Shown: piece after piece, positions 1 through 64,000 of the stretch | How positions within the stretch are numbered: the stretch's first letter is position 1 | Layout: the number at the start of each line of letters is the position of its first letter | Assembly (NCBI RefSeq): GCF_056712565.1 | Contig: NZ_CM160072.1 | Length of the DNA stretch: 64,000 bases | Strand: one strand, 5' to 3' | Translations under genes and position numbers: made by a program | Notes under the pieces: generated by a model | Told to the model about the DNA's origin: nothing | The model's database searches: none | The model's input: only the letters and a program-made list of their open reading frames with translations

Positions 1-1551
1 AACGCCGAACGCTACGAAAAAGGGGTGGCGAAAATTCTCCACCGTAGCCTGCGCTGGATTGTGATTTATGTCCTGCTGCTTGGCGGCATGGTGTTCCTGT
101 TCCTGCGTTTGCCGACGTCGTTCTTACCGCTGGAAGACCGTGGCATGTTTACTACTTCGGTACAGTTGCCCAGCGGTTCAACCCAGCAACAGACCCTGAA
201 AGTCGTTGAGCAAATCGAGAAATATTACTTCACCCATGAAAAAGACAACATCATGTCGGTGTTTGCCACCGTGGGTTCTGGCCCTGGGGGTAACGGGCAA
301 AACGTGGCGCGAATGTTTATCCGCCTGAAAGACTGGAGCGAACGCGACAGTAAGACCGGCACCTCGTTTGCCATTATCGAGCGTGCAACGAAGGCGTTTA
401 ACAAGATTAAAGAAGCTCGCGTTATCGCCAGCAGCCCGCCAGCAATTAGCGGTCTTGGTAGTTCTGCGGGTTTTGATATGGAGTTGCAGGACCACGCTGG
501 AGCGGGTCACGATGCGCTGATGGCAGCACGAAACCAGTTGCTGGCGCTGGCAGCGGAAAACCCGGAGCTAACCCGTGTGCGCCATAACGGCCTCGACGAC
601 AGTCCGCAGTTGCAGATTGATATCGACCAGCGTAAAGCTCAGGCGCTGGGCGTTGCTATCGACGATATTAACGACACACTGCAAACCGCCTGGGGTTCGA
701 GCTATGTGAATGACTTTATGGATCGCGGTCGCGTGAAGAAAGTCTATGTGCAGGCAGCTGCGCCGTATCGCATGCTGCCAGATGACATCAATCTCTGGTA
801 TGTCCGAAATAAAGATGGCGGCATGGTGCCCTTCTCTGCTTTCGCGACCTCACGCTGGGAGACAGGCTCGCCGCGTCTGGAACGCTATAACGGTTATTCT
901 GCGGTTGAGATTGTTGGGGAAGCCGCACCGGGGGTCAGTACCGGTACGGCGATGGATATTATGGAATCGTTAGTGAAGCAGCTGCCAAACGGCTTTGGTC
1001 TGGAGTGGACGGCGATGTCGTATCAGGAGCGGCTTTCCGGCGCGCAGGCTCCGGCGCTGTACGCCATTTCCTTGCTGGTGGTATTCCTGTGTCTGGCGGC
1101 ATTGTATGAAAGCTGGTCGGTGCCGTTCTCGGTAATGCTGGTCGTGCCACTGGGGGTTATCGGCGCGCTGCTGGCAACCTGGATGCGCGGGCTGGAAAAC
1201 GATGTTTACTTCCAGGTGGGCCTGTTAACGGTCATTGGTTTATCGGCGAAAAACGCCATCCTGATCGTCGAATTTGCTAACGAGATGAACCAAAAAGGCC
1301 ACGACCTGTTTGAAGCGACGCTCCACGCCTGCCGTCAGCGTTTACGCCCGATTCTGATGACCTCGCTGGCATTTATCTTCGGCGTATTGCCAATGGCAAC
1401 CAGCACAGGTGCCGGTTCCGGTGGTCAGCATGCGGTGGGTACTGGCGTAATGGGCGGGATGATTTCGGCCACTATTCTGGCTATTTACTTCGTGCCGCTG
1501 TTCTTTGTGCTGGTGCGCCGCCGCTTCCCGCTGAAGCCGCGCCCGGAATAA
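1..1551 (+). CDS. acrD: RND aminoglycoside/multidrug efflux pump AcrD, C-terminal part (5' end outside window)
   Basis: Frame open from window start to stop at 1549-1551; TM-rich RND C-terminus; K-12 neighbourhood acrD-ypfM-yffB-dapE. Confidence 0.85.
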
Positions 1552-1562
1552 GCAATAAAAAA

Positions 1563-1590
1563 GGCGACATGCCAATGTGTCGCCCTTTTC
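1563..1590 (+). terminator. Rho-independent terminator after acrD
   Basis: Hairpin GGCGACA...TGTCGCC followed by CTTTTC just after the stop. Confidence 0.5.
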
Positions 1591-1649
1591 AACTTTCCGA
1601 TTAAGAACCTGCTCAGCGGGTTCTTGCTGTTTGTACTTTGTCTCAGGAA

Positions 1650-1709
1650 TTACTTACGAAGCATAACTTCGATAAAGTCTTTCCAGTTCCCCAGTTCACG
1701 TTCAATCAT
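1650..1709 (-). CDS. ypfM: Small protein YpfM (19 aa, MIERELGNWKDFIEVMLRK)
   Basis: ATG at 1709-1707, stop at 1652-1650, RBS GAGAGG upstream; absent from ORF track (below 60 aa). Confidence 0.6.
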   Translation of the reverse strand: MIERELGNWKDFIEVMLRK

Positions 1710-2071
1710 AACAACCTCTCTTATAATTATGGGTATTCTACGGAAACAATATACCGTGGTGAAGCTAATTTACTCGATTGCTGCGATGACTACCTCCGGG
1801 GGACAAACCTTATGTAAATACTATGGTCCTGCGGTGATGATTTGTATGTGATACACCGCAACATTTCGAGATATTCATACGGCATCTAATACTGATTTAA
1901 TTCTGGTTAAAATACAGACAGATAACAAGATGAATATTCTTAATGTTTACGTTAAAAATGTTTAATGTTATTTAATAGTTGTTAATTTGAATACTTCGAT
2001 AATGTTATATTTCCTGATAATCATTTGCAGGCAAAATGTTTTCACCTTTAAATGAGTATTTATTCTCATAA

Positions 2072-2446
<375 letters not shown>

Positions 2447-2449
2447 TCT

Positions 2450-3577
2450 ATGTCGTGCCCGGTTATTGAGCTGACACAACAGCTTATTCGCCGCCCTTCC
2501 CTGAGTCCTGATGACGCAGGATGCCAGGCTTTGTTGATTGAACGTTTGCAGGCGATCGGTTTTACCGTTGAACGCATGGACTTTGCCGATACGCAGAATT
2601 TTTGGGCATGGCGTGGGCAGGGTGAAACGTTAGCCTTTGCCGGGCATACCGACGTGGTGCCGCCTGGCGACGCCGACCGTTGGATCAATCCGCCGTTTGA
2701 ACCAACCATTCGTGACGGCATGTTATTCGGGCGCGGTGCGGCAGATATGAAAGGCTCGCTGGCGGCGATGGTGGTAGCTGCAGAACGTTTTGTCGCACAA
2801 CATCCCAACCATACGGGGCGACTGGCATTTCTGATCACCTCTGATGAAGAAGCCAGTGCACACAATGGTACGGTAAAAGTCGTCGAAGCGTTAATGGCAC
2901 GTAATGAGCGTCTCGATTACTGCCTGGTTGGCGAACCGTCGAGTATCGAAGTGGTAGGTGATGTGGTGAAAAATGGTCGTCGCGGATCGTTAACCTGCAA
3001 CCTTACCATTCATGGCGTTCAGGGGCATGTTGCCTACCCACATCTGGCTGACAATCCGGTACATCGCGCAGCACCTTTCATTAATGAATTAGTGGCTATT
3101 GAGTGGGATCAGGGTAATGAATTCTTCCCGGCGACCAGTATGCAGATTGCCAATATTCAGGCGGGAACGGGCAGTAACAACGTTATTCCAGGTGAACTGT
3201 TTGTGCAGTTTAACTTCCGCTTTAGCACCGAACTGACGGATGAGATGATCAAAGCGCAGGTGCTTGCCCTGCTTGAAAAACATCAACTGCGCTATACGGT
3301 GGATTGGTGGCTTTCCGGGCAGCCATTTTTGACCGCGCGCGGTAAACTGGTGGATGCGGTCGTTAACGCGGTTGAGCACTATAATGAAATTAAACCGCAG
3401 CTACTGACCACAGGCGGAACGTCCGACGGGCGCTTTATTGCCCGCATGGGGGCGCAGGTGGTGGAACTCGGGCCGGTCAATGCCACGATTCATAAAATTA
3501 ATGAATGTGTGAACGCTGCCGACCTGCAGCTACTTGCCCGTATGTATCAACGTATCATGGAACAGCTCGTCGCCTGA
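2450..3577 (+). CDS. dapE: Succinyl-diaminopimelate desuccinylase
   Basis: 375-aa ORF, M20 peptidase family motifs, synteny. Confidence 0.95.
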
Positions 3578-3604
3578 TGAGTGGTTCTGCAAGAGGAAAT
3601 AAGC

Positions 3605-3805
3605 ATGGACTGGCTGGCTAAATATTGGTGGATTCTGGTGATTGTCTTTTTGGTAGGCGTCCTGCTGAACGTGATTAAAGATCTCAAGCGCGTCGACCAT
3701 AAGAAATTTCTCGCCAACAAGCCGGAGCTTCCCCCGCATCGTGATTTCAACGATAAGTGGGACGATGACGACGACTGGCCGAAAAAGGATCAACCGAAGA
3801 AGTAA
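3605..3805 (+). CDS. ypfN: Small membrane protein YpfN (66 aa)
   Basis: ATG 3605 with RBS AGAGGA; TM helix then acidic tail; ORF track start 3581 is an upstream extension. Confidence 0.75.
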
Positions 3806-3813
3806 GCTAAGTG

Positions 3814-3872
3814 GCCGGATAAGGCGTTAACGCCCCGGCCATGATGCCTGATACAGTCTTATCAGGCCTACC
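3814..3872. repeat. REP (repetitive extragenic palindrome) elements
   Basis: GCCGGATAAGGCG... and GCCTGATA...TATCAGGCCTAC palindromic units between ypfN and ypfH. Confidence 0.5.
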
Positions 3873-3881
3873 CGGCTATTA

Positions 3882-4580
3882 TTACATCATTTCAATCACA
3901 TCATCATCGCCAGGCTTACCGCCACTTAGCGCTTCGTCGAAATAATGTTTCGGAATGGTATAACGCAAGTGATCCAGGGCTAATTGCATACTGCGATTGT
4001 CGATCGCATGGCCTAAATCCTCCACGATATCCAGCGTCACATCGCCACCGGCACTGATTAACGCTTCCTGCGCCGCAACCGCATGCGCCAGATCGATAAC
4101 CGGATCTTCACCGCCATGAATCAAGTGAATTGTTGTGGCTGTAGACGCGGTTTCCGGCAGGCTCGCGTAGCGTCCGTTGAAGGCAATGACGCGCGAAGCA
4201 AGGCCCGGTTCGGCTTTAATGCTCTCCAGCGCCATAATCGCGCCTTGTGAGAAACCGATTAGCGCCGTGGCATTAGCCCCTACTCCGCTTTGTTTCTGCC
4301 AGTAGCGCACCGTCTCAATAAACGTCGGCATGATGGCATTCACACGCGCCTGGCGATTATCTTCCGTAATACCCTGCACCGAAAACCACTGACGCCCCGC
4401 CGGATTACCGCTCGGCTCCGCGCCACCGACACTCACCACCAGCGCATCAGGAAACAGCGGCGCAAACCAGCTACCTATTTCCCCCATTGCCACCGGGTTA
4501 TCCCCGACACCGTGGAAAAGCAGTAACAACTGTTGTGCTGGTTTATCCGGGCTTTGAACAACAAAATGGTCATGTTTCAT
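3882..4580 (-). CDS. ypfH: Esterase YpfH (alpha/beta hydrolase)
   Basis: Start at ATG 4580 (MKHDHF...) with RBS AAGGAG 6 nt upstream; ORF track start 4604 is an extension. Confidence 0.85.
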   Translation of the reverse strand: MKHDHFVVQSPDKPAQQLLLLFHGVGDNPVAMGEIGSWFAPLFPDALVVSVGGAEPSGNPAGRQWFSVQGITEDNRQARVNAIMPTFIETVRYWQKQSGVGANATALIGFSQGAIMALESIKAEPGLASRVIAFNGRYASLPETASTATTIHLIHGGEDPVIDLAHAVAAQEALISAGGDVTLDIVEDLGHAIDNRSMQLALDHLRYTIPKHYFDEALSGGKPGDDDVIEMM

Positions 4581-4653
4581 GGCGAACTCCTTAACTGATG
4601 TCATTAATTTTACGCCGCTGACTCACAATGACCATGGGAGAAAATTGAAGGAG

Positions 4654-6669
4654 TCAGTGAAAAAATTGCCATTGCGTTATGCGATCGCGCAGACGCTCAG
4701 TGCGAACATCATCAAGTGCGAATAGCGCCTGCGCGGCCTCTTCCCGCTGGCGAACCAGTAACAGCTTACGGCCTGAAAGTTTAAGTGTGGTACATAACTG
4801 CGCGTCACTGGCGTTTTTCTGTAAACGCCCACGCAGCGCCGGTAATGCCAGTTCGCTGGTTTGTAGCAAACGCAATAAGCAACCTAACGATGTTAATAGC
4901 GGACGATGAGTGAAAGCAAAACCGGCCAGTTCAAGCCAGTCGTCGTCAGAAAGGACGGCATCGTTTAGTGGATCAACAGGAAGCATTTCGCCATTCCACT
5001 GCGCGAGAGCTTGCGCATCGCGACGTAAACGGTAATGCTCACGTTCAGCCAGTTGTTTACCCGCATCACTCATCGGTAACAGCGCCATCGCCGTATAGCA
5101 ACCGCTGCTGGCTTCACGATGATTACCCATTCGCACCAGCACAAAACCGCAGCGTTGCCAGAAACGCCATAACTCCTCGGTGTAACCAAAACTCACCGAA
5201 AGATAGTCGAGGTCATGAATATATTGCAAAGCACCAGCAATCAGTTGCTGACCTGTGCCTTCCCGCTGACGAGCCGGATGAACTGCTATTCGGCTGACCC
5301 GCCTTCCGCGCAATGTCGCCGCCAGTGGATTGCTGCCGTGCGCCGCCAGCGACTGGGCCACCAGATTACCCCGCGGGCGACGAAAACCTGCCCATACCGC
5401 CTGACTGAGTTCTTGAGATAATCCGCCCTCATCCACCAGCCACAGCGCCCCGGCAATCTCGTTTTCGCCAGCCGCCTGTAAAAAATGTTGACCTGGTGCA
5501 TCCATCATGCGGCGTAAATCCAGCGGCGAAGTCCGGTAGTGCGCACCAGACAATAATTGATAAACCTTTAACGGCGTTTCTGGCTCGCTTCGCCATAACG
5601 TCTGTTCAAATGCGGAAATAACGATATTGCCTTGTGGTGTATGGGTGAAGTTTTCATCGTCAAACACCAGTGCCTCACTAACCATTTTTTCCAGCGGGCA
5701 TCCCTGCGCCCAACGGATCGGCTGTTGTAGTTCAAAACGGTGTAAATGCGGAAAGCGAGCGCAAAATTTCAGCAAAAAACCACGTCCGGTGCCTTCGTAG
5801 CCCTGCACCGTAGTGGTTAACAACGTTCGAGGAAAACGCGATACCAGTTGATACAACAACGGCGCAGGTATAGCTGCGGCTTCATCGACCACCAGCCAGT
5901 CGGCTTGCTCATCGCTGGCTAACAAGGCATCCGGTGCAATAAAGCGAAACTTCTCACCCGCAAATTGTGCCAGTACATCCGTTGCCGCTTTTGCGGGCGC
6001 GGTGACAATCGCACTGCCCGCAATACGAGAAATGAGTTGCCCTGCCAACGCCGACTTACCGCGCCCACGCGCAGCAGTTACCGCTGCCACGCCCGGCGGC
6101 ATGGTCAGTAGCTGCTGTAAGAGTTGCTGTTGTTCTGGTTGTGGTGCGCCGGTAGCGGGGTGCCAGTCAGTACGGGGAGTAAAATGCGCCAACGAGAACG
6201 GCTGGTTTTGCCGCCAGAGGATAGCGTCGTTATTCGCCGTAAGTACGCGTTTGAAATGCTGGACAAAATGCGGCGTCGCAATAGGGTCAGGGCAATCACT
6301 CCAGCGCAGCGAGTCGGCATCAGGTTGGTTTTCCCACTCATCCCATACAGGGAGTAACAACACCAGCCAGCTTCCCGCTTTCAACGTTCCGCTAAGTGCC
6401 GCAAAGGCAGCGGCATCAAAGCCTTGGCGGGCGTCGAATACCGCATGCCGGAACTCGCGCCCAAGTAAAGTTTGTAGTGCCGAGGGAGAACAGTGGTTTT
6501 CAGCATCTGGCTGCGGCGAAATCCACAGCCAGTCGCCAGGTAAGGCATCACGCAACTTAAGCGCATGATCAAAACACCAACGCTCTTCCCCGCTCAACAC
6601 CAGCAAGCGGCGGATCCCTTCACGTTTCATTTGCGCTGTTAATGTGTGAAGCGCAGTCAGTTCAGCCAT
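4654..6669 (-). CDS. tmcA: tRNA(Met) cytidine acetyltransferase TmcA
   Basis: 671-aa ORF, helicase-like ATPase plus GNAT domain, synteny. Confidence 0.9.
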   Translation of the reverse strand: MAELTALHTLTAQMKREGIRRLLVLSGEERWCFDHALKLRDALPGDWLWISPQPDAENHCSPSALQTLLGREFRHAVFDARQGFDAAAFAALSGTLKAGSWLVLLLPVWDEWENQPDADSLRWSDCPDPIATPHFVQHFKRVLTANNDAILWRQNQPFSLAHFTPRTDWHPATGAPQPEQQQLLQQLLTMPPGVAAVTAARGRGKSALAGQLISRIAGSAIVTAPAKAATDVLAQFAGEKFRFIAPDALLASDEQADWLVVDEAAAIPAPLLYQLVSRFPRTLLTTTVQGYEGTGRGFLLKFCARFPHLHRFELQQPIRWAQGCPLEKMVSEALVFDDENFTHTPQGNIVISAFEQTLWRSEPETPLKVYQLLSGAHYRTSPLDLRRMMDAPGQHFLQAAGENEIAGALWLVDEGGLSQELSQAVWAGFRRPRGNLVAQSLAAHGSNPLAATLRGRRVSRIAVHPARQREGTGQQLIAGALQYIHDLDYLSVSFGYTEELWRFWQRCGFVLVRMGNHREASSGCYTAMALLPMSDAGKQLAEREHYRLRRDAQALAQWNGEMLPVDPLNDAVLSDDDWLELAGFAFTHRPLLTSLGCLLRLLQTSELALPALRGRLQKNASDAQLCTTLKLSGRKLLLVRQREEAAQALFALDDVRTERLRDRITQWQFFH

Positions 6670-6683
6670 CCCTGCCCCGGAAG

Positions 6684-7547
6684 TTAAATGCTTTTACCAA
6701 AAGTATTGCATTGTGCCGGATCGCCGCTGTCGAAACCACGTTTAAACCAGCTGTAGCGTTGCTGAGAAGTGCCATGAGTGAAACTGTCTGGTACTACTCG
6801 CCCCTGACTTTGCTGTTGTAAACGGTCATCGCCGATGGCCTGCGCCGCGTTTAGCGCCTCTTCCAGATCGCCGGTTTCCAGAACACCTTGCTGCTGCATA
6901 CTATGCCCCCAGACACCGGCAAAACAGTCGGCCTGGAGTTCCATACGCACAGATAAGCGGTTTACTTCCGCCTGCGTCGCGTTTTGTTGCAGTTGACGAA
7001 CTTTCGGCTCGATGCCTAACAGTTTCTGCACATGATGACCGACTTCATGAGCGATAACGTACCCCTGGGCAAAATCGCCATCCGCGCCAAGTTTGTCTTT
7101 CATGTCATCATAGAAGGAGAGATCGATATAAACTGTGCCATCCGCCGGGCAATAGAATGGCCCCATTATGGACTGGCCCGCCCCGCAGCCGGTACGCGTC
7201 ATTCCACGGTACATGACCAGCTTCGGTTGCTGATAGGTTTTACCCATCTTCTCGAATTGCTGTCCCCAGGTGTCTTCCGTGGTTGCCAGAATCACCGAGG
7301 TGAATTTTGCGGCTTCGTCTTCATTAGGGCTAATTGACCGCGTTGATTGCTGTTGGGAAACCGGCTGTCCGGTCATCAACCCGGTTAAATCAACGCCATA
7401 GTAGCCTGCAACCAGCACGACTATCAGTAAAATCAGCCCGCCTTTACCGCTTGGCAGGCGAAAACCGGGACCGCCCATAGACGGACCACCAGAGCTGTTG
7501 CGCCTGTCTTCAACATTGTCACTTTCACGTCGCCCTTGCCAACGCAT
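6684..7547 (-). CDS. ypfJ: Zinc metalloprotease-like protein YpfJ
   Basis: 287-aa ORF with HExxH (HEVGHH) motif, synteny. Confidence 0.85.
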
Positions 7548-7714
7548 AGATACCTCAACATTATATTCATTATAGAAATGATCGTAGGTGGTTCAGAGGA
7601 AGATTACCACAGGAAAGCGGGATGAAATGGCGGAGGAATGAGCGTTCAATGCACATCTTATGAGAGCGGTTGTCTTGCCGTGCCAGCAGCACGGCAAGAT
7701 GATGAACAGAAAAA

Positions 7715-8428
7715 TCAGTCCAGCTGTACACCCAGGCGGCGGGCAACGGCTTCATAGGCTTCGATCAGGCCACCGAGGCTCTGTCGGAAACGGTCTTTGT
7801 CCATTTTCTCCAGCGTTTCTTTGTCCCACAGGCGGCTGCCGTCCGGGGAGAACTCATCGCCCAGTACCACTTCACCTTTGTACAGGCCAAACTCCAGCTT
7901 GAAGTCGACCAGAATGAGACCAGCATCATCGAACAGTTTTTTCAGCACGTCGTTCGCTTTGTAGGTCAGCTCTTTCATACGCGCCAGGTTCTCTTTGCTC
8001 ACCCAGCCAAAGGTTTCGCAGTAAGATTCGTTGACCATCGGATCGTGCATGGCGTCGTTTTTCAGGAACAGATCGAACAGTGGCGGGTTCAGCTCAATAC
8101 CTTCTTCGATTCCAAGACGTTTCACCAGAGAGCCAGCAGCACGGTTACGCACGACACACTCAACCGGCACCATATCCAGCTTTTTCACCAGACATTCGGT
8201 ATCGGAGAGCAGACGCTCCATTTGAGTCGGGATACCCGCTTCAGCCAGTTTGCTCATAATGAAGTAGTTGAACTTGTTGTTCACCATACCTTTGCGATCA
8301 AACTGCTCAATGCGCGCGCCATCCCCTGCTGACGTATCATTGCGGAATTCGAGCACCAACAGGTCCGGGTTTTCCGTGCTGTATACGGTTTTCGCTTTAC
8401 CACGATACAACTCAGCTTGCTTTTGCAT
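7715..8428 (-). CDS. purC: SAICAR synthetase
   Basis: 237 aa from ATG 8428 ([16 protein letters not shown]) with RBS AGGAG; track start 8437 is a GTG extension. Confidence 0.95.
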
Positions 8429-8482
8429 CTTTATCACTCCTGGGTGTGAATTAACGTTTTAAAATCTTTTGCTGTCTGGTGT

Positions 8483-8535
<53 letters not shown>

Positions 8536-8581
8536 AAACAAATTTCGTGCGAATTACCGCTAAAATCGCGTTTTTCTGCCG

Positions 8582-8597
8582 ACGCACACGTTTGCGT
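8582..8597. promoter_or_regulatory. Candidate PurR box in purC leader
   Basis: ACGCACACGTTTGCGT, near-palindromic match to PurR operator type aCGCAAACGTTTGCgt. Confidence 0.45.
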
Positions 8598-8640
8598 ATC
8601 ATATCAGAAAAAAGGGCCGGATGACTCCAGCCCTGTATTT

Positions 8641-9675
8641 TTACTTGCTAAACGCAGCCTGGAAGACAGCTACCAGCGCGTCGTTCTGACTCTGAGTCAG
8701 AGTATGACCTTTCGGATCGATGAACTGTAGGCTGCTGCGGTTATCTAAATCGCCAACCTGCAGTTTATAGTCACCGGATGCCAGACCTGGATCGCTCGCG
8801 CCCAGTTCGTGCCATTCGCTGTCAGACAGCGGCTTATAAGTTACGGCCATGTTGCCCTGCGAACGGGTGCTGTCAGTCACTTTCATGCCCACTTTTTCCA
8901 GCGCAGCTGGCAGACGTTGCCAAACCACATTGAACGGCCCGCGTACGACCAGCATTGGTAAACCGGTGTCATCAGCTGCACTTTGTACGTCCATAGTGGT
9001 GGAGGCACGATTTTGCGCAGCGTTCGCGGCGTCAGTGGCAGATTTATCCAGACCGGCGGAAATAACGTTCATCATCTCCGTGCTGTAACGCTGCATGGAC
9101 GCCGCGTCTGCAACCGGTTTGCCCGCCTGTTCCAGGTTCAGCAGTTTAACCGTAACCGCCTGCTGATAACCCTGCGGCTTAACAGAGATTTGATAACGAC
9201 CACGATACTGCTCGTCTTCATCCAGACGGTTCCATTGTACCCAATCGGTGGTCAGTGTCTGACCAGCATCATCACGTTGGGTGATGGTGTAGTTTTTCGC
9301 CTGCAGCACGCTAACCACCTGCGGCCACAGAGTATTGCCACGACCATTTTCCACCAGCAATGAAGCGGTATCGCCCGTGAACTGGGTACGCGCGCCAGAA
9401 ACCAGTGCCAGCGGCTGGGCTGGTGGACGAATGTCCAGCGCCTTACCGACGGCACCACTACCGTTGGTCACCGGGATTGCATAATCGCCGGAGGTCACCG
9501 GCAAGATCATTCCAGCCGGGGCATGAAGCTCCGCAAGCGGTGCCGCTTCCAGGTAGGCTTCATCACCACTGACCTGACGCTTATAGCGTGAGTCAGAACT
9601 ACAGGCAGCGAGTAATAAAACAAGCGAAACACCCGCAACCTTTGCCAGGCGCGACTTTTGAACAGAGTAAGCCAT
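8641..9675 (-). CDS. bamC: Outer membrane assembly lipoprotein BamC
   Basis: Lipobox LLAACSS after signal peptide; synteny dapA-bamC. Confidence 0.9.
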
Positions 9676-9691
9676 CAAATCTCCCTAAACT

Positions 9692-10570
9692 TTACAGCAA
9701 ACCGGCATGCTTAAGCGCCGCTCTGACCGTCTCACGACCACTGTCGGTGATTGGTGTCATTGGCAGGCGCAGCGTATCGGTCGCCACAAGACCCAGTTCC
9801 TTACATGCCCATTTCACCGGGATTGGATTGGGTTCGACAAATAGTTTGTTGTGTAATGGCATCAGACGCTGATTAATAACGCGTGCCTCGGCAAAATGCC
9901 CTTCTGCTGCCAGTTTGCACATCTGGGCCATATCACGCGCTGCGACGTTAGCCGTAACGGAAATAACCCCATGACCGCCTAATTGCATGAAGTCCAGCGC
10001 GCTCGCATCATCGCCGCTCAGCAGAACAAAATCATCTGAAACCAGCTCTTTGATCTGGTTTACACGCGTTAAGTTCCCTGTTGCCTCTTTGATTCCGATA
10101 ATATTTTTTACTTTCGCCAGACGGCCCACCGTTTCCGGGAGCAGATCGCAGCCAGTACGGGACGGCACATTATACAGAATTTGCGGCAGGTCAGTATGTT
10201 CAGCGATGGCTTTGAAATGCTGATACAAACCTTCTTGCGACGGACGATTGTAGTAAGGGGTTACCGTCAGGCAGCCGACGATACCGCTGTCATTGAAGCG
10301 CTGCGTCAGGCTAATGGCTTCCGCAGTAGCGTTAGCACCGGTCCCGGCAATCACCGGAATGCGCCCGTCAGCCAGCTCCAGCGTCATCATCACCACATCA
10401 GCATGTTCGTCATGATTTAAGGTAGCGGACTCGCCAGTGGTGCCAACAGAAACGATCGCCGAAGTACCGCTGGCGACATGATAATCAATCAGTTTTTTCA
10501 AGCTAGCCCGACAGACATTACCTTTTTCATCCATCGGAGTAACAATCGCGACAATACTTCCCGTGAACAT
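9692..10570 (-). CDS. dapA: 4-hydroxy-tetrahydrodipicolinate synthase
   Basis: 292 aa from ATG 10570 ([13 protein letters not shown]); track start 10588 is an extension. Confidence 0.95.
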
Positions 10571-10715
10571 GGGCCATCCTCTGTGCAAACAAGTGTCTCA
10601 ATGGTACGTTTGGTATGGCATTAAAAGCAAGCAGACAGAACCGTTCTGATTGTTGTATGCATGTTTTTTTTATGCTTTCCTTAAGAACAACTCACCCCTT
10701 GAAGGAATAACCAGT

Positions 10716-11288
10716 TTGACACTGTCATCGCAACATTATCTGGTGATCACTGCGTTGGGTGCCGATCGCCCTGGAATAGTGAACACCATCACCCGTCATG
10801 TCAGTAGTTGCGGCTGTAATATTGAAGACAGTCGCCTGGCGATGCTGGGAGAAGAGTTCACGTTTATCATGCTGCTTTCCGGTTCATGGAATGCCATTAC
10901 TCTGATTGAATCAACGTTACCGTTGAAAGGTGCCGAGCTGGATCTTTTAATCGTGATGAAGCGCACGACGGCGCGTCCGCGTCCGCCAATGCCAGCATCT
11001 GTCTGGGTTCAGGTCGATGTGGCAGACTCCCCGCATTTAATTGAACGCTTCACAGCACTTTTCGACGCGCATCATATGAACATTGCGGAGCTGGTGTCGC
11101 GCACGCAACCTGCTGAAAATGAAAGGGCTGCGCAGTTGCATATTCAGATAACTGCCCACAGCCCCGCATCTGCGGACGCAGCAAATATTGAGCAAGCGTT
11201 CAAAGCCCTATGTACAGAACTCAATGCACAAGGCAGTATTAACGTCGTCAATTATTCCCAACATGATGAACAGGATGGAGTTAAGTAA
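10716..11288 (+). CDS. gcvR: Glycine cleavage system transcriptional repressor GcvR
   Basis: 190 aa, probable TTG start at 10716 (LTLSSQHYLV) preceded by GAAGGA; ACT-domain protein. Confidence 0.8.
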   Translation: MTLSSQHYLVITALGADRPGIVNTITRHVSSCGCNIEDSRLAMLGEEFTFIMLLSGSWNAITLIESTLPLKGAELDLLIVMKRTTARPRPPMPASVWVQVDVADSPHLIERFTALFDAHHMNIAELVSRTQPAENERAAQLHIQITAHSPASADAANIEQAFKALCTELNAQGSINVVNYSQHDEQDGVK

Positions 11289-11758
11289 TGAATCCACTGA
11301 AAGCCGGTGATATCGCACCGAAATTTAGCTTGCCGGATCAAGACGGAGAACAAGTTAATTTGACCGACTTCCAGGGACAGCGTGTTCTGGTTTATTTCTA
11401 CCCGAAAGCCATGACCCCCGGCTGTACCGTACAGGCCTGCGGCTTACGCGATAACATGGATGAGTTGAAAAAAGCGGGCGTTGATGTGCTGGGTATCAGC
11501 ACCGATAAACCCGAAAAACTCTCCCGTTTTGCGGAAAAAGAGCTGCTTAACTTTACGCTCCTGTCTGATGAGGACCACCAGGTGTGCGAACAATTCGGCG
11601 TCTGGGGTGAAAAGTCCTTCATGGGCAAAACCTACGATGGTATTCATCGCATCAGCTTCCTGATTGACGCTGATGGCAAAATCGAACATGTCTTTGACGA
11701 TTTCAAAACCAGCAATCACCACGACGTTGTGCTGAACTGGCTGAAAGAACACGCCTGA
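11288..11758 (+). CDS. bcp: Thiol peroxidase Bcp (peroxiredoxin)
   Basis: 156 aa, peroxiredoxin PxxxTxxC motif (TPGCT). Confidence 0.9.
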   Translation: MNPLKAGDIAPKFSLPDQDGEQVNLTDFQGQRVLVYFYPKAMTPGCTVQACGLRDNMDELKKAGVDVLGISTDKPEKLSRFAEKELLNFTLLSDEDHQVCEQFGVWGEKSFMGKTYDGIHRISFLIDADGKIEHVFDDFKTSNHHDVVLNWLKEHA

Positions 11759-11856
11759 TTACTTTGCTCCATTCCGTGCTGGCTGCGCTTGCGGCCAGCA
11801 CATCTCAAATCTTCTCACTGCCCTGCAACACTCGTTTAAAATTTTTTCGCTGAAGG

Positions 11857-12918
11857 TCAGTCTTGCGCGATTTGCCCATCAGGCCAGGCGTGAATCACGG
11901 CTTTGATCAGCGTCGCCAATGGAATAGCGAAGAATACGCCCCAGAATCCCCACAAACCACCGAAGATCACCACCGATAAAATAATCACCAGAGGATGCAG
12001 GTTAACCGCTTCGGAGAACAACACCGGTACTAACAGGTTGCCGTCCAGCGCCTGAATAATCAGATACACCGCGAAGCAGCTCCAGAATTCCGTGCCAGCA
12101 CCAAACTGGAATAGCGCCACGCCAACCACCGGAATGGTCACCACAAATGCGCCAATGTACGGAATAAGTACCGAGAAGCCGACCAGCACCGCCAGCAGCA
12201 GCGAATAGTTCAGCCCAAAGAGCAAGAACCCCAGCCAGGTGGCGATCCCTACCACGATCATCTCCAGCACTTTGCCGCGGATATAGTTGGTGATTTGTTG
12301 ATTCATCTCCTTCCACACCTGTCCTGCCAGTCCACGGTTGCGCGGCAGCACCCGGCGAACGGCGTTCAGCATCTGCTCTTTGTCTTTCAGCAGGAAGAAG
12401 ACCATCAATGGCACCAGCACCAGATAGACGGCAATGGTCAGCAAACCAACCAACGAGGCGAGGGAAATTTTCACCACCGAATCGCCCATGGTCAGCATCC
12501 GACTGCGCATATTTTCAGCCATTGCATCAATAATGCCCGCATCCATTAACGCCGGATAGCGGCGCGGCAACGTGGCGGCAAAGTCAGAAAGCTTATTGAG
12601 CATCCCCGGCATATCGCGGATTAAGTAGATGCCCTGCTGCCAGGCGATAGGCAGTACCACGAACGCCATCAGTAGCAGGATGCCCACAAACAGGATCAGC
12701 ACGATAGATGTCGCCCAAGGGCGGGAACAGCCAATAGACTGCAGGCGGACAGTCGGCCATTCCAGTAAATAGGCCAGCACAATAGCCACCAGCAACGGCG
12801 CGAGTAGGCCGCTAAAGAAAAAGATAATGCCAAAACCAGCAACCAAAATAACCAGCAAGGCAATCGCTTCCGGGTCGCTAAAACGGCGGCGATACCATTG
12901 CATCAACATTTCGAGCAT
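11857..12918 (-). CDS. perM: Permease PerM (AI-2E transporter family)
   Basis: 353-aa polytopic membrane protein; K-12 neighbour of bepA. Confidence 0.85.
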   Translation of the reverse strand: MLEMLMQWYRRRFSDPEAIALLVILVAGFGIIFFFSGLLAPLLVAIVLAYLLEWPTVRLQSIGCSRPWATSIVLILFVGILLLMAFVVLPIAWQQGIYLIRDMPGMLNKLSDFAATLPRRYPALMDAGIIDAMAENMRSRMLTMGDSVVKISLASLVGLLTIAVYLVLVPLMVFFLLKDKEQMLNAVRRVLPRNRGLAGQVWKEMNQQITNYIRGKVLEMIVVGIATWLGFLLFGLNYSLLLAVLVGFSVLIPYIGAFVVTIPVVGVALFQFGAGTEFWSCFAVYLIIQALDGNLLVPVLFSEAVNLHPLVIILSVVIFGGLWGFWGVFFAIPLATLIKAVIHAWPDGQIAQD

Positions 12919-13130
12919 ACAGACCTTCCCTGAACCTCAAGAGCGGGATTGCGATCCGCAATTGTATCGAAATGTCACAAAAAAGACTTCGCTTTTTATG
13001 ACGGATTCAGGAAACTGAAAAGTCATTTGAGTGGGCTAATCTTCGCCGTTACACTCAAAGGCGGCGCGGTGGGAACGATATTTCACAGTATCGGTCAAAT
13101 GACTATCTCCAGAAATACAGGATAGAGGTT

Positions 13131-14594
13131 ATGTTCAGGCAGTTGAAAAAAAACCTGGTTGCAACCCTCATTGCTGCTATGACCATTGGTCAGGTAGCCC
13201 CGGCGTTTGCCGACAGCGCAGACACCTTGCCGGATATGGGAACCTCCGCAGGAAGCACACTTTCCATTGGTCAGGAAATGCAGATGGGCGACTATTATGT
13301 CCGCCAGTTACGCGGCAGCGCGCCGTTAATTAATGATCCGCTGTTAACGCAATACATTAATTCGCTAGGAATGCGTCTGGTTTCGCATGCCAATTCGGTT
13401 AAGACACCGTTTCATTTCTTTCTGATCAACAACGATGAAATTAACGCCTTTGCTTTCTTTGGCGGCAACGTGGTGCTGCACTCTGCCCTGTTCCGTTATT
13501 CCGATAACGAAAGTCAACTGGCTTCAGTTATGGCGCACGAAATCTCCCACGTCACCCAACGTCACCTGGCGCGAGCGATGGAAGATCAGCAGCGCAGCGC
13601 GCCGCTGACCTGGGTCGGCGCGTTAGGTTCTATTTTACTGGCGATGGCCAGTCCGCAGGCGGGGATGGCGGCGCTGACCGGTACACTGGCGGGAACGCGC
13701 CAGGGGATGATCAGTTTCACCCAGCAAAATGAACAGGAAGCGGACCGCATTGGTATTCAGGTGCTGCAACGCTCGGGATTCGATCCGCAGGCGATGCCGA
13801 CCTTCCTCGAAAAATTACTCGATCAGGCGCGTTACTCTTCGCGCCCACCAGAAATTCTGCTCACTCACCCACTACCGGAAAGCCGTCTGGCTGATGCCCG
13901 TAACCGTGCCAATCAGATGAGCCCGATAGTGGTGCAATCGTCAGAAGATTTCTATCTGGCAAAAGTGCGCACACTGGGGATGTACAATTCAGGGCGTAAC
14001 CAACTCACCAGTGATTTGCTGGATGAATGGGCGAAAGGAAACGTTCGTCAGCAACGAGCGGCGCAATATGGTCGTGCTTTACAGGCGATGGAAGCCAATA
14101 AATACGACGAGGCGCGTAAAACGCTGCAACCGTTACTGGCGGCAGAACCTGGCAACGCATGGTATCTCGATCTGGCTACCGATATCGATCTTGGGCAAAA
14201 CAAAGCCAATGACGCTATCAATCGCCTGAAAAATGCCCGCGATTTGCGCACCAATCCGGTGTTGCAGCTCAACCTGGCGAACGCTTATCTGCAAGGGGGG
14301 CAACCACAGGAAGCGGCCAATATTCTGAATCGCTACACTTTTAACAATAAAGATGACAGCAACGGCTGGGATTTACTGGCACAGGCGGAAGCCGCACTAA
14401 ATAACCGCGATCAGGAACTGGCTGCGCGAGCAGAAGGTTATGCGCTCGCCGGGCGACTCGATCAGGCTATTTCCTTGTTGAGTAGCGCCAGTTCGCAGGT
14501 GAAATTAGGCAGCCTGCAACAAGCGCGTTACGATGCGCGCATCGACCAGTTGCGCCAGCTGCAGGAACGCTTTAAGCCTTATACCAAGATGTAA
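13131..14594 (+). CDS. bepA: Periplasmic metalloprotease/chaperone BepA (M48 plus TPR)
   Basis: 487 aa, signal peptide, HEISH zinc motif, TPR C-terminus. Confidence 0.9.
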
Positions 14595-14614
14595 TTCGCA
14601 TTAAAGGAAGAACA

Positions 14615-14974
14615 ATGACCAAACAGGTAAAAATCTACCATAACCCACGCTGTTCAAAGAGCCGGGAAACGCTGAACCTGCTGAAAGAAAACGGCGTGGA
14701 GCCAGAAGTGGTGCTCTACCTTGAGACACCCGCCGATGCGGCAACGCTGCGTGATTTGCTGAAAATGCTGGGGATGAATAGCGCTCGTGAATTGATGCGC
14801 CAAAAAGAGGATCTTTATAAAGAACTGAACCTGGCTGACAGTTCGCTTAGCGAAGAGGTGCTGATTCAGGCGATGGTAGAGAATCCGAAGCTAATGGAAC
14901 GCCCGATTGTGGTCGCGAATGGCAAAGCGCGGATTGGTCGTCCACCGGAGCAGGTACTGGAAATCGTGGGTTAA
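14615..14974 (+). CDS. yfgD: ArsC-family protein YfgD
   Basis: 119 aa, ArsC-like, synteny. Confidence 0.85.
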   Translation: MTKQVKIYHNPRCSKSRETLNLLKENGVEPEVVLYLETPADAATLRDLLKMLGMNSARELMRQKEDLYKELNLADSSLSEEVLIQAMVENPKLMERPIVVANGKARIGRPPEQVLEIVG

Positions 14975-15004
14975 GATGTGCTCCATCGCTAGTTGAAGCA
15001 CATT

Positions 15005-15097
15005 GCCGGATGCGACGCTTGCCGCGTCTTATCCGGCCTACGAATACTATGGATTAACTTCGCGTAGGTCGGATAAGGCGTTCGCGCCGCATCCGAC
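15005..15097. repeat. BIME (pair of inverted REP elements)
   Basis: GCCGGATGCGACGC...TTATCCGGCCTACG and inverted copy CGTAGGTCGGATAAGGCG...GCATCCGAC. Confidence 0.55.
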
Positions 15098-15111
15098 AAT
15101 AAACACCTTAT

Positions 15112-15813
15112 CTACAACTTCAGAATTTCTTTCACAAACGGAATGGTCAGCTTGCGTTGCGCGGTAATCGACGCACGATCCAGCTGATCCAGCGTCATAA
15201 ACAACGTGCGCATTTCTCTGTCGAGCCGCTTCAGCAAGAAACGCCCCACATCTTCCGGCAGTTCAAAACCACGCAAACGCGCGCGTAACTGTAGCGCCTG
15301 CAACTTATCTTCATCAGAAAGTGGCTGCAATTTGTAGATCTGCCCCCAGTCGAGACGCGACGCGAGATCCGGTAATCCCAGATTCAACTGCCGCGGTGGA
15401 CGATCGCCGGTGATCAACAACCGTGTTTTGCCCGATTCCAGAATTCGATTGTAGAGATCGAAAATCGCCATCTCCCACAACTCATCGCCGGCAATACACT
15501 CAATGTTGTCAATACAGACCAGCGACAAATGCTCCATACCGTCGAGCACTTCCGGAACAAACCAGGTGCGTTTATCCAGCGGGACATAGCCCACCGCATC
15601 GCCACGCTGTGACAATTCCGCGCAAGCCGCGTGCAGCAGATGGCTGCGCCCCGCGCCTTCGCGTGCCCAGAGATAGATGTAACCGCTATGTTCCTGACGC
15701 AGCACGTTTTGCAGCGCGGCCAGTAAAGAGGAGTTATCCCCCGGCCAGAAACTTGCAAAGGTTTCGTCGTCAGGAAGATAAAGTGGCAAAGAGAGCTGTG
15801 CCGGTGTGTTCAG
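15112..15813 (-). CDS. hda: DnaA-inactivating protein Hda
   Basis: 233 aa if started at CTG 15813 ([10 protein letters not shown]...), as recalled for K-12 Hda; ORF track gives a 248-aa extension. Confidence 0.8.
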
Positions 15814-15907
15814 AGATACCTCAACCAGGATTTCACAAAATCGCGAGAAGTTTACCACAGAATCCCATGATGTTTGAACCGGGCAGCAACACTGCCCGGT
15901 CGGTACA

Positions 15908-17197
15908 TTATTTGTCTGTTATATCCGCGTCTTCTGCGTCCAGCACCACTTCTTCAGGGCGCAGCATACTAATCAGTTTGAAGATCAAACTTAAGCCGAT
16001 ACCGACGATGGTCGCCAGCGCCATACCTTTCAGCTCCGCCGCGCCAATGTTTACCTTCGCGCCACTGACGCCGATGATCAAAATAACGGAAGTCAGGATC
16101 AGGTTCTGTGCTTTGTTGTAATCCACTTTCGATTCGATCAACACACGAATACCGGAAGCACCGATGACCCCGTAAAGCAGCAGCGAAACGCCGCCCATCA
16201 CCGGCAATGGAATCATCTGGATAGCAGCAGCCAGTTTACCGACGCAGGAAAGCAGGATAGCGAAAATCGCCGCACCGCCGATAACCCAGGTACTGTAAAC
16301 ACGGGTGATCGCCATCACGCCAATGTTTTCTCCGTAAGTGGTGTTTGGTGTGGAACCAAAGAAACCGGAGATCACGGTCGACAAGCCGTTAGCAAACATC
16401 GAACGGTGCAGACCTGGATCGCGCAGCAGATCTTTTTTGACGATATTAGCCGTTACGACCAGGTGCCCTACGTGTTCGGCAATAACCACTAACGCCGCTG
16501 GCAGAATAGTCAGAATGGCAAACCACTCGAAGCGCGGCGTATAGAGGGTCGGCAGCGCAAACCAGTGAGCATTAATAATCGGCGTGGTATCGACAATTCC
16601 CATTGCGAAAGAGAGCGCGTACCCCACCAGCACGCCAATTAAAATCGGGATAATTGCCAGGAAACCACGAAACAGCACGGAACCTAAAACCGTGACCGCC
16701 AGGGTGGTAATAGAGATGATGATGGTTTTGGAGTCTGGCGTTTGCCCTTCAGCCGGGAGTAAACCCGCCATACCGGCAGCTACGCCCGCCAGCTCCAGAC
16801 CGATGACGGCAACGATTGCGCCCATTGCCGCAGGTGGAAACAGCACGTCCAGCCAGCCGGTCCCCGCTTTCTTCACGATAAAAGAAACCAGGCAGAACAG
16901 CACGCCGCACATAATAAAGCCGCCCAGCGCGACTTCATACCCCAACGGCAACAGTAACAATACCGGTGAAATAAAGGCAAAGCTGGAACCAAGATAAGCC
17001 GGAATTTTCCCTTTACAGATGAAGAGATACAGCAGTGTTCCTATACCGTTAAATAACAGTACAGTCGCCGGGTTAATATGAAATAAGACGGGCACCAGGA
17101 CGGTTGCACCAAACATGGCGAACAAATGTTGCAAACTAAGCGGGATTGTCTGTAAAAGTGGCGGTCTTTCACTCACCCCGATAGCACGGCGCGTCAT
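15908..17197 (-). CDS. uraA: Uracil permease UraA
   Basis: 429 aa from ATG 17197 ([16 protein letters not shown]); NCS2 transporter. Confidence 0.9.
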
Positions 17198-17282
17198 AGT
17201 ATTATCCTCTGTATTATGTGTTATAGGCGCTTTACTCAAAAAAAAGCCGACTCTTAAAGTCGGCTTTAATTATTTTTATTCT

Positions 17283-17909
17283 TTATTTCGTACCAAAGAT
17301 TTTGTCACCGGCATCGCCGAGGCCCGGAATAATGTATCCGTGCTCGTTCAGTCCCTGGTCAATCGATGCAGTATACAGTTCGACGTCCGGGTGCGCTTTT
17401 TCCAGCGCAGCGATACCTTCTGGTGCAGCTACCAGCACCAGAACTTTGATGCTGCTGCAGCCCGCTTTTTTCAGCAGGTCGATGGTCGCGATAACGGAAC
17501 CACCGGTTGCCAGCATTGGGTCAACGATCAGCGCCATACGCTCATCGATGTTAGAAACCAGTTTCTGGAAGTACGGTACCGGCTCCAGCGTTTCTTCATT
17601 ACGGTACATACCGACGACACTGATGCGCGCACTCGGAACGTTTTCCAGCACACCGTCCATCATCCCAAGACCCGCACGCAGAATTGGCACAACGGTAATT
17701 TTCTTACCTTTGATCTGGTCGATTTCTACCGGGCCGTTCCAGCCTTCGATAGTGACTTTTTCCGTTTCGAGGTCGGCGGTCGCTTCGTAAGTCAGCAGGC
17801 TACCCACTTCGGAAGCGAGTTCGCGAAAGCGCTTGGTGCTGATATCTTGCTCACGCATCAGTCCCAGCTTGTGTTTGACGAGTGGGTGTTTGACTTCCAC
17901 GATCTTCAT
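17283..17909 (-). CDS. upp: Uracil phosphoribosyltransferase
   Basis: 208 aa from ATG 17909 ([14 protein letters not shown]) with RBS AAGGAG. Confidence 0.95.
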
Positions 17910-18153
17910 ACTCTTTCTCCTTTGAGGGGCAGCCACAAAAAAATCGACGGATTATACCTCCTTTCTTCAAGGCGGCAATATTATTTTCGTTGACTTTAGT
18001 CAAAACGATAACGGTTTTAGATAAAGTTATTTTATATTCAAATGGTTATGAAAGAAGATTATTCCATCCGAAAACGATCCTTTGCCCTGGTACAAGTATT
18101 CTTTCGCCGCGCGCCTGGGGAAAAGACGTGCAAAAAGGTTGTGTAAAGCAGTC

Positions 18154-18169
18154 TCGCAAACGTTTGCTT
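18154..18169. promoter_or_regulatory. Candidate PurR box upstream of purMN
   Basis: TCGCAAACGTTTGCTT, palindromic core GCAAACGTTTGC. Confidence 0.5.
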
Positions 18170-18214
18170 TCCCTGTTAGAATTGCGCCGAATTTTATTTT
18201 TCTACCGCAAGTAA

Positions 18215-19269
<1,055 letters not shown>

Positions 19270-19270
<1 letters not shown>

Positions 19271-19908
19271 TGAATATTGTGGTGCTTATTTCCGGCAACG
19301 GAAGTAATTTGCAGGCAATTATTGACGCCTGCAAAACCAACAAAATTAAAGGCACCGTACGGGCAGTTTTCAGCAATAAGGCTGACGCGTTCGGCCTTGA
19401 ACGCGCCCGCCAGGCGGGTATTGCAACGCATACGCTCATCACCAGCGCGTTTGACAGTCGTGAAGCCTATGACCGGGAGTTGATTCATGAAATCGACATG
19501 TACGCACCCGATGTGGTCGTGCTGGCTGGTTTTATGCGCATTCTCAGCCCGGCGTTTGTCTCCCACTATGCCGGGCGTTTGCTGAACATTCACCCTTCTC
19601 TGCTGCCGAAATATCCCGGATTACACACCCATCGTCAGGCGCTGGAAAATGGCGATGAGGAGCACGGTACATCGGTGCATTTCGTCACCGATGAACTGGA
19701 CGGTGGCCCGGTTATTTTACAGGCGAAAGTCCCGGTATTTGCTGGTGATACGGAAGATGACATCACCGCCCGCGTGCAAACCCAGGAACACGCTATTTAT
19801 CCACTGGTGATTAGCTGGTTTGCCGATGGTCGTCTGAAAATGCACGAAAACGCCGCGTGGCTGGATGGTCAACGTCTGCCGCCGCAGGGCTACGCTGCCG
19901 ACGAGTAA
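19270..19908 (+). CDS. purN: Phosphoribosylglycinamide formyltransferase
   Basis: 212 aa, start overlaps purM stop (ATAATG). Confidence 0.95.
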
Positions 19909-20079
19909 TGCCCCCGTAGTTAAAGCGCCAGCTCTGCCGCTGGCGTTTTTCAATTCACCTGTAAATCGCAAGCTCCAGCAGTTTTTTTCCCCCTTTTCTG
20001 GCATAGTTGGACATCTGCCAATATTGCTCGCCATAATATCCAGGCAGTGTCCCGTGAATAAAACGGAGTAAAAGTGGTA

Positions 20080-23692
<3,613 letters not shown>

Positions 23693-23698
23693 TGCTTT

Positions 23699-23730
23699 GC
23701 GGGCCGACGAGAAATGTCGGCCCGCATTAT
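23699..23730. terminator. Bidirectional terminator between ppx and pdeF
   Basis: GCGGGCCGAC...GTCGGCCCGC hairpin. Confidence 0.5.
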
Positions 23731-25974
23731 TCAGGCACTTTCGCGAATGGGTTCGATTTCATTCAGCGTATCAATTAACGGTTGCGGCTTACCAATAAGA
23801 TAACCCTGCATATAATCGATCCCCAAAGAGAGCACCGCCTCGCGGATCTCTTCGTTTTCAACGTACTCTGCCACTACCCGCATTTTCTTCATTCGCGCCA
23901 GGTGGCAAATCGACGCCACTATCTGATAATCCAGACTATTTGATACAATATTGCGGATAAAACTGCCGTCAATTTTAAGCAGATCGGCATTCACATTTTT
24001 AAGCCGCGCATAGCTGGCGTAGCCGGTGCCGAAATCATCAATCGCAATCTGGCAGCCTAATTCCTGAAGATGCTGCAAGGTGATTTGCGCCTGCTTAACA
24101 TTGGTCAGAGCATTACTTTCGGTGACTTCAAAAATAAGTTGCCACGCTTCAATCTGATATTTAGCCAGCAGCTGACTGACTTCAACAGGAAAACGAGCCT
24201 GACATACCGAGGTTGGAGACAGATTAATAGCAAAACGGTGAGCGGGCATCTTCGCTCTGTTTTCAGCCATAAATTGCAGCGTATGCTCAATGACCCACAT
24301 GTCGATACTCGACGATAAACCAAATTCGTGCGCGACCGGTAAGAAGCTATCGGGGCTGATCAGCTCATCATTCTCACCCTTCATGCGCAGAAGAATTTCA
24401 TGGTAAACATCACCACGCATACCGGTAATCGGCTGGGCCATCAGGAAAAAATGGTTGTGTTCCAGCGCCCGCTGTAGCCGATTCATCATCGCGACTTTAT
24501 CTTTCAATTCGCGTTGCAAATACATTGCTCCGCGACGCTGCATATTTTCCGGGGCGTTGGTCACGATGGAAAGTTCGGCCACTGTATTTAGCTCTCCCAG
24601 CAGCAGGTAGATATGATTCACTGGCGAGCGCACATAGCAGTAACTGACGCCAATCTGCGGTTGCATCGGCATTCCATCCCAAAAGAAACGAAATTGCTTG
24701 AGATGGCTATCCAGTGCGGTAATGCGCTCCTGGTGCGATTCTGTATTCAGCCGCAGCGCGAGATCGTTACCCGAAAGCTGATAAACATCTTCACCCGGTT
24801 CCAGCAATGGTGACAGCCAGTGAGAAAGTTTTTGCTTGTATTGAATCCGCAGCATGATGCCATAATTCTTAACCAGCATTTCCATGCCAGGGATGCGTAA
24901 ATAACAAAGCGCAGACCAGGGGGCATCACGTAACGCGCGATTCAGGGCGCGAACATTTGGCAGATGAACCACCGGGTCCACATACGCAAGCCGCTGAATG
25001 CGTCTGACTACCGCTCGCTGACGGGTTGCCAGTACAGCCATATAATTGACAATAAAAGAGAATACCAGATAACTGGAGGAGGTTATGGTCAGCTGCGTGG
25101 TATAGCCAGGATAAATGGGAATGTAATTTTGATAGCTGTGGATGCTGATCATCAACACGACCGCCCAGAGCAATGAAATCAGCTTATAACCATAGCGCAT
25201 CGCTCCCCACATCATCAGGGGCAGCAATAATGACAAGGTGTAATTGGTGCTAAAAATCGTGCTTTTTTCATTTAACGGCATGCATAACAGCAATAGTAAA
25301 GCACCTAATGCCAGTAGCCAGATTGCGAACTCTTTTTTGGTAACTTTGGCATCAACCTGCTGTTTTAATTGCGAATAATAGCTACGTAAATAAAACGGAT
25401 TTCGCACCACCCGAATGATGAAGTAGCACAGCGGGACACCAATCAGATTACCCACCAGCAAGGCCTGATAATTGATTAAGGTCCCGAGGTTAAAGGGCAT
25501 GACGCCGACCAGATTTTCTCTGCTCGCCAGTAACCCTACAAACGCAGCAAACTGGAAAAGTATCAGAAACAGCGTTGCAGGAAACACAATCTGCCAGAAT
25601 AGTCGCTGGGAAATTAAACGGCTATCACCATGTGAAACGTTGTTACGCCGGGGGGTAAAAACCCTGTAACCGCCCCAACAGAGAATGATAATGATAATAA
25701 AATTAGCCGTTAATGAGAGCGTTTCGTAAAAACCCAGCTCTGCATATTTGCGGACAAAAATCCCTAAGGCGATCCCTGGCAATGCCGCCCAGCTGAAAAA
25801 CATCATCATGCTGATCATCAATGCCAGTGGCAGATAAAAGAGAAAAACTTCACCGGAAGAAATATGCGCGAAAGTATTAATGTGGGCGAAAATGGGCAAG
25901 ATTAAAGAAGGCAGGAACAGCGGAAGCCCCCACCATTTATCACGTATTTTTATATAAGTTGCATTCAGTTTCAT
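23731..25974 (-). CDS. pdeF: Membrane c-di-GMP phosphodiesterase PdeF (YfgF), EAL domain
   Basis: 747 aa, N-terminal polytopic membrane region plus C-terminal EAL domain. Confidence 0.9.
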   Translation of the reverse strand: MKLNATYIKIRDKWWGLPLFLPSLILPIFAHINTFAHISSGEVFLFYLPLALMISMMMFFSWAALPGIALGIFVRKYAELGFYETLSLTANFIIIIILCWGGYRVFTPRRNNVSHGDSRLISQRLFWQIVFPATLFLILFQFAAFVGLLASRENLVGVMPFNLGTLINYQALLVGNLIGVPLCYFIIRVVRNPFYLRSYYSQLKQQVDAKVTKKEFAIWLLALGALLLLLCMPLNEKSTIFSTNYTLSLLLPLMMWGAMRYGYKLISLLWAVVLMISIHSYQNYIPIYPGYTTQLTITSSSYLVFSFIVNYMAVLATRQRAVVRRIQRLAYVDPVVHLPNVRALNRALRDAPWSALCYLRIPGMEMLVKNYGIMLRIQYKQKLSHWLSPLLEPGEDVYQLSGNDLALRLNTESHQERITALDSHLKQFRFFWDGMPMQPQIGVSYCYVRSPVNHIYLLLGELNTVAELSIVTNAPENMQRRGAMYLQRELKDKVAMMNRLQRALEHNHFFLMAQPITGMRGDVYHEILLRMKGENDELISPDSFLPVAHEFGLSSSIDMWVIEHTLQFMAENRAKMPAHRFAINLSPTSVCQARFPVEVSQLLAKYQIEAWQLIFEVTESNALTNVKQAQITLQHLQELGCQIAIDDFGTGYASYARLKNVNADLLKIDGSFIRNIVSNSLDYQIVASICHLARMKKMRVVAEYVENEEIREAVLSLGIDYMQGYLIGKPQPLIDTLNEIEPIRESA

Positions 25975-26325
25975 AGATGCTCAGCAGAATCCCCCACATC
26001 CTGAAGGAGGTGTATTCAGACAGGCATCCCACCTGACTTCGAATGATGATTATTCATCACTATAGAGAGCAATGATTCTAAGTGTCATATGAAAGTTCCA
26101 ATTGATATATATCAAACAAAATAACCCTGATTAATGAATTATTACGTTTATCATGTTAACTCATCATTATTACATCATCATTGTAAATAATTAAATTAAC
26201 TTCCATAACATTAAAATATGTATCCACTGACGCTTTTTTACATAACGAAGAATTGACCATTTTGTCCTGTTGTGCCTTAATGTAAGTACCGTCCACGGCG
26301 TGGGACATACTTCAAGGAACCTTTT

Positions 26326-26517
26326 GTGAGTCAGGCAACCAGTATGCGAAAACGACACCGATTTAACAGTCGCATGACCCGTATCGTACTGCTCATCAGC
26401 TTTATCTTCTTCTTTGGCCGTTTTATCTACTCGTCCGTCGGTGCCTGGCAGCACCATCAGAGCAAAAAAGAAGCTCAGCAATCCACACTCTCCGTCGAAT
26501 CACCGGTACAACGTTAG
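26326..26517 (+). CDS. yfgG: Small membrane protein YfgG
   Basis: 63 aa with one TM helix, synteny. Confidence 0.7.
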   Translation: MSQATSMRKRHRFNSRMTRIVLLISFIFFFGRFIYSSVGAWQHHQSKKEAQQSTLSVESPVQR

Positions 26518-26827
26518 CGGTTACCTTCTCCACTCTCACAGAACATAACGGCACCTCGCTGTCGGATGCTTTTGCTCTTTGAGATTATCAAAGCGGCAGA
26601 TATTCTTTCATCTTAAATTTTACGTCTTTGTTCTGACTGAAGTTCATCCTGTTCGGCTGCGAAATAAATACATCATTAATACATATGTTGTGATGATGTA
26701 TTTTTATAAATTATTTCCAGCATGAATTTTAATAAATTTAATCTATTCCTTTATACGCAATACATTTACTTTCCTCTTTTGATGATCTTAAATGTCTCAT
26801 TTTTCGTAATGTGTATAACAAGGAATA

Positions 26828-27346
26828 GTGATGAAATTTAAAAAATGTCTTCTGCCTGTGGCAATGTTAGCGTCATTCACTCTGGCAGGATGCCAGTCAA
26901 ATGCTGATGATCATGCCGCCGATGTTTATCAAACCGATCAACTGAATACCAAACAAGAAACTAAAACCGTTAATATTATTTCCATTCTTCCCGCAAAAGT
27001 TGCCGTAGACAACGCCCAAAATAAACGGAACGCACAAGCCTTCGGCGCGCTTATTGGCGCTGTCGCTGGCGGTGTTATCGGCCACAACGTCGGGTCTGGC
27101 AGCAATTCCGGAACGACGGCAGGTGCAGTTGGCGGCGGAGCTGTAGGCGCGGCAGCGGGTTCTATGGTGAATGATAAAACCTTAGTGGAAGGTGTTTCTT
27201 TAACATATAAGGAAGGCACCAAAGTGTATACCTCCACCCAGGTGGGTAAAGAGTGCCAGTTTACGACAGGTTTAGCCGTTGTTATTACCACGACGTATAA
27301 CGAAACGCGTATTCAGCCAAATACCAAATGTCCTGAAAAGAGCTAA
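26828..27346 (+). CDS. yfgH: Outer membrane lipoprotein YfgH (glycine-zipper)
   Basis: Lipobox LAGC; Gly-rich GxxxG repeats. Confidence 0.85.
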   Translation: MMKFKKCLLPVAMLASFTLAGCQSNADDHAADVYQTDQLNTKQETKTVNIISILPAKVAVDNAQNKRNAQAFGALIGAVAGGVIGHNVGSGSNSGTTAGAVGGGAVGAAAGSMVNDKTLVEGVSLTYKEGTKVYTSTQVGKECQFTTGLAVVITTTYNETRIQPNTKCPEKS

Positions 27347-27361
27347 TAATCAGGAGGAGTC

Positions 27362-27901
27362 ATGAAGAAAGTTTTTCTTTGCGCCATCTTAGCCTCCTTA
27401 AGCTATCCGGCTATCGCCTCATCATTGCAGGATCAACTCTCGGCTGTCGCAGAAGCGGAACAGCAAGGTAAAAATGAAGAGCAAAGGCAGCATGACGAAT
27501 GGGTCGCGGAGCGCAACAGGGAAATCCAGCAAGAGAAGCAACGTCGCGCAAACGCCCAGGCCGCGGCTAATAAAAGAGCGGCAACGGCAGCAGCGAATAA
27601 GAAAGCTCGTCAGGATAAACTGGACGCCGAAGCCACTGCGGACAAAAAACGCGATCAAAGTTATGAAGATGAGCTACGTAGCTTAGAGATTCAGAAACAA
27701 AAACTGGCGCTGGCGAAAGAAGAAGCCCGCGTCAAGCGCGAAAACGAATTTATCGATCAGGAACTGAAGCACAAAGCTGCGCAAACCGATGTGGTGCAAT
27801 CTGAAGCTGACGCAAACAGAAATATGACTGAAGGCGGTCGCGATCTGATGAAAAGCGTGGGTAAAGCAGAAGAGAATAAATCAGATAGCTGGTTTAACTA
27901 A
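27362..27901 (+). CDS. yfgI: Secreted coiled-coil protein YfgI
   Basis: 179 aa, signal peptide, charged coiled-coil. Confidence 0.85.
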   Translation: MKKVFLCAILASLSYPAIASSLQDQLSAVAEAEQQGKNEEQRQHDEWVAERNREIQQEKQRRANAQAAANKRAATAAANKKARQDKLDAEATADKKRDQSYEDELRSLEIQKQKLALAKEEARVKRENEFIDQELKHKAAQTDVVQSEADANRNMTEGGRDLMKSVGKAEENKSDSWFN

Positions 27902-27946
27902 ACGATGTTAGTAACTTCAAACCTATAATTCTTTAGGATAAAAAAA

Positions 27947-27973
27947 CCCTCTGTAGTAACAGAGGGTTTTGTT
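27947..27973. terminator. Bidirectional rho-independent terminator (yfgI / original guaA)
   Basis: A-run, CCCTCTG-tagtaa-CAGAGGG, TTTTGTT. Confidence 0.6.
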
Positions 27974-27994
27974 CATTCATAGTGCAGGGTCAAA

Positions 27995-28009
27995 TCATTC
28001 CCACTCAAT
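27995..28009 (-). other. Displaced guaA 3' end (codons IEWE-stop) = prophage attachment core at junction
   Basis: TCATTCCCACTCAAT reverse-translates to ...I-E-W-E-stop then diverges into phage DNA; 9-bp inverted repeat CACTCAATT/AATTGAGTG at 28002-28038. Confidence 0.55.
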
Positions 28010-28119
28010 TATTTACGATAACCATAACCAATTGAGTGATAACATTTTTCCAAATCTCAATTTTTCCCGTACCGTTTTATATACCGTCACCGGAAATCAG
28101 TACCATGAAAAATGCCATG

Positions 28120-28602
28120 CTATCTGGTCAAAGTGTCGTACTGTTTTTCGCAGACTCTTCCGGCTTCGGCTGCCCGGTCAGCATACTCTGCCAGTTGTCT
28201 GTTTCTCTCGAGAGATTTGCTGAGCACGTCGGCAAGCAAAACTCCGGTGTCTGCGGCTGACGACCCAGCGCCGACAATGGCGTTATACTGCCTGAGCTGC
28301 TCACGGATGGCAAAGAGTTGTTGCTGCAACCGGCCAGCGCTAGCGGCAGCATCAAGAGCATCATTGCGCGCCTGGTCGATCCTCTGCTGAGCTTCACGTT
28401 CATTGGTCACTTTCTCCTGTTCGTAGTACTGACGAACTTTGTCTTCTTCGGCTTTGCGGTCTTCTTCCGCCTGAGCATACCCGGCATCGTACTGGCGACT
28501 GCCGTGTATATTCCAGGCAACCACTCCTGATATGACCAGAACAGCAAGCACTGCCACGATAAGCAACTGTTTCCAGTATGCTTTCACGAATGCCTTGATC
28601 AT
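28120..28602 (-). CDS. Rz-like i-spanin
   Basis: N-terminal TM anchor then charged coiled-coil; last gene of lysis cassette. Confidence 0.6.
   Translation of the reverse strand: MIKAFVKAYWKQLLIVAVLAVLVISGVVAWNIHGSRQYDAGYAQAEEDRKAEEDKVRQYYEQEKVTNEREAQQRIDQARNDALDAAASAGRLQQQLFAIREQLRQYNAIVGAGSSAADTGVLLADVLSKSLERNRQLAEYADRAAEAGRVCEKQYDTLTR
28128..28364 (-). CDS. Rz1-like o-spanin lipoprotein, embedded in Rz in the +1 frame
   Basis: MMLLMLPLALAGCS lipobox; fully nested within Rz. Confidence 0.5.
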   Translation of the reverse strand: MMLLMLPLALAGCSNNSLPSVSSSGSITPLSALGRQPQTPEFCLPTCSANLSRETDNWQSMLTGQPKPEESAKNSTTL

Positions 28603-28823
28603 ATACTTACCTTCGGCTGAAATCGGCGAACGTTAATTGGCTCACCATATGGCCATGACCAATTCAGCCAGGTAAATGTTTTCAGCTCGCACATCGCATC
28701 GAAAAATTCACCAGGATCGATGTCGGAATAGCTGCAAACTATTTCCAGACCACGTTCTGTTTCTTGCAAAGCAACTGTATCTGTTTCCCAGCGGGGAATG
28801 AGCAAAGAAAATAGTTTATTCAT
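28599..28823 (-). CDS. Hypothetical 74-aa protein, translationally coupled to endolysin
   Basis: ATG 28823 overlaps endolysin stop; RBS AGAAGG; no TM. Confidence 0.4.
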
Positions 28824-29446
28824 AAAAGCACCTTCTTGGCCGAAAGATACCGTACACGCCGGTCGTCGATACCGTTTCTGCCACCATTGATAATCAGAGT
28901 TACACGTGCAATATCGCCGGTATACTTCATGCATCCTTTGCTGGCGAAGAACCACGCCGCGCTACGAGCCGCATATTCGTCCTGCGCCAGCAGTTCAGGG
29001 CTCTCCAGCAGGTCAACCTTCAGACCGTTTCCGCAATCACGATAGTTATTCAAACCGGTAATCTGGATAAGTCCGCGCCCTCGGTAATTCCAGCCATCAC
29101 CAGGGGCATTGTTCCCCATGCGTTTGCTGTATACCAGATTTGCGATCGCGCGCTGGCGCTCAAGTGGCAATGGTGGTTCACCAGCACGGCGCCCCAGTGC
29201 ATTAGCCTGCCCCTGAGTGAGACGCCCAGCCCGAACGAAGTTAGCCAGTCCGCTGACACTGTAGTTGAAATTCTCCTGCAACCTGGTGAAGCCCCCAGAC
29301 TCATGCCCGACTTGAGCAATAAACATTGCCTGATCTTCTGCTTTGCTGATACCAAACTCTTTCATCGCAGAAGTTATATGCGAGAACCAGCGTGCGGCCA
29401 GTGCCTCGCTGATACCAGCAGCTCGCTGGAATTGTTTAATCTCCAT
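28820..29446 (-). CDS. Endolysin, glycoside hydrolase family 19-like
   Basis: [12 protein letters not shown]...[12 protein letters not shown] chitinase-class motifs; start ATG 29446 with RBS GAGGT; track extension to 29611 rejected. Confidence 0.75.
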
Positions 29447-29744
29447 GTTTAGACCTCGATACTTTAAAAATTTGAACGACGTTACCGCGCGTTTTAATAA
29501 CCGCAGCCAGCATGACAGCGTTGATAATGACCTCAGATAAATCCACAGCCATTGGCGTACGTAACCAGATTGCATAGGCGACTCGAACAGGAATACTGGC
29601 CGCAGCAACAATCAGGAAATAAGCAAGCCATCCTCCCCACCTTCGATGTTGAGAGCCGTTACGCCGGAATGTGACAACGCGAATTGCTATGCCAGTGCAA
29701 ATAACTGCATTGGTGATAAGCAAAAAAAACTCATGCGTTACCAT
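29436..29744 (-). CDS. Lysis-cassette membrane protein (holin or antiholin candidate)
   Basis: 102 aa, about 3 TM segments, overlaps endolysin start. Confidence 0.5.
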
Positions 29745-30135
29745 CGTCTTTTCTCCCCGGAATTAACTCGCGTGGATTATCGGAACGGTGATAGAGCCAT
29801 ATACCAATACGCACAGCGACAATTGCTGACACGAATGCGCCTGCAGAGAAAACAATCCCTTTTTCAAAAGAGTCCTGCGTGATGGTAGGGATCAGGCTGG
29901 CTATGCCGATAAGAATTGATGCTGCTGGTTTGTAAAAGAGAAGGCCACAAAGAAAGCTGAGCATCGAAAGGAGCACCCGGCGACGGATGGGGTACTCTAC
30001 TGCAGAGGTAACAAAAATTACCGCCCCAGCCAAAGCCCCTAAAGCAACCTCCGGAGGGACACCTGCAATAACCGCAGCAAGAGAACTAAAACTAAGCAAC
30101 TGATTTAATTGCTCACTTGTTACTTGAGCAGACAT
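29731..30135 (-). CDS. Holin-like membrane protein
   Basis: 134 aa, about 4 TM segments, charged C-terminus, first gene of lysis cassette. Confidence 0.5.
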   Translation of the reverse strand: MSAQVTSEQLNQLLSFSSLAAVIAGVPPEVALGALAGAVIFVTSAVEYPIRRRVLLSMLSFLCGLLFYKPAASILIGIASLIPTITQDSFEKGIVFSAGAFVSAIVAVRIGIWLYHRSDNPRELIPGRKDDGNA

Positions 30136-30416
30136 ACTTTCTCCTGTTTACTATCTATAAGCCAGTCAATTATTGATGACTAACTTCGCATAGTAAACCA
30201 TATATGAATCATTATTGTTCCATATCATATATCTCAATAAAAGTACTAATGATTTTACAGAACGAGCCAGCAGAGTGAGGGCAGTTGTACAGGAACCATA
30301 GACTTAATTTTGTATTTAATAATGCTATGGTGTAATAAACCTGAACATGTATTTAAAATACGTACTGATTCATGATAGAATTCAAAGATAACTTTTCACA
30401 AACTCCGTTTTTGATA

Positions 30417-30445
30417 CCCGCAAAATATTGCGGGCTTTTTTTTAA
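30417..30445 (+). terminator. Plus-strand rho-independent terminator abutting tailspike stop
   Basis: CCCGCAAAATATTGCGGG followed by CTTTTTTTTT. Confidence 0.4.
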
Positions 30446-33400
30446 CGTTCTTCCAGAGACTGAATCCGCTCTTTTATCTTATCCATTTCTCTGCGCTGCC
30501 ATGCTGCCTCGATATAGAATAAGAGATCAGGTCTGACCCCCCATCTAGATCCTGCTGGCGTTATTTCAACGCGCTCAATGATGTCTTCTATTACCATCAC
30601 TGGATTATCATCCTCATCAACAATGATGCTCCCGTCATTATCAGTCAGCGGCATTTCCCTTTGGCCAGTAATGACGTCATCATATACTGCGGGATAATCG
30701 TCATAGCAAAGAAAGGCATAGCGGCATGTTGTGCTTTCTTCTTCCATGAGTCCGTGAGAAATAAGAACATCACGAAGTTGCTGCGCGATTACACCATGAT
30801 GTATCCTCGCCCCTTCTTCCCCCTTTATAGCGACAGCGTTCAGCCATTTATAAGCGATATACCTGACGTCACCCCAGGCATCCAGCAATGCTTCGTCAGG
30901 AGAGACCGGCTCTGTCTTTAATGTTCCGTCACTGGTAACCACAGGATTGGAGCCAAGATAAACTGTCGAGAACCTGTTTCCCGGACCACCAAGAGCATTT
31001 ACATTATCAAGATAAGGTTTAACATCTCCGTTCTCAAAAAGATGTTCGAGTGCGTTATATACCGCGCGACGTGGAGTACTGCTTCCGGAACCATGCAACG
31101 TTATCATTGCACCATCTGCTGAAGACGTTGTTTCACCTCCGCTAACGATTAATCTCTGAGCGGTAACATCATCAGACGGTACTTTCTTCGCAATAATGGC
31201 GTAATTACCCTCAAGTTTGACTTCCGCGCGAACTTGTCCTGATGTACCTGCATGGACAGTCAGTGACTGGACGGCAACATCATCTGTGAAATCAACGGGT
31301 ACAGGAACCGTCCTCACGCCTGACGTCGACATAAAAGTAGGAAGCGTTCTGTTAGGAGTGGCTCCGTAGACAAAATCCCTTGAAACAAATTCTTCCTGTT
31401 TAATTTTCACCCTGAAACAATACAAATCAGCCGGGTGACCATCGTGAACATAAGGATATTTTCTGTTGTTATCCCCTATGCTCCATGGGTTTAGAAAGTC
31501 TTCCCCACCGAAAATGTAGTACAGCCAGTTGTCTTTGATACAAACTGAACCAACACCAACCGCAGAGTTAACTATTCCGCCCTGATAAATCTGATCAGTA
31601 ACATTAACCCACTCTACATTATCCAGACTCCACTCATTGACGTTAACTCTGGTCATAAATGTTCTTGGATAATTTCCTGCATAACGGTTATCAGGTTCTC
31701 CTCCTTCCCACTCACCAAATGCGCGCTCACTGCCAAAAATAATCAGCTCATCGCCAACTTTGGCAAAAGGAAGGTTTGAGTGATGAACATTATTTGGGAA
31801 GCGAAGAGAATTCCATGATGTACCTAAATCAGAGCTTCTGTGCAATGAACTACCGGGTTGAGTACTTAATGTCCCCCTGGTCGTCAGATACAGAATGCCA
31901 TCATAATATTTTACACATGGCTCAGATGCATTCGCCTCATATTCTGCAGGTATGCGTCTGCGAACAAAGCTACCAGGAGAACCGAAAGCATCAGAGAAAT
32001 AGAGTATCCCAAGCTCGCGTGGACCAATATCACCATTATGGTAGCCAACAGCAAAACTGTTATCGCTAATCGTCGCAAAACTGTGAATCTCAGTAACAGG
32101 AGTGCTTCCGTCAACAAAAGAAGGAATAGTTCCAAGACTGGTTTTTCTCCATGGTGACGAGTGAAATGATGTACCAAAACTCCAGTATCTACCCTCGTTA
32201 TTCTGATCCACATCCTGAGTATTTTGCGTCGTAACTGTAAAAGTATTTTTATCAATAACAGTAGTCACCGTCATATTCCCGGTAACACCTGTAACACCAG
32301 AGTTTGAGAAGTTGACAAAATCACCAGCAAATAATCCGTGATCAGTAATGCGAATATAAGCGACTTGCTGATTTGCTGCTTTCGTTATACCACCATAAAC
32401 GCGAAGGCTGCGACTCATTGGGCGATCCCACAACTCTGCAACCTGCAGTTTATTTCCTCTCACGGTCCGCGTCTCAATTACAGCAAAAAGGCGATTTCTG
32501 ACAACCCCCATACTCATGCAGTGATAGTTAACTGTGGGATAGTTTTCATGTAAATCTGTAAGCCATTCCGGCGTTGTCCAGGTCTTCCCGTCATCTCCTG
32601 AGCGAACCCATGCAACATGGAGGTTATTTACACCATGGCGGTCTCCAGCCATAAAAGGCGCATAGATGACATTGTCATATACAAACGTTTTATCCTGCGT
32701 CCAGGCGTTGTACCACGGTGTATCTGTAATTTTAAATAACTCTCCCTGGATAAAATCTTCAGAAGCATAAAAAAGAGGCTGGCCCGGTATTCTCTCAAAT
32801 AAAAAACGAGCATTTTTAAATCGACTGACATCCGGAAGAGTTGATACTTTAAAAGTAAGCCCTAATCCGTCAATTTTATAACCTGGAGATGAGGCTTCAA
32901 GGCACGCGCTTATTGCAGTGGAATCGTCATTTATACCATCACCAACAGCTCCAAAATCTTTGGGGCTAATAGCATCACGCATTTTATCCTGGAACGTTCG
33001 GTACACAGCCCCAGAACCATACTGAATAAACCAACCAAAACCACCAACAACCCCGGCGATTGCAGCATCGACATAATTACGCATTGAGCGATTATTTACA
33101 GCGTCCTGCTCAAATGATGGATCTGCAAGGTTAGAAATTTTGTTTTGCTTTGCATCGTAATATTTTGCAAGCAAAGATGGTTTCATCAATGCACGTCTGA
33201 ACCACCCAAAACATTGCTGGATCAGCATCGTCAGGTAGTCAAAGGCATCTTCATGCACTTCGGGGAAAAATTTTCCCTGATTGCGAAGGTCTGTCTCCTG
33301 CACTACATCAAGCACACGATCTATCGTAATTCGCCATCCAGTAGCAAGCGGAGACGGAAGAACCACAGAACCGCCACTATAAGTGCCCGCCCCAGTTACC

Positions 33401-33561
33401 GTATAACCGGTATCCAGGACCAATTCTGTTACGTTCCCGTTCAGGTCAGACACCTGAACAACCAGGTCTGATTTTCTGAAAATTCGAAAAGTATACGGAA
33501 ACGATGTCGTAACGCCGTTACCGGTGTATTCGTTGTGGTCAACTTCGGTTGAGACCGTCAT
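30442..33561 (-). CDS. Tailspike protein with Asp-box (BNR) beta-propeller-type central domain
   Basis: 1039 aa; conserved phage tail-fibre N-terminal domain; two SxDxGxTW motifs (SGDDGKTW, SSDLGTSW); RBS GGAG. Confidence 0.8.
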   Translation of the reverse strand: MTVSTEVDHNEYTGNGVTTSFPYTFRIFRKSDLVVQVSDLNGNVTELVLDTGYTVTGAGTYSGGSVVLPSPLATGWRITIDRVLDVVQETDLRNQGKFFPEVHEDAFDYLTMLIQQCFGWFRRALMKPSLLAKYYDAKQNKISNLADPSFEQDAVNNRSMRNYVDAAIAGVVGGFGWFIQYGSGAVYRTFQDKMRDAISPKDFGAVGDGINDDSTAISACLEASSPGYKIDGLGLTFKVSTLPDVSRFKNARFLFERIPGQPLFYASEDFIQGELFKITDTPWYNAWTQDKTFVYDNVIYAPFMAGDRHGVNNLHVAWVRSGDDGKTWTTPEWLTDLHENYPTVNYHCMSMGVVRNRLFAVIETRTVRGNKLQVAELWDRPMSRSLRVYGGITKAANQQVAYIRITDHGLFAGDFVNFSNSGVTGVTGNMTVTTVIDKNTFTVTTQNTQDVDQNNEGRYWSFGTSFHSSPWRKTSLGTIPSFVDGSTPVTEIHSFATISDNSFAVGYHNGDIGPRELGILYFSDAFGSPGSFVRRRIPAEYEANASEPCVKYYDGILYLTTRGTLSTQPGSSLHRSSDLGTSWNSLRFPNNVHHSNLPFAKVGDELIIFGSERAFGEWEGGEPDNRYAGNYPRTFMTRVNVNEWSLDNVEWVNVTDQIYQGGIVNSAVGVGSVCIKDNWLYYIFGGEDFLNPWSIGDNNRKYPYVHDGHPADLYCFRVKIKQEEFVSRDFVYGATPNRTLPTFMSTSGVRTVPVPVDFTDDVAVQSLTVHAGTSGQVRAEVKLEGNYAIIAKKVPSDDVTAQRLIVSGGETTSSADGAMITLHGSGSSTPRRAVYNALEHLFENGDVKPYLDNVNALGGPGNRFSTVYLGSNPVVTSDGTLKTEPVSPDEALLDAWGDVRYIAYKWLNAVAIKGEEGARIHHGVIAQQLRDVLISHGLMEEESTTCRYAFLCYDDYPAVYDDVITGQREMPLTDNDGSIIVDEDDNPVMVIEDIIERVEITPAGSRWGVRPDLLFYIEAAWQRREMDKIKERIQSLEER

Positions 33562-33665
33562 GTTAAATCTCCAGATAGTCGCAGCACCCGTTGCGCCGCA
33601 TATCTGGTTATTCTATTACCTGAAAAACCACATATGGATAAAAGGACTATAAATACCAATAGATA

Positions 33666-33680
33666 TTACCTTTCGGGTAA
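33666..33680. promoter_or_regulatory. Operator-like palindrome TTACC-N5-GGTAA
   Basis: TTACCTTTCGGGTAA; member of a family of 10 perfect sites in the prophage. Confidence 0.45.
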
Positions 33681-33717
33681 TTTGCAAAACGTGCTGGATA
33701 GCAAACAAATTATTTGT

Positions 33718-33737
33718 TACTGTATAAACATACAGTT
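33718..33737. promoter_or_regulatory. LexA (SOS) box
   Basis: TACTGTATAAACATACAGTT = CTGT-N8-ACAG with TA-rich spacer, 20 bp upstream of ATG 33757. Confidence 0.6.
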
Positions 33738-33756
33738 ATTGCATGGAGAAGATAAG

Positions 33757-34014
33757 ATGCAGCAGTATCACTATCCACTGGAAGACGGATTTACCGAAAG
33801 GATTCACACGCCGGGAGGCGTCAGATCACTGGTGGAGGGATCGCTCTTGATGAAATTACTCCGGGATCTCGATAAGGATGGATTTAATGTCGATGGCCCA
33901 CTTGCCGAACTGACTGCACTGATTAACTACGTCACCAGCTCACAGATGTCTATGCGGGATCTGCAAACACATCTCGACTATTGTGCCGAACAATTACGAA
34001 AACAAACCAGATAA
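33757..34014 (+). CDS. Small antirepressor-like protein (85 aa), paralog of the Ant C-terminal domain
   Basis: MQQYHYPLEDGF...; aligns with C-terminus of the BRO-N protein; RBS GGAGAAG; track start 33634 is an extension. Confidence 0.55.
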   Translation: MQQYHYPLEDGFTERIHTPGGVRSLVEGSLLMKLLRDLDKDGFNVDGPLAELTALINYVTSSQMSMRDLQTHLDYCAEQLRKQTR

Positions 34015-34017
34015 GGT

Positions 34018-34046
34018 TTGCAATTACCAAATGGAGTGCTTATATT
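34018..34046 (+). promoter_or_regulatory. Sigma70-like promoter for antirepressor gene
   Basis: TTGCAA, 17-bp spacer, TATATT; abuts operator 34046-34060. Confidence 0.45.
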
Positions 34047-34060
34047 TACCTTTGCGGTAA
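34046..34060. promoter_or_regulatory. Operator-like palindrome TTACC-N5-GGTAA
   Basis: TTACCTTTGCGGTAA overlapping -10/+1 of the antirepressor promoter. Confidence 0.45.
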
Positions 34061-34326
34061 ATTTACATCGCACTCCTCTTGTGCCATAGTAATCGGGCAC
34101 TGGCAAAATCCAGTGCCGGGATTGGCGTCCCGAGTTACTACAGAGGCACATATGCCGCATAAGCGGTTTTTTTATGTGTAAAGCGCACCTATTCTATGGT
34201 GGGCTGTGTGGGGGCACCGAAAGGTGCGCCGGGTCCTTTGTAGCCGGTTACGCCAACCCTGCACAGTTCACCACCAACCGATTGGCGTCGGTAGTGGTGA
34301 TTAACCTAACTACAAAGGTGATCGCC

Positions 34327-35019
34327 ATGAATACCAAACCTTCCATCTTTTCCTTTGAGTCATCCTGCCAGATCCGTATGTTCATGATTGACGGAGAACC
34401 TTGGTTTGTCACCAAAGATGTGTGCAATGCTTTGAATATTGATGTTACACAAGCGAGAAAACTTGATAAAAAAGGCTGGAACAAAAAGGGGCTGTATTCA
34501 ATACAGACCCCTGGTGGAATACAAGAACTATCCATCGTTTCAGAATCAGGTCTCTACATCCTTATTCTGCGTTGCAAAGAGGCAATGACTGAGGGAACGA
34601 GAGCATTCAGATTTCTTGAATGGGTTACAGGCGAAGTACTTCCTCAGATCCGCCGCACCGGAAGCTACATTAAAAACTCGCTCCCGCAGGAAGAACGCAT
34701 AAAGATGGTTGCCGACCAGGTAGCCAACGCCACGGCGTCAGCAGTAATGCAGGCGATGAAGATAGAGAACAAAACCTACAGCGCCCCACTGAAGCCCGGC
34801 TACCGCAGCCTGATTCATTCGCCGTCTGGTGTTCTCGGCCTGACGGAGAACTCACTGCTGATGAATCTGCTGAACCAGTTACAGGAAGACGGGCACGACG
34901 TATCGGGCGCGGCGGCGGAGCTGACCACCATGTTCTGCTACATCGTCGGTGTGAGCAAGTGCCTGCGTGATATCCAGACGCACGCGGAGTACATCAACGA
35001 CAAGGCTGGGTTCTTCTGA
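34327..35019 (+). CDS. Antirepressor, BRO-N N-terminal domain plus Ant-type C-terminal domain
   Basis: GEPWFVTKDVCNALNI...GLYILILRCKEA...EWVTGEVLPQIRRTG BRO-N signature; ATG 34327 with RBS AAGGTG. Confidence 0.75.
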   Translation: MNTKPSIFSFESSCQIRMFMIDGEPWFVTKDVCNALNIDVTQARKLDKKGWNKKGLYSIQTPGGIQELSIVSESGLYILILRCKEAMTEGTRAFRFLEWVTGEVLPQIRRTGSYIKNSLPQEERIKMVADQVANATASAVMQAMKIENKTYSAPLKPGYRSLIHSPSGVLGLTENSLLMNLLNQLQEDGHDVSGAAAELTTMFCYIVGVSKCLRDIQTHAEYINDKAGFF

Positions 35020-35027
35020 CGGGCGGC

Positions 35028-35046
35028 GGCACATGGATGTGCCTTT
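35028..35046 (+). terminator. Candidate terminator after antirepressor gene
   Basis: GGCACAT-gg-ATGTGCC hairpin then TTT. Confidence 0.35.
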
Positions 35047-35085
35047 AAAATAATCATTGGCGATGTGATGTAGATTCGCGTAATA

Positions 35086-35100
35086 TTACCTTACGGGTAA
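35086..35100. promoter_or_regulatory. Operator-like palindrome TTACC-N5-GGTAA
   Basis: TTACCTTACGGGTAA, 60 bp upstream of ATG 35160. Confidence 0.45.
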
Positions 35101-35159
35101 GAAAGCGTTTTTAATCTTCCCTTCAAAACGCGTCCTGTAGCCAAACATGGGAGGACGAA

Positions 35160-35792
35160 ATGAAAACAAATACAACAAGAAAAGCGATGCCATACATTAT
35201 CCCAGAAGCAGATTTCGACAGAAAACTGAACATGTCTGAGAAGAACACTAGTCACACCGAAAGCTACTTAGCGAAAGGTGTGGTTGATTTCGTTCTTCCG
35301 GGATTCACAACACCTTATGGTTATCGCCTTGTAAAATCTTGTAATGGCGATCATTACAGAATGATTACTACCAGCGATACTCCAGAAACGGTGTATGCGG
35401 TTAAGTTAATCTTTCGGGAAGATATCGTCGAAGCTAAAAGAACATGTACGCAGATCATGGTATGGCGTACGCCTAATGTTATTCATGACCGTGCTGTTCA
35501 TGGTTTGCCTCAGATTTTTTTTCAGTTCTTCCTAGAGCAATATGCGATCGTTGTATCTGATGAGCAACAAACAATCGATGGGAGAAGATTCTGGGAAAGA
35601 ATGATTTCTTGGGCTATAAACACCCCGGGATATAATGTATACGTTTCAGATGGCTCTGAAGAAGATAGACCTCTTAGCTTCATGACATCATGGGATGATT
35701 TCTATAGCCAGTGGGCTGATTTCTGTTGGGGCAGTGATAAAGATGTGCATACCCACAGACTACTGGTTATAAGCAAAGATAAACTGCATTAA
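35160..35792 (+). CDS. Hypothetical cytoplasmic protein (210 aa), moron
   Basis: Own operator, RBS GGGAGGA and terminator; Trp-rich C-terminus; no family recognised. Confidence 0.55.
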   Translation: MKTNTTRKAMPYIIPEADFDRKLNMSEKNTSHTESYLAKGVVDFVLPGFTTPYGYRLVKSCNGDHYRMITTSDTPETVYAVKLIFREDIVEAKRTCTQIMVWRTPNVIHDRAVHGLPQIFFQFFLEQYAIVVSDEQQTIDGRRFWERMISWAINTPGYNVYVSDGSEEDRPLSFMTSWDDFYSQWADFCWGSDKDVHTHRLLVISKDKLH

Positions 35793-35796
35793 TAGA

Positions 35797-35818
35797 AGCC
35801 CGCAGCGCGGGCTTTTTT
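35797..35818 (+). terminator. Rho-independent terminator
   Basis: GCCCGC-agc-GCGGGC then TTTTTT. Confidence 0.55.
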
Positions 35819-35890
35819 GTGGACGAAACAAAAGTCAGTGCTACACTCATTGACGCCACATTGAGGTGGCTTATAGATGGAAATTTCACA

Positions 35891-36052
35891 ATGAAAAAAA
35901 CATTTGCTGCACTGTTCGTTTTGTTGTCTCTGGTAGCTTCAACTCAGGCCTTTGCCGGTCGTTGTCAGCACGACAGCGATACTGCTGCTGACGGCTCCCG
36001 CTGCGGTGGGCGTTCTGCGGATTCCCGCCCGGGCGGCGGTGGCATTCGTTAA
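35891..36052 (+). CDS. Candidate small secreted peptide (53 aa)
   Basis: MKKTFAALFVLLSLVASTQAFA signal peptide, then 2-Cys Gly/Arg-rich 31-aa tail; weak RBS. Confidence 0.3.
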   Translation: MKKTFAALFVLLSLVASTQAFAGRCQHDSDTAADGSRCGGRSADSRPGGGGIR

Positions 36053-36058
36053 AAACAA

Positions 36059-36074
36059 GGCCGCGAAAGCGGCC
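36059..36074 (-). terminator. Terminator ending the minus-strand virion operon
   Basis: GGCCGCGAAAGCGGCC hairpin followed on minus strand by TTGTTTTTAA. Confidence 0.5.
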
Positions 36075-36075
36075 T

Positions 36076-36087
36076 GTGACATGTCAC
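36076..36087. repeat. Perfect 12-bp palindrome GTGACATGTCAC (copy 1 of 3)
   Basis: Exact copies at 36076, 53468, 55919. Confidence 0.5.
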
Positions 36088-36088
36088 G

Positions 36089-36649
36089 CTACATTGATAT
36101 ATGATTCATAAAGTAGCTTAAAGATTTACTTCCCAGAAAAGAAATTTCTTTTCCTGGATATGTCGCAATAATTGAGCATGACTTATCCCCGTTAGAGGTA
36201 ACAAATCCTGAATAACCTACTTGTTCTTTACCATTTTGTTGCTTGGCTAAAAAGTAGAGGTAGCTTATCTTTTTGCCCTCTGGGTAAAACTCTGCCAAAC
36301 CAGTATCGGTGATTGAATATTTTATTCTCCCGCCTTGAGTAACGTTTTCCATCTCAAGTTTAGCTATGTCTTTTCTGTTGTATTCAGCATTGATTTTCCT
36401 TTCGAAATCAATGTTGTTTTCAAATGAGTAGGAAGCAACAGTCTGAATAGATGGGAACACGTTTATCTGGATGCCCCCACAGTCGGCACAGGTATAAAGG
36501 TATGAATCAGATGGAATCCCCATAAAAGAAAACTGAGTTACCTTAAATTTATCGCTATCTCCAAAGTATTGAAGTTCGCATTTAACATTTTGCCCTGCAA
36601 AAGAAAATGCAGACATCAATATTGAAACAAAAAATATAATTGCCTTCAT
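36089..36649 (-). CDS. Secreted Cys-containing protein (186 aa), AT-rich moron at end of virion operon
   Basis: Signal peptide MKAIIFFVSILMSAFSFA; ATG 2 nt after stop of upstream gene. Confidence 0.55.
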   Translation of the reverse strand: MKAIIFFVSILMSAFSFAGQNVKCELQYFGDSDKFKVTQFSFMGIPSDSYLYTCADCGGIQINVFPSIQTVASYSFENNIDFERKINAEYNRKDIAKLEMENVTQGGRIKYSITDTGLAEFYPEGKKISYLYFLAKQQNGKEQVGYSGFVTSNGDKSCSIIATYPGKEISFLGSKSLSYFMNHISM

Positions 36650-36651
36650 TA

Positions 36652-39204
36652 TTATTTACCTAGCATGAACTGCGATGGTGGGATCAGAAAGTCGTTCCCC
36701 TGCTCACGCTCAACACGGCGCTGATAACGCTCAAGAGAGCCTGGGTCAAGGGCATCTTGTATCCGGTTCAATATTAAACCATTCATCGCCGTACGAAGCC
36801 AGAACACGTTGAGGAATGGCGTATTGTCAAGTGCCGTGCGATACCAGTCACCCAAATCTGCATCCCCTCTCGTGGTCTGCTGGAGCAGCGTGATAATGCT
36901 GTCAGCGTTCGATGCTGCTGGCCCCATTAGCGACGTAACCGGCCCGGCCCCCATGCGGTTGACCTCACCAAACATGAAGTCACCCAAGATGCCAAGACCG
37001 CCCCCCTGAGATGCGGCTGCGAGAAACGTCTTGGCATCTGCCGGGCGTGGTGTTTGCCCTTTCAGCATGAGTTTTGACTGCATGGAGATATAACCAAACA
37101 TAGTCGCCCAGACAAAGAGGTTTGCAGCACCAAGGAAAGCCCCCTTCCCGTTACGTAGCAGCGCATTCGTCAGCGATCCGGTTTTCGACTCACCAAGCCC
37201 AGCAGGAATATAACCACGCCCGAATACTTCGCGTCCTAGTACGTTCTGCATGAAGCTTGCAGTGAACGATTTGTACTGACCAGCGAATCGTATTGCTTCC
37301 CCAGCCACCGTTCCTGGCACCGTGCCCATCTTCATAAACGCCTGCGTGCGATCGCCAGGCTCTGACATGGCGATATTCAGACGGTCAAGGATGTAGCCGC
37401 GCAACTGCCCTTCCAATTGATCGCGTGCGTCAGCGATAGCGCGCTGCGTTGGTTTGATCCCCTTACTCTCTACATAACCGGCAATCACTTCGTCAGGCAC
37501 GCCGCGGATGCCGCTGGTCGTCATGAACTTACGACCTTCGCTATCGGCCATGTCCATGTTGCGAAAAATTTCCCACTCACGTTCGCCAATACCGTGCAGA
37601 TCCAGCACGCGTCGCAGGTCTTCCGGTAGCCGCGCATGAGACTGGTCAGCATTCTTTGCAAGCCAGTTGGTTATCATCATGGCGTTGCTGTTGCGACCGC
37701 TCTCGGTCCAGAAGTTCATGAGGTTGTACTTAAAGAAAAGCTGCTGCGCGCGACCAAGCTTTCCATTCAGCGTGTCATCACCAGATATGCGCCGGATGAT
37801 TTCCTGCGTCATGGAGTCGGAATAAACTCCGATAGAGGAAAGGATCTCTTTCTGCTCCGCGCTGTTGTAACGCGTGAAGCGGCCTCTCATAGCACCAAGC
37901 AACGCCTGCATAAAATTCTGCCCTTGGTAGCGCATCTCGGTAGCGGCGATAGGCACGTCGTTAAACGATGAGATTACCGCGCCACCAAGTTGGCTCATAC
38001 GCAACCAGCCGCGTACAGCCGCCGACGCATTGGCCCAGCCTACGCTGCCAGGAATATTTAGCGAGCCGTCAACCTGCGGCATTACGGTACGGTTAATGCG
38101 ACGCACCTTCGTCATGTAGTCAGCCAACGCTGCCGGTCTTCCGGATTTGCTGATATCTTCAGCAATGGCGTCCGTCAGGTACTTAAACATGTTCTGTGGG
38201 TTAGTGCCCAGTACGCGCATCATGCCCGTTGTGCGGGCAGCGCTGTTTAAGCCACCAAACAGCGCTTCTCGCAGGCTGCCGGTGCCGAATTGCTGGTTGT
38301 ACTCGTGCCACGAGATACCATCTTTGAAGTGCAAAATTCGCTCTTGGCTGGCGCGTTTAGCTGCGTTCGCCGATCCCTTAAAGCCATTCATCCAATCGGG
38401 CTTTTCAGATGTAAGATGCACGCCGGAAGCCAGCCCGTTATAAATGTTACGCATGAACTGCTCGCGGTCAGCCACGCCGTCAAAAGTGCGCTCATCAAGG
38501 CGCGGGAGAATAGCATTTCGCCATGCTTCATAACCTGCGGCGCGGATCTTCATGATGTCGTGTGACTGGCGCACTATATAGCCCGGCTCTTTGCGTATCC
38601 ATGCCCCGGCGCGGTTCTCATCAATGCGCGCAGTTTCCTGCCATTTCATGATGATTTGTGCAGCGCTTACGGATTGCTTTGTCATACCGTCAGTTGACTG
38701 CCCGCGCCCTATGCGCCACATTGCATCGGCAATTTCCCGGTCATTGCTGCCGCTGGCGATGAATTGCACCAGCCCGGCACGGTCAAAATCGTAGTTGATA
38801 CCGGAATGATACTTGCCGCGCAGTTGCGCCACCTCCGAAGATACCGACCGGCGGGCGCCGGTACGCGCATCGTTGCGGCCAACCAGCATTGCTTCAAGCC
38901 CGATATCCGGGCGGTCTTTCCAGATAGTACGAAGCTCTCTAAGTCGTTGTGCGGCAATACGGGCGTCGATTGCCTTATTGCGAGCCTCAATCTGTTTTGC
39001 CAGCATATCGGCATTGCTCAGTTCTTCCGCTGCGCGCATCGCGGCCTCTTCCAGAGACAGCGCCTCATTGGTCGCCAGAATTCGCCTAGTGGTGTCGTTC
39101 ATGTCACGCACCAGCGACTCCATCTCATCGGAAGAAAGCTCGCGACCAGCGGCAGCATTTACACTGCGCTCGCACTGCGTCAAAAATTCGTTTGCTGCCA
39201 TCAC
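36652..39204 (-). CDS. Large internal virion / DNA-ejection protein (850 aa)
   Basis: Position between tail-tube-like genes and tailspike; overlapping starts/stops with neighbours. Confidence 0.55.
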   Translation of the reverse strand: MMAANEFLTQCERSVNAAAGRELSSDEMESLVRDMNDTTRRILATNEALSLEEAAMRAAEELSNADMLAKQIEARNKAIDARIAAQRLRELRTIWKDRPDIGLEAMLVGRNDARTGARRSVSSEVAQLRGKYHSGINYDFDRAGLVQFIASGSNDREIADAMWRIGRGQSTDGMTKQSVSAAQIIMKWQETARIDENRAGAWIRKEPGYIVRQSHDIMKIRAAGYEAWRNAILPRLDERTFDGVADREQFMRNIYNGLASGVHLTSEKPDWMNGFKGSANAAKRASQERILHFKDGISWHEYNQQFGTGSLREALFGGLNSAARTTGMMRVLGTNPQNMFKYLTDAIAEDISKSGRPAALADYMTKVRRINRTVMPQVDGSLNIPGSVGWANASAAVRGWLRMSQLGGAVISSFNDVPIAATEMRYQGQNFMQALLGAMRGRFTRYNSAEQKEILSSIGVYSDSMTQEIIRRISGDDTLNGKLGRAQQLFFKYNLMNFWTESGRNSNAMMITNWLAKNADQSHARLPEDLRRVLDLHGIGEREWEIFRNMDMADSEGRKFMTTSGIRGVPDEVIAGYVESKGIKPTQRAIADARDQLEGQLRGYILDRLNIAMSEPGDRTQAFMKMGTVPGTVAGEAIRFAGQYKSFTASFMQNVLGREVFGRGYIPAGLGESKTGSLTNALLRNGKGAFLGAANLFVWATMFGYISMQSKLMLKGQTPRPADAKTFLAAASQGGGLGILGDFMFGEVNRMGAGPVTSLMGPAASNADSIITLLQQTTRGDADLGDWYRTALDNTPFLNVFWLRTAMNGLILNRIQDALDPGSLERYQRRVEREQGNDFLIPPSQFMLGK

Positions 39205-40898
39205 ATCCCCCGGTTAATCATACAGGCGGCAAATGCCCGGAAAGCGTTGCTCATGCTATTGTCGCTGGCGTCGGCACGAATATCATTGAGTTTCTGGCGC
39301 AACGTGGTCGCAAGATCAGGGTTATCGACAGCGATATCGTCAAGCAGGGCGTTACTCAGGTTGAGCTCGTTATCAAGGTCTGCAGCGGCAGCGGTAATTT
39401 CATGATCTGCCTTTTGCGTTTCTTGATAAACCCGATCGGCTGTTTCGCTTGCTGGGCGAGCCGTTTCATCAACCTGCCGTGCCGGGTTCTGTATGCGATG
39501 GATGGCGCGTTCACGCAGTGCTGGTTTGTGCAGTTCATAGAAGGGCTCAACATCTGGGCTACGTCCTTCCATCATGTGTGCCAGCGCAGCGCGATACGCC
39601 TGCTGGTTCACGTTCCAGTCAGCATCCCTGATGGCGCTTGCGGCAGTGCGAACTGCGCCAGCGACCGGCGACATCTGCATGCCGTCCAGGATCTGCTGCG
39701 CACGCTCGGAAATGGTGACTTTCAGGTCGTCGGGGATCTCGCCGCGGGAAATCTGAGACTGGCGCCAGCGCGCCTGCTCTGCTGTCGCGTTCTGCTCCAG
39801 CGATGTGTTGATCTCCTGATTGCGTGCAGCGATGGCGTCTTTCTCGGCCTGAATCTCTTTCAGTGCCCTAGAGCGCGCATCCTTAAACTTCATCCGCTGC
39901 CCCTGATACTTTTTGGTGCGCTGCTGCAGCGTCGCATCAAGCGAGTCAGCATGACGTTGATTAGCCGCAAGCTCGGCACGCAGGTCGGCAACGTTACCGA
40001 TCTGCCCGCTCTGTAACTCCTGCTGGCGCGCCATATAGTCAGGAACCACGTCGTCATAAGCCCGGCTGTATGCGTAGCTCTCCGCTTCACTGGAAATGGC
40101 CGCCGCCAGATCTGCGTTAGCGCCAACCTCAGGGATATTCACGCCCGCCGGAATGTTGTCAGGCGTTATCACCGGGGTTGGCTGCGCATCGCCAGAAAAC
40201 GCCGGGGACTCTCCCGTTGCAGCATCGGGAACGCGACGCGGTCGCACGATATCGGCGATAAGGCCGCCGCCGGCATGCATTAGACCGCCAGCCATCGTGT
40301 TAAAGAAAGTACTTTCCAACGCGTTGCTATAGGTGAAGTCGTCACCTTCCGCCGCCGCTGCCAGCCCGGTAAGCGGCACGGTCACCAACGCCTGCGCTGC
40401 CCCCATGCGTGCACCAGCAACAAATCGCTCGCCAAATCGGCCAAGCACAGAAGCCGCCTTTGCTTCTCCAGCGAACGGAACCAGCGCCAGCGCCACGTTA
40501 CCAGGATCTGCCATTGAACCAGCTAGGCTGGCTGCGAAATTAAGCGGCGTGGCTACCCACCCGCTCGGTGCCGACATCGCGATCTGCTGGCGTGCCAGAG
40601 AATCTTTGCGTTCGGCAATAACATGATCGAGAAAAGCCTGCGTAACGCCAGAATCTGGCACGTTTATGCTCTTTACGCCGTACTGCTTCAGGAGCTCATC
40701 CGCTTCCTGCTTACTGATAACTGTAGAGTTTGGGTCATTCGCCAGCGAGTCGGCCTGCGCAAAGCGGTAGCCGGACATGACCGGCCCCTCTTCAAATCCC
40801 TGCTTAAGGGAAGAAAGCAGCGATTCGCCAAGCCCTGCTGGCGCGTTGCCAATTGGCTGGTTAATTCCCTGTCCCGGATCATCTGTGTAAATTGGCAT
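39201..40898 (-). CDS. Internal virion / ejection protein (565 aa)
   Basis: Ala/Gly-rich with coiled-coil C-terminus; coupled to flanking genes. Confidence 0.55.
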   Translation of the reverse strand: MPIYTDDPGQGINQPIGNAPAGLGESLLSSLKQGFEEGPVMSGYRFAQADSLANDPNSTVISKQEADELLKQYGVKSINVPDSGVTQAFLDHVIAERKDSLARQQIAMSAPSGWVATPLNFAASLAGSMADPGNVALALVPFAGEAKAASVLGRFGERFVAGARMGAAQALVTVPLTGLAAAAEGDDFTYSNALESTFFNTMAGGLMHAGGGLIADIVRPRRVPDAATGESPAFSGDAQPTPVITPDNIPAGVNIPEVGANADLAAAISSEAESYAYSRAYDDVVPDYMARQQELQSGQIGNVADLRAELAANQRHADSLDATLQQRTKKYQGQRMKFKDARSRALKEIQAEKDAIAARNQEINTSLEQNATAEQARWRQSQISRGEIPDDLKVTISERAQQILDGMQMSPVAGAVRTAASAIRDADWNVNQQAYRAALAHMMEGRSPDVEPFYELHKPALRERAIHRIQNPARQVDETARPASETADRVYQETQKADHEITAAAADLDNELNLSNALLDDIAVDNPDLATTLRQKLNDIRADASDNSMSNAFRAFAACMINRGM

Positions 40899-40899
40899 G

Positions 40900-43521
40900 T
40901 TATCGTCCTGATTGCTGGCCGTTCTGGAAAATGTTAATCAGGTTGTCGCGCTGACTTTCTGCGCTGTATTCCTTAGACTGTCCGGGAGTATATTTCACCG
41001 GAGTATCAATGAACTTGGTAATGCTGTTCCATACTGATCGGTTGGTTGTTCCCAGTTTCGCCAGATCGTTGAACGGCACCGTAATCGGGTTGCCGTCGGC
41101 ACCGTTGACGATCAGCCCGTTGAGCATCAGGGTAAGTCCTGTTTCGTCGCTGTTGGTAACCCACTGCGCATTATCACGAATGCGGGAGATACTCTGCTCA
41201 CGGTTGACCTCATCAGGTAGCCTTGGGTCACCAATAAGCGGCATAATCTGATCTGCTGACAGGTTTTTCAGATACGCATTGGCACCATCGTTAACGTCAC
41301 GAATATCTATCCCTGCACGCTTAGGTAGCCGCCAAGTGCCATTGGTCTGGTACTGCTCGCCGAGGATGTCCTGATACGCCTGTTTTGCTGCATCAGACGC
41401 CGACATTCCGCGCTGCATGTTGATGTAAGTAAGTCGTTTTCCCTGCTCGTTGAAGTTATTCCACACGGCAGTGCCACCAGGCTGAACAACCATCGTGCAA
41501 GCAAAATCTTTCGATTGGTCATTCCATGACGAGTCGGCGCTATCCGCGTCGGTTTTCTCAAGACTGCCGCGTAAGTCAGCAGTTTTAACGCTACGGTTTT
41601 GCCAGAGCGCATTTGCCGCGCGCGGGTTCTCGGTAGCCATGACAACCTGCAACGCAGGATAAGCGCTCTTCTGAACCTGCTGCATCACCTGATCCGAGTA
41701 TTTGCCGAACGACTGCGCCACCGACTGAATGGCCTTTACGCTAGATTCCTGCGTGTTGTCAATACGCTGCAGTACGTCGTGGACCATGGACTCCGGTAAA
41801 ACTTTTTTGCTCATTATCCCCAGGCGGTCTTTTTCAGACTGTATGCGGGAAACTAGGTATTCACCAGATGAAGGGTCATTCAGGTACTGCTGGAATGCAG
41901 CCTGCACAACCGGAGAGTTTTGTTGCAGCCATGCCCCCGGATCCGCTTCCCGCGCCTTCAGTACCTGCCCAAGCTTGACCTTTGCCGATGCATAAAGCTC
42001 TGCTTTGTATTTAAAGTCAGGGTCGTTTTCCTGCGGTGCCATTGCCTGCACGGCGGCGGTACCCTGCTGGACGTTGCCCTGCATAATGGTCTGATAAACA
42101 GGTTGTAGCGTCATTGCCTGCTGGTATTGCTGGAAGGTTTTTTCCATCTGCAGGCGCTCGGCAGGCGCTGCCTGAAGCGGCATAACGGCGGCCCATTCGT
42201 GCGCTGAAATAGGCGTCACCTGCTTACCGGCCTCAATTTTGGATAGGTCGTCCTGCATTCGACTCTGTAGCGCAACGCGACCGGCTGAAGCCTGCATGTC
42301 GTACATGCCAGCAACCTTGCTCATCATCTGCGACTTTTTGTCCGGACTCATGGCGTTCCAGAATGGCTGTGCGATGAGGTTTTCCATCGTCGCAGATCCA
42401 GGAATAGCTCCAGCACTGCCAGTTACTTTTGCCACATAATTGCGCGTCTCGTCGTATGGGATAGCTGCGGCAAACTGGGCGTTACTGACTTCGCCTGTGC
42501 GCGGATCGCCAATCTGTTTAATCCAGCCGTCAACCTTTCCTGGGCCAGCGTTATAGGCAGCTACTGCCAGAACCGGGTTATTGTCGTATTTCTTCATCTG
42601 CGCGCCGAAATAAGCTTGCCCCAAGCGGGCATTATAGCGCGGGTCATTCAACCATTTATCTCGGTCCCACGGCACGCCAGCAAGGCGGGCAGCTTCGGGG
42701 CCAGTATCTTCCGTCACCTGCGCTACGCCAACAGCGCCTTTTGGCGACACCAGAGGTGTTCCGTCCTTTCCGTACTGATTTCCGCCACTCTCCTGCCAGA
42801 TTATTGCAGAGAATAACTGCGCCTCACTCGGTGTATCGGTTACCTCAATCTTGCCGTTCGGACCCATCATCTGTTGATACATCGGCACATACCACGCCTC
42901 CGCCGCACCGTTCGCGGCATTCTCGCGCCACGAAACCCAGTTCTGTTCGATCTCTTCCTGACTCTGGCCGTGGGCTTCGCCGTAAGCGATGATGCTATGA
43001 TATGCCTTCAATCCTGCCTGGTTTGCCATTGTCGGGTTACGGAACTGCATCGATAGGTTTTTTAGTGTCGCATCCTGCATATCCGCCTCATACTGGCGAA
43101 CCTGTCCTATTTCGTACCTCCCGGCCTGCGTAGCGAACTGAATACGCTGCTGCTGCGCCTGCTGCATGAAAGCATTACGAGCCTGTTCATCCGGCAGCGA
43201 CATAGCCAGTTGTTCGATCTGAGCATCAAACTGCTGTGTATACTCATGGCCTTTTCCAATAGCATTTTTCCCTTTCAGGTTAAGCAATCCTGTTTCAGGA
43301 TTATTCAGCAGATCGCTGCTTATCTGACTGAGGTTAAGAGATGCCTCCTGAGCCAGAGCGATATTGGCACGCTGTTTTGCCTGCCCCAAAACATCAATTG
43401 CCTCTGTCCCTGCCCGAACAAAAGCATCACCAATACCTGGCTGAGAAAACGTCTGCAAGCCTGCTGACTGAACTCCACGACTCTCAACCTGACGTCCGGA
43501 TACTGTTGGTACGACTGGCAT
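40900..43521 (-). CDS. Internal virion protein with lytic transglycosylase (SLT) domain
   Basis: WQESGGNQ...AYNAGPG motifs; start ATG 43521 with RBS GGAGG overlapping upstream stop. Confidence 0.7.
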   Translation of the reverse strand: MPVVPTVSGRQVESRGVQSAGLQTFSQPGIGDAFVRAGTEAIDVLGQAKQRANIALAQEASLNLSQISSDLLNNPETGLLNLKGKNAIGKGHEYTQQFDAQIEQLAMSLPDEQARNAFMQQAQQQRIQFATQAGRYEIGQVRQYEADMQDATLKNLSMQFRNPTMANQAGLKAYHSIIAYGEAHGQSQEEIEQNWVSWRENAANGAAEAWYVPMYQQMMGPNGKIEVTDTPSEAQLFSAIIWQESGGNQYGKDGTPLVSPKGAVGVAQVTEDTGPEAARLAGVPWDRDKWLNDPRYNARLGQAYFGAQMKKYDNNPVLAVAAYNAGPGKVDGWIKQIGDPRTGEVSNAQFAAAIPYDETRNYVAKVTGSAGAIPGSATMENLIAQPFWNAMSPDKKSQMMSKVAGMYDMQASAGRVALQSRMQDDLSKIEAGKQVTPISAHEWAAVMPLQAAPAERLQMEKTFQQYQQAMTLQPVYQTIMQGNVQQGTAAVQAMAPQENDPDFKYKAELYASAKVKLGQVLKAREADPGAWLQQNSPVVQAAFQQYLNDPSSGEYLVSRIQSEKDRLGIMSKKVLPESMVHDVLQRIDNTQESSVKAIQSVAQSFGKYSDQVMQQVQKSAYPALQVVMATENPRAANALWQNRSVKTADLRGSLEKTDADSADSSWNDQSKDFACTMVVQPGGTAVWNNFNEQGKRLTYINMQRGMSASDAAKQAYQDILGEQYQTNGTWRLPKRAGIDIRDVNDGANAYLKNLSADQIMPLIGDPRLPDEVNREQSISRIRDNAQWVTNSDETGLTLMLNGLIVNGADGNPITVPFNDLAKLGTTNRSVWNSITKFIDTPVKYTPGQSKEYSAESQRDNLINIFQNGQQSGR

Positions 43522-44066
43522 TATAATCCTCCGGGTAATCTGGTTCCTGCTGCTGCCCCGATTGGCGCAGGAGTGCTTTGAGTAAACGGACTCCACGTCC
43601 CACCAAACATCTGGTACGCACCGTATGCCTTCAGAGGCGCAGTGAGCAATGTTGTTGCTGCTCCCACATTCCCCTGTTTACGGGCTGAACTGGCTTCTGC
43701 TTTATAGTTGGCAGCCTGAACCTGATAACCGTAAGCCTCGCGTTGCGCGTTATTCACCGTCGTCAGAGAATCAAGAGCGCCAAACTGGGCAGTGTCGCCA
43801 AATATATCCAGCGCGTTACCTGTAGATAAATCAGCGCCGGTAGCCCCCATTGTCGCCGCCTGTGTACCAAGCCGCTGTCGGGTCTCTCTGCGCCGTTGCT
43901 CAGCTTCAGCGTTACCTCTGTTTATTGCATCATTTGCCTGAGCTGTGGCTATATCTGCGTTCGCTTCTGCAACCTTCGAGGCATACTTTCCCTGTTGGTA
44001 CTGGGTGTATGCCTGAATGCCACTCATGGCGAGCATTGCGCCACCAGCAATAACCGGATCGCACAT
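43521..44066 (-). CDS. Virion structural protein (181 aa)
   Basis: In-operon ORF with coupled start. Confidence 0.5.
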   Translation of the reverse strand: MCDPVIAGGAMLAMSGIQAYTQYQQGKYASKVAEANADIATAQANDAINRGNAEAEQRRRETRQRLGTQAATMGATGADLSTGNALDIFGDTAQFGALDSLTTVNNAQREAYGYQVQAANYKAEASSARKQGNVGAATTLLTAPLKAYGAYQMFGGTWSPFTQSTPAPIGAAAGTRLPGGL

Positions 44067-44530
44067 TATTTTCTCTCCATGTGAAATCTGTGGAAATTAA
44101 GACCAAGAGCACCATAAGGCGCGGCTTCTTCAAGCCTGAATCCAAGCCAGTGCAGCCATGCTTTGGCAACATGGTTTCGCTCGTCGACATAGTTTTCCAG
44201 GCGCGGATAAACTGCCAGCATCTGCTGCAATACAGGGAGGCAGTGGCGAAGAAATGTCTTCTGATATTTTTCAATACGGCTGGTTCCTACCAGCCAGGGC
44301 GTACCATTGCCACCGATCATTGACGCCGGAGATACGCCAAACATGGTTACCAGTTCTCCGTTCGCAAATCCTGACCAGGCCATAGTCGCAGTACGCAGAC
44401 CAACACGCAGCGCATCTTCGGTAGTCATCAGTGATACCGCATACAGTTCGTCAATATCAGCCTGACGAACATCCGGCAAAATCATCTGAAGATGCTCTTC
44501 GGTTGCGGGAATAATTTGAACATCGACCAT
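44066..44530 (-). CDS. Virion structural protein (154 aa)
   Basis: In-operon ORF with coupled start. Confidence 0.5.
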   Translation of the reverse strand: MVDVQIIPATEEHLQMILPDVRQADIDELYAVSLMTTEDALRVGLRTATMAWSGFANGELVTMFGVSPASMIGGNGTPWLVGTSRIEKYQKTFLRHCLPVLQQMLAVYPRLENYVDERNHVAKAWLHWLGFRLEEAAPYGALGLNFHRFHMERK

Positions 44531-47001
44531 CAGAATCCCCCAACAGTAAGGCGAGGAATAACGGCAAGAACAGACAGCGGCAACGGATCAAGCTGACGGA
44601 TTTTTACACGTCCGTTTTTGCCCCAGTTACTGTCCAGTTTCACTTCTACTTTTCCGGTAGCATCATCAACAGGATCATCGTAGAACTCGAATTCACGCTG
44701 TGGATATTCGTACCATTTACCGCCGGGCGTAGTCGCCCAGATGCCGCGACTGGCATTCACAACCAGAGTAACGGACGGGATCACCTGTTTTTTGTCCAGC
44801 AGCGTTTCCTGTCCGTTAATGTTGATATCCAGTGTTTCGAATTCAGCAGTTATTGGCAGGCCGATGTGCACAACAGCCCCAGGTGATTCCAGCGTGACGG
44901 CACCTCCGGAAACCACTTTCTGTGGTTCCACGTTCGCATCAGAGAGGATGTTTACGGTCTGGCCTTCAAGATGAGACAAGCCGCCAAATGTCCGGCGCGC
45001 CATCTGCCAGTTCGTGGTGGCCACATTCCTGAGGGATGGCGGGACGTTCCTGTTAGCACGAACCACTACAGCGGTATTGCTGGTTACAGAAATAATGTCG
45101 CAACGTAATTCTTTTGACACCTCATCGCCAGTATCAGGATCAGTTCCGGTATAAGGGAACTGTAGTTGCGCGCCGACATCACTACTGGTGAAGTACGCAC
45201 CACCAGAAACACTGATTGTATATTCCGCGCGGTAATCCCATTCGCCAGAACCACCAGTGATGGTCATCGTTCTGTCAGACGTATTTCTTCCATCATAGCT
45301 AAGGCCAGAATCAACAAAGAAAGCATCTTCATCGCTGGTAAATAAACGGCTGGACAGTCGCTCGATGTATCTCACTGTTTGCCCGTTAACGGTTCGGTTA
45401 ATGACGAAATACACCGCATCTTCATTGCCTTCGCTGATACTGCATGTGCTTTCATATTTTCCGGTACTGGACTGTGGTGCCCATGCAAAAACCTGTTGAT
45501 CACGCAAATAGGTCATCACCAGTAATTTACCGTCATCACGAATGCAGAAGGCGCTGGAGTAAGGGACTATCGAGAAGCACCAGTCAACAATGCTGTGCTT
45601 CTGAAAAAGATGATTGGCAAGGATGGTCAGGTCGTTCCCCTGATAGCCGTCAACATCGAATGAGTAGGCCAGATCACGGACAACGCTGCCTTTCTCCTGG
45701 ACGAACAGAGCAATATTCGCCACGGCAATTGGCGGGACGTTGCTTGAGCCATTTGATCCCTGAGAGCTGAATGCAAATGATGATGGGGTTAACACTTTGT
45801 TCTGGTCGCCGGTGATGACGTACTCACCTCCGGAAGTCAGCGCCACCAGCGAACCGACATCAATCAGGTGGCGGATCTCATTAACCTGACGCCCGGCATA
45901 GGTGTAGATAATTCTGTCGTCATCCTGCGTAGGATTGCTTTTGCCAAAATCCTTATAATCCCCGGTACGGCTGGCCCAGATAGTCTGAGGAAACGCAGTC
46001 GATGCGGCGAAGTAAAGACGTTGTTGATAATAAACAACAGTGCCAGGATAACCATTAACACTGTTCCAGGCATATTTAGCCCATTTATAGCTGGCATTAT
46101 CCTCGCCAACTACCTGCGAAGGGATATAGGAAATCACCTCGGCAGTTGCAGTAGTTCCATTTGCAGCAGAGATACGGGCAATGCCAAAACCACTGTGCAG
46201 ATACTCCCACTCAATGCCGGTATCATCATCACCGGATCCGCCCCAGCCATCCCATGATGTGCCTTCTGTATGCGAAGGGCGCAAAGTGCCTGTTTTGCCT
46301 ACTGTAACGGCGCGATAGTAGTTACTGTCTGCACGGCGAATATCGCCAATTGACGTACTCTTACTGGTTTCCCATACCGGCACAGAATCCACTGCAGGCT
46401 GTTCCAGATAGAACAATTTGCCTACCTGCTCCGCGCCAAAAATAGAGGCGCTTGCCGTTAACGTAATTGTCCCGGTGCTGGCGCTGGCATAAACCGTCAC
46501 TGACTCGTCAATATTGATATCTTCAAATGGTCCGTTCTTCGTTACCACATCAACCAGTTGCCAGTTGTCATGCGCATAGCGACGCAACTCTTTCGGCGGG
46601 TATGCCGGATGAACAAGCGTAAGCACGTCGGCGCTTTGCGTGAATTTAATTCGGAACAGATCGGCTTCAGTATATGGCGTGGAAATTTCATAAATAACAT
46701 TGCTGCTGTTCAGCACCAACGCACCATCTTTGATAACGCGCATGTACTGGTGTCCGAACTCCAGAGCATAAGTCTGAACCGTCGAGAACTGGAACGGGAT
46801 CAGGCGGCATTTCCGATTTGGGTATTTGGCGGCACCGACAAAACGCGTACCAGGTCGATTCTCAACTCCGCCATACTGCCGCACGATAAAGTTATCGCAC
46901 TTGCGCAATGCCACCTGGTACTTCGCCATGTCAATACGACCGTACAACGACGGTCCAATCTCACCACCGGCAAAGCTGGGCTGGATCCAACTGATAGCCA
47001 T
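44530..47001 (-). CDS. Tail tube/nozzle-like structural protein (823 aa)
   Basis: Large beta-rich protein after head-completion genes. Confidence 0.55.
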   Translation of the reverse strand: MAISWIQPSFAGGEIGPSLYGRIDMAKYQVALRKCDNFIVRQYGGVENRPGTRFVGAAKYPNRKCRLIPFQFSTVQTYALEFGHQYMRVIKDGALVLNSSNVIYEISTPYTEADLFRIKFTQSADVLTLVHPAYPPKELRRYAHDNWQLVDVVTKNGPFEDINIDESVTVYASASTGTITLTASASIFGAEQVGKLFYLEQPAVDSVPVWETSKSTSIGDIRRADSNYYRAVTVGKTGTLRPSHTEGTSWDGWGGSGDDDTGIEWEYLHSGFGIARISAANGTTATAEVISYIPSQVVGEDNASYKWAKYAWNSVNGYPGTVVYYQQRLYFAASTAFPQTIWASRTGDYKDFGKSNPTQDDDRIIYTYAGRQVNEIRHLIDVGSLVALTSGGEYVITGDQNKVLTPSSFAFSSQGSNGSSNVPPIAVANIALFVQEKGSVVRDLAYSFDVDGYQGNDLTILANHLFQKHSIVDWCFSIVPYSSAFCIRDDGKLLVMTYLRDQQVFAWAPQSSTGKYESTCSISEGNEDAVYFVINRTVNGQTVRYIERLSSRLFTSDEDAFFVDSGLSYDGRNTSDRTMTITGGSGEWDYRAEYTISVSGGAYFTSSDVGAQLQFPYTGTDPDTGDEVSKELRCDIISVTSNTAVVVRANRNVPPSLRNVATTNWQMARRTFGGLSHLEGQTVNILSDANVEPQKVVSGGAVTLESPGAVVHIGLPITAEFETLDININGQETLLDKKQVIPSVTLVVNASRGIWATTPGGKWYEYPQREFEFYDDPVDDATGKVEVKLDSNWGKNGRVKIRQLDPLPLSVLAVIPRLTVGGF

Positions 47002-47606
47002 CAGGACAACCTCGCAATGGTAAACTCGTCAACCGGTGGCAGTGGTTCCTGTGATTCATTCTGGCTATGCGAGCCAGCACTAAGAATCACGCGATTGTAC
47101 ATATTGAGGGCAAACGTACCGAGGTCTGCATTCCCAGTCAGCGCCATGTTAATAGCTGCCGCAAGACGCCAGGCCAACGCCTCCATAAAAATGGCATCAA
47201 ACATGTTCACATCTGTAACGCGAGATACATACTTGAGCCATGCCTGCGGCTGGTCTGTGTAGATCAACTTTCCTGTTCCGTTGGTGTCTGCACCAACTTC
47301 GTACTGAACGCGCATTGCTGCTGTTGGATTGCGTACACCAGGAAGCATAATTTCAGTAATGCGCAGACAATCGGACGGGTACTGGTACGCATATTCCCAG
47401 TCAGGCGGTGGATTGCTCGTATCTGCAAGCGCCACGCGTTTGGTAGCAAAGTTCCAGTCAAAATCAGAAAGCACAGCATCACGGCAGGCCTCAAAGTGCA
47501 GCGAACATTCCCCCGCTTCCTTGCTGGCTTCCGTCAGGCTGTTAATACTGCGGCTGTTGCCAATATTGGACAGCGCACGATTGCAGATCTCTACTACAGA
47601 GGCCAT
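47001..47606 (-). CDS. Head-tail adaptor-like protein (201 aa)
   Basis: Position between capsid module and tail tube-like gene. Confidence 0.45.
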   Translation of the reverse strand: MASVVEICNRALSNIGNSRSINSLTEASKEAGECSLHFEACRDAVLSDFDWNFATKRVALADTSNPPPDWEYAYQYPSDCLRITEIMLPGVRNPTAAMRVQYEVGADTNGTGKLIYTDQPQAWLKYVSRVTDVNMFDAIFMEALAWRLAAAINMALTGNADLGTFALNMYNRVILSAGSHSQNESQEPLPPVDEFTIARLS

Positions 47607-47630
47607 AAGTTTCTATACTCCTGCAATAAA

Positions 47631-47644
47631 GGGGCCGAAGCCCC
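47631..47644 (-). terminator. Intra-operon hairpin / partial terminator
   Basis: GGGGC-cgaa-GCCCC; minus strand followed by TTTATT. Confidence 0.35.
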
Positions 47645-47662
47645 TTGTCTGATTCGCGAGGC

Positions 47663-48007
47663 TTACACGCCCAGTTCTTTACGCTTATCTGCGATCTTCT
47701 CGCGTAGCGTTTCGGCTTTGGCGTTATGGTGTGGCTTCTCGTTAAAGAGCAATTCGTACTCTTCACGGAGCTTATCCAGTTCACCATCATCTGACACATC
47801 GTTGATGATTTTGGTGCTGGTTGCTGCCATTGACACCTTTCCTGCAACTTTTGCTTTTGCCTGTCTGGCTGCATCGTTAACAGGTTCCAGTGCGCTACCA
47901 GGCTCACCTTCGTATTCGATTTCTGCCCCCTCTGGCCACAGAGTGTTATGGATATGAGAGAGGCGCAGAACGCGGTATCTTGGTTTCTCACCTGACATCG
48001 ATATCAC
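47663..48007 (-). CDS. Hypothetical head protein (114 aa)
   Basis: ORF with RBS downstream of decoration-like gene. Confidence 0.45.
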   Translation of the reverse strand: MISMSGEKPRYRVLRLSHIHNTLWPEGAEIEYEGEPGSALEPVNDAARQAKAKVAGKVSMAATSTKIINDVSDDGELDKLREEYELLFNEKPHHNAKAETLREKIADKRKELGV

Positions 48008-48008
48008 C

Positions 48009-48446
48009 TTAACCAGTTACTTTTGAGCGGATCGGGTACGGCGTATTGGCATCAACATCCAGACTGATACCCGCAGTGAATTTGCCAGCCGTTAGTGGGC
48101 CAGTTGCGACGGAGTAGTTAACACGCAGATATCGCTGAACACCGGCTGGCACCTTTGCAGAAACAACTCGCTTACCTGCTGTCAGGGTGGCCTTTGCCAG
48201 TGCGCCACTATCATAAATAGTGGACCATGAGCTGTTATTCTCACTCGTCTGCAACTGGATGTTTACAGTTGCCTCACCACTTGCCGTGGCGGCTTCGTTA
48301 ATCAGCACCCAAAACTCAAGCGGATAACCCACGCCGATATCGCGACGGTTTCCATCAATTGGACCGAGATCGATTACGTCAGTAGAAGCCGCGGTATTCG
48401 TAACCGCCTGAGCTTCGGAGAACATCAACAGTTTGTCGGTGATCAT
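48009..48446 (-). CDS. Capsid decoration-like protein (145 aa)
   Basis: Small beta-rich protein directly after major capsid gene. Confidence 0.45.
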   Translation of the reverse strand: MITDKLLMFSEAQAVTNTAASTDVIDLGPIDGNRRDIGVGYPLEFWVLINEAATASGEATVNIQLQTSENNSSWSTIYDSGALAKATLTAGKRVVSAKVPAGVQRYLRVNYSVATGPLTAGKFTAGISLDVDANTPYPIRSKVTG

Positions 48447-48497
48447 CTTCTTTCTCCATTAGTGGGCCTGTTGCGGCCCACAGGTTAATAACAGGCG

Positions 48498-49490
48498 TTA
48501 CACCACGCGGGCTTCTGTTTCCAGAAGCGCATCAGTTTCACGGATTGGTACACCACGGAATGAAGTCCACCACTCGCCTTCAGTCTCTTTTACGCTGATA
48601 GCCAGAGATGTTTTCTCCAGAGATTGCAGATCAAGAGCCTGGCCTACAGTGCGGTTCATGTAGAACACCGGGCGGCCCATGCCACGGTTTGGAATGCGAT
48701 GCAGTGCCTTAACCATCAACTTGGCAATATTTGCGGCAGAGGATGGTTCTGAAAGATTGCTGACATCGATGTTTGCAATGCGAACAACATAACGCCAGTC
48801 ACGCAGAGCAAGTCCGTTGTCCCATTTGTAATGGGTGCGATAACCTTCGTACTTGCCGCCATTAGCATCTTCCAGTGTCACCTGGCCTTTATCTTCCATC
48901 TGGATGCCAGCCTTCTTCCCTTTCGGGAAGATGCCATGCACGGTGTTTTCGCCCCACACCACTAACCAGATTGAGGTGTTATCTGTACCCGTGCCACCAG
49001 CATCAATGATGTTCTGAGCATTACCCGCAGACAGGCTGGAATAGCGGGAGGACAGTCCCATAAACTGCTGAGGGTTAACGCTGGAATCACCATAAAACAG
49101 CGTCTGCGCCATCTGCTGATTCATCGCTTCAATAAATGCGCGGTCTTCAGACAGGCGGAATTCAGCGGTATTGCCGTTCAGATCAGCCAGTGACTTATCG
49201 ACTTCAGCATAGGTTTCCAGCATGCCAACGGAATCGGTTACCTGCACTGTGGTTGATTTGCTTGGCTGTACGCCATAGTTCAGCAAACGCCAGGTAGCTG
49301 AAGGTAAACCAGAACGAATGGTGGTTCGGTGTCCGGTAGGAAGGTTCCCTTCGACAAAGGGCATATCCTGAAGGATCGGGTTAGTTTGACCGAGAAGCTC
49401 GATAATCTTATCGACTTTCCCGTTTGGATCGACGCGCTTACCCCAGTCAGCCAGCGTTAGCGCAGTTAAGCCTTTAACAGCCATTGTCAT
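48498..49490 (-). CDS. Major capsid protein
   Basis: 330 aa, follows scaffold-like gene; typical size and position. Confidence 0.65.
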   Translation of the reverse strand: MTMAVKGLTALTLADWGKRVDPNGKVDKIIELLGQTNPILQDMPFVEGNLPTGHRTTIRSGLPSATWRLLNYGVQPSKSTTVQVTDSVGMLETYAEVDKSLADLNGNTAEFRLSEDRAFIEAMNQQMAQTLFYGDSSVNPQQFMGLSSRYSSLSAGNAQNIIDAGGTGTDNTSIWLVVWGENTVHGIFPKGKKAGIQMEDKGQVTLEDANGGKYEGYRTHYKWDNGLALRDWRYVVRIANIDVSNLSEPSSAANIAKLMVKALHRIPNRGMGRPVFYMNRTVGQALDLQSLEKTSLAISVKETEGEWWTSFRGVPIRETDALLETEARVV

Positions 49491-49498
49491 TTCCTCTC

Positions 49499-50200
49499 TT
49501 ATTTGCCATAGAGCACTTCGGCCGCACTACGCTGGCCTTCATTACCACCGGTGACCATGCCATCTTCAGACATCGCCTTTCCGATTTTCACGAACGTTTT
49601 GACCAGATCAGGGTGATTACCCAGCCCGGTGGTGTTCAGATATTCTTTGAGTTCAGGTGTCCCGAACTGGTCAAGCGCACGCTGTGCGGCGCTAAGGTTA
49701 GAAATCAACTTGTCGCCACCGATTTCTTTGTCAGCTTTTACATCCGCAGCCCACTGCTCGGTTGTTTTCTGCCAGGCTTCTGCCTGGCGCTGCTGAACAC
49801 CTGCCAGAATCTTCGGATAAGCATCAACCAGCTTTTGCGCTTGCTCGTTGGTCAGGTTAAGTTCTCGCGCCACCGGCTCGAATTCCTTCAACGCTTCTGT
49901 ATCCAGCTCTACGCCTTCGGCAGCCTGAAATTCGTACTTCTCCGGCGCACCCTCTGGTTTATCGCCGTCTTTTTTTTCACCCTGCTTATCGTTTTCAGAT
50001 TTTTTTTCATCATCAGGTTTATCGACATCAGCAACAGGTTGTGGCTTATCACCTTCCTGTTGTGATGGATCACCAACTGGAGCAGGGTTATCACCTGTAG
50101 GCGCTGACGGTTCTGACGCAGCCGGAGCTGCTCCACCATCGACTGGTTGCTCATTGCAAAGACGGCGATACAGCAAACGCTCAAATAAATTCATGATCAC
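49499..50200 (-). CDS. Scaffolding-like protein
   Basis: 233 aa, acidic/Pro-rich N-terminus, helical C-terminus, between portal and capsid. Confidence 0.5.
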   Translation of the reverse strand: MIMNLFERLLYRRLCNEQPVDGGAAPAASEPSAPTGDNPAPVGDPSQQEGDKPQPVADVDKPDDEKKSENDKQGEKKDGDKPEGAPEKYEFQAAEGVELDTEALKEFEPVARELNLTNEQAQKLVDAYPKILAGVQQRQAEAWQKTTEQWAADVKADKEIGGDKLISNLSAAQRALDQFGTPELKEYLNTTGLGNHPDLVKTFVKIGKAMSEDGMVTGGNEGQRSAAEVLYGK

Positions 50201-50493
50201 TCCTGTTCACTGGCCTCTTTGGCCATCTTCAAATACTGTTCAGGGCAATGCGCCATAACGCGCTGAAACAGTTCCAGCGCCAGATTGCGTTGCCCCTCAT
50301 TAAATGCCATTGCCATAGCGTCCATCGGTGAGATAGCGGAAAACACACGGCCTTTCTCCAGCACCGACCAGACAACGCGACGCCCCTGTTCACTGCTCAT
50401 GACAAAGCGAATGTCATCAATTTCACGCTGCGCCATGTCACGTTGCTTACGGGCGTTTTCTTCTTTCAGTTGATCGTCTTCGTAATCTGTCAT
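50197..50493 (-). CDS. Hypothetical head-assembly protein (98 aa)
   Basis: Coupled ORF between portal and scaffold. Confidence 0.45.
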   Translation of the reverse strand: MTDYEDDQLKEENARKQRDMAQREIDDIRFVMSSEQGRRVVWSVLEKGRVFSAISPMDAMAMAFNEGQRNLALELFQRVMAHCPEQYLKMAKEASEQE

Positions 50494-52169
50494 TGTGATT
50501 GCCCACCCTGACCACTAACTGCATTCGCCATAGCTGACAAAACACTCGGATCCGAAGTTTTAGCTTCACTTAGCGTCTTGGCACCCTGTGCCGCCGCCAT
50601 CCCCATCGCCATCATTTGTTGCTGCTGTTGTTGCTGTGCCCGTTGCTGGCGAGCCTGCTCAACCTGTTCCTGCGGAACAATGACGGTTGGAGACACTCCG
50701 GACATATCAGCGAATGCATCGATCGCCTGATCAACGTTGAGTTTGTCGAGAGCTTCTGGTTTCGCTTGCGCAAGTTGACCAATGAAGTTAACCGTGGACG
50801 CCAGACTGGACAGGCCGATAGACTTCTGCGCCTGAGCCATGACGGAAATGTATTCGACCTTCAGGGGCATGCCTTCCATCGCGTCAGGCGGTGGCGGCAG
50901 CATGTTTTTACGCACCATCATCGAGAAAGAGCGATCAATGAGAGGATTAAGACATTCGTCGTTCAGGCGCTCCAGAACCGGCCCCAACATCAGAAGTTTT
51001 TCTTCTTTCATTTCGATCACCGCTTCCACAGGCATCGAGCGGGTATTGATGTTCTGCAACATCATGAACAGATCGACAAAGTAGGCGCTGTTAATGATTT
51101 GACGAGTGTCCTGAATGTCTGCCACCAAATCTGCTGTACTGGGGTTAACCAGATAAGCAGGCCTGAAACCATCCTGACCAGTAATCTGATCGATATACGT
51201 GATGTCGCCAGGAAGAAGGGAGGCACGCTGATTCTTGAGGGAAGTCGGAGCAACCATCGGCGGATTGGTGGCTTTATCAATCAACTGCGACTTGCGCTTC
51301 TGGAGAAGCTGCAATGCCTTAACAGGTCCAAGCGCCAGCATACCCGGGCATGATGATCCATAAACATCTTCGCCGTTAACTTCCCAGCGCGGAGCCATAA
51401 TTGGAAACTCATCGAATCCGGACTCACGCAACAACTTGTCGTTATCGCCACCAACCTCGTAATAAACCGATTTGAATGGCTTGTTCTTGCTATCCAGCTT
51501 CGATGTATCGCGGTCAATGTTCGGGTAAACCGAATGCATCACTTCAATCCACTTCTCGTAGGTGCCGCTTTCCCACATGCTTTTTACGGATTCGCTGACG
51601 TTATTTAGCCCGAACTCCTGAACAAGCTGACGAACAGTCATAGAGAACTTGCGAAAACAGGTGTCCACACTGCCACGAGGTGAGTTAGCCAGGTAGTAAC
51701 TGCCTATCGGGAATGGCATTGTGCGAATGATGTCCTCGTCATCCTCCAGCACTGCCATTGCACCAGTGCTGTATGTGCCGAGGCTTCCGTATAACTGCGG
51801 CAGCGACTGATAGAGATTCGACTTATTGAACATATCGTTCATGCGGTTCTGCACCGCCTCAAGCCACAACTTAACAGGGCCATAATCCATCATTTCAGGA
51901 TCTGGCGTAGCCAGGCGAAACCACGGACGCGCGGGGCTTGTGATGCCTGACATCATGCCGCTGGCGAGAGTGCGCGCCGCCATAGTCCCGGTCGAATCAA
52001 TAATGCGTGTATTGCGTCGATCGTTACGGTTGACCTCAGAAGTCAGAAAGCGGGAACCACGCGGGTTGATGTAATCACTCAACTCGCGCCAGTGCGGCTC
52101 GAACGACTGACGCTCGCTTTCAAGTTGTGCGAACTGTTTGTTCAATCGCTCTTTAGTTGTTTCCGCCAT
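50490..52169 (-). CDS. Portal protein
   Basis: 559 aa, downstream of terminase with moron between; Gln/Ala-rich C-terminus. Confidence 0.7.
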   Translation of the reverse strand: MAETTKERLNKQFAQLESERQSFEPHWRELSDYINPRGSRFLTSEVNRNDRRNTRIIDSTGTMAARTLASGMMSGITSPARPWFRLATPDPEMMDYGPVKLWLEAVQNRMNDMFNKSNLYQSLPQLYGSLGTYSTGAMAVLEDDEDIIRTMPFPIGSYYLANSPRGSVDTCFRKFSMTVRQLVQEFGLNNVSESVKSMWESGTYEKWIEVMHSVYPNIDRDTSKLDSKNKPFKSVYYEVGGDNDKLLRESGFDEFPIMAPRWEVNGEDVYGSSCPGMLALGPVKALQLLQKRKSQLIDKATNPPMVAPTSLKNQRASLLPGDITYIDQITGQDGFRPAYLVNPSTADLVADIQDTRQIINSAYFVDLFMMLQNINTRSMPVEAVIEMKEEKLLMLGPVLERLNDECLNPLIDRSFSMMVRKNMLPPPPDAMEGMPLKVEYISVMAQAQKSIGLSSLASTVNFIGQLAQAKPEALDKLNVDQAIDAFADMSGVSPTVIVPQEQVEQARQQRAQQQQQQQMMAMGMAAAQGAKTLSEAKTSDPSVLSAMANAVSGQGGQSQ

Positions 52170-52183
52170 TTCAATGACTCCGG

Positions 52184-52390
52184 TTACTGACCAAGCAGCG
52201 TTTTACCGCTGGTATTAGCGGTTGATGTGTCGCCCTGAGAACCGGTAAGCAGCGTAGAACTACGACCAGCAGCAGCGCGACGGCGACGTGTTTCTTCGTC
52301 GCGGGCATCAACAACGGCGGCATCCTGCTCCTGTGGTGCTGCCTGAACTTCTGGTGTTGCAGGCACTGATGGTGAGCTACCCATGCACAT
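52184..52390 (-). CDS. Small hypothetical protein (68 aa) upstream of portal
   Basis: ATG 52390 with RBS GGAG; overlapping alternative frame 52171..52410 judged less likely. Confidence 0.3.
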   Translation of the reverse strand: MCMGSSPSVPATPEVQAAPQEQDAAVVDARDEETRRRRAAAGRSSTLLTGSQGDTSTANTSGKTLLGQ

Positions 52391-52458
52391 ATCAATGACT
52401 CCGTACGCAATTAAATTATTACCAATTTAACCACATATGATTTATTTATCGTAGAAGG

Positions 52459-52495
52459 TTGACATTTAACGCGTTAATTATTACCTTTCAGGTAA
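52459..52495. promoter_or_regulatory. TTGACA -35-like hexamer plus operator-like palindrome (52481-52495)
   Basis: TTGACA at 52459-52464; TTACCTTTCAGGTAA at 52481-52495. Confidence 0.4.
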
Positions 52496-52816
52496 CCAAG
52501 AGCTCATTCTGGTTACTAACCTGACTGGCTTGTCGTTAAATTAAACAGGTGGAGTGAGCTTTTATTTTGAGCAGTACGGCGTATGGCACATGCGCCGATA
52601 GCGGTCTGGATACGTTTAAGGGGCACCCTCCCTTGCTCGGGCAAACGAACCAGGTAGCCGGAATGTGCAAGTCGAGCGGTTTTATTCCGCGCACGGGGAT
52701 TCACCATCCCGGCGATTCGGTGTGACGCCTCGGAAGAGACGAGGGTACAACGATGAGAGCATTTATGGAGCCGCGACAAAGTGTGGCGCCTTAACAGGCT
52801 AAGTGCTCTCAGCGTT

Positions 52817-52893
52817 GTGGCATTAGCTCAGTTGGACAGAGCAACCGCCTTCTAAGCGGTTGGTCGCAGGTTCGAATCCTGCATGCCACGCCA
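52817..52893 (+). tRNA. Phage-encoded tRNA-Arg, anticodon UCU
   Basis: Cloverleaf by hand: acceptor GTGGCAT/ATGCCAC, D-arm GCTC/GAGC, anticodon stem ACCGC/GCGGT, loop CTTCTAA, T-arm GCAGG-TTCGAAT-CCTGC, CCA end. Confidence 0.85.
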
Positions 52894-53091
52894 GAATCAC
52901 GCCTAAGGACCGTGATGCCAGAAGTTCCAGGTGCTTGGCGGTGATGGTTTCCCTTGAAGGACTATCACCGCCCTTTTTACAGCAGGACGCCATTGCGATG
53001 ACTTCATGCTGTAAACCAGTACAGCCACGGAAGGCATAACTCATTGCTTCCAGTTCGCCCGGTTCGCCGGGCATTTTTTAAAGGTGAGATT

Positions 53092-53463
53092 ATGAACGAC
53101 CAGCAAATCGAAAAAGAAATCGTTGAGAAAGGCAAAACGGCACCGCGCGTTACGCCAGACCATATCGAAGGCATTATTGCTCAGGAGGCATATTTCACAG
53201 CAGAAGATGGTGCCTTTGGCAAAGCCATAAAAGCGAAACATACTGGCGGAGAGGTAAACTACCAGCCGCACGAATCACTTTCTCTGCTGACGTTCTGCGT
53301 CCTGGTGCTGCGCAACGGCTTCACCGTCACCGGAGAGAGCGCCTGTGCAAGCCCGGAAAACTTTGATGCGGAAATTGGTCGGGAGATTGCCCGGCAGAAT
53401 GCTGTAAACAAAATCTGGATGCTCGAAGGTTACTTGCTGAAGCAGAAGTTAAGCGAGCAATAA
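53092..53463 (+). CDS. Hypothetical protein (123 aa) co-oriented with tRNA; moron
   Basis: ATG 53092 with RBS AAAGGTGAG; plus-strand island in minus-strand operon; family not confidently recognised. Confidence 0.55.
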   Translation: MNDQQIEKEIVEKGKTAPRVTPDHIEGIIAQEAYFTAEDGAFGKAIKAKHTGGEVNYQPHESLSLLTFCVLVLRNGFTVTGESACASPENFDAEIGREIARQNAVNKIWMLEGYLLKQKLSEQ

Positions 53464-53467
53464 CACC

Positions 53468-53479
53468 GTGACATGTCAC
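53468..53479. repeat. Perfect 12-bp palindrome GTGACATGTCAC (copy 2 of 3)
   Basis: Immediately before the bidirectional terminator. Confidence 0.5.
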
Positions 53480-53483
53480 AAAC

Positions 53484-53510
53484 AGCCAGCCGATGAGCTG
53501 GCTTTGTTTT
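53484..53510. terminator. Rho-independent (probably bidirectional) terminator
   Basis: AGCCAGC-cgatga-GCTGGCT then TTGTTTT. Confidence 0.6.
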
Positions 53511-53553
53511 ATCCTCACCAGAGGATATCAGCAGTATTATCCCCACCAGCGGA

Positions 53554-55029
53554 TTAAGCATAAGGGTCATAATCCGTTATGGCCCTTCCCTGCTGGCTTT
53601 GCTGTCCAGGTATATTTATGCGTTTCGAGACCGGGAAAGCAAACGTCAGCAGTAGCGCATCGCCTTTACCCGGCGAACGCCCAAGCCGCTCCTTGATATC
53701 TTCCTTCGGTTCGATAACGATTTTACCGTCCACACGAACTTTGTACTCTGCCGCCGACAGGTCGTCTGCAGTTTCCTGGTCATCCAGCATGCCGCCGAGC
53801 CTCAGCCATGTCTTGCATGAGTTGAACATCTCCCCACGCTTGTTGAGCATCTGCGGGTCAGTAGACGCGCCACCGAACGGAACAAGTTGCCATGTACGTC
53901 CCCAGCCATCACCGATTGACTTCAAACCGGTTCCGTAACCGAAGTCGATGAACACCGCGTCAGCCTGATACTGGTCTTCAAAGTCAGCGATACGCTTCGC
54001 CATAATCAGATCGTCGGTAGTCTTGTTGCCAGTCCACAGCACCTTACTGTGTAGCCCCTGCCGCAGGTATATCACAGCGTCATCAACGCCGGAGTATGCC
54101 GGGTCAACGCCGATTATCACCGGAGCATGTGCAACCTGCGCAGCGGTTACCACCCGTTTCATTGCCTCGTCAGTAAGACCGGTAGGGATAAACTGCAATT
54201 CAGATGCATCAGGGAATATGCCACGCACACGGATTTTAACGAAGTCGCTGTCTTCCCCGTAGTCATCAACCCATTTCTGCAACTGCTGTTTGTTGGTACC
54301 TTCCACCGTCCGACTGTCAATCTGCGCAGTTTTCCAGCGGTGTTTATACTTGCGGAAACATTCACGGAAACGTCCGGTATTACGTGTAGGGTTTCCGAAC
54401 GCCACCCAAATAATCTCAGTGTCTTCGTCCGTAAGCGCACCCTCGGCAACTTCCCACACCAGATCCGCAATGTTCGACGCTTCATCAAACACCACGATGA
54501 TGCGTTTGCGCTCGTTGTGTAGTCCGGCGAATGCCTCGGTGTTGTGCTCAGACCAGGGTATTGCGTCAGCCCGCCACCGCTTGTCGTGCCCTAGGTCATT
54601 GCTGTACATCGCGGTAGCGGTACAGGTAAACCAGTCTTTCGTGATAGCAAGGTTCGACCACTTGATAATTTCCGGCCAGGTCTTCGTTCGTAGCTGGTTG
54701 TCGGTGTTGGCGGTCACCACGACCTTACAATCCTCGCAAGTGGACATGCCCCAGTTGATCAGCATTGAGATGAATGCGGATTTACCAATACCGTGACCAG
54801 AAGCGCGTGCCAGCATAAGCGGCTGATAGCGCGTCTCTGGATTCTGCAGGTGATCACGTATCTCTCGGAACGCATCAGCCTGCCACTGACGTGGGCCGGT
54901 GGCATGTGCCAGTTCAGTCCCCTCTTCCCCCCATGGGAACGCATAGAGGGCATAGCCAAGCGGATCGTGAGTGAACCCTGCAATATCCTCGATTAACTGC
55001 TCTTCAGGAGATAACGCTGTATCTGTCAC
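53554..55029 (-). CDS. Terminase large subunit
   Basis: 491 aa; Walker A-like ASGHGIGKS; C-terminal nuclease-like region; follows small subunit with overlap. Confidence 0.85.
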   Translation of the reverse strand: MTDTALSPEEQLIEDIAGFTHDPLGYALYAFPWGEEGTELAHATGPRQWQADAFREIRDHLQNPETRYQPLMLARASGHGIGKSAFISMLINWGMSTCEDCKVVVTANTDNQLRTKTWPEIIKWSNLAITKDWFTCTATAMYSNDLGHDKRWRADAIPWSEHNTEAFAGLHNERKRIIVVFDEASNIADLVWEVAEGALTDEDTEIIWVAFGNPTRNTGRFRECFRKYKHRWKTAQIDSRTVEGTNKQQLQKWVDDYGEDSDFVKIRVRGIFPDASELQFIPTGLTDEAMKRVVTAAQVAHAPVIIGVDPAYSGVDDAVIYLRQGLHSKVLWTGNKTTDDLIMAKRIADFEDQYQADAVFIDFGYGTGLKSIGDGWGRTWQLVPFGGASTDPQMLNKRGEMFNSCKTWLRLGGMLDDQETADDLSAAEYKVRVDGKIVIEPKEDIKERLGRSPGKGDALLLTFAFPVSKRINIPGQQSQQGRAITDYDPYA

Positions 55030-55622
55030 TGATTGCCATCCTGACGTTCTTTCAGTCTCTTCCTGGCTGCCGCTATGCGATCAGCAATTGTCACATTCAC
55101 ATTAACATCCAGGCGTTCTTTGAATGCGTTGACGTCGACGTGCTTACCAATCAGTTCGAGGTTCTTCACCTTGTCAGGCCATTTAATTTTTTTGAGGATT
55201 GTCTCTATCGAATCCTCGTTCATGTTCATGATGGTCGATGACAGATCAAAGCCACTAAGCGTAGTGCGCCAGATTTTCGGCCACTCGCGGATTGGCTTAA
55301 GGCTCCCATCGTCGTTGAGGATGTCGATCACGTCCATCTGGTCGATCTCCACCAGGCGCATGAGAACGTAATCAGCACTGACGCGCATTCGTTTGTTGCG
55401 CTCCTCCATCAACTCGGCAATCCGTTTTTGAATGCGTTCATCGCGCATCATGACACTGGCTTTAACTGCCGCTGTATTTGGGGAGAATCCTGCGTTAATC
55501 GCTGCCTGAGTCTGGTTTTCAGGCGTTTTGATGTATGACTGGCAATAAGCCTCCTGCATTGCTGTTAGTGGCTTAAATTGCGTTGATTTGCGTTTATAGG
55601 TTTTAGGTTCAGCAGGCATCAT
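55026..55622 (-). CDS. Terminase small subunit
   Basis: ATG 55622/55619 preferred; track start 55700 is a TTG extension over a terminator and operator. Confidence 0.55.
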   Translation of the reverse strand: MMPAEPKTYKRKSTQFKPLTAMQEAYCQSYIKTPENQTQAAINAGFSPNTAAVKASVMMRDERIQKRIAELMEERNKRMRVSADYVLMRLVEIDQMDVIDILNDDGSLKPIREWPKIWRTTLSGFDLSSTIMNMNEDSIETILKKIKWPDKVKNLELIGKHVDVNAFKERLDVNVNVTIADRIAAARKRLKERQDGNQ

Positions 55623-55639
55623 AACCACCGTGGTAATAG

Positions 55640-55654
55640 TTACCGTTGTGGTAA
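55640..55654. promoter_or_regulatory. Operator-like palindrome TTACC-N5-GGTAA upstream of packaging operon
   Basis: TTACCGTTGTGGTAA, 18 bp upstream of small-terminase ATG. Confidence 0.45.
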
Positions 55655-55663
55655 TAGTACCAT

Positions 55664-55691
55664 GCAAAATAAAGCCGCCATAGTTGGCGGC
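55664..55691 (-). terminator. Terminator separating early/middle operon from packaging operon
   Basis: Minus strand GCCGCCA-acta-TGGCGGC then TTTATTTTG. Confidence 0.5.
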
Positions 55692-55696
55692 AGTAT

Positions 55697-55909
55697 TCAA
55701 AGTCCATCAAATTCATCGTAAAAACTCTCGTCAAGATACCCTTCCCATTTACCGCGAATGAAAATTACATCCTCGCCGCAAGGGTGCTGACTGTCGATAA
55801 CTATATCCCTCCTGGCGCAACCATACTTATGCATGAGAAATTTAACCTCTTTCGGAAAATTTGCTGAGTTATCTCTCATATCTTCAAGGTCGTAGCGTAT
55901 TTTTGGCAT
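55697..55909 (-). CDS. Hypothetical protein (70 aa)
   Basis: ATG 55909 with RBS AAGGTG; track start 55930 is a GTG inside the palindrome. Confidence 0.35.
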   Translation of the reverse strand: MPKIRYDLEDMRDNSANFPKEVKFLMHKYGCARRDIVIDSQHPCGEDVIFIRGKWEGYLDESFYDEFDGL

Positions 55910-55918
55910 AACACCTTC

Positions 55919-55930
55919 GTGACATGTCAC
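55919..55930. repeat. Perfect 12-bp palindrome GTGACATGTCAC (copy 3 of 3)
   Basis: Overlaps stop codon of gene 55927..56265. Confidence 0.5.
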
Positions 55931-56265
55931 ACTATTAATTTCGTTTCATGCCAGCCTTTGGTCACCCAGCATTGCGAGTCACCATTACACGGGCATGAAT
56001 TAACTGGAACTCTCTCGCCGCACTTACCGCAACGTTTTCTGCTGATCGATTTTATACGCCCGCGCACGCGTGCATCATCCTGGCGGATCAGTAACGCTAT
56101 ATACTCACCAAATTCGTAAGGCGCACGCCCGGGGCGACGCGTGGCACAGTTACGCTCCAGCATTTCAATTTCCTGAGCATCAAGCACAATCTCCAGTTTA
56201 CGCACACCAGATGCAGCTTGTCTGGCTCTCTGAGCGGCTTTGCGCTCTGCTGCTGATTTAGCCAT
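55927..56265 (-). CDS. Hypothetical basic protein with Cys cluster (112 aa)
   Basis: ATG 56265 with RBS AAGGTG; CGKCGERVPVNSCPC motif. Confidence 0.4.
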   Translation of the reverse strand: MAKSAAERKAAQRARQAASGVRKLEIVLDAQEIEMLERNCATRRPGRAPYEFGEYIALLIRQDDARVRGRIKSISRKRCGKCGERVPVNSCPCNGDSQCWVTKGWHETKLIV

Positions 56266-56539
56266 CAATATTCACCTTTATCGCGAACACCTTTACCGGT
56301 TTATCTCCGAAGTGCGGATGTGTGATTGTCTTGATTTCATACCCTTCATACGGGACGTCTATTCTGCGACTGGAATCGTCACGCTTCGGATATCCCTTTG
56401 TGATAATCAGGCGGTCATACTCGCGGAACATAATTCGCTTATTCCAGTAGTCATTACACAGGCGATACTCTTCCGTTTTCTCTCCGCGAATCATGGCATC
56501 GAAGTATTCACCTTTAACGGCAAGTTGCAGGTTAGCCAC
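56258..56539 (-). CDS. Hypothetical protein (93 aa)
   Basis: GTG start with strong RBS GGAGG. Confidence 0.45.
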   Translation of the reverse strand: MANLQLAVKGEYFDAMIRGEKTEEYRLCNDYWNKRIMFREYDRLIITKGYPKRDDSSRRIDVPYEGYEIKTITHPHFGDKPVKVFAIKVNIDG

Positions 56540-56816
56540 GACCTTCCTCCTTTGGCTTGTGAATTTGTATCGTCATGCCGCTTTGAGTGGTGACTACAAC
56601 GACAGAACCAGGCTGAAGACTGTTAAGATTGAATGCTTCGTAAAACGAAGCCAAGGCCAGCGCTTTTTTATTCTTTCGGTTCCACCAACGCCATCCATTG
56701 CTACAGGCTACACTGACAATCCACTGTCCACTCCTGTAAGCCATATAAAACCAGATGAGCAAAACCTGAATGAATGCTATCCAGTCAATAATCGTATATT
56801 TCGCGAAGGAGACCAT
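56532..56816 (-). CDS. Small membrane protein (94 aa)
   Basis: ATG 56816 overlapping upstream stop (TGATG); one or two TM helices. Confidence 0.4.
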   Translation of the reverse strand: MVSFAKYTIIDWIAFIQVLLIWFYMAYRSGQWIVSVACSNGWRWWNRKNKKALALASFYEAFNLNSLQPGSVVVVTTQSGMTIQIHKPKEEGRG

Positions 56817-57394
56817 CAATTAACCTCCTGCGGCGGTTCCGGTAGAGGCATCCAGTACAAGGCGTTCCCTAACCACGATAAAGTGCCGTCGCTCAACTCC
56901 ACGTATTCCCCTTGTACCTGTCCTGCCATATACTCGCCGTGCTTTGAATAAATTAAAATCCAATCATCTTGAGCGGGCATTCGCTCACTACAGCTTATCC
57001 AACCATCCGGAGTTACCGGATAGTTGCCCGACAGCTCGTTCAACTTGTAAGTTTGGCTTACAGGTTCGGCTTCCAGTTCTGCAATGCGCTTCTCTGCAGC
57101 TTCCAGCTCAACGCGCAGCTTCCCTACCGTTAGCGCAATTTCCTCGTTCTCCTGGTCGCGGGATTTGATGTATTGCTGGTTCCTTTCCCGTTCATCCAGT
57201 AGTGCCAAAGCAATCTTTGGATTAAAGGCAGCAATAAATTCAGCGTTGTTTTTCAGAACGTGTTGCGCAATGGCCTGACTACTTAGTCGGACCTCATAAC
57301 CACGTGCGCCACGGTGTGGTTTATATGAGTCCCAGTCTCCCCACGTTGCTTTTTCTGCCTTAGCACGCAGTGCCTGATAATCAATCTTGCTCAC
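56816..57394 (-). CDS. Ead/Ea22-like protein
   Basis: GTG 57394 with RBS AAAGGAGG; coiled-coil N-terminus; track start 57475 rejected. Confidence 0.45.
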   Translation of the reverse strand: MSKIDYQALRAKAEKATWGDWDSYKPHRGARGYEVRLSSQAIAQHVLKNNAEFIAAFNPKIALALLDERERNQQYIKSRDQENEEIALTVGKLRVELEAAEKRIAELEAEPVSQTYKLNELSGNYPVTPDGWISCSERMPAQDDWILIYSKHGEYMAGQVQGEYVELSDGTLSWLGNALYWMPLPEPPQEVN

Positions 57395-57683
57395 TGGTTG
57401 CCTCCTTTGCTGGGCTTTCGAATGTATCAAGCTCAAACAACTTAACCACGTCATCAAACAGGACATAATCGCCATCAGAATCTTCAGTCATGTCAGCGCC
57501 ACAATCCTGACCGCACGAGTCACAACCATCCATATCAAGCTCGTATCGCTTCAGGTTTACGATATTTGATAAATTCAGCGCCAGTACAGCCAGGTCATAA
57601 ACCTCTTCGGCAGTGACATCGCTGTTCAGTCCCATTTCATGGCGATATATGATTTTTCCTACTCGTTGTTTTGTGATTGTCAT
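57381..57683 (-). CDS. Hypothetical acidic protein (100 aa)
   Basis: ATG 57683 overlapping upstream stop. Confidence 0.4.
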   Translation of the reverse strand: MTITKQRVGKIIYRHEMGLNSDVTAEEVYDLAVLALNLSNIVNLKRYELDMDGCDSCGQDCGADMTEDSDGDYVLFDDVVKLFELDTFESPAKEATSEQD

Positions 57684-58147
57684 TTTTGCTCACCTCCCTG
57701 TTCTTCCAGAAAAATACGCATAGCCTCAAGCATCTCTTCGGTGTCATACGGTGACAACTTGTCACGCAGGATGTGTTCAATGCTGTTAATGAACTTGCGG
57801 ATTGCTTTGCGTTCAATTTCAGCTAGGAAAGCATCGGTGGCTGGGGTGTCAACACGGATACTGTCGCGCAAGATGAAAAATGCATTGAGCATCCCAGTCT
57901 CCGGCACTTCATCCTGATACTTCTCATACGCATCAAGAGCCTTCATCATCTCAGGTCCGAATGGTTGAGGGTGCGCAGCCTTCAGCGCCGCATTCTCCGC
58001 TGCCAGCGCATTAGCACGCACCAGTTGCACTTCCAGTTGCGTTGCCAAACAGCGAACAAGCACGGATGGTGCGCCTGTCATGTCGTCAGCTAACGCATGC
58101 CCTGATGCCACTAAATCTTTGATCATACCTTCAGCCATACTTTCCAT
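57680..58147 (-). CDS. Hypothetical protein (155 aa)
   Basis: ATG 58147 with RBS GAGGGT. Confidence 0.4.
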   Translation of the reverse strand: MESMAEGMIKDLVASGHALADDMTGAPSVLVRCLATQLEVQLVRANALAAENAALKAAHPQPFGPEMMKALDAYEKYQDEVPETGMLNAFFILRDSIRVDTPATDAFLAEIERKAIRKFINSIEHILRDKLSPYDTEEMLEAMRIFLEEQGGEQK

Positions 58148-58208
58148 CTTTACCCTCGCTTATCCACATAACTTATTGATTACATTGATAACTAAAAAGA
58201 TCGTCGAT

Positions 58209-58553
58209 TCAGAACTCTTCGATGTTCCAGCCGCAACCTGCTTTCTTTGGTTTAACCGTTACCCCGATGATTCGGAACGGATACTGATCTGCGGCGACTT
58301 TGGTTTTCACCCTGGCGTCGTCGGTCCAGAAACCTTTCACTTCGTGCAGTTCCATCTCTCCGGTGGCGAGCATCACAGCGAAATCTGGCGTATAGAACGT
58401 GTTGTCAGCTAACCGCAGCTTGATACCCTCGAATCGATACCAGGCGATTTCCCCTGCACGTTTACGCAGCTCAAGGTGCTGGCAATACGCAGATTCTGTT
58501 TTGTTCATCTGGCCTGTTTTGAGTCGACCAAGAGCCTGTATCTGTTTTCTCAT
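58209..58553 (-). CDS. Small PD-(D/E)XK-like nuclease-fold protein
   Basis: YTPDF...HEVKGF motif. Confidence 0.45.
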   Translation of the reverse strand: MRKQIQALGRLKTGQMNKTESAYCQHLELRKRAGEIAWYRFEGIKLRLADNTFYTPDFAVMLATGEMELHEVKGFWTDDARVKTKVAADQYPFRIIGVTVKPKKAGCGWNIEEF

Positions 58554-58556
58554 GAT

Positions 58557-58571
58557 TTACCTCTAAGGTAA
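58557..58571. promoter_or_regulatory. Operator-like palindrome TTACC-N5-GGTAA
   Basis: TTACCTCTAAGGTAA immediately upstream of ATG 58553. Confidence 0.45.
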
Positions 58572-58618
58572 TTAAAAACCACATAAGACACGAAATCAAT
58601 AGATCTAAGAACATTTTG

Positions 58619-58633
58619 TTACCTATTGGGTAA
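58619..58633. promoter_or_regulatory. Operator-like palindrome TTACC-N5-GGTAA
   Basis: TTACCTATTGGGTAA in P / nuclease-like spacer. Confidence 0.45.
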
Positions 58634-58670
58634 CTATTGAGGCGTAAAAAAATGCGCTATCGCGCTGGTA

Positions 58671-59471
58671 TTACTTGATAAATCCTGCTGCCTTTCCTCG
58701 CCTGTATTCCTCCATCAGCCACTGCGCCGGTGTTATTCCCCCCAGGGTGGCGGCGTTAGGCATGCACCCGAAACTTCGCCCTGGTGGATGGTAAACGTCT
58801 CTCCCTGTGTCCGGAGGTGTACTCATGGGCTCTGGCTTTGCCTGTATGCTGATCACCGGATCGGGTATCTGCTGTCCGGAAGCCACCTTTTTCGCCCAAT
58901 CATCGAGCAACCTGCGCGCGTGTTTCTCAACCTCAATCTCGCTAAGCTGGCGCTGATACATTGCACGGCGGGTATCACATACGACCCAGTACATAACCGG
59001 ATGCCGCCACGGGAATCTTTCGGGACCACCAGGATATAAACTTTTTTCCTTGCTGTACCGGTGAAACTCCGCCATCACATCGTCAATGGTGACGCCAAGA
59101 ACCATCTTGCTGTCTTTACACCACTTGATGAATTGCCCTGGCGACGGCCAGAACGGAGACTCACTGGCGCGAGCGTGGCGCATACCAGCAGAAACCTGTT
59201 CACGGGTTCGGATCCCACCTTCGGCAAACGCAGCAATCCACTGCTGTTTTGCAGCAACTTCCTGCTCTGGCGTCTTCAGGTTGGTTACCACTGCCGCCGG
59301 AAACAGTTGTTTCAGCTGTTTGAAAAGGGCATCAACAAGTCTCTCTGCTGACATGTTCACCACATTGTCATTGTTGACGTACTGATGCTCATAACCTGAC
59401 ATGCGAGAAAGGGCTTCTCCGTCACGGTTTTGTATCGCGGTAAAAACGTTGTTCACAAGAAATCCTCCCAT
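58671..59471 (-). CDS. Replication protein P-like (helicase loader)
   Basis: WIAAFAEGGIRTREQVSAGMRHARASESPFWPSPGQFIKWCKD resembles recalled lambda P segment. Confidence 0.7.
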   Translation of the reverse strand: MGGFLVNNVFTAIQNRDGEALSRMSGYEHQYVNNDNVVNMSAERLVDALFKQLKQLFPAAVVTNLKTPEQEVAAKQQWIAAFAEGGIRTREQVSAGMRHARASESPFWPSPGQFIKWCKDSKMVLGVTIDDVMAEFHRYSKEKSLYPGGPERFPWRHPVMYWVVCDTRRAMYQRQLSEIEVEKHARRLLDDWAKKVASGQQIPDPVISIQAKPEPMSTPPDTGRDVYHPPGRSFGCMPNAATLGGITPAQWLMEEYRRGKAAGFIK

Positions 59472-60268
59472 GCTTCAGGGCTGTTCCAGTGCGGAACGTT
59501 GTTATCAGGTAATGTTGATTGCTTCTGTCTGCTAATCTGCAGCCGCCTTGCCAGCTTCTGCTCCCACTGTGCCTGATGGTATGCCTTACCCTCAGCCATC
59601 CAGTAAATTCTGAACTCTGCAAGTTCCTGTGCCGTTGGCAGACTGTCCAGGTAGATCCCCTGCAATGAGCTTTTCCGAAGAAAGTCATCTGATGGTTGCC
59701 ATTGTTCATGCATGACAAATTTGCCTAATTGCCCTGGCCCACCAGGAGGAACAAAGTTATTCATCACGGCGTTGTTTGCGCCGGGGTCATTAGGCACAGA
59801 ATCCCCGCTTTTTGTCCTGCTCTCCCTCTCTTGGTTAAATGACTGGTTATATGACTGGTTCTGGATCCCGTTTTTGGGATCATTCAACATCCCGTTTTTG
59901 GGATCATTCAACATCCCGTTTTTGGGTATATTCCCGTTTTCGGTAACATTACCGTTTTCGGGTTCATTACCCCCTTCCCGGTTGCCTTTAATGTTCCCGT
60001 TTTTGGTTATATTAAGAGAGAAAACCCGCACTCTTTTCGTCGCTCCCTTTCTCTCTCCGGTATCTGAAATAAGCCCCATTTTCATGAGCGATATAAGCCC
60101 GGCCTGCACGGTTTTTTTATTCAGGCAAGTGTCTTTAACGAGGCGTTCTATGCTGGGGTAGCAGAGGTTATATTCATCGGCTCTGTCAGCCATCGAGAGC
60201 AGTATGAGCTTTAATGACGAGCTACCTGGATCTGTCTCCCAGGCCCAATCTGTTGCATGTCTGCTCAT
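59453..60268 (-). CDS. Replication initiator O-like protein (origin-binding)
   Basis: HTH N-terminus; internal repeated PKNG peptides encoded by iterons; RBS GGAG. Confidence 0.65.
   Translation of the reverse strand: MSRHATDWAWETDPGSSSLKLILLSMADRADEYNLCYPSIERLVKDTCLNKKTVQAGLISLMKMGLISDTGERKGATKRVRVFSLNITKNGNIKGNREGGNEPENGNVTENGNIPKNGMLNDPKNGMLNDPKNGIQNQSYNQSFNQERESRTKSGDSVPNDPGANNAVMNNFVPPGGPGQLGKFVMHEQWQPSDDFLRKSSLQGIYLDSLPTAQELAEFRIYWMAEGKAYHQAQWEQKLARRLQISRQKQSTLPDNNVPHWNSPEAWEDFL
59862..60010. repeat. Origin-like iterons inside the O-like gene
   Basis: Two exact 24-bp tandem copies CCCGTTTTTGGGATCATTCAACAT (59866, 59890) plus about 4 CCCGTTTT(T)GG variants. Confidence 0.6.
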
Positions 60269-60283
60269 GATTAATCTCCGCTA

Positions 60284-60484
60284 TCAGCTTGAATGTTGTG
60301 GGGTGGAATTAATCATGATCTGCTTAATCTCTGCCCTGATGCGACGGTTTGATTCCATGGTGCACTCAACACAGTGTCCGTTGTAAACCCAGCGTTCACT
60401 GTCATGTCCGTGCTTACATGGTTTTCCGGTGTAGTAGCGTTTAAGTCCGCGCTTTGCGGCATCAATACGTGTAATGATTTCCAT
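60284..60484 (-). CDS. Small zinc-ribbon-like protein (66 aa), cII-position gene
   Basis: ATG 60484; CKHGH...CVEC motif; between cro-like gene and O. Confidence 0.4.
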   Translation of the reverse strand: MEIITRIDAAKRGLKRYYTGKPCKHGHDSERWVYNGHCVECTMESNRRIRAEIKQIMINSTPQHSS

Positions 60485-60564
60485 GGTAAGCCCTGTTATT
60501 AGTATTGGGATTACGGTTATTTTGTGCTGACACAAAAAAAAGATCAACCAGATTTGGTTTTTTA

Positions 60565-60579
60565 TTACCTTTGAGGTAC
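60565..60579. promoter_or_regulatory. Imperfect operator-like site
   Basis: TTACCTTTGAGGTAC (one mismatch). Confidence 0.35.
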
Positions 60580-60594
60580 GAATAGATATGAAAA

Positions 60595-60612
60595 GACCGC
60601 CGGGTGGCGGTC
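60595..60612 (-). terminator. tR1-like terminator after cro-like gene
   Basis: Minus strand GACCGCC-accc-GGCGGTC then TTTTCAT. Confidence 0.5.
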
Positions 60613-60634
60613 TACAGAGGGTTGTAGCTGGATA

Positions 60635-60865
60635 TCATGAGTAGAAGAAGTATGCCAGTTCTGCTTTTGAGCGCAGCCATTGTCTTGTTTTACAGGCTTT
60701 AAAAAGCCCATTCATCAATACTTTACCTGGCATTTTTCGCTTACCTGTTAAGTGAGTCTGGATATAGTGACTCGTCGTTCCGGCTTCCTGTGCGAAGGCT
60801 TCACGCTCATCCGGAGTAAGTGCAAGCCAGTGCTTTTTGAAATCGAAATGTCCGTTATCGCTCAT
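60635..60865 (-). CDS. Cro-like HTH regulator (76 aa)
   Basis: Divergent from cI-like gene across the operator cluster; HTH LTPDEREAFAQEAGTTSHYIQ. Confidence 0.55.
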   Translation of the reverse strand: MSDNGHFDFKKHWLALTPDEREAFAQEAGTTSHYIQTHLTGKRKMPGKVLMNGLFKACKTRQWLRSKAELAYFFYS

Positions 60866-60901
60866 AGCTATTGCCTGATATTTATTTCAGATAATAAATA
60901 T

Positions 60902-60964
60902 TCACCCATAAGGTAACAAAAATCAAGGATAGTTACCTATGAGGTGCATTTACCTGTTGGGTAA
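60902..60964. promoter_or_regulatory. OR-like tripartite operator region between cro-like and cI-like genes
   Basis: TCACCCATAAGGTAA (60902), TTACCTATGAGGTGC (60933), TTACCTGTTGGGTAA (60950). Confidence 0.5.
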
Positions 60965-61019
60965 TATTGCTTTAAATTGAATCATCTACTGATTCATATA
61001 TGAGGCGATTTTCCAGAAA

Positions 61020-61604
61020 ATGAAAAGTATCCAGGACGTCCGCAGGCAAAATCTCAACGACTTGATCGACCGTGAATTCAATGGTGTTCAGACGCGGATG
61101 GCAGAAAAACTTGGAACTCAGGCAAATCTGGTAAACCGCTGGGCTCTTGGCAAGAAGGTTATCGGCGACCAGGTTGCGCGAAAAATTGAAGCTGCCGCCA
61201 ATAAACCCCGTAACTGGCTTGATATCGATCGCTCGCTTTCTCAGGAAGGTTTTCAGCCTGTCGGCCCAAGCGACATTGGTCAGCTGGCGGCTCACAACCT
61301 GGAACGCTGGATGAGCGAAAGCCGCGACCTTTCAACACAGGGAAAACTTCACCGCGCATCCGGCGTCGCCCAGGTGACAATCAGCCGCCTGTTAAACAAT
61401 GAGGTCAGCGTTTCCATTTCCACCCTGGAGAATGTTGCATCCGCATTCGGGCGTCACGGCTATGAATTACTGATTCACCCGCACGACCCTGCGACTATCA
61501 ACTATGACCGCTCGCGCTACGCATTGTTACCCGAAACAGAGAAGGCAAAGATCGAAAGTTACATTGAATTTGTCATCAGCCAGAACGAAAAAAACAAACA
61601 ATAA
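61020..61604 (+). CDS. CI-like repressor, HTH type, no recognisable LexA-type autocleavage domain
   Basis: 194 aa, two HTH-like segments, no Ala-Gly/Ser-Lys S24 motifs; followed by terminator. Confidence 0.65.
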   Translation: MKSIQDVRRQNLNDLIDREFNGVQTRMAEKLGTQANLVNRWALGKKVIGDQVARKIEAAANKPRNWLDIDRSLSQEGFQPVGPSDIGQLAAHNLERWMSESRDLSTQGKLHRASGVAQVTISRLLNNEVSVSISTLENVASAFGRHGYELLIHPHDPATINYDRSRYALLPETEKAKIESYIEFVISQNEKNKQ

Positions 61605-61625
61605 AATCATATTTTTCAGTAAGTA

Positions 61626-61648
61626 AGCCGCCTCATGGCGGCTTTTTT
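61626..61648 (+). terminator. Rho-independent terminator after cI-like gene
   Basis: AGCCGCC-tcatg-GCGGCT then TTTTTT. Confidence 0.6.
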
Positions 61649-61661
61649 ATTGCCAGCAAGA

Positions 61662-61738
61662 TTACCTTATGGGTAATTTTTTTAACTCATATCTATTGAC
61701 ATCAAACCAGATACGCATAATCATTACCTCAACGGTAA
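61662..61738 (+). promoter_or_regulatory. pL-like promoter flanked by two operator palindromes
   Basis: TTACCTTATGGGTAA (61662-61676), TTGACA 61696-61701, ATAATC -10-like, TTACCTCAACGGTAA (61724-61738). Confidence 0.5.
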
Positions 61739-61757
61739 CAGACCGAGGTAACAAATT

Positions 61758-61910
61758 ATGCAGTGGAAAATCATCAACGGTTGGTACTGCGTTACTGCAT
61801 GCGGATTCATGAGCTGGAAGTTCCGCACCTTACAGGAAGGCATTAAGTGGGCTTTCGTCAGCAAAGAAGCTCGCGATGTGGCCAACGATAACGAGATATG
61901 GGAGGGCTGA
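61758..61910 (+). CDS. Small hypothetical protein (50 aa), first gene of leftward-type early operon
   Basis: ATG 61758 with RBS GAGGT; absent from ORF track (below 60 aa). Confidence 0.35.
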   Translation: MQWKIINGWYCVTACGFMSWKFRTLQEGIKWAFVSKEARDVANDNEIWEG

Positions 61911-61912
61911 TA

Positions 61913-62212
61913 ATGAACGTTAATCAGCAGAAAAATCTTCAAAAAATCATGCAGGCATTCGACAAGGACTACCACCTGTCAGAACAGCTATATGACCGAC
62001 AAGTTGAACTGATTGAGAGCATCCGACTTCATCAACTGTCATCAACTTTCGACGTTGTAACAGGCAAAGGCGTTCGTCAGGAAGTACTGGAGGCTGCTAA
62101 AGACAGCCCTGAGTTCGAAGAACTGATGGATGCCTATCGGCGAGAGGCAATGGCAATTATCGCCCGCTGGGATCTGGCGGATCAGCTTGATGGACAGAAG
62201 GACGCGGCATGA
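61913..62212 (+). CDS. Hypothetical protein (99 aa)
   Basis: ATG 61913 with RBS GGAGGG; coupled to downstream exonuclease gene. Confidence 0.45.
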   Translation: MNVNQQKNLQKIMQAFDKDYHLSEQLYDRQVELIESIRLHQLSSTFDVVTGKGVRQEVLEAAKDSPEFEELMDAYRREAMAIIARWDLADQLDGQKDAA

Positions 62213-63030
62213 AACCGGGAATTTATTTCGGCATCAGCAACGAAGACTACCACGCAGGTGACGGCGTGAGTAAGTCGCAACTGGACATGGTTGCCAAGAA
62301 TCCGGCGCTTCTTAAATGGGTTCAGGCAGCACCAGAAGACGAAGAGAAAAAGTCTGCATTGGATATGGGAACCGCATTGCACTGCCTGCTTCTGGAACCT
62401 GGAGAATTCGACAAACGCTTCATCGTGTCACCGAAATTCGATCGTCGGACAAAACAAGGTAAAGCTGACGAAGAAGCATTTCTTCGTGATGTGGCGGATA
62501 TGGGTATTACGGTACTTGATGTCGAGCAGTGGCGAAAACTTGAGCTCATGCGTGATAGCGCAATGGCTCATCCGGCGGCACGCTGGATGTTGGAAGCACC
62601 TGGTTACTGCGAAGCATCAATGTACTGGAACGATGAAGAGACGGGTGAGTTGTGCCGAATTCGTCCAGACAAATGGCTGAACGAGCACAACGTGATCGTC
62701 GACGTGAAAAAGGTTGCAGATATGGACCGTTTTGCACGCCACATCGAGGAATTCCGCTACCACGTGCAGGACGCAATGTACCGCGAAGGCGCAACGAGGG
62801 TTACTGGTCAACCGCATGGTTTTTTCTTTCTTGCCGTGAGCGAAAGCATTGATTGTGGTCGGTATCCGGTACGCGTGTTCGAGTTGGATGCGCCGGATGT
62901 CGATGCCGGGCACGCTCTGTTCCGCCGGGATCTGAATACCTATCACGAATGCCGCATCAACGATGAGTGGGGCGGAGTGGAAATTATTAAACGCCCTGAC
63001 TGGGCACGTAAACAGGATATGTACGTATGA
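62209..63030 (+). CDS. PD-(D/E)XK exonuclease (RecE-C-terminal/Exo VIII-like)
   Basis: 273 aa; RPD...IVDVKK nuclease motif; coupled to annealase gene. Confidence 0.6.
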   Translation: MKPGIYFGISNEDYHAGDGVSKSQLDMVAKNPALLKWVQAAPEDEEKKSALDMGTALHCLLLEPGEFDKRFIVSPKFDRRTKQGKADEEAFLRDVADMGITVLDVEQWRKLELMRDSAMAHPAARWMLEAPGYCEASMYWNDEETGELCRIRPDKWLNEHNVIVDVKKVADMDRFARHIEEFRYHVQDAMYREGATRVTGQPHGFFFLAVSESIDCGRYPVRVFELDAPDVDAGHALFRRDLNTYHECRINDEWGGVEIIKRPDWARKQDMYV

Positions 63031-63908
63031 GCAATGATATCGCAATCACATCACAACCAGGCGCAACTGTAGGTACTGCTGCGGCAATCTTCAGCCCGGA
63101 GGGCATGAATCAACTGGTGCGTTTCGCGGAGTTGATGTCACAAAGCAAAGCGACTGTACCGAAACATCTTGAAGGCAAACCTGCCGATTGTCTGGCGGTG
63201 ACCATGCAGGCGGCACAGTGGGGAATGAACCCTTTCGCCGTGGCGCAGAAAACGCATGTGGTAAACGGAACGTTAGGCTACGAAGCACAGTTGGTAAACG
63301 CGGTCGTATCCTCTTCCAGCCTGCTGGCGACACGCCTGAATTATCGCTGGAGCGGTGACTGGTCGAATGTTAACGGCAAAACAGATAAATCACCGAATCT
63401 GACGGTAACTGTGTCAGCAGTTCTTAAAGGAGAAGCAGAACCCCGTGAGCTTACCATCAGTATGGCGCAAGCCGGAGTGCGTAACTCTCCATTGTGGGAA
63501 CAGGATCCGCGCCAGCAGCTTGCCTATCTTTGCACGAAACGATGGGCTCGCCTGCACGCTCCTGATGTGCTTCTCGGTGTTTACACCCCTGACGAATTAC
63601 AGGAAACGGCACCGCGCGTTGAGCGAGACATTACTCCGCAAACAACTACTGCTGCGGGAATGAACAGTCTGATCAACGCTAAACCAGTGAAAAAGCCTGA
63701 TGAGCAAACTCGTAAAGCGGATAGCCGTGATCCAGAAGAAATGCTGATGGCCTTTACCAGCGCAGCGATGAATTACAGCACTGTCTCCGAACTGGATAAG
63801 GCTTACAAATACATTGCACAAAAACTTTCAGATGATGACGAACTGCTGGCAAAAGCCACCGACGTTTACAGCGTTCGTCGGGAAGAATTAAACGAAACAT
63901 CTATGTAA
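63027..63908 (+). CDS. Red-beta/Bet-family single-strand annealing protein
   Basis: QWGMNPF and ERDITPQ segments resemble recalled lambda Bet (GLNPW, ERDITPV). Confidence 0.6.
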   Translation: MSNDIAITSQPGATVGTAAAIFSPEGMNQLVRFAELMSQSKATVPKHLEGKPADCLAVTMQAAQWGMNPFAVAQKTHVVNGTLGYEAQLVNAVVSSSSLLATRLNYRWSGDWSNVNGKTDKSPNLTVTVSAVLKGEAEPRELTISMAQAGVRNSPLWEQDPRQQLAYLCTKRWARLHAPDVLLGVYTPDELQETAPRVERDITPQTTTAAGMNSLINAKPVKKPDEQTRKADSRDPEEMLMAFTSAAMNYSTVSELDKAYKYIAQKLSDDDELLAKATDVYSVRREELNETSM

Positions 63909-63957
63909 CCACCACCGCGGCGCCACACGCGCCGCACTGCAACCAAGAGAGGTATTT

Positions 63958-64000
63958 ATGAAAGGTGCATTAGGTAAGAAGGAACTCCTGGCGGTGGTGC
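63958..64000 (+). CDS. Start of next early gene (truncated by window end)
   Basis: ATG 63958 (MKGALGKKELLAVV) with RBS AGAGAGG. Confidence 0.3.
   Translation, partial: MKGALGKKELLAVV

Follow-up and report, generated by a model that had tools for sequence, protein, structure and literature searches.

The tailspike encoded by the prophage in this stretch of DNA (64,000 nucleotides in all, hereafter the window) is, judging from its sequence, almost certainly an endo-N-acetylneuraminidase (endosialidase, GH58) of an epsilon15-like temperate podovirus integrated in the E. coli chromosome. Residues 205-876 share 65.7% identity (E value 0; 665 aligned residues) with the crystallised K1F endosialidase (PDB: 1v0e/3gvl), and because this identity to crystal structures extends over 665 residues, the K1F fold is expected. 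A further match was obtained with the endosialidase of phi92 (PDB: 4hiz; E value 7e-271), and five Pfam domains, four of endosialidases and one S74, follow one another in the canonical order. The NCBIfam scan of the whole protein matched no family. The earlier note had suggested a receptor-destroying enzyme of the sialidase fold, a proposal that is borne out by the K1F and phi92 structure matches, four full-length Pfam domains and conserved catalytic residues. The protein is already known, being annotated in RefSeq as an endosialidase-domain protein and published; since it is virtually identical to that protein, the tailspike is real but ordinary.

The tailspike gene and its closest relatives

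30442..33561, minus strand: tailspike coding sequence, endosialidase precursor of 1039 aa without interruption, with ATG start and TAA stop (ORF list)
33569..33572, minus strand: GGAG Shine-Dalgarno sequence, 7 nt 5' of the ATG (direct sequence reading)
30417..30434, no strand assigned: GC-rich hairpin, 8 nt past the tailspike stop codon (terminator scan and sequence)

The open reading frame that the earlier note had assigned to a tailspike was thus found uninterrupted on the minus strand. Because the hairpin at 30417..30434 has a T-run on the plus strand and an A-run on the strand of the tailspike gene, it may function as a bidirectional terminator. Among phages, only ZX5-type records match the 3' spacer (30136-30480).

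At the DNA level the gene is 99.8% identical to the tail gene of phage vB_EcoP_ZX5 and 99.9% identical to APECO1_RS13980 of APEC O1. Both products are likewise 1039 aa long: the ZX5 tail protein ORF7 (QTH80017.1) is 1 aa apart (I991M, in the chaperone domain predicted to be released), and the APEC O1 protein (WP_000218907.1) is 2 aa apart. The ZX5 phage is a viable temperate Uetakevirus isolated on an O87:H52:K1 strain, for which the same three tail-protein domains and the K1 host have already been described (Pathogens 2022, PMC9782041). The neighbourhood is shared with ZX5 and APEC O1, with an antirepressor upstream and two holins, a GH19 endolysin and a DUF2514 spanin downstream, although 220 nt are inserted between the endolysin and spanin genes of the window's prophage.

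The catalytic propeller

32749..32949, minus strand: endosialidase N-terminal extension, aa 205-271 (Pfam End_N_terminal, E value 1.9e-31)
31399..32748, minus strand: predicted catalytic six-bladed beta-propeller, aa 272-721 (Pfam End_beta_propel, positions 1-367 of 367, E value 8e-233)
32578..32601, minus strand: Asp-box 1, SGDDGKTW, aa 321-328, aligned to SGDDGQTW of K1F
31813..31836, minus strand: Asp-box 2, SSDLGTSW, aa 576-583, aligned to SRDIGQTW of K1F
32635-32637 (H309), 32017-32019 (R515), 31921-31923 (E547), 31876-31878 (R562) and 31723-31725 (R613), minus strand: predicted catalytic residues of the propeller, from the K1F alignment

The prototype of GH58 is gp17 (endoNF) of the lytic phage K1F (PDB: 1v0e, 3gvl, 3gw6), which has the same domain order as the tailspike described here but comes from a lytic T7-like instead of a temperate epsilon15-like background. 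The N-terminal extension is 56.7% identical to that of K1F and 76.1% identical to that of CUS-3, while the propeller (aa 272-721) shares 70.4% identity with the K1F propeller, the structure of which is known. Exactly two matches to the strict pattern S.D.G..W are present in the 1039 residues (about 0.0095 occurrences would be expected by chance from the protein composition). The two Asp-boxes pointed out in the earlier note are therefore both present, and both align with the Asp-boxes of the K1F endosialidase. The five predicted catalytic residues H309, R515, E547, R562 and R613 are identical in the alignment to H350, R549, E581, R596 and R647 of K1F, which are key catalytic residues and highly intolerant of substitution in a preprint reporting a deep mutational scan of K1F (PMC12632334). 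Identity also extends to K1F Q330, D331, H527, S528, K585, N699, R837, S848, T910, S911 and K916. Together these features point to a six-bladed sialidase-type propeller fold with two Asp-boxes.

The inserted barrel and the stalk

32167..32415, minus strand: predicted beta-barrel inserted in the propeller, aa 383-465 (Pfam End_beta_barrel, positions 1-83 of 83, E value 3e-46)
30934..31398, minus strand: predicted trimeric stalk, triple beta-helix with a putative polySia-binding site, aa 722-876 (Pfam End_tail_spike, positions 1-160 of 160, E value 1.5e-77)

The K1F counterpart of the inserted beta-barrel is a polySia-binding site (PMC12632334). In the stalk, the alignment to PDB 1v0e reaches the last residue, T876, and the K1F residues R837 and S848 are conserved as R803 and S814, whereas K1F Q853 is replaced by M819. 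The full-length Pfam matches thereby indicate a lectin-like barrel and a triple-beta-helix stalk carrying additional polySia-binding sites. Compared with K1F, the tailspike in the window also contains a 7-residue insertion, FVDGSTP, at aa 476-482, and has G369 in place of K410; the changes at K410 and Q853 are both found in CUS-3 as well, and substitution of K410 was tolerated in the K1F mutational scan (PMC12632334).

Relationship to CUS-3 and the probable substrate

30471..32863, minus strand: catalytic cassette in common with siaK1 of CUS-3 (gene nt 699-3091, 99.4% DNA identity)

SiaK1 of CUS-3 (ABQ88383.1), a P22-like prophage of E. coli RS218, corresponds to the tailspike over propeller, barrel, stalk and chaperone, with divergence at aa ~194-232 and in the last 9 aa. 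The earlier note had proposed a K1-type capsule as the target if the enzyme was of the sialidase type, and this agrees with a predicted mature protein that is identical to that of ZX5, an isolate from a K1 strain, and 98.7% identical to SiaK1 over aa 233-1030.

A shifted substrate for the same endosialidase fold, namely O-acetylated K1 polySia or mixed alpha-2,8/2,9 K92 instead of plain alpha-2,8 polySia, was considered as well. The enzyme body is just 65.7% identical to endoNF and bears the K410 to G369 and Q853 to M819 replacements, and according to the K1F scan, modifications of the capsule, O-acetylation among them, play a part in how hosts are discriminated (PMC12632334). Moreover, among the genomes listed, most of those in which the best match is annotated as an endosialidase-domain protein have at least two places that match the gene; one of these is presumably a CUS-3-type copy, and in CUS-3 there is a repeat locus for the neuO O-acetyltransferase. 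However, the active-site residues are all those of K1F, the near-identical CUS-3 enzyme has a GenBank record in which endo-alpha-sialidase activity is backed by direct-assay evidence, a K1 strain is infected by ZX5, and nothing in the analysis favours another linkage specificity. We consider a shifted substrate very unlikely and retain plain alpha-2,8 polySia of the K1 capsule as the probable one. Downstream of the tailspike, where CUS-3 has its neuO poly-psi repeat locus, the prophage of the window has the lysis cassette, and no AAGACTC heptanucleotide repeats of the CUS-3 type were found in the window.

The C-terminal chaperone domain

30445..30933, minus strand: predicted C-terminal intramolecular chaperone domain, aa 877-1039 (Pfam Peptidase_S74 and PDB 3gw6)
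30931-30933 (Ser877) and 30916-30918 (Lys882), minus strand: predicted autoproteolysis site T876|S877, a T|S-x4-K motif aligned with K1F

The region following the stalk matches Pfam Peptidase_S74, 'Chaperone of endosialidase' (aa 877-937; E value 3e-10), and the endoNF chaperone domain (PDB: 3gw6; aa 757-1038; E value 1.4e-93). It is 53.9% identical to the chaperone domain of K1F, an enzyme that likewise has the two Asp-boxes, the catalytic residues and the T|S...K site. In the alignment, T876|S877 and K882 match T910|S911 and K916 of K1F, and in the K1F record AM084414 gp17* is annotated to end at aa 910 and gp17-CTD to begin at aa 911. Acidic residues prevail in the C-terminal 163 aa, which contain 34 D/E and 17 K/R. 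Schulz et al., in 2010, reportedly described the role of a Ser-Lys dyad at the cleavage site of the endosialidase CTD. Residues 877-1039 can accordingly be classed as a CIMCD of the S74 type, homologous to the endoNF CTD with its Ser-Lys dyad. The chaperone-like module that the earlier note had suspected in the acidic C-terminus thus gains support from the Peptidase_S74 and 3gw6 matches and the conserved T|S...K motif.

By close homology, we infer enzymatic activity, trimer formation and cleavage. Three chains would assemble into a trimer, docked on the phage tail through the N-terminal ~200 aa (a beta-sandwich and a coiled-coil neck). The inserted barrel and the stalk would offer extra polySia sites that keep the virion on the capsule while digestion proceeds toward the outer membrane. 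As an intramolecular chaperone, the C-terminal 163 aa would nucleate the trimer of the stalk, and would then be lost by self-cleavage at T876|S877 involving Ser877 and Lys882.

The prophage

27993..28009, minus strand: att core ATTGAGTGGGAATGATT, prophage end, an exact match to the published attP/attB core of ZX5

The epsilon15-like prophage spans from this att core, which is shared with ZX5 and APEC O1, to beyond position 64000. It appears to be a complete Uetakevirus prophage, with the lysis cassette downstream of the tailspike, ejection proteins, capsid, portal, terminase and the att core. A stretch of 11.6 kb covering the tailspike and the divergent ejection module found no end-to-end counterpart among complete genomes, the best match reaching 97% coverage at 97.9% identity. 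There is hardly any chance that the prophage is cryptic and its tailspike a decaying relic, intact in appearance but no longer used or active. The prophage does have a mosaic make-up, its ejection-protein module (36092-43106) and some early genes being unlike those of ZX5 and APEC O1, and the window stops short of the integrase; but the 3120-nt ORF is free of interruptions, its product is only 1-2 aa from the copies in 71 genomes and a viable phage, all functional residues are kept, and the neighbouring structural and lysis genes are intact ORFs.

The N-terminal anchor and its joint to the enzyme

32965..33561, minus strand: predicted epsilon15/Uetakevirus-type virion-anchor module, aa 1-199; beta-sandwich and helical neck by homology

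The N-terminal region was found in 132 phage records (tblastn), with 97.5% identity to the 'eliminase' of EC.W1-9 and 64-72% identity to epsilon15-like Salmonella and O157 phages such as VB_ST_E15, SPN1S and O157 typing phage 10. PHROG tail-protein families with varied C-termini all match aa 1-~166/204 (E values down to 1e-140), and other heads are joined to the same anchor in E. coli prophages. These matches indicate an epsilon15/Uetakevirus-type anchor of ~165-200 aa, common to the tailspikes of the group whatever their enzymatic head. The earlier note was therefore right in describing a widely shared tail-fibre anchor, but its length of 120 aa was an underestimate. The sole PDB sequence match for the anchor is Dpo31, the tailspike of the marine podovirus Carin-1 (PDB: 8ck1/28lx; aa 1-184; E value 1.5e-32). 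Its D1-D2 domains are homologous to the anchor, D1 being a beta-sandwich at the virion base, and it sheds a C-terminal domain of ~18 kDa. In contrast to the predicted sialidase propeller of the window's tailspike, the heads of Dpo31 and of the epsilon15/phiV10 group are beta-helix depolymerases of O-antigen or EPS.

The same N-terminal domain was labelled T7-like in the ZX5 paper (PMC9782041). The T7/K1F adaptor (Phage_T7_tail) gave no Pfam match in aa 1-200, even at E values up to 10, and no significant similarity was detected by BLASTP between the anchor and aa 1-246 of K1F gp17 (E value 0.45). A T7 gp17-type adaptor is thus rejected by sequence (Pfam, BLASTP and phmmer against PDB), although remote structural kinship is possible.

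The DNA identity with EC.W1-9 stops near gene nt 578-596. The junction between anchor and enzyme modules contains, within aa 205-271, the motif GAVGDGINDD, and the joint of cassette and anchor lies at the conserved DFGAxGDGxxDD, a motif that also starts the heads of beta-helix depolymerases. A pectate-lyase-type beta-helix depolymerase with coincidental Asp-box-like motifs, which the earlier note had named as contrary to its own proposal, is refuted: its marginal Pfam match (Pect-lyase_RHGA_e, 21 residues, aa 201-221, E value 0.043) lies on this motif, and sister phages do fuse the same anchor to beta-helix or 'eliminase' heads, but the motif forms part of the End_N_terminal domain and recurs in K1F and CUS-3, and the matches to endosialidase crystal structures (E value 0) and Pfam families are full-length.

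Cassette exchange and distribution

On sequence grounds, the endosialidase gene is best described as a mosaic, an epsilon15/Uetakevirus-type anchor (aa 1-~199) fused to a CUS-3-type endosialidase cassette. The N-terminal adaptor of CUS-3 is unrelated, being a P22-type head-binding region and not of the epsilon15 type. A cassette of at least 99% identity is thus carried by two unrelated temperate chassis, the P22-like CUS-3 and the epsilon15-like phage of the window, and both chassis copies appear to be co-resident in some of the genomes listed. No new mechanism emerges from this copy, which is one more example of how phage lineages are known to exchange their receptor-destroying heads as modules. 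Two further ideas, that DFGAxGDGxxDD is a general recombination joint by which heads are swapped across folds, or that the G369/M819 variant is tuned to a capsule O-acetylated through neuO, are regarded as improbable.

In E. coli of neonatal meningitis, in avian-pathogenic strains and in many urinary ones, virulence is determined mainly by the K1 polysialic-acid capsule. Endosialidases find use both as reagents for polySia and as therapeutics directed against the capsule. No kps or neu genes were found in the 64-kb window. The practical value of the tailspike gene is that of a marker, suggesting a source strain that is a K1-type host or a descendant of one. The full gene is present in 71 complete E. 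coli genomes, and the same cassette, at a coverage of at least 80%, in 180 of 5426; K1-labelled strains, for example the O1:K1:H7 APEC strain E16002, are among those that carry the gene.

Architecture and fold of the tailspike

The tailspike gene (30442..33561, minus strand) is an uninterrupted open reading frame of 1039 codons in the ORF list of the window. The Asp-box pattern S.D.G..W occurs in its strict form twice in the protein, the chance expectation from composition being approximately 0.0095. The ORF list and the pattern count thus bear out the two-box reading frame from which an earlier note had proposed a sialidase-fold enzyme with a chaperone-like C-terminus. In Pfam, the canonical endosialidase architecture is complete.

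Features of the tailspike gene and its protein
7 nt ahead of the ATG, ribosome-binding site GGAG (read from the sequence)
aa 205-271, End_N_terminal (Pfam E value 1.9e-31)
aa 272-721, End_beta_propel (model 1-367/367; Pfam E value 8e-233)
aa 321-328, Asp-box 1, SGDDGKTW (strict pattern)
aa 383-465, End_beta_barrel, inserted in the propeller (Pfam E value 3.2e-46)
aa 576-583, Asp-box 2, SSDLGTSW (strict pattern)
aa 722-876, End_tail_spike (Pfam E value 1.5e-77)
aa 877-937, Peptidase_S74, 'Chaperone of endosialidase' (Pfam E value 3.3e-10)

In phmmer searches of the PDB, residues 205-876 match the crystal structures of the K1F endosialidase (endoNF; PDB: 1v0e, 3gvl, and mutants) with an E value of 0, and the endosialidase of phage phi92 (PDB: 4hiz) is matched with an E value of 7e-271. 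Residues 757-1038 match the C-terminal intramolecular chaperone domain of endoNF (PDB: 3gw6; E value 1.4e-93). The sialidase fold is supported by the first of these matches together with the full Pfam set, and the chaperone-like C-terminus by the Peptidase_S74 and 3gw6 matches. A pectate-lyase-type beta-helix depolymerase is ruled out: the full endosialidase architecture is opposed by one trace only, a marginal 21-residue Pfam match (E value 0.043) on a GDGxxDD motif that is present in the K1F and CUS-3 endosialidases too.

Catalytic, binding and cleavage residues

The protein was aligned with K1F gp17 and with SiaK1, the endosialidase tailspike of prophage CUS-3. A deep mutational scan of the K1F enzyme named five key catalytic residues, H350, R549, E581, R596, and R647, at which substitution is very poorly tolerated (PMC12632334). 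All five are kept, as H309, R515, E547, R562, and R613, respectively, as are the second-shell residues Q330, D331, H527, S528, K585, and N699 and the stalk residues R837 and S848 (K1F numbering). K1F Q853 is replaced with Met and K410, a position tolerant to mutation in the scan (PMC12632334), with Gly; CUS-3 SiaK1 carries both substitutions. Only these two changes and an apparent co-residence with CUS-3/neuO would fit a shift in specificity, possible but improbable, with O-acetylated polysialic acid or K92 as the substrate.

The annotation of the K1F record ends mature gp17* at residue 910 and begins the chaperone domain at 911. The K1F cleavage motif NPIVT/SNGERK aligns with NPVVT/SDGTLK, and from this boundary and alignment autoproteolysis is predicted between T876 and S877, with K882.

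To judge from close homologues, the trimeric spike would dock to the short tail via its N-terminus, sites in the beta-barrel and stalk would bind polysialic acid chains, and the propeller active site would cut alpha-2,8 linkages endolytically, so that the virion could bore its way through the K1 capsule. The triple-beta-helix stalk would depend for its folding on the C-terminal chaperone, which would then cleave itself off at the predicted site. Over residues 233-1030 the tailspike is 98.7% identical to CUS-3 SiaK1, an enzyme for which GenBank records activity on direct-assay evidence, and the mature sequence is identical to that of the viable K1 phage ZX5; from these sequence identities we infer activity, trimerisation, and cleavage.

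Relatives and distribution

The gene has 99.8% identity with that of the temperate phage vB_EcoP_ZX5 (ZX5; genus Uetakevirus), and the proteins differ by one residue, I991M, in the chaperone domain predicted to be released. The APEC O1 protein differs by two residues. At a coverage of at least 80%, the gene is present in 71 of 5426 complete E. coli genomes, and the 25 best-listed complete genomes all carry it in full (99.7-99.9% identity). A decaying remnant is therefore unlikely, since the reading frame is intact and near-identity extends across the 71 genomes.

ZX5 ORF7 has been described as containing N-terminal tail-fibre, endosialidase, and endosialidase chaperone domains, and the phage was isolated on an O87:H52:K1 host (PMC9782041). 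Among the genomes listed, the RefSeq name is 'endosialidase catalytic beta-propeller domain-containing protein'. Because a near-identical protein is published and RefSeq annotates it so, the finding had already entered both the literature and standard annotation: this is a known endosialidase tailspike, from a Uetakevirus prophage of the ZX5 type in K1 E. coli. Homology, conserved residues, and near-identity to ZX5 and CUS-3 support the overall interpretation of the earlier note.

N-terminal anchor and mosaic construction

Residues 1-166/204 are matched by many PHROG tail-protein families with differing C-termini (E values down to 1e-140). By tblastn the module is present in 132 phage records (Escherichia, Salmonella, Klebsiella, Pseudomonas, Xanthomonas, Pelagibacter, and others), the most distant matches spanning residues 1 to ~125. 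Its sole solved relative by sequence is Dpo31, a marine podovirus tailspike (E value 1.5e-32, residues 1-180), in which D1, a beta-sandwich of residues 8-87, lies at the virion base by cryo-EM and is followed by the coiled-coil D2. An anchor of 120 residues had been suggested; the PHROG, tblastn, and Dpo31 matches uphold its nature, but the module covers about 200 residues. A T7/K1F gp17-type adaptor was sought in the N-terminus and gave no Pfam match and a BLASTP E value of 0.45 against K1F gp17; by its sequence, the anchor is not of that type.

Nucleotides 1 to ~578 of the gene (residues 1 to ~193), together with the region upstream, share 98% identity with phage EC.W1-9. The tail protein of that phage runs on into an unrelated 'eliminase' head, and similarity to EC.W1-9 is not regained until the holin gene, which lies 282 nt beyond the stop codon. 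Over nucleotides 699-3091 (residues 233-1030) the gene has 99.4% identity with siaK1 of CUS-3, a P22-like prophage whose N-terminal adaptor is unrelated to the present anchor. The ~120 nt between these blocks, the gene's final 29 nt, and the ~300-nt 3' spacer are matched among phages only by ZX5-type records. The joint falls at (K/R)DFGAxGDGxxDD, a motif common to both kinds of head, and other E. coli prophages carry the same anchor and ejection genes with different heads.

The catalytic cassette alone is found in 180 of 5426 complete genomes, and at 261 places in 193 genomes. Several of the genomes listed have at least two places, presumably one epsilon15-type and one CUS-3-type copy; the range is 2-4 separate places (ExPEC XM 4, PU-1 3). 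In M15 and NCTC11151 the matched stretch, in two joined pieces, overlaps an annotated IS element (IS903B, IS3-family transposase), which suggests that the cassette is interrupted there.

Prophage context

Positions 1 to ~28000 of the window are E. coli chromosome (acrD ... dapA ... ppk/ppx ... yfgI). An epsilon15-like prophage extends from the att core to past 64000, its integrase end and guaA lying outside the window. The published ZX5 core is located at the 3' end of guaA (PMC9782041).

Features of the prophage
27993-28009, att core ATTGAGTGGGAATGATT, exact copy of the ZX5 core, at the prophage end adjoining yfgI
34324-35019, plus strand, BRO-N/Ant antirepressor gene (ORF)

An isrK Hfq-binding RNA (34097-34173, plus strand; Rfam, 74 bits) and a C4 antisense RNA (34192-34278, plus strand; Rfam, 79.5 bits) lie directly upstream of the antirepressor gene; together they resemble a c4-ant immunity module under RNA control, in the style of P1/P7, in an epsilon15-like prophage. 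Beside the tailspike start, a divergent 85-aa ORF (33757-34014, plus strand) matches phrog_450, as does the C-terminal ~80 aa of the adjoining antirepressor, and seems to be a duplicate of that domain standing by itself.

The ejection/internal virion protein module (36092-43106, minus strand) has ORFs of 850, 565, and 898 aa, among them one for a protein with an SLT transglycosylase domain. It differs in allele from ZX5 and APEC O1 and is 99.9% identical to other E. coli prophages bearing non-sialidase tail heads, a piece of mosaic exchange unconnected with the tailspike. A stretch of ~220 nt (28599-28826, minus strand) separates the GH19 endolysin gene from the DUF2514/Rz-like spanin gene; it is missing in ZX5 and APEC O1, and the phage collection has hardly any match to it. 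Its 74-aa ORF (28599-28823) matches phrog_2241, a family without known function, and the lysis cassette carries the stretch as a small moron. A tRNA-Arg (anticodon TCT; 52817-52893, plus strand) lies between the portal region and terminase; the annotation of the APEC O1 copy includes it too. The tailspike stop codon is followed after 8 nt by a perfect GC-rich hairpin of 7 bp (30417-30434), which has an A-run ahead on the gene strand and a T-run on the opposite strand, and may be a terminator both ways or for the opposite strand only.

Follow-up and report, generated by a model that had tools for sequence, protein, structure and literature searches.

How does a prophage whose repressor appears unable to cleave itself come to respond to DNA damage? 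The question is raised by a short locus in the window—the whole stretch of 64,000 nucleotides analysed here—where a gene for an 85-residue protein lies next to one for a larger BRO-N antirepressor. Judged by its sequence, the prophage in the window is a Uetakevirus of the epsilon15/phiV10/SPC32H type, hosted by E. coli. We consider it very probable that its repressor, Rep, is non-cleavable and that induction is left to two tailspike-adjacent antirepressors, a LexA-controlled Ant and an RNA-gated BRO-N protein. The first of these arms, in which LexA restrains Ant and Ant antagonizes Rep, is on orthology a further case of the published SPC32H system, since Ant and Rep are orthologous to the partners in a solved complex and the LexA box is homologous to the site mutated in SPC32N. 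The first-pass annotation had proposed that a repressor of this kind delegates induction to a LexA-controlled small antirepressor, and the match to the characterized SPC32H pair supports it. Kim and Ryu (2013) reportedly described the SPC32H Rep/Ant antirepression system, and Kim et al. (2016) are said to have determined the Rep/Ant structure (PDB 5D50/5D4Z).

The repressor itself provides the starting point for this argument.

61020-61604, plus strand: rep, encoding a 194-aa repressor, predicted target of Ant and ortholog of SPC32H Rep (PDB 5D50_A and Pfam matches)

Residues 1-190 of Rep match PDB 5D50_A ‘Repressor’ with an E value of 4e-42. Its Pfam content is limited to HTH domains, two in number (HTH_3/HTH_26), with no Peptidase_S24 match in the Pfam search, and its translation contains neither an Ala-Gly nor a Cys-Gly dipeptide; the earlier description of a cI-like repressor without S24 autocleavage motifs is therefore borne out. 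Because such a Rep would be unable to self-cleave, induction would fall to antirepressors. In SPC32H, an Ant tetramer takes hold of two Rep dimers and in doing so dismantles the tetrameric, DNA-binding form of Rep (PMC9638917). The N-terminal HTH region of Rep is conserved with SPC32H, and overall the two repressors are about half identical, as judged by eye from the alignment, compared with 85% for Ant, so that the Ant-Rep interface is assumed here. By orthology, Ant would release Rep from DNA, and SOS induction of this prophage would depend on ant.

Four features define the first arm.

33666-33680, no strand assigned: Rep-type operator TTACCTTTCGGGTAA, with exact palindromic half-sites, upstream of the ant promoter
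33695-33723, plus strand: candidate ant promoter, predicted from a -35 of TGGATA (33695-33700), a 17-bp spacer and a -10 of TACTGT (33718-33723)
33718-33737, no strand assigned: LexA (SOS) box TACTGTATAAACATACAGTT, a match to the 20-nt consensus that is conserved in relatives
33757-34014, plus strand: ant, encoding an antirepressor of 85 aa orthologous to SPC32H Ant (PDB, phage-record and phrog matches)

The 85-aa ORF is present as first described, and its product is readily identified: residues 2-84 match PDB 5D50_E ‘Anti-repressor protein’ (E 5e-45), the protein is 85.5% identical to the annotated SPC32H ant gene product (KC911856, there labelled anti-repressor), and it matches phrog_450. 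No Pfam or NCBIfam family was found for it, and nearly all E. coli records carry it as a ‘hypothetical protein’. A longer, 126-aa form of the ORF, beginning at ATG 33634, was rejected; its start lies upstream of the operator, it reads through the LexA box, and the crystallized protein has 86 aa.

The LexA box before this ORF is likewise real and unique in the window. It is the sole match in the 64 kb to the 20-nt consensus at three mismatches or fewer, compared with 0 matches in 100 shuffles, and the two other CTGT-N8-ACAG matches in the window have spacers that are not AT-rich but GC-rich or mixed. Between the end of the box and ATG 33757 lie 19 nt, with GGAG at 33745-33748. The box is kept exactly in phiV10, ZX5, TL-2011b, SPC32H, epsilon15 and Tyrion; in two Klebsiella phages, BUCT711 and ST11-OXA245phi3.2, the left arm has changed from CTGT to ATGT. 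Its offset from the operator is fixed at 51-52 bp in seven other phage loci examined, from four host genera. A further comparison is between SPC32H and SPC32N, which differ by two bases in the compared locus; one of these, a C-to-A change, breaks the ACAG arm of the homologous LexA box. According to a review, LexA cleavage in SPC32H frees Ant synthesis (PMC7380047).

How LexA might act here is suggested by the candidate promoter, the -10 of which coincides with the left arm of the box. The same arrangement is annotated for p95 of phage 186, where the opening 6 nt of the LexA box serve as the -10. The promoter’s GCTGGATAG is invariant across 6 phages, and the consensus promoter scan called no ant promoter; TTGCAA at 33682-33687, which adjoins the operator, may serve as the -35 in place of TGGATA. 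In a lysogen, host LexA would occupy the SOS box overlapping the ant promoter. Upon DNA damage LexA would be lost and the 85-aa Ant produced, Rep would come off its TTACC-N5-GGTAA operators, and early lytic promoters would fire.

These operators extend well beyond ant. The TTACC-N5-GGTAA motif occurs in 10 exact copies, all within the prophage, where 0 are expected. The copies sit at the rep/cro region, at early promoters and at the terminase and portal operons, with three in the antirepressor locus. Besides the site at ant, those most relevant here are as follows.

34046-34060, no strand assigned: second operator TTACCTTTGCGGTAA, adjoining the -35 of the isrK promoter, which reads toward the BRO-N gene
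35086-35100, no strand assigned: third operator TTACCTTACGGGTAA, downstream of the BRO-N gene and before a cargo ORF (35160-35792)
60950-60964, no strand assigned: operator between rep and a divergent cro-like ORF (60635-60865, minus strand)
61662-61738, no strand assigned: pair of operators (61662-61676 and 61724-61738) with a 62-bp spacing, one on either side of an early promoter (TTGACA/CATAAT)

Another 62-bp pair lies at 58557/58619, and epsilon15 has two equally spaced pairs. The epsilon15 RefSeq record marks equivalent operators as repressor sites, and in it the counterpart of 33666-33680 is a protein_bind feature, ‘repressor’. The site at 33666-33680 is kept in 6 phages while its N5 spacer drifts, and the half-sites at 34046-34060 are kept with varying spacers in phiV10, Tyrion, ZX5, TL-2011b and a Klebsiella prophage. 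The locus would thus come under Rep as well as LexA, and such double control is plausible. The earlier claim that both antirepressor genes carry the operator stands for their two promoters; the third copy belongs instead to the downstream cargo ORF, and in ZX5 and TL-2011b an operator likewise follows the BRO-N gene. Searches of the cargo ORFs with PADLOC and NCBIfam gave no match. At ant, the operator does not cover the core promoter but precedes the candidate -35, so repression by Rep is not obvious there; the site might serve in DNA looping or in transcriptional activation instead. A GGAGTGC...GCACTCC hairpin around the second operator was dropped, being absent from Tyrion.

The second arm centres on a fusion protein and the RNA leader of its gene.

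34062-34090, plus strand: isrK promoter (TTTACA, 17-bp spacer, CATAGT, with TG upstream; promoter scan)
34097-34173, plus strand: IsrK sRNA, the a1/b1 element (Rfam RF01394, 74.2 bits; gathering score 50)
34192-34278, plus strand: C4-type antisense RNA (Rfam RF01695, full model, 79.5 bits; gathering score 45)
34281-34321, plus strand: putative C4 targets a2 ATTGGCGTC (34281-34289) and b2 CTACAAAGG (34310-34318), from complementarity read in the sequence
34327-35019, plus strand: second antirepressor, 230 aa, with a BRO-N domain and an Ant-like C-terminal domain (Pfam and PDB matches)

The 230-aa BRO-N antirepressor gene is indeed adjacent to ant, its product carrying Pfam Bro-N (PF02498) at aa 16-106 with an E value of 4e-13. 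The protein matches phrog_130 ‘anti-repressor Ant’ (E 3.5e-51), and P22_AR_N only weakly (E 0.009). Its C-terminal domain (aa 149-225, nt 34771-35001) matches 5D50_E at E 9e-14, the same PDB chain as small Ant, and an alignment of small Ant residues 2-75 with BRO-N protein residues 149-222 shows 45% identity (E 1e-16), confirming the paralogy noted at first pass. Over its last 130 aa the protein is identical to ZX5 ORF4, and its N-terminal half differs from that of the ZX5/phiV10/TL-2011b relatives. Overexpression of ZX5 ORF4 brought ZX5 lysogens down about 1000-fold (PMC9782041). Phages of E. coli, Enterobacter and Klebsiella keep the dual layout of small ant and BRO-N gene, which SPC32H and epsilon15 lack; in sequenced phages the fused Ant-like copy occurs only alongside small Ant. 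In phiV10 it is frameshift-truncated within the Ant-like domain, and the second arm must therefore be dispensable for a viable phage. The ORF list of the locus revealed no further small regulator.

The BRO-N gene is preceded by 280 bp that had been passed over as plain spacer, and that view has to be abandoned: Rfam matches identify them as encoding IsrK and a C4 antisense RNA. The isrK promoter is predicted to start transcription near 34097, just where the Rfam isrK match begins. Within IsrK, a1 lies at 34121-34129 and b1 at 34138-34146, followed by an intrinsic terminator at 34154-34173 (terminator scan); in the locus of Stx phage P27, the corresponding stretch also scores as RF03163 c4-a1b1. 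The two C4 loops, b' CCUUUGUAG (34235-34243) and a' ACGCCAAC (34250-34257), are both open in the predicted fold and are complementary to a1/b1 of IsrK upstream and to a2/b2 downstream, where b2 overlaps the Shine-Dalgarno of the BRO-N gene. Three-way compensatory changes are found for the a element in Tyrion, and for the b element in phiV10/ZX5/TL-2011b, Stx P27 and the Klebsiella prophage. These changes span four specificity types, and the cognate C4 duplexes were the most stable.

Most probably, then, IsrK and C4 gate translation of the BRO-N antirepressor. As read from these elements, the second promoter, with its adjoining Rep operator, would transcribe IsrK, then C4, then the BRO-N message. 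Processed C4 would use its loops a' and b' to bind a2 and b2 of the same message, and because b2 covers the Shine-Dalgarno, translation of the antirepressor would be blocked, as in P1 immI. IsrK, which holds decoy copies (a1 and b1), could tip the balance toward translation, as Gifsy-1 IsrK does. Should Rep be stripped from the operator by the isrK promoter, transcription would increase and the second antirepressor would reinforce commitment, a positive feedback that we infer from the layout. No coupling ORF of the icd or orf45 kind is conserved before the BRO-N gene: leader ORFs vary in start, frame and length among the relatives, and Tyrion has none. An in-frame 281-aa ORF from 34174 is probably incidental for the same reason.

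Comparison with known systems places each part of the locus. SPC32H shares orthologous Ant and Rep, a Rep without S24, an operator-LexA box offset of 52 bp, and an ant gene divergent from the tailspike and adjoining a virion structural gene. SPC32H and epsilon15 differ in having small ant only, followed directly by the structural-side gene, with no isrK, C4 or BRO-N gene; a further difference from SPC32H is that the host here is E. coli, the tailspike region being annotated as endosialidase in two related RefSeq prophages. The locus had been placed between ejection genes and tailspike. It does adjoin the tailspike (30442-33561, minus strand), and on the other flank is an ORF of 850 aa that, judged by position, corresponds to the epsilon15 virion structural gene gp17. 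The ‘Tum/Gifsy-type circuit’ of the first-pass annotation holds as a functional resemblance: 186 Tum and Gifsy/Fels-2 likewise pair a non-cleavable repressor with an antirepressor gene that a LexA box precedes, and the phage 186 box TACTGTATGTTTATACAGTA is identical to that of epsilon15. Relatedness to Tum does not hold, as Ant and Tum have no sequence similarity and the Tum record is annotated DinI-like; a BLASTP score of 18 bits (E 0.02, a single comparison) was rejected as homology.

For the second arm, the closest parallels are P1 and Gifsy-1. In P1/P7 immI (c4, icd, ant1/2), as here, a C4-family RNA lies in the antirepressor mRNA leader, its loops pairing with a1/b1 and a2/b2, with b2 at a ribosome-binding site. 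The site at the P1 immI operon promoter is a C1 operator, and a site for the main repressor at the operon promoter is predicted here too. P1 differs in using icd as a coupling ORF; here none is conserved and b2 lies on the antirepressor’s own Shine-Dalgarno. Moreover, a1/b1 is here a separate, terminated sRNA, the antirepressor combines BRO-N with an Ant-like domain, and the main repressor is unrelated to C1. The role of C4, Icd and Ant in P1 has been described (PMC8201110). The Gifsy-1 isrK-orf45-anrP region is similar in having IsrK with its own terminator, then a C4-like stable RNA (STnc1160) and an antirepressor gene, and there the read-through mRNA is translationally silent until IsrK activates it in trans (Hershko-Shalev et al. 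2016; PMC4825925). In Gifsy-1, orf45 and isrJ flank the antirepressor gene, whereas neither has a counterpart here: isrJ had no match in the window and was found in Salmonella phage SW-37. Unlike in Gifsy-1, the promoter here carries a predicted phage-repressor operator, and the predicted target is Rep rather than an AntQ antiterminator cascade. ZX5, phiV10 and TL-2011b carry the module at 92-97% DNA identity, with a C4 b-loop unlike that of the window, which is of the Tyrion type; in their records and papers the small gene is hypothetical, and LexA, IsrK and C4 are not mentioned.

Could the parts be read otherwise? That the small ORF arose by partial duplication of the BRO-N 3' end and is now decaying, with a fortuitous LexA-like palindrome before it, might be suspected from its shortness, its lack of a Pfam family and its ‘hypothetical protein’ label, but the comparative data already refute this and leave it virtually no credence. 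The small ORF is the conserved member of the pair, being present in 35 of 35 phage records when the fused copy is missing from many, and it is a close match (85.5%) to a crystallized, genetically characterized protein; the palindrome, for its part, keeps its spacing from genus to genus, and SPC32N is set apart from SPC32H by a disrupted copy. We also regard as improbable that the TTACC-N5-GGTAA sites near the antirepressor genes serve another factor, such as a Cro-like protein or a late regulator, or are short hairpins, leaving only LexA and C4 to control the locus. Such a reading would account for sites that lie upstream of promoters rather than over them, and for copies before the late terminase and portal operons, an unusual place for a lysogeny repressor. 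It fits poorly with the clustering of the motif at rep/cro and the 62-bp pairs flanking early promoters here and in epsilon15, or with the conserved N-terminal HTH region of Rep and the assignment of the sites to the repressor by the epsilon15 annotators. Furthermore, half-sites that persist while spacers drift point to a dimeric protein site.

More deserving of attention, if still unlikely, is that the fused protein is an anti-immunity or crosstalk weapon, aimed on infection or after induction at the diverged Rep of related resident prophages, with small Ant alone handling self-induction. Heterologous repressors are known targets of the Ant proteins of P22 and P1. With only 45% identity between the two Ant domains, that of the BRO-N protein might favour a different type of Rep; phiV10 is a viable phage although its copy is truncated, and C4 b-loops fall into several specificity types, as expected of an immunity determinant. 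Rep types do diverge strongly within the genus, that of the ZX5 type being 42% identical to epsilon15 Rep (PMC9782041), and crosstalk through prophage antirepressors is documented (PMC7380047). Set against this, the BRO-N promoter bears the phage’s own operator, and overexpression of the near-identical ORF4 lowered lysogeny of ZX5 itself (PMC9782041), so the protein acts on its cognate system, at least when abundant.

Within the preferred explanation, of two antirepressor arms acting on a non-cleavable Rep, a more tentative extension, to which we give somewhat less than an even chance, is that the locus forms a two-input switch. Paralogous Ant domains would converge on one Rep in response to different signals, DNA damage through LexA and the IsrK/C4 gate, which may sense transcription rate or physiology; Rep operators would make both arms self-reinforcing, and the C4 loop types, which number at least four, would constitute a second, RNA-based immunity specificity. 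Such a layout was not described in the literature searched, and the SPC32H papers of Kim and Ryu (2013) and Kim et al. (2016) may cover part of it.

No new mechanism emerges, as every component and its logic has already been published. What changes is the annotation: the true SOS-responsive inducer of phiV10/ZX5-type E. coli prophages would be the gene mostly labelled ‘hypothetical protein’, and the one experimental paper on a phage of this type tested only the BRO-N protein (PMC9782041). The locus also offers an example of how domain swapping may retarget an antirepressor, in that a widespread mobile cassette—isrK, c4 and a BRO-N antirepressor—appears here to have gained the repressor-binding domain of the resident phage. 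Among 5426 complete E. coli genomes, about 143 contain 80% or more of the module.

The prophage carries both members of a crystallised repressor–antirepressor complex, since each partner in PDB entry 5D50, from Salmonella phage SPC32H, is matched here. The 85-aa protein encoded by ant (small Ant) aligns over its whole length with chain 5D50_E, 'Anti-repressor protein' (E 5e-45), and is 85.5% identical to the product of the SPC32H gene annotated ant; the 194-aa repressor, Rep, aligns over residues 1-190 with chain 5D50_A, 'Repressor' (E 4e-42). By sequence, the circuit is a member of the SPC32H Rep/Ant family. In PMC9638917, DNA-bound SPC32H Rep is described as a tetramer, which tetrameric Ant splits by gripping two Rep dimers; PMC7380047, citing Kim and Ryu 2013, attributes Ant synthesis to LexA cleavage. 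These matches argue for the proposal of the first-pass annotation that induction proceeds via a LexA-controlled small antirepressor. Its premise of a repressor lacking S24 autocleavage motifs also holds: Pfam finds HTH domains only in Rep, with no Peptidase_S24, and the sequence contains no Ala-Gly or Cys-Gly dipeptide. The suggested likeness to a Tum-type circuit stands for function but not for sequence, as small Ant has no similarity to Tum of phage 186, which is a functional analog only.

The locus (33560-35160) lies within the prophage, whose closest sequenced relatives are the E. coli Uetakeviruses EC.W1-9, ZX5, TL-2011b and phiV10, with 92-97% identity across the antirepressor module.

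Features of the antirepressor circuit
33718-33737, LexA box
33757-34014, + strand, ant (85 aa)
34062-34090, isrK promoter TTTACA-17-CATAGT, predicted to start at base 1 of the isrK match; the second operator abuts it
34097-34173, isrK (Rfam 74 bits, gathering score 50)
34154-34173, IsrK intrinsic terminator
34192-34278, C4 antisense RNA (Rfam 79.5 bits, gathering score 45)
34327-35019, + strand, BRO-N gene (230 aa)
61020-61604, + strand, rep (194 aa)

As first noticed, a near-consensus LexA box precedes ant. This element, TACTGTATAAACATACAGTT, is the only one in the 64 kb (0 of 100 shuffles) and ends 19 nt before the ant ATG, with GGAG ahead of the ORF. When the sequences ahead of ant in the window, phiV10, SPC32H, epsilon15, Tyrion and one Klebsiella phage are aligned, the box proves conserved, and the distance between it and a copy of the operator is fixed at 51-52 bp. 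ZX5 and a second Klebsiella prophage have the same spacing, and the box is kept in TL-2011b and phiV10. Over the 5.2-kb stretch compared, only two bases distinguish SPC32H from SPC32N, a clear-plaque sibling, and one of these differences turns ATACAGT in the right arm of the homologous box into ATAAAGT; this is reportedly the mutation that Kim and Ryu described in 2013 as making Ant constitutive. In SPC32H, the homologous box is functional. A consensus promoter scan at ant found nothing. By analogy with p95 of phage 186, where the annotated -10 consists of the LexA box's first six bases, a candidate ant promoter would comprise TGGATA (33695-33700), a 17-bp spacer and TACTGT (33718-33723).

A putative second layer of control is the operator TTACC-N5-GGTAA, correctly recognised at the outset. 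Ten exact copies occur, with none expected, and all are within the prophage.

Operator copies
60950, between rep and a divergent cro-like ORF
61662/61724 (61662-61738), pair exactly 62 bp apart, flanking an early promoter
58557/58619 (58557-58633), pair exactly 62 bp apart, flanking an early promoter
55640, before the terminase operon
52481, before the portal operon
33666-33680, before ant
34046-34060, before isrK
35086-35100, before a cargo ORF

Eleven exact copies are present at equivalent places in epsilon15, including two 62-bp pairs, a spacing of about six helical turns; the epsilon15 RefSeq record marks them as repressor-binding sites, among them the copy ahead of gp19, which is the homolog of ant. 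Between phages the half-sites are constant and the five central bases drift, the sequence signature of a site for a dimeric protein. Identification of the motif copies as putative Rep sites is well supported, and the 62-bp pairs fit one Rep tetramer bridging two palindromes. At ant and isrK, the operator does not cover the core promoter but lies immediately upstream of the -35.

Two RNAs overlooked in the first-pass annotation, isrK and C4, occupy the 312 bp between ant and the BRO-N gene. Loop CCUUUGUAG of C4 (34235-34243) can pair with CUACAAAGG (34310-34318), a site overlapping the BRO-N Shine-Dalgarno, and, with one mismatch, with CUACAGAGG in IsrK (34138-34146); likewise, ACGCCAA in C4 (34250-34256) is complementary to UUGGCGU both in IsrK (34122-34128) and after C4 (34282-34288). 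Three-way compensatory change across phages accompanies these pairings: Tyrion has altered all three 'a' elements jointly (AGACC with GGUCU), phiV10, ZX5 and TL-2011b have lost one base in all three 'b' elements, and Stx phage P27 and a Klebsiella prophage each have their own matching triplet. When duplexes were calculated all against all, each row had the cognate loop/RBS pair as its most stable, and loop/IsrK pairs were most stable within the same specificity type. Pairing of C4 with the BRO-N ribosome-binding site and with IsrK is strongly supported by this covariation. IsrK is an a1b1 element; at one locus the isrK stretch also matches Rfam c4-a1b1.

The same C4/a1b1/a2b2 logic operates in P1 immI (PMC8201110; family definition in PMC2864571). 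In Gifsy-1, the read-through form of IsrK mRNA is translationally silent, and translation of the downstream antirepressor is activated in trans by short IsrK (PMC4825925). The second arm of the present circuit is the P1 c4 and Gifsy-1 IsrK paradigms combined. Whereas P1 and Gifsy-1 have a leader ORF, none is conserved before the BRO-N gene among the relatives compared, so C4 probably acts by directly blocking the ribosome-binding site of the antirepressor gene itself. A 281-aa ORF (34174-35019, + strand), whose ATG directly follows the IsrK terminator and which runs through C4 into BRO-N, is probably incidental, its frame not being conserved in relatives. In the ZX5 record, C4 is instead covered by a short ORF annotated 'ash family protein'.

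The BRO-N protein combines a Pfam Bro-N domain with an Ant-like C-terminal domain that matches 5D50_E (E 9e-14). Its residues 149-222 are 45% identical to small Ant (E 1e-16), bearing out the paralogy noted originally. Among 50,697 phage records, this C-terminal domain (34 records) is limited to those that also carry small Ant (35 records), and the isrK-C4-BRO-N cassette occurs with other C-termini in >100 Stx-phage records; this is most simply explained by a mobile cassette having gained a duplicate of the resident Ant domain. The full layout (operator, LexA box, ant, operator, isrK, C4, BRO-N::Ant) also occurs in Enterobacter phage Tyrion and a Klebsiella prophage, and is absent from SPC32H, epsilon15 and BUCT711. 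ZX5 ORF4 is identical to the BRO-N protein over the C-terminal 130 aa and differs in the Bro-N domain (34327-34640), and the C4 b-loop (34235-34243) is of the Tyrion rather than the ZX5/phiV10 type, a pattern that indicates mosaic exchange within the cassette. Overexpression of ORF4 reduced ZX5 lysogens from ~1e9 to 1e6 (PMC9782041), a paper in which the small gene, LexA and the RNAs go unmentioned. The BRO-N arm is dispensable, since the phiV10 copy (L001, 3268-3947; annotated as p23 + p22) is truncated by a frameshift within the Ant-like domain.

In essence, LexA would repress ant until SOS releases Ant, which, by orthology to SPC32H, would disassemble the Rep tetramer. C4 would base-pair with the BRO-N ribosome-binding site and IsrK. 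The BRO-N protein may act on Rep of the same prophage, on foreign Reps or on both. Rep bound beside the ant and isrK promoters may limit their activity, such that its inactivation would generate positive feedback. A scan found no plus-strand terminator between ant and isrK, and SOS-driven transcription may therefore extend into the RNA leader. All the sequence statements made initially about the locus proved correct, as did the SOS-antirepressor finding, although its central claim was already published in 2013 and 2016. The additions here are modest: recognition of a 'hypothetical' gene in E. coli phages as an SOS-controlled inducer, an RNA gate on a second antirepressor gene, and a pair of paralogous Ant domains whose association is conserved.

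Most of the module is present in ~143 of 5426 complete E. coli genomes. Gene order in the prophage is that of epsilon15; its right end lies outside the window, past its end, and its left end carries ATTGAGTGGGAATGATT, the attP core given for ZX5, phiV10 and epsilon15 (PMC9782041).

Prophage landmarks and cargo
27993-28009, att core ATTGAGTGGGAATGATT at the left prophage end, adjoining lysis genes
30442-33561, - strand, tailspike gene flanking the locus on one side
Other flank, 850-aa ORF, placed like the epsilon15 gp17 virion structural gene
35160-35792, + strand, cargo ORF, 210 aa (phrog_1349), operator in front
35819-36052, + strand, small cargo ORF, signal-peptide-like N-terminus
36089-36649, - strand, cargo ORF, 186 aa (phrog_11983), signal-peptide-like N-terminus
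52817-52893, + strand, tRNA-Arg (anticodon TCT) within the prophage, flanked by the portal and terminase operons, near the operator at 52481-52495

In two related RefSeq prophages (module identity ~96-97%), features annotated 'endosialidase catalytic beta-propeller domain-containing protein' overlap the 1039-aa tailspike region, which suggests a K1-capsule-specific Uetakevirus prophage; different tailspikes occupy this place in other relatives. A block lying between the start of the tailspike gene and the operator at ant, ATTCTATTACC..AAACC..ATATG.AT (33610-33640), is invariant in the six phages, from four host genera, of the alignment upstream of ant; it includes one operator half-site and could act as a tailspike promoter or a regulatory site. 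The three cargo ORFs separate the antirepressor module from the structural genes. The 210-aa and 186-aa proteins had no match in NCBIfam or PADLOC, and cargo at this place varies among relatives, for example the YafO toxin in TL-2011b.

Follow-up and report, generated by a model that had tools for sequence, protein, structure and literature searches.

The 15-bp palindrome TTACC-N5-GGTAA that recurs along this prophage is, with a probability of roughly 85% as judged from sequence comparisons, the operator of the prophage repressor Rep, which would directly shut nearly all transcription units of a Uetakevirus prophage. The window, that is, the whole 64,000-nt stretch of DNA that we analysed, carries a phiV10/epsilon15-type podovirus (Uetakevirus), with gene order and structural genes in agreement. 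The DNA is 97–98% identical to PAS61, phiv142-3 and phiV10, the capsid is 100% identical to that of phiV10, and the prophage is integrated at the 3′ end of guaA, as in ZX5. Dispersed repressor sites are a known type of control for this phage group and are already annotated in epsilon15.

Scanning the window confirmed the ten perfect copies listed by the initial, sequence-only reading (at 33666, 34046, 35086, 52481, 55640, 58557, 58619, 60950, 61662 and 61724), every one of them within the prophage, as well as its imperfect copies at 60565 and 60902 (one mismatch each) and 60933 (two mismatches). A further one-mismatch copy at 55622, 18 bp from the 55640 site, had been overlooked. The earlier chance expectation of about 0.03 copies per 36 kb is correct, and 100 dinucleotide-preserving shuffles of the window yielded no match. 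Among 5-N5-5 palindromes in the prophage part, TTACC is the sole enriched arm, with 10 copies versus three or fewer for any other, and the consensus extends to A-TTACC-WWWWW-GGTAA-T. No perfect copy was present in the left 27.9 kb of host DNA in the window. In the near-identical strain APEC E18055 there was likewise none in the 5.7 kb of host sequence that follows the opposite end of the prophage, or in a further 100 kb, a stretch that contains a complete lambdoid prophage and has one-mismatch copies at chance level. Equal frequency of the motif in non-phage DNA, the outcome that the earlier reading had named as speaking against it, was not seen across these ~134 kb.

The motif is also conserved in position. 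The genomes of phiV10, epsilon15, Tyrion and Klebsiella BUCT711 each carry 8–11 copies at homologous intergenic positions, and eight copies lie at homologous places in the sequenced half of the SPC32H genome; Rep identity to the window's Rep in these relatives ranges from 42% to 99%. In epsilon15 all 11 sites are intergenic, though intergenic DNA makes up only 6.6% of the genome. Positions annotated as repressor-binding in epsilon15 have counterparts here upstream of terS and of the gp3-like gene, in the gap separating ant from the tail-fibre gene, at pL and downstream of the replication genes. The epsilon15 GenBank record (NC_004775.2) labels seven sites ‘protein_bind, repressor, lysogeny’, a label that may itself be a prediction; the other four carry no annotation there, and the fixed 62-bp cassette described below is not stated in it. 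Among all relatives found (Rep 30–100% identical), none pairs a different repressor with a different dispersed motif: all keep TTACC-N5-GGTAA. A full-text literature search for the motif returned unrelated papers only, and the LF82 ‘Gally’ prophage was set aside as irrelevant because it belongs to a P22-like phage. We also dropped the strand asymmetry of the motif (TTACCT, often ...GGGTAA, on the plus strand of the window) as a clue to mechanism after comparing 47 sites, across which the central spacer is A-rich on the late-gene strand with no consistent orientation relative to transcription.

The candidate binder is encoded by rep (61020..61604, plus strand), whose 194-aa product combines an N-terminal HTH DNA-binding domain with a C-terminal HTH-like oligomerisation/Ant-binding domain and matches SPC32H Rep (PDB 5D50_A) with E 4e-42 over residues 1–190 of 194. 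Its predicted N-terminal recognition helix is invariant, as is the operator half-site, and the stretch NLVNRW..G.K.IG...AR.IE is unchanged across five genomes. Pfam finds HTH families only, with no LexA-type/Peptidase_S24 self-cleavage domain in Rep, and the PHROG and NCBIfam matches likewise name HTH-type regulators only. Induction is expected to proceed via Ant, as in SPC32H. The ant gene (33757..34014, plus strand) encodes a small antirepressor of 85 aa that matches PDB 5D50_E over residues 2–84 (E 5e-45), and 22 bp before its start codon lies a LexA box, CTGTATAAACATACAG (33720-33735); the identical 16-mer stands ahead of the ant genes in SPC32H and epsilon15. A second plus-strand gene (34327..35019; PHROG 130/450) encodes a Bro-N protein with an Ant-like domain at its C-terminus, which is 45% identical to Ant over 74 residues (E 1e-21). 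Between the operator at 34046 and this gene, Rfam places isrK (34097-34173) and a C4 antisense RNA (34192-34278, 79.5 bits). Two of the ‘three plus-strand morons’ of the sequence-only reading are therefore antirepressor genes, by the 5D50_E match and the Ant-like domain respectively, and their annotation is corrected to induction genes.

We next mapped the predicted operators relative to predicted promoters and terminators. Between the divergent rep and cro genes, a perfect copy (60950..60964) stops 2 bp short of TTGCTT, a hexamer upstream of rep that may be its −35; a two-mismatch copy (60933..60947) lies 17 bp from it, and a one-mismatch copy (60902..60916) sits between the −35 and −10 of the predicted cro promoter (TTGTTA-17-TATTAT, 60919-60891, minus strand). 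Directly past the predicted cro terminator (60613-60594, minus strand), and upstream of the replication genes, is the one-mismatch copy at 60565..60579. On the other side of the switch, the predicted rep terminator (61625-61644, plus strand) is directly followed by the site at 61662..61676, a predicted pL-like sigma-70 promoter (TTGACA-17-AATCAT, 61696..61724, plus strand) and a second site (61724..61738) covering the transcription start. The same arrangement recurs after the replication genes, where perfect copies at 58619..58633 and 58557..58571 enclose a sigma-70-like promoter for the DUF1064-to-p55 unit (TTGATT-17-TTTAAT, 58571..58599, minus strand; read from sequence and conserved in five genomes), the downstream copy overlapping both the transcription start and the DUF1064 ribosome-binding site. 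In both cases the two sites are exactly 62 bp apart: the upstream site lies 19 bp ahead of the −35, and the downstream site, whose first base is also the final base of the −10, covers the start.

This two-operator cassette is widespread. When IMG/VR was scanned for neighbouring sites 47–77 bp apart, 104 unique pairs fell at 62 bp and 16 at 63 bp, with at most six pairs at any other distance, and a Rep homologue is encoded by 87 of the 120 loci. All but one of 95 unique 62-bp cassettes have TTGA at spacer positions 20–23, and in the same 94 the first T of the downstream operator is also the final base of a −10-like hexamer. Such promoter geometry partly dictates the 62-bp distance, which by itself is thus no proof of looping or cooperative binding. 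A second arrangement, pairs 17–18 bp apart, also occurs in epsilon15, SPC32H, BUCT711 and IMG/VR loci.

The remaining sites fall on late, antirepressor and accessory units. A predicted terminator (55691-55674, minus strand) ends the early-right arm, and between it and terS lie the perfect copy at 55640..55654, homologous to epsilon15 12-27 (annotated ‘repressor’), and the one-mismatch copy at 55622..55636. The site at 52481..52495, homologous to epsilon15 2931-2947 (also annotated ‘repressor’), separates a plus-strand tRNA-Arg/p03 unit from the divergent, minus-strand head-tail late operon, and the site at 33666..33680, the homologue of the equally annotated epsilon15 19895-19911, separates ant (plus strand) from the tail-fibre gene (minus strand). 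At the isrK/C4/Bro-N antirepressor unit, the predicted operator (34046..34060) abuts the −10 of a promoter, TTGCAA-17-TATATT (34018-34046), and upstream of a 210-aa gene the operator at 35086..35100 abuts a TAATAT −10-like hexamer. This 210-aa gene has no family match beyond PHROG 1349, and none of the accessory genes searched had a match in PADLOC or Pfam.

The earlier claim that the motif marks every transcription-unit boundary holds for the promoter or intergenic DNA of nearly every unit and fails at the lysis cassette, whose promoter has no operator, so that gating is incomplete. The accompanying proposal that one DNA-binding protein directly gates nearly every unit is supported by site placement and by the layout of terminators and operators. 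Intrinsic terminators split the early-right arm into cro, the replication genes, the DUF1064-to-p55 block and terS-terL; past each terminator lie one or more operators of its own, and the DUF1064-to-p55 and terS-terL units also show a promoter-like hexamer pair, so that this layout can do without N-type antitermination. Direct gating in place of a cascade is not supported. A second conserved element, CATATRNGGTT, is common to the three late units (head/tail, tail fibre and lysis) on the late strand, and none of the three has a recognisable −35; a terminator precedes terS, and exactly at the lambda Q position lies p55, a basic, Cys-rich protein of 112 aa that is 72–89% identical across the genus. 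Together, the element, the missing −35 and the conserved 112-aa protein make a late regulator likely. Searches of p55 against Pfam, PDB and NCBIfam gave no match, and an AlphaFold model built from 18 close homologues was unusable (pLDDT 52.6). Two further candidates were rejected: ATGTGGTT as part of the operator system, because the post-replication promoter contains it in its spacer as well (the longer CATATRNGGTT form alone marks late units), and GTGACA of a 12-bp palindrome as the −35 of a Q-type late promoter, which by eye fits Tyrion but not the window or phiV10.

Could a protein other than Rep own these sites? The first gene of the rightward lytic promoter (60635..60865, minus strand) encodes a 76-aa Cro-like protein that matches PHROG 35, ‘transcriptional repressor’ (E 6e-13), and whose HTH sequence AGTTSHYIQ.HLT is invariant in five genomes across the genus. 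Being as conserved as the Rep HTH, it prevents assignment of protein to site from sequence alone. Lambdoid Cro and CI proteins act on common operators. Here the Cro-like protein might be the main or only binder, lowering all units in lytic growth while Rep acts at rep/cro only. We consider this improbable, since silencing of late, antirepressor and accessory promoters suits a lysogenic rather than a lytic repressor and the repressor is the binder named in the epsilon15 record. Moreover, overexpression of Rep is enough to abolish lytic transcripts in phage ZX5 (Rep 99.5% identical), where it lowered holin and endolysin mRNA by 99.97–99.99% (PMC9782041).

That the palindrome is instead the target of a phage activator that switches the units on, for example the 112-aa protein at the Q position or a PerC-like protein, is less probable still. 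The sites do adjoin promoters, some of them with a weak −35 or −10, and p55 is highly conserved and unclassified. However, five promoters have a site that overlaps the −10 edge and the start or sits between −35 and −10, where a bound protein would occlude RNA polymerase; the flanked promoters include the strongest consensus promoter, the pL-like one; and CATATRNGGTT, being specific to late units, is the better activator target. Least probable of all, and in our estimate very unlikely, is a role unrelated to transcription, with the repeats serving as module-boundary or recombination sequences or as a packaging or methylation signal. Sites do stand at junctions of differing gene content, such as that before the 210-aa gene, which is absent from phiV10. 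Against this, the −35 and −10 offsets are fixed in 94 of the 95 cassettes, the epsilon15 sites are confined to intergenic DNA, the dyad symmetry and size are typical of an HTH dimer site, and a methylase target would be shorter and would occur in genes too.

We therefore favour Rep as the owner of the operators. In the lysogen, Rep, probably the binder and probably a tetramer with two DNA-binding pairs, would occupy operators on or beside promoters and shut each unit by promoter occlusion. Two predicted operators 62 bp apart would serve the pL-like and post-replication promoters, pairs at 17–18 bp the rep/cro switch and terS, and single sites the divergent ant/tail-fibre and tRNA/head-operon regions as well as the promoters of the second antirepressor and one accessory gene. 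We infer that Rep binds the paired sites cooperatively and that some sites are also used by the Cro-like protein. Upon DNA damage, LexA would leave the ant promoter and Ant would then pull Rep off all operators together, as expected from SPC32H, while the late units would probably need a phage-encoded activator in addition.

Three linked readings go beyond the annotation that we found, and taken jointly we offer them as tentative and rather less probable than not. In one, the cassette (operator, 19 bp, −35, 17 bp, −10, operator; 62 bp between centres) would be a promoter clamp, with a single Rep tetramer gripping both operators on one face of the DNA and enclosing the RNA polymerase site. In another, all Uetakeviruses of Escherichia, Salmonella, Enterobacter and Klebsiella would keep one operator code even as their repressors diverged to 42% identity; if so, immunity and induction specificity evolve in the Rep C-terminal domain and Ant and not in DNA recognition. 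In the third, late units would be under double control, combining a Rep operator with an activator that reads the CCATATATGG-type element, p55 being the candidate. These results provide a functional reading for a widespread E. coli prophage type, found in avian pathogenic and O157 strains among others, in which one antirepressor-controlled repressor would keep almost the whole prophage silent through ~14 predicted operators. The fixed two-operator cassette is a compact, portable and tightly repressible promoter design, and offers a clean system for how a tetrameric repressor uses paired sites.

Collectively, our results leave current understanding intact: epsilon15 already carries the principle in its annotation, and the protein machinery is solved in SPC32H, whose Rep-Ant lysogeny switch was reportedly described by Kim & Ryu (2013, J Virol) and Kim et al. 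(2016, PNAS), with structures in PDB 5D50/5D4Z. This prophage shares with SPC32H and epsilon15 full-length homologous Rep and Ant, an identical LexA box, a repressor without a self-cleavage domain, and the operator core and its genome positions. Unlike them, it has a second Ant-like gene, fused to Bro-N and preceded by an isrK/C4 RNA leader, as well as an accessory gene under operator control, and has no operator at the lysis unit; the 42% identity to SPC32H Rep reflects divergence mostly in the linker and C-terminal domain.

A more distant parallel is phage P1, in which C1 operators, asymmetric 17-mers (ATTGCTCTAATAAATTT), are dispersed over the genome and immI contains a c4-icd-ant operon. 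In both systems one repressor governs many operons through scattered operators, including the promoter of an antirepressor operon whose leader encodes a C4 antisense RNA under a repressor operator (predicted in our case). Here, however, the site is a 15-bp palindrome, induction is proposed to run through LexA-controlled Ant and not Coi/Ant circuitry, and Rep is an HTH_3/XRE-type 5D50 homologue with no C1-type family named among its family matches. Stoperators, for their part, block elongation from within transcription units, where these asymmetric sites all point in the direction of transcription. The many repressor sites along the prophage do resemble the gp71 stoperators of mycobacteriophage L5 (cf. 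PMC1934351), whereas the sites described here are symmetric and lie on promoters or in intergenic DNA. As with lambda CI/Cro, several operators separate the divergently transcribed rep and cro genes, a pL-like promoter lies beyond rep and terminators segment the arms; unlike in lambda, the repressor lacks a RecA-stimulated self-cleavage domain and the operators extend beyond the immunity region.

A pattern search of the window for the 15-bp palindrome TTACC-N5-GGTAA returned ten perfect copies, the same ten that the sequence-only reading had reported and all of them within 33666-61738; no perfect copy turned up when the window was shuffled 100 times with dinucleotide composition preserved. When mismatches were allowed, its three imperfect copies (60565, 60902 and 60933) were recovered as well, together with a fourth that it had not listed (55622, 18 bp from 55640). 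Among 5-N5-5 palindromes in the prophage part, the TTACC arm occurs ten times versus three for the runner-up, and no other arm is enriched. The motif was absent from the 27.9 kb of host DNA in the left part of the window and, in the near-identical strain APEC E18055, from 5.7 kb past the opposite prophage end and from a further 100 kb that includes a complete lambdoid prophage, a stretch in which one-mismatch copies are at chance level. With zero copies across the ~134 kb of host DNA sampled from the window and APEC E18055, the palindrome is not equally frequent in non-phage DNA.

A phiV10/epsilon15-type podovirus prophage of the genus Uetakevirus fills the right-hand 36 kb of the window. Its DNA matches phages PAS61, phiv142-3 and phiV10 at 97-98% identity, its capsid protein is 100% identical to that of phiV10, and its late genes are on the minus strand. 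It is inserted at the guaA 3′ end, with pdeF, yfgH and yfgI on the far side; phage ZX5 integrates at the same site (PMC9782041). The window stops ~2.8 kb before the int end of the prophage, and this remaining stretch contains no perfect copy of the palindrome. Between guaA and the integrase gene, outside the window (L006:5753-5767), a copy with one mismatch, TTACCTTAAAGGTAT, sits 57 bp ahead of int and is a possible operator for it.

The motif is shared by the relatives of this prophage. The core motif is found 8 times in phiV10, 11 times in epsilon15 and 9 times each in Enterobacter phage Tyrion and Klebsiella phage BUCT711, with 8 copies in the half of the SPC32H genome compared. The places are always homologous: sites precede terS (terminase) and the gp3-like first gene of the head-tail operon and separate ant from the tail-fibre gene, pL has two, the rep-cro interval has two or three, and two more follow the replication genes. 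The repressors of these phages are 42-99% identical to that encoded in the window, and every relative found has the same motif, none a different one. In epsilon15 all 11 sites are intergenic, although intergenic DNA makes up 6.6% of the genome (chance ~1e-13), and seven of them already carry the annotation "protein_bind, repressor, lysogeny" in record NC_004775.2. The consensus of 47 operator sites from five genomes is A-TTACC-WWWWW-GGTAA-T, with A or T as the central base in 46 of 47. On the late-gene strand the five bases at the centre are rich in A (A 29, 24 and 28 versus T 17, 10 and 4 at positions 8-10), a strand bias for which a symmetric dimer site does not account.

The cI-like gene at 61020-61604 (+) encodes a full-length homologue of the Salmonella phage SPC32H repressor Rep (PDB 5D50 chain A, E 4e-42); the protein has two regions of HTH type and lacks an S24 peptidase domain. 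Its N-terminal HTH stretch NLVNRW..G.K.IG...AR.IE, which we read as the likely recognition helix and its flank, is invariant, in contrast to the divergent linker and C-terminal domain; this invariance is consistent with that of the half-site. The SPC32H Rep is reportedly not cleaved in the SOS response and is said to bind DNA as a tetramer, from which it is reportedly stripped by the LexA-controlled antirepressor Ant. Two of the three plus-strand genes that had been labelled morons turn out to encode antirepressor-type proteins. The first, at 33757-34014 (+), is ant itself (85 aa; SPC32H Ant, 5D50 chain E, E 5e-45), preceded at 33720-33735 (+) by a consensus LexA box, CTGTATAAACATACAG, the same as that before ant in SPC32H and epsilon15. 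The second, at 34327-35019 (+), encodes a Bro-N protein whose C-terminal 80 residues form a second Ant-like domain (45% identity to Ant, E 1e-21); Rfam models place an isrK Hfq-binding RNA (34097-34173, +) and a C4 antisense RNA (34192-34278, +) in its leader, and the whole isrK/C4/Bro-N unit sits behind operator 34046. The third unit, downstream of operator 35086, comprises a 210-aa protein gene and a small signal-peptide-like ORF (35160-36052, +); both are absent from phiV10 and neither has a defence-system or Pfam match, PHROG 1349 being the only hit, for the 210-aa protein. The Rep tetramer and its palindrome are summarised in PMC9638917. In phage ZX5 (Rep 99.5% identical), overexpressing Rep eliminated free phage and lowered holin and endolysin mRNA by >99.9% (PMC9782041).

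The operators stand in close register with promoter sequences. Operators 61662 and 61724 bracket the pL-like promoter TTGACA-17-AATCAT (61696-61724, +), with 61724 over the start site, and the post-replication promoter TTGATT-17-TTTAAT (58599-58571, -), conserved in five of five genomes, lies between operators 58619 and 58557. Operator 60902 falls between the hexamers of the cro promoter (TTGTTA-17-TATTAT), operator 34046 adjoins the Bro-N unit promoter (TTGCAA-17-TATATT), operator 35086 adjoins a TAATAT hexamer, and operator 52481 covers the -10 region 3′ of a perfect TTGACA aimed at the tRNA-Arg/p03 unit. Scanning IMG/VR for two operators 47-77 bp apart gave 120 loci, 87 of which encode a Rep homologue (30-100% identity); some ten others correspond to the post-replication cassette, where rep is too distant to be included. 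With each distinct sequence counted once, 104 pairs are spaced 62 bp centre to centre and 16 are spaced 63 bp, with no other distance in the scan range exceeding six pairs. In 94 of 95 unique 62-bp cassettes TTGA occupies spacer positions 20-23, in exactly one orientation, and the first T in the downstream operator doubles as the last T of a -10-like hexamer. The cassette is a rigid, conserved module in which two operators enclose a sigma-70 promoter. Palindrome arrays with 18-24 bp spacing were also seen at L033, L019, L038, L112, L120 and ~15 other IMG/VR loci; these viral contigs have no detectable Rep homologue and may represent a different system that shares the half-site.

In a lysogen, Rep on ~14 operators would block RNA polymerase at almost every promoter. 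Operators paired at 62 bp or 17-18 bp would fit a tetramer with two DNA-binding pairs. The distance from the upstream operator to the -35 is a fixed 19 bp, which the promoter itself does not require and which argues for cooperative binding of the pair; we infer that Rep binds paired operators in this way. Induction would follow the SPC32H route, from LexA cleavage through Ant synthesis to release of Rep everywhere. In the early-right arm, intrinsic terminators after cro, after P (replication) and before terS are each followed by an operator or operators of their own, with a promoter-like hexamer pair for the post-replication and terS units, a layout that needs no N-type antitermination.

The near unit-by-unit placement of operators fits the earlier proposal of direct gating, but its rejection of a cascade fares less well, since the late units point the other way. 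All three, the head-tail operon, the tail fibre and the lysis cassette, have no recognisable -35. They carry, in every genome examined and always on the late-gene strand, CATAT[AG]NGGTT (palindromic core CCATATATGG; ~0.1 copies per genome expected by chance), 7 bp upstream of a TAnnAn hexamer. The head-tail operon is preceded by the copy at 52429-52439 (-), the tail-fibre gene by that at 33626-33636 (-) and the lysis cassette by that at 30196-30206 (-), and this sequence is a candidate activator-dependent late-promoter element. The last early-right gene, in the position of lambda Q, encodes p55 (55927-56265, -), a basic 112-aa protein with Cys residues clustered near its C terminus. Among phages whose capsids share only ~42% identity, p55 is 72-89% identical; searches of Pfam, PDB and NCBIfam gave no match for it, and its AlphaFold model was unusable. 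We consider it a candidate late regulator. Taken together, the element, the missing -35s and the conservation of p55 make a late activator likely, and so a temporal cascade in addition to gating by Rep. The palindrome had also been placed at every transcription-unit boundary, which holds for nearly all units but not for the lysis cassette: its promoter region (30135-30442) keeps the late element and has no operator. The lysis-unit operator is perfect in epsilon15, whereas phiV10, Tyrion and SPC32H have copies of it with one mismatch. This prophage also has a different tail-fibre module, and no O-antigen modification gene lies between the fibre and lysis genes.

Transcription-unit ends carry a further element. 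The window has three copies of a perfect 12-bp palindrome, GTGACATGTCAC (36076-36087, 53468-53479 and 55919-55930), which stand where the late operon, the p03 unit and the early-right arm end, and the copy at 55919 overlaps the p55 stop codon. The order stop codon, GTGACATGTCAC, intrinsic terminator is kept in five of five Uetakevirus genomes, and folding gives a 4-bp RNA hairpin immediately 5′ of the terminator hairpin. The late genes and the tRNA-Arg (anticodon UCU; region 52458-52893, +) are on opposite strands. The tRNA lies ~350 nt downstream of the perfect TTGACA whose -10 region operator 52481 covers; the overlapping ORF p04 annotated in phiV10 is probably spurious.

We found no annotation for the strict 62-bp cassette, the genus-wide operator invariance, the late-unit element or the terminator-associated palindrome. 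The palindrome finding itself is real and coherent, and the kind of control is already known: by all criteria that can be tested in sequence, this is a member of the SPC32H/epsilon15 Rep-Ant family. Mycobacteriophage stoperators are asymmetric and lie inside transcription units, unlike the operators here. The operators of P1 C1 are dispersed, as in this prophage, and P1 likewise combines an antirepressor operon, a C4 antisense RNA leader and a repressor operator, so that the Bro-N unit resembles immI in layout, although P1 differs in operator type and repressor family.

Follow-up and report, generated by a model that had tools for sequence, protein, structure and literature searches.

Do the three small genes between the ejection (internal virion) protein genes and the tailspike gene of this prophage belong together? 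The window, i.e. the whole stretch of 64,000 nucleotides that was analysed, contains an epsilon15/phiV10-like prophage located near guaA. An initial guess of a CUS-3/P22-like classification was dropped since the backbone is epsilon15/phiV10-like. The sequence-only reading described the three genes as a single moron cluster for lysogenic conversion or defence. The open reading frames are real genes at 35160-35792 (+ strand), 35891-36052 (+ strand) and 36089-36649 (- strand), coding for proteins of 210, 53 and 186 aa, and the accessory zone is indeed situated between the ejection genes and the tailspike gene. The genes are not one cluster.

The distribution among 5426 complete E. coli genomes separates them. 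The 210-aa gene is found in 92 genomes, the 53-aa gene, which sits on a backbone segment, in about 421-537, and the 186-aa gene in 55. At least 80% of the 3.2-kb stretch from 33500 to 36700 is held by only eight genomes. The three genes are inherited independently of one another, and this, together with a prophage-wide palindrome at the 210-aa gene and the fixed place of the 186-aa gene in the late operon, argues against the single cluster. The best explanation overall, to which we give a probability of roughly 55%, is that three unrelated genes with separate roles lie where two transcription units converge. On the + strand there would be an induction and accessory unit, made up of a LexA-boxed gp19-like gene, an antirepressor (Ant) controlled by a C4 RNA, a cargo slot and a small peptide gene. 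On the - strand it would face the late ejection-protein operon.

The + strand unit has a putative operator (33666-33680), a LexA box (TACTGTATAAACATACAGTT, 33718-33737) and an 85-aa ORF (33757-34014) that is similar to epsilon15 gp19 and homologous to the C-terminal part of Ant. The Bro-N antirepressor gene itself, ant (PHROG 130), occupies 34327-35019 on the + strand, immediately upstream of the slot, and a 281-aa ORF starting at 34174 is an over-extension of it. Its product is 99.6% identical to that of the EC.W1-9 gene. A related Bro-N "Ant"-type antirepressor, about 39% identical to the phiV10 one, is functional in phage ZX5 (PMC9782041). The leader of ant (34084-34278, + strand) contains an IsrK-like sRNA (34097-34173, 74.2 bits against an Rfam gathering threshold of 50), a C4 antisense RNA (34192-34278, 79.5 bits against 45) and a1/b1 target sites, which at 44.3 bits score just under the gathering threshold of 46.7. 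Judged from these matches, the leader fits P1-type immI control, with a C4 RNA and its targets upstream of ant.

In P22, the immI/sieA accessory region lies between ejection gene 16 and tailspike gene 9. The region studied here resembles it in its map place, its antirepressor module, its small envelope proteins and a content that varies among close relatives. It differs in the epsilon15/phiV10-like backbone, in an Ant that would be under a P1-type C4 RNA and a putative operator and not under Mnt/Arc, and in a cargo slot with a constant element at either end, a putative operator on one side and a terminator on the other.

The limits of this slot, from the putative operator at 35086-35100 to the backbone terminator at 35796-35814, became visible when related phages were compared, which revealed both the breakpoints and the common terminator. 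At least three types of cargo occupy the same slot: PHROG 1349, to which the 210-aa protein belongs, PHROG 10654 together with 3996, and PHROG 6685 together with 1651 (YafO-like). TL-2011b and EC.W1-9 carry other cargo in the slot and phiV10 carries none. The alternative cargo gave only one marginal PADLOC match, to LeoBC (0.0021). Presence or absence at one site among close relatives, as expected of a moron, is thus seen for the 210-aa gene and not for the 186-aa gene.

The slot is closed by an intrinsic terminator (35794-35819, + strand) with the hairpin GAAGCCCGC-AGC-GCGGGCUUU and a U run. The hairpin at 35796-35814 folds with -15.3 kcal/mol (z -3.4) and was also detected as an inverted repeat. 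It had been taken for the own terminator of the 210-aa gene, but the identical element stands directly 3' of unrelated cargo in TL-2011b and EC.W1-9, i.e. it is a backbone element, common to phages with different cargo. As both the operator and the terminator are fixed, unrelated cargo can inherit the same regulation. Prophage accessory slots are a recurrent source of new defence, counter-defence and host-modifying functions.

At the other end of the slot, a promoter-like site and the putative operator cover 35057-35100 (+ strand): TTGGCG, 18 nt, TAATAT and then TTACCTTACGGGTAA at 35086-35100. The two hexamers agree with the consensus at 8 of 12 positions, and the promoter scanner did not call them. 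The palindrome, TTACC-N5-GGTAA, occurs ten times in exact form within the prophage and is absent from the flanking host DNA. When one mismatch is allowed there are 16 sites against 1.1 expected, a number that none of 100 shuffles reached. Many copies, including three in the accessory unit, are directly 3' of -10-like hexamers, and copies flank the gene of a 194-aa HTH regulator (61020-61604) and a Cro-like gene in the immunity region. The operator proposed for the 210-aa gene is real in so far as it is one of ten exact prophage-wide copies of a putative repressor site; in the literature we found no paper that treats this palindrome as an operator.

In TL-2011b, EC.W1-9 and LLS the palindrome is kept as well, ahead of cargo that differs. 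In LLS, a lambdoid phage, it occurs solely upstream of the 210-aa homolog, and in a lineage with 83% identity the site is degenerate, so repressor control may not be universal. Because the same palindrome is found in the immunity region, the 210-aa gene is probably repressed in the lysogen and switched on when a cell is infected or the prophage induced. Should the site indeed be the operator, expression of the cargo would go with induction and not with lysogeny, which changes the phenotypes that are worth seeking.

This timing bears directly on the idea that all three genes are morons expressed in the lysogen, serving lysogenic conversion, superinfection exclusion or anti-phage defence. We regard that as rather unlikely, since the immunity-region palindrome overlaps the point where the 210-aa transcript would be expected to start, and since the 186-aa gene is the last of a late operon and lacks punctuation on its 5' side. 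The independent assortment of the genes and the PADLOC result point the same way: with PADLOC 2.0 (E<=0.1) none of the three proteins had a match, the models covering defence and not counter-defence. Several observations nevertheless agree with morons. The 210-aa gene (40.8% GC) and the 186-aa gene (35.7%) are AT-rich compared with the window (50.2%), although the 53-aa gene, also described as AT-rich, has 56.8% GC. A promoter-like site and a terminator flank the 210-aa gene, the slot holds a YafO-like toxin pair in relatives, and there is no palindrome copy upstream of the 53-aa gene, whose expression may thus not depend on the repressor. P22 carries sieA at the position after the ejection genes, which also counts for morons.

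No family had been recognised for any of the three proteins, and Pfam, NCBIfam and PADLOC searches likewise identified zero families for them. Each protein does, however, belong to a PHROG, in all cases one of uncharacterised function. The suggested remote homology and structure predictions were run; they gave a distant GNAT-like fold for the 210-aa protein, while the AF2 model of the 186-aa protein, made from 14 sequences, has a pLDDT of 43 and is unusable.

The 210-aa cytoplasmic protein (gene at 35160-35792, + strand) is the solitary cargo of the slot and a member of a large family. At 90% identity there are 63 clusters, almost all of them of about 210 aa, and at E<=1e-3 the family has 917 representative clusters (more than 900 at 50% identity). 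The gene is found in at least eight genomic contexts, among them prophages of podo-, sipho- and myovirus type and a plasmid-like prophage. In 54 loci from these contexts there was no conserved neighbour cluster and no antitoxin-like partner. The loci were found with alignment A1, the wide alignment A3 having no sufficiently conserved stretch, and for the distant members P0171 and P0220 the contigs are too short for gene context. Distant relatives are encoded by the 227-kb jumbo Burkholderia phage BCSR5 and by Agrobacterium phage Atu_ph07. Across the family, at 22-30% identity, three polar residues (N29, Y79 and D134) and two tryptophans (W102 and W145) are conserved.

According to the structure prediction, the 210-aa protein models as a distant, divergent GNAT-like fold. 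The model is mixed alpha/beta with the order alpha1-alpha2, beta2-beta4, alpha3, beta5, alpha4, beta6, and both the predicted fold and this order agree with the GNAT superfamily. It differs from that superfamily in its CoA-binding loop, which is not of the canonical form, and in the absence of any match to a curated model. Pfam matched neither the 210-aa protein nor any of 48 members of its family, no GNAT or acetyltransferase model of NCBIfam matches the protein, and a PDB profile search with the family returned only chance-level matches. For the pyrophosphate-binding loop of motif A, Q/R-x-x-G-x-G/A, which lies between beta4 and alpha3, inspection of alignments A1 and A3 by eye gives two candidates, both non-canonical: R103...G115-x-P/A117, with an insertion of about nine residues, and T138-x-x-G141-x-R143 in the conserved block SDxxQTxxGxxFW.

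Known phage GNATs include Mom of Mu (PMC13219725, PMC7261163) and Rac of phiKMV (PMC7552054). Such proteins need not use acetyl-CoA, as Mu Mom illustrates. Like mom, the 210-aa gene stands alone, is divergent in sequence and is an accessory gene in temperate phages. Homology of the two was considered and rejected, hhalign of the family against Mu Mom giving a probability of 0.2% over seven columns. AcrVA5 is a further example of a phage GNAT.

The most likely role of the 210-aa product would be that of an acyl-transferring enzyme that is not produced in the lysogen and appears once a cell is infected or the prophage induced. Its place would then be in the lytic cycle, where it would act in host takeover or counter-defence, and not in lysogenic conversion. 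The protein could also have kept the GNAT-like fold as a non-enzymatic binder, for instance as an accessory to the Ant circuit, and the missing canonical loop for the CoA pyrophosphate, the lack of a Pfam GNAT match and the location of the gene beside modules with Ant or Arc in a number of unrelated phage types would all suit such a role. We find this unlikely, because residues conserved at 22-30% identity are what is expected of an active site and because the gene also occurs with no Ant nearby, in a myovirus baseplate operon, in the plasmid-like prophage and at the genome end of LLS. The distant members in BCSR5 and Atu_ph07 also argue against a binder.

A repressor-silenced toxin that would acetylate aminoacyl-tRNA, as TacT or AtaT do, and serve as an abortive-infection effector or addiction factor is very improbable. 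The fold class and a slot shared with the YafO-like pair are in line with a toxin. The 54 loci without an antitoxin-like partner, the absence of a Pfam or NCBIfam match to GNAT toxins and the presence of the gene in LLS, a viable phage, are not. The family is of interest as a large and uncharacterised one that now has a fold assignment, and it is tractable, since LLS, which carries a homolog (gene 57), can be grown on E. coli K-12.

Downstream of the terminator, the 53-aa gene (35891-36052, + strand, PHROG 14503) is nested in a 77-aa ORF that starts with GTG. Its promoter-like site is TTGACG, 16 nt, TATAGA, in which the final T is missing. The signal peptides of this protein and of the 186-aa protein, as well as their cysteine counts, are as the sequence-only reading described them. 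In the 53-aa precursor the signal peptide has its putative cleavage site at AFA|G, which would leave a mature peptide of 31 aa that has a loop between C25 and C38 and, behind it, a Gly-rich tail. The gene would accordingly make a Sec-exported, 31-residue peptide with a disulfide loop.

The peptide forms 55 clusters, and its position is the same in Klebsiella and Cronobacter prophages. A core of 24 residues is invariant; between genera, the codons of the core differ by 11-15 synonymous and 0-1 nonsynonymous changes. The near-invariance across genera suggests a conserved target in the envelope or a metal. The gene is under extreme purifying selection yet hidden by its NCBI name, "transmembrane anchored protein", and our literature search found no paper on this name in connection with prophages. 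By eye, the core HDSDTAADGSRC is reminiscent of Excalibur/DxDxDG calcium loops, as an acidic D-x-D...D-G-x-x-C loop closed by the disulfide. Its spacing is D-x-D-x3-D-G and not DxDxDG, the loop of 12 residues is far shorter than the domain, and Excalibur (PF05901, motif DxDxDGxxCE) gave no Pfam match to the peptide even at E<=10.

The 186-aa gene (36089-36649, - strand, PHROG 11983) belongs to the other unit. It was rightly placed at the end of the virion operon, where it follows the gene of an 850-aa internal virion (ejection) protein (36652-39204, - strand, PHROG 684). Its ATG is 2 nt 3' of the stop codon of this gene, and in E. coli, Hafnia, Salmonella and Klebsiella it is found 2-3 nt after a gene for 848-850 aa. 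It is therefore not a mobile moron but the fixed terminal gene of a late ejection operon in four genera. In all four its GC content is 35-37%, compared with 52-58% for the neighbours. The 55 genomes with the gene compare with 62 for the adjacent ejection-gene variant, so about seven of the 62 seem to be without it, and a related Cronobacter ejection module has a 66-aa ORF in its place. The protein is absent from 50,697 phage records.

The protein has a signal peptide, with putative cleavage at MKAIIFFVSILMSAFSFA|G, and four invariant cysteines including C54-x-x-C57 (17 clusters). The sequence FSFA|GQ contains no lipobox. Pfam had no match for any of 14 family members, and PDB profile searches with the family gave matches at chance level only. 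Two leads were followed and rejected. The match to T5 Llp (8a60_B, E 0.037) depended on the signal peptide and was gone with a profile of the mature part only, and a likeness to the N-terminal domain of NlpE ("CADCxGI" by eye; NCBIfam E 0.033, residues 1-65 of the precursor) disappeared in the same way, the mature sequence having no match at E<=10.

Strict adjacency to ejection-protein genes in four genera could mean that the 186-aa protein belongs to the ejection apparatus, as a part of the virion or as a component needed for assembly. We consider this very improbable, as an apparently cleavable Sec signal peptide and four invariant cysteines point to the periplasm, whereas the cytoplasm is where capsids are assembled. 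Neither the GC content, which is unlike that of structural genes, nor the ejection modules that seem to do without the gene or have the Cronobacter ORF instead would be expected of a virion part.

An exported protein is the better reading. The 2-nt juxtaposition with the last ejection-protein gene suggests translational coupling, and from this arrangement the protein is probably made late and exported to the periplasm. Since inheritance of the gene follows the ejection module rather than the tailspike, the protein most likely acts on the envelope-crossing step. It may, for example, exclude like phages at envelope crossing. A factor that keeps like phages from entering would be expected to travel with the ejection module in this way. 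By analogy, superinfection exclusion by both exported proteins, of 53 and 186 aa, is a reasonable proposal: they likewise look small and exported, as do T4 Sp and Imm, T5 Llp and P22 SieA. They differ from these exclusion proteins in that no sequence relationship was found, and the 186-aa gene differs in having no promoter of its own and in being probably expressed late.

A bolder version, which we think doubtful as a whole, would make PHROG 1349 an undescribed family of solitary GNAT-fold enzymes for counter-defence or takeover, the 186-aa protein a new exclusion factor and the 24-residue peptide a new envelope effector. If it were true, temperate phages with every type of tail, together with one or more jumbo phages, would turn on their PHROG 1349 enzyme during infection or induction in order to acylate a target in the host. 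The exclusion factor would be aimed at the SLT-bearing ejection apparatus with which it is inherited.

The two converging units share a GC-rich hairpin at 36058-36075, identified by a terminator scan and by folding (-14.3 and -15.7 kcal/mol). The 186-aa gene was said to be individually punctuated; it has no 5' element, and its only punctuation is this shared terminator of the operon. Read on the + strand, the hairpin lacks a U run; on the - strand UUGUUUUUA comes after it, and it serves as the terminator of the late operon.

All three ORFs that the sequence-only reading had placed between the ejection genes and the tailspike are present as described: a 210-aa ORF (35160-35792, + strand), a 53-aa ORF (35891-36052, +), nested within a 77-aa GTG-started ORF, and a 186-aa ORF (36089-36649, -). 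Among 5426 complete E. coli genomes, the 210-aa gene is found in 92, the 186-aa gene in 55 and the segment with the 53-aa gene in 421-537, and eight carry 80% or more of the 3.2 kb between 33500 and 36700. These unequal counts show that the genes assort independently, i.e. they are three units and not one cluster. The 210-aa and 186-aa genes are AT-rich, as had been claimed for all three (40.8% and 35.7% GC), but the 53-aa gene is not (56.8%, against 50.2% for the whole window); the adjacent virion genes have 55-58% GC. The earlier observation was largely right, while its interpretation as a single cluster of lysogen-expressed morons was only partly right. The locus is a prophage accessory region, a known kind of locus. 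It consists of independently assorting units, with a 210-aa gene that is predicted to be silent in lysogens and a 186-aa gene that is a fixed late gene. Specific to this case are the slot framed by a terminator and a putative operator, the GNAT-like assignment of PHROG 1349, the extremely constrained 53-aa peptide and the lineage-fixed, predicted periplasmic 186-aa late protein. These are useful leads to candidate functions.

The DNA of the window matches phiV10, TL-2011b, EC.W1-9, ZX5 and epsilon15-type phages, and the element is not P22-like. In window orientation, the annotated maps of those phages share a scaffold of tailspike (-), 85-aa epsilon15 gp19-like gene (+), Bro-N antirepressor (+), variable genes and the converging end of a large virion-protein operon (-). 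Host genes on the flank are bcp, gcvR, ppx and yfgF, which puts the prophage near guaA, the region in which attachment of phage ZX5 was reported (PMC9782041). The 1039-aa tailspike (30442-33561, -) has an epsilon15/phiV10-type N-terminus, and RefSeq annotates the matching gene with an endosialidase catalytic beta-propeller domain, which makes the K1 capsule the apparent target of the prophage. The best genome matches include APEC O18, ST95 and O7:K1 strains. Among 50,697 phage records, the ejection-protein module (850-aa, 565-aa and 898-aa genes, 36652-43596, -) lacks a close relative; the best match, to Stenotrophomonas and Pseudomonas Ab31-type phages, reaches 49% protein identity. By contrast, identity to phiV10-type phages is 93-98% in the tailspike-proximal part, which makes the prophage a mosaic.

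The 210-aa gene occupies a variable slot, for which pairwise comparison places the left breakpoint at ~35056-35100 and the right one exactly at 35796. The hairpin at 35796-35814 (-15.3 kcal/mol) and all downstream sequence are identical in TL-2011b and EC.W1-9, directly 3' of unrelated genes. The terminator is thus a backbone element and not the gene's own, as had been proposed. The slot was seen with three types of cargo: the 210-aa gene (PHROG 1349), PHROG 10654 paired with a DUF2335 membrane protein (PHROG 3996), and PHROG 6685 paired with a YafO-like protein (PHROG 1651). A PADLOC search of all three gave no convincing match.

A -10-like hexamer followed by the palindrome TTACC-N5-GGTAA lies 5' of every cargo type. 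The palindrome (extended consensus aTTACCt-N3-aGGTAAt) has 10 exact 15-nt copies in the window, starting at 33666, 34046, 35086, 52481, 55640, 58557, 58619, 60950, 61662 and 61724, all within the prophage and none in the 28-kb host part. The copy at 52481 is near a tRNA-Arg gene (anticodon TCT, 52817-52893), also within the prophage. With one mismatch allowed there are 16 sites against 1.1 expected, a number reached by 0 of 100 shuffles. Many copies, including the three of the accessory unit, are directly 3' of -10-like hexamers. Next to replication genes, a 194-aa HTH regulator gene (61020-61604) and a divergent Cro-like gene (60635-60865) are bracketed by copies that come in pairs, from which we infer that the palindrome probably serves the prophage repressor system as its operator. 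In the accessory unit, one copy each lies before the gp19-like gene (33666), ant (34046) and the 210-aa gene (35086). Given this putative operator, the 210-aa gene is predicted to be silent in the lysogen and expressed at infection or induction. Three caveats bear on this prediction: the -35 and -10 hexamers before the gene match only 8 of 12 consensus positions and were not called by a promoter scanner, phage LLS has the palindrome nowhere but before its homolog of the gene, and in a lineage 83% identical the palindrome site is degenerate.

In Rfam, the leader of ant (34084-34278) matches an IsrK-like sRNA (34097-34173), the a1/b1 target sites of C4 and, at 34192-34278, C4 antisense RNA itself. 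By these matches the epsilon15/phiV10-like prophage has immI control of the P1 type, and a 281-aa ORF from 34174 is an over-extension of ant (start 34327), because the leader holds these RNAs. The gp19-like ORF shares homology with Ant over the C-terminal part of the latter. A canonical LexA box, TACTGTATAAACATACAGTT (33718-33737), lies between the putative operator and the start of this ORF (33757); a Cronobacter prophage has a similar box (L019, about 4631-4652). The gene may thus encode an SOS-controlled small antirepressor. Given the LexA box and the C4-controlled leader, the + strand unit looks like an SOS-linked induction module with a terminal cargo slot.

No family had been recognised for the 210-aa protein, and sequence searches of Pfam, NCBIfam and PDB likewise gave no match. 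Its family is uniform in length: almost all of the 917 representatives at E<=1e-3 have ~200 aa, and the family has 63 clusters when 90% identity is the cut-off. Conservation is concentrated in the blocks TQxxVWR and SDxxQTxxGxxFW; at pairwise identities of 22-30%, W102 never varies and N29, Y79, D134 and W145 reach 90% conservation or more. Foldseek returned only uncharacterised family members first and NAT_SF/GNAT proteins next. Structure prediction, which had been proposed as a check, gave a GNAT-like assignment here; the structure model of the 186-aa protein failed. Our reading is that the 210-aa protein is most likely a solitary acyl-transferring enzyme of lytic development; the rival readings are a non-catalytic binder and a toxin. 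As a useful precedent, the phage protein Mu Mom is a solitary and divergent GNAT with an unusual donor (PMC13219725), but kinship with Mom was rejected at the profile level.

Across 54 loci the gene has no conserved partner and is found in at least eight genomic contexts. These include positions behind Ant in podovirus-type prophages, between a tail chaperone and a tape-measure gene, between a gpK-like gene and an adjoining Arc/Ant module (siphovirus types), before baseplate genes (myovirus type), solitary on the opposite strand in a ParA-bearing prophage, and behind the lysis genes of phage LLS. Arc/Ant modules often, not always, adjoin it. More remote family members are found in the 227-kb jumbo phage BCSR5 and in Agrobacterium phage Atu_ph07. 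In LLS, which is lambdoid, the homolog (42140-42772, 84% identical) is preceded by the palindrome (42053-42067), present nowhere else in that genome; promoter, operator and ORF seem to have moved jointly as one cassette. In myovirus-type prophages (L047-L050, L054) a small gene of cluster c47 adjoins the homolog, both inserted before the baseplate genes, and its product (e.g. L054 4466-4876) has a hydrophobic N-terminus resembling a signal peptide (MKKLILMIACSSFALAGVAHA...).

In three further genera, Hafnia, Salmonella and Klebsiella, 2-3 nt separate the 186-aa gene from the gene for an 848-aa internal virion protein on its 5' side. Upstream of the latter, a 568-570-aa protein and an SLT-domain protein are encoded, and in Klebsiella the tailspike gene is the next one after the 186-aa gene. 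Its GC content is 35-37% in all four genera (with E. coli), and its intergenus identity is 66-92%, compared with 85-89% for the neighbour. Within E. coli it is present in 55 genomes, against 62 with this virion-gene variant, and it is absent from the 50,697 phage records. These comparisons make it a late gene that is fixed in its lineage. The signal peptide and four Cys noted earlier at the virion operon end were borne out; the Cys are invariant, include a CxxC, and together with the signal peptide indicate a periplasmic protein. Leads to T5 Llp and NlpE were rejected, as both matches depended on the signal peptide. The gene travels together with the ejection module rather than the receptor-binding tailspike, and for this reason we favour a role at the envelope-crossing step, which might be the exclusion of like phages.

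The 53-aa gene is real. Its homologs form 55 clusters, named 'transmembrane anchored protein' by NCBI, with a variable signal peptide but an invariant core, C(Q/N)HDSDTAADGSRCGGRSADSRPG. Over the 24 core codons, E. coli, Klebsiella, Cronobacter and Pectobacterium differ by 11-15 synonymous and 0-1 nonsynonymous changes. An acidic loop closed by a disulfide resembles a calcium-binding site, but neither Excalibur nor any other model matched the peptide. No palindrome copy precedes the gene in the window. Its position, converging on the ejection operon end, is kept in Klebsiella and Cronobacter prophages, and in the minimal Cronobacter arrangement it lies directly 3' of the gp19-like gene.
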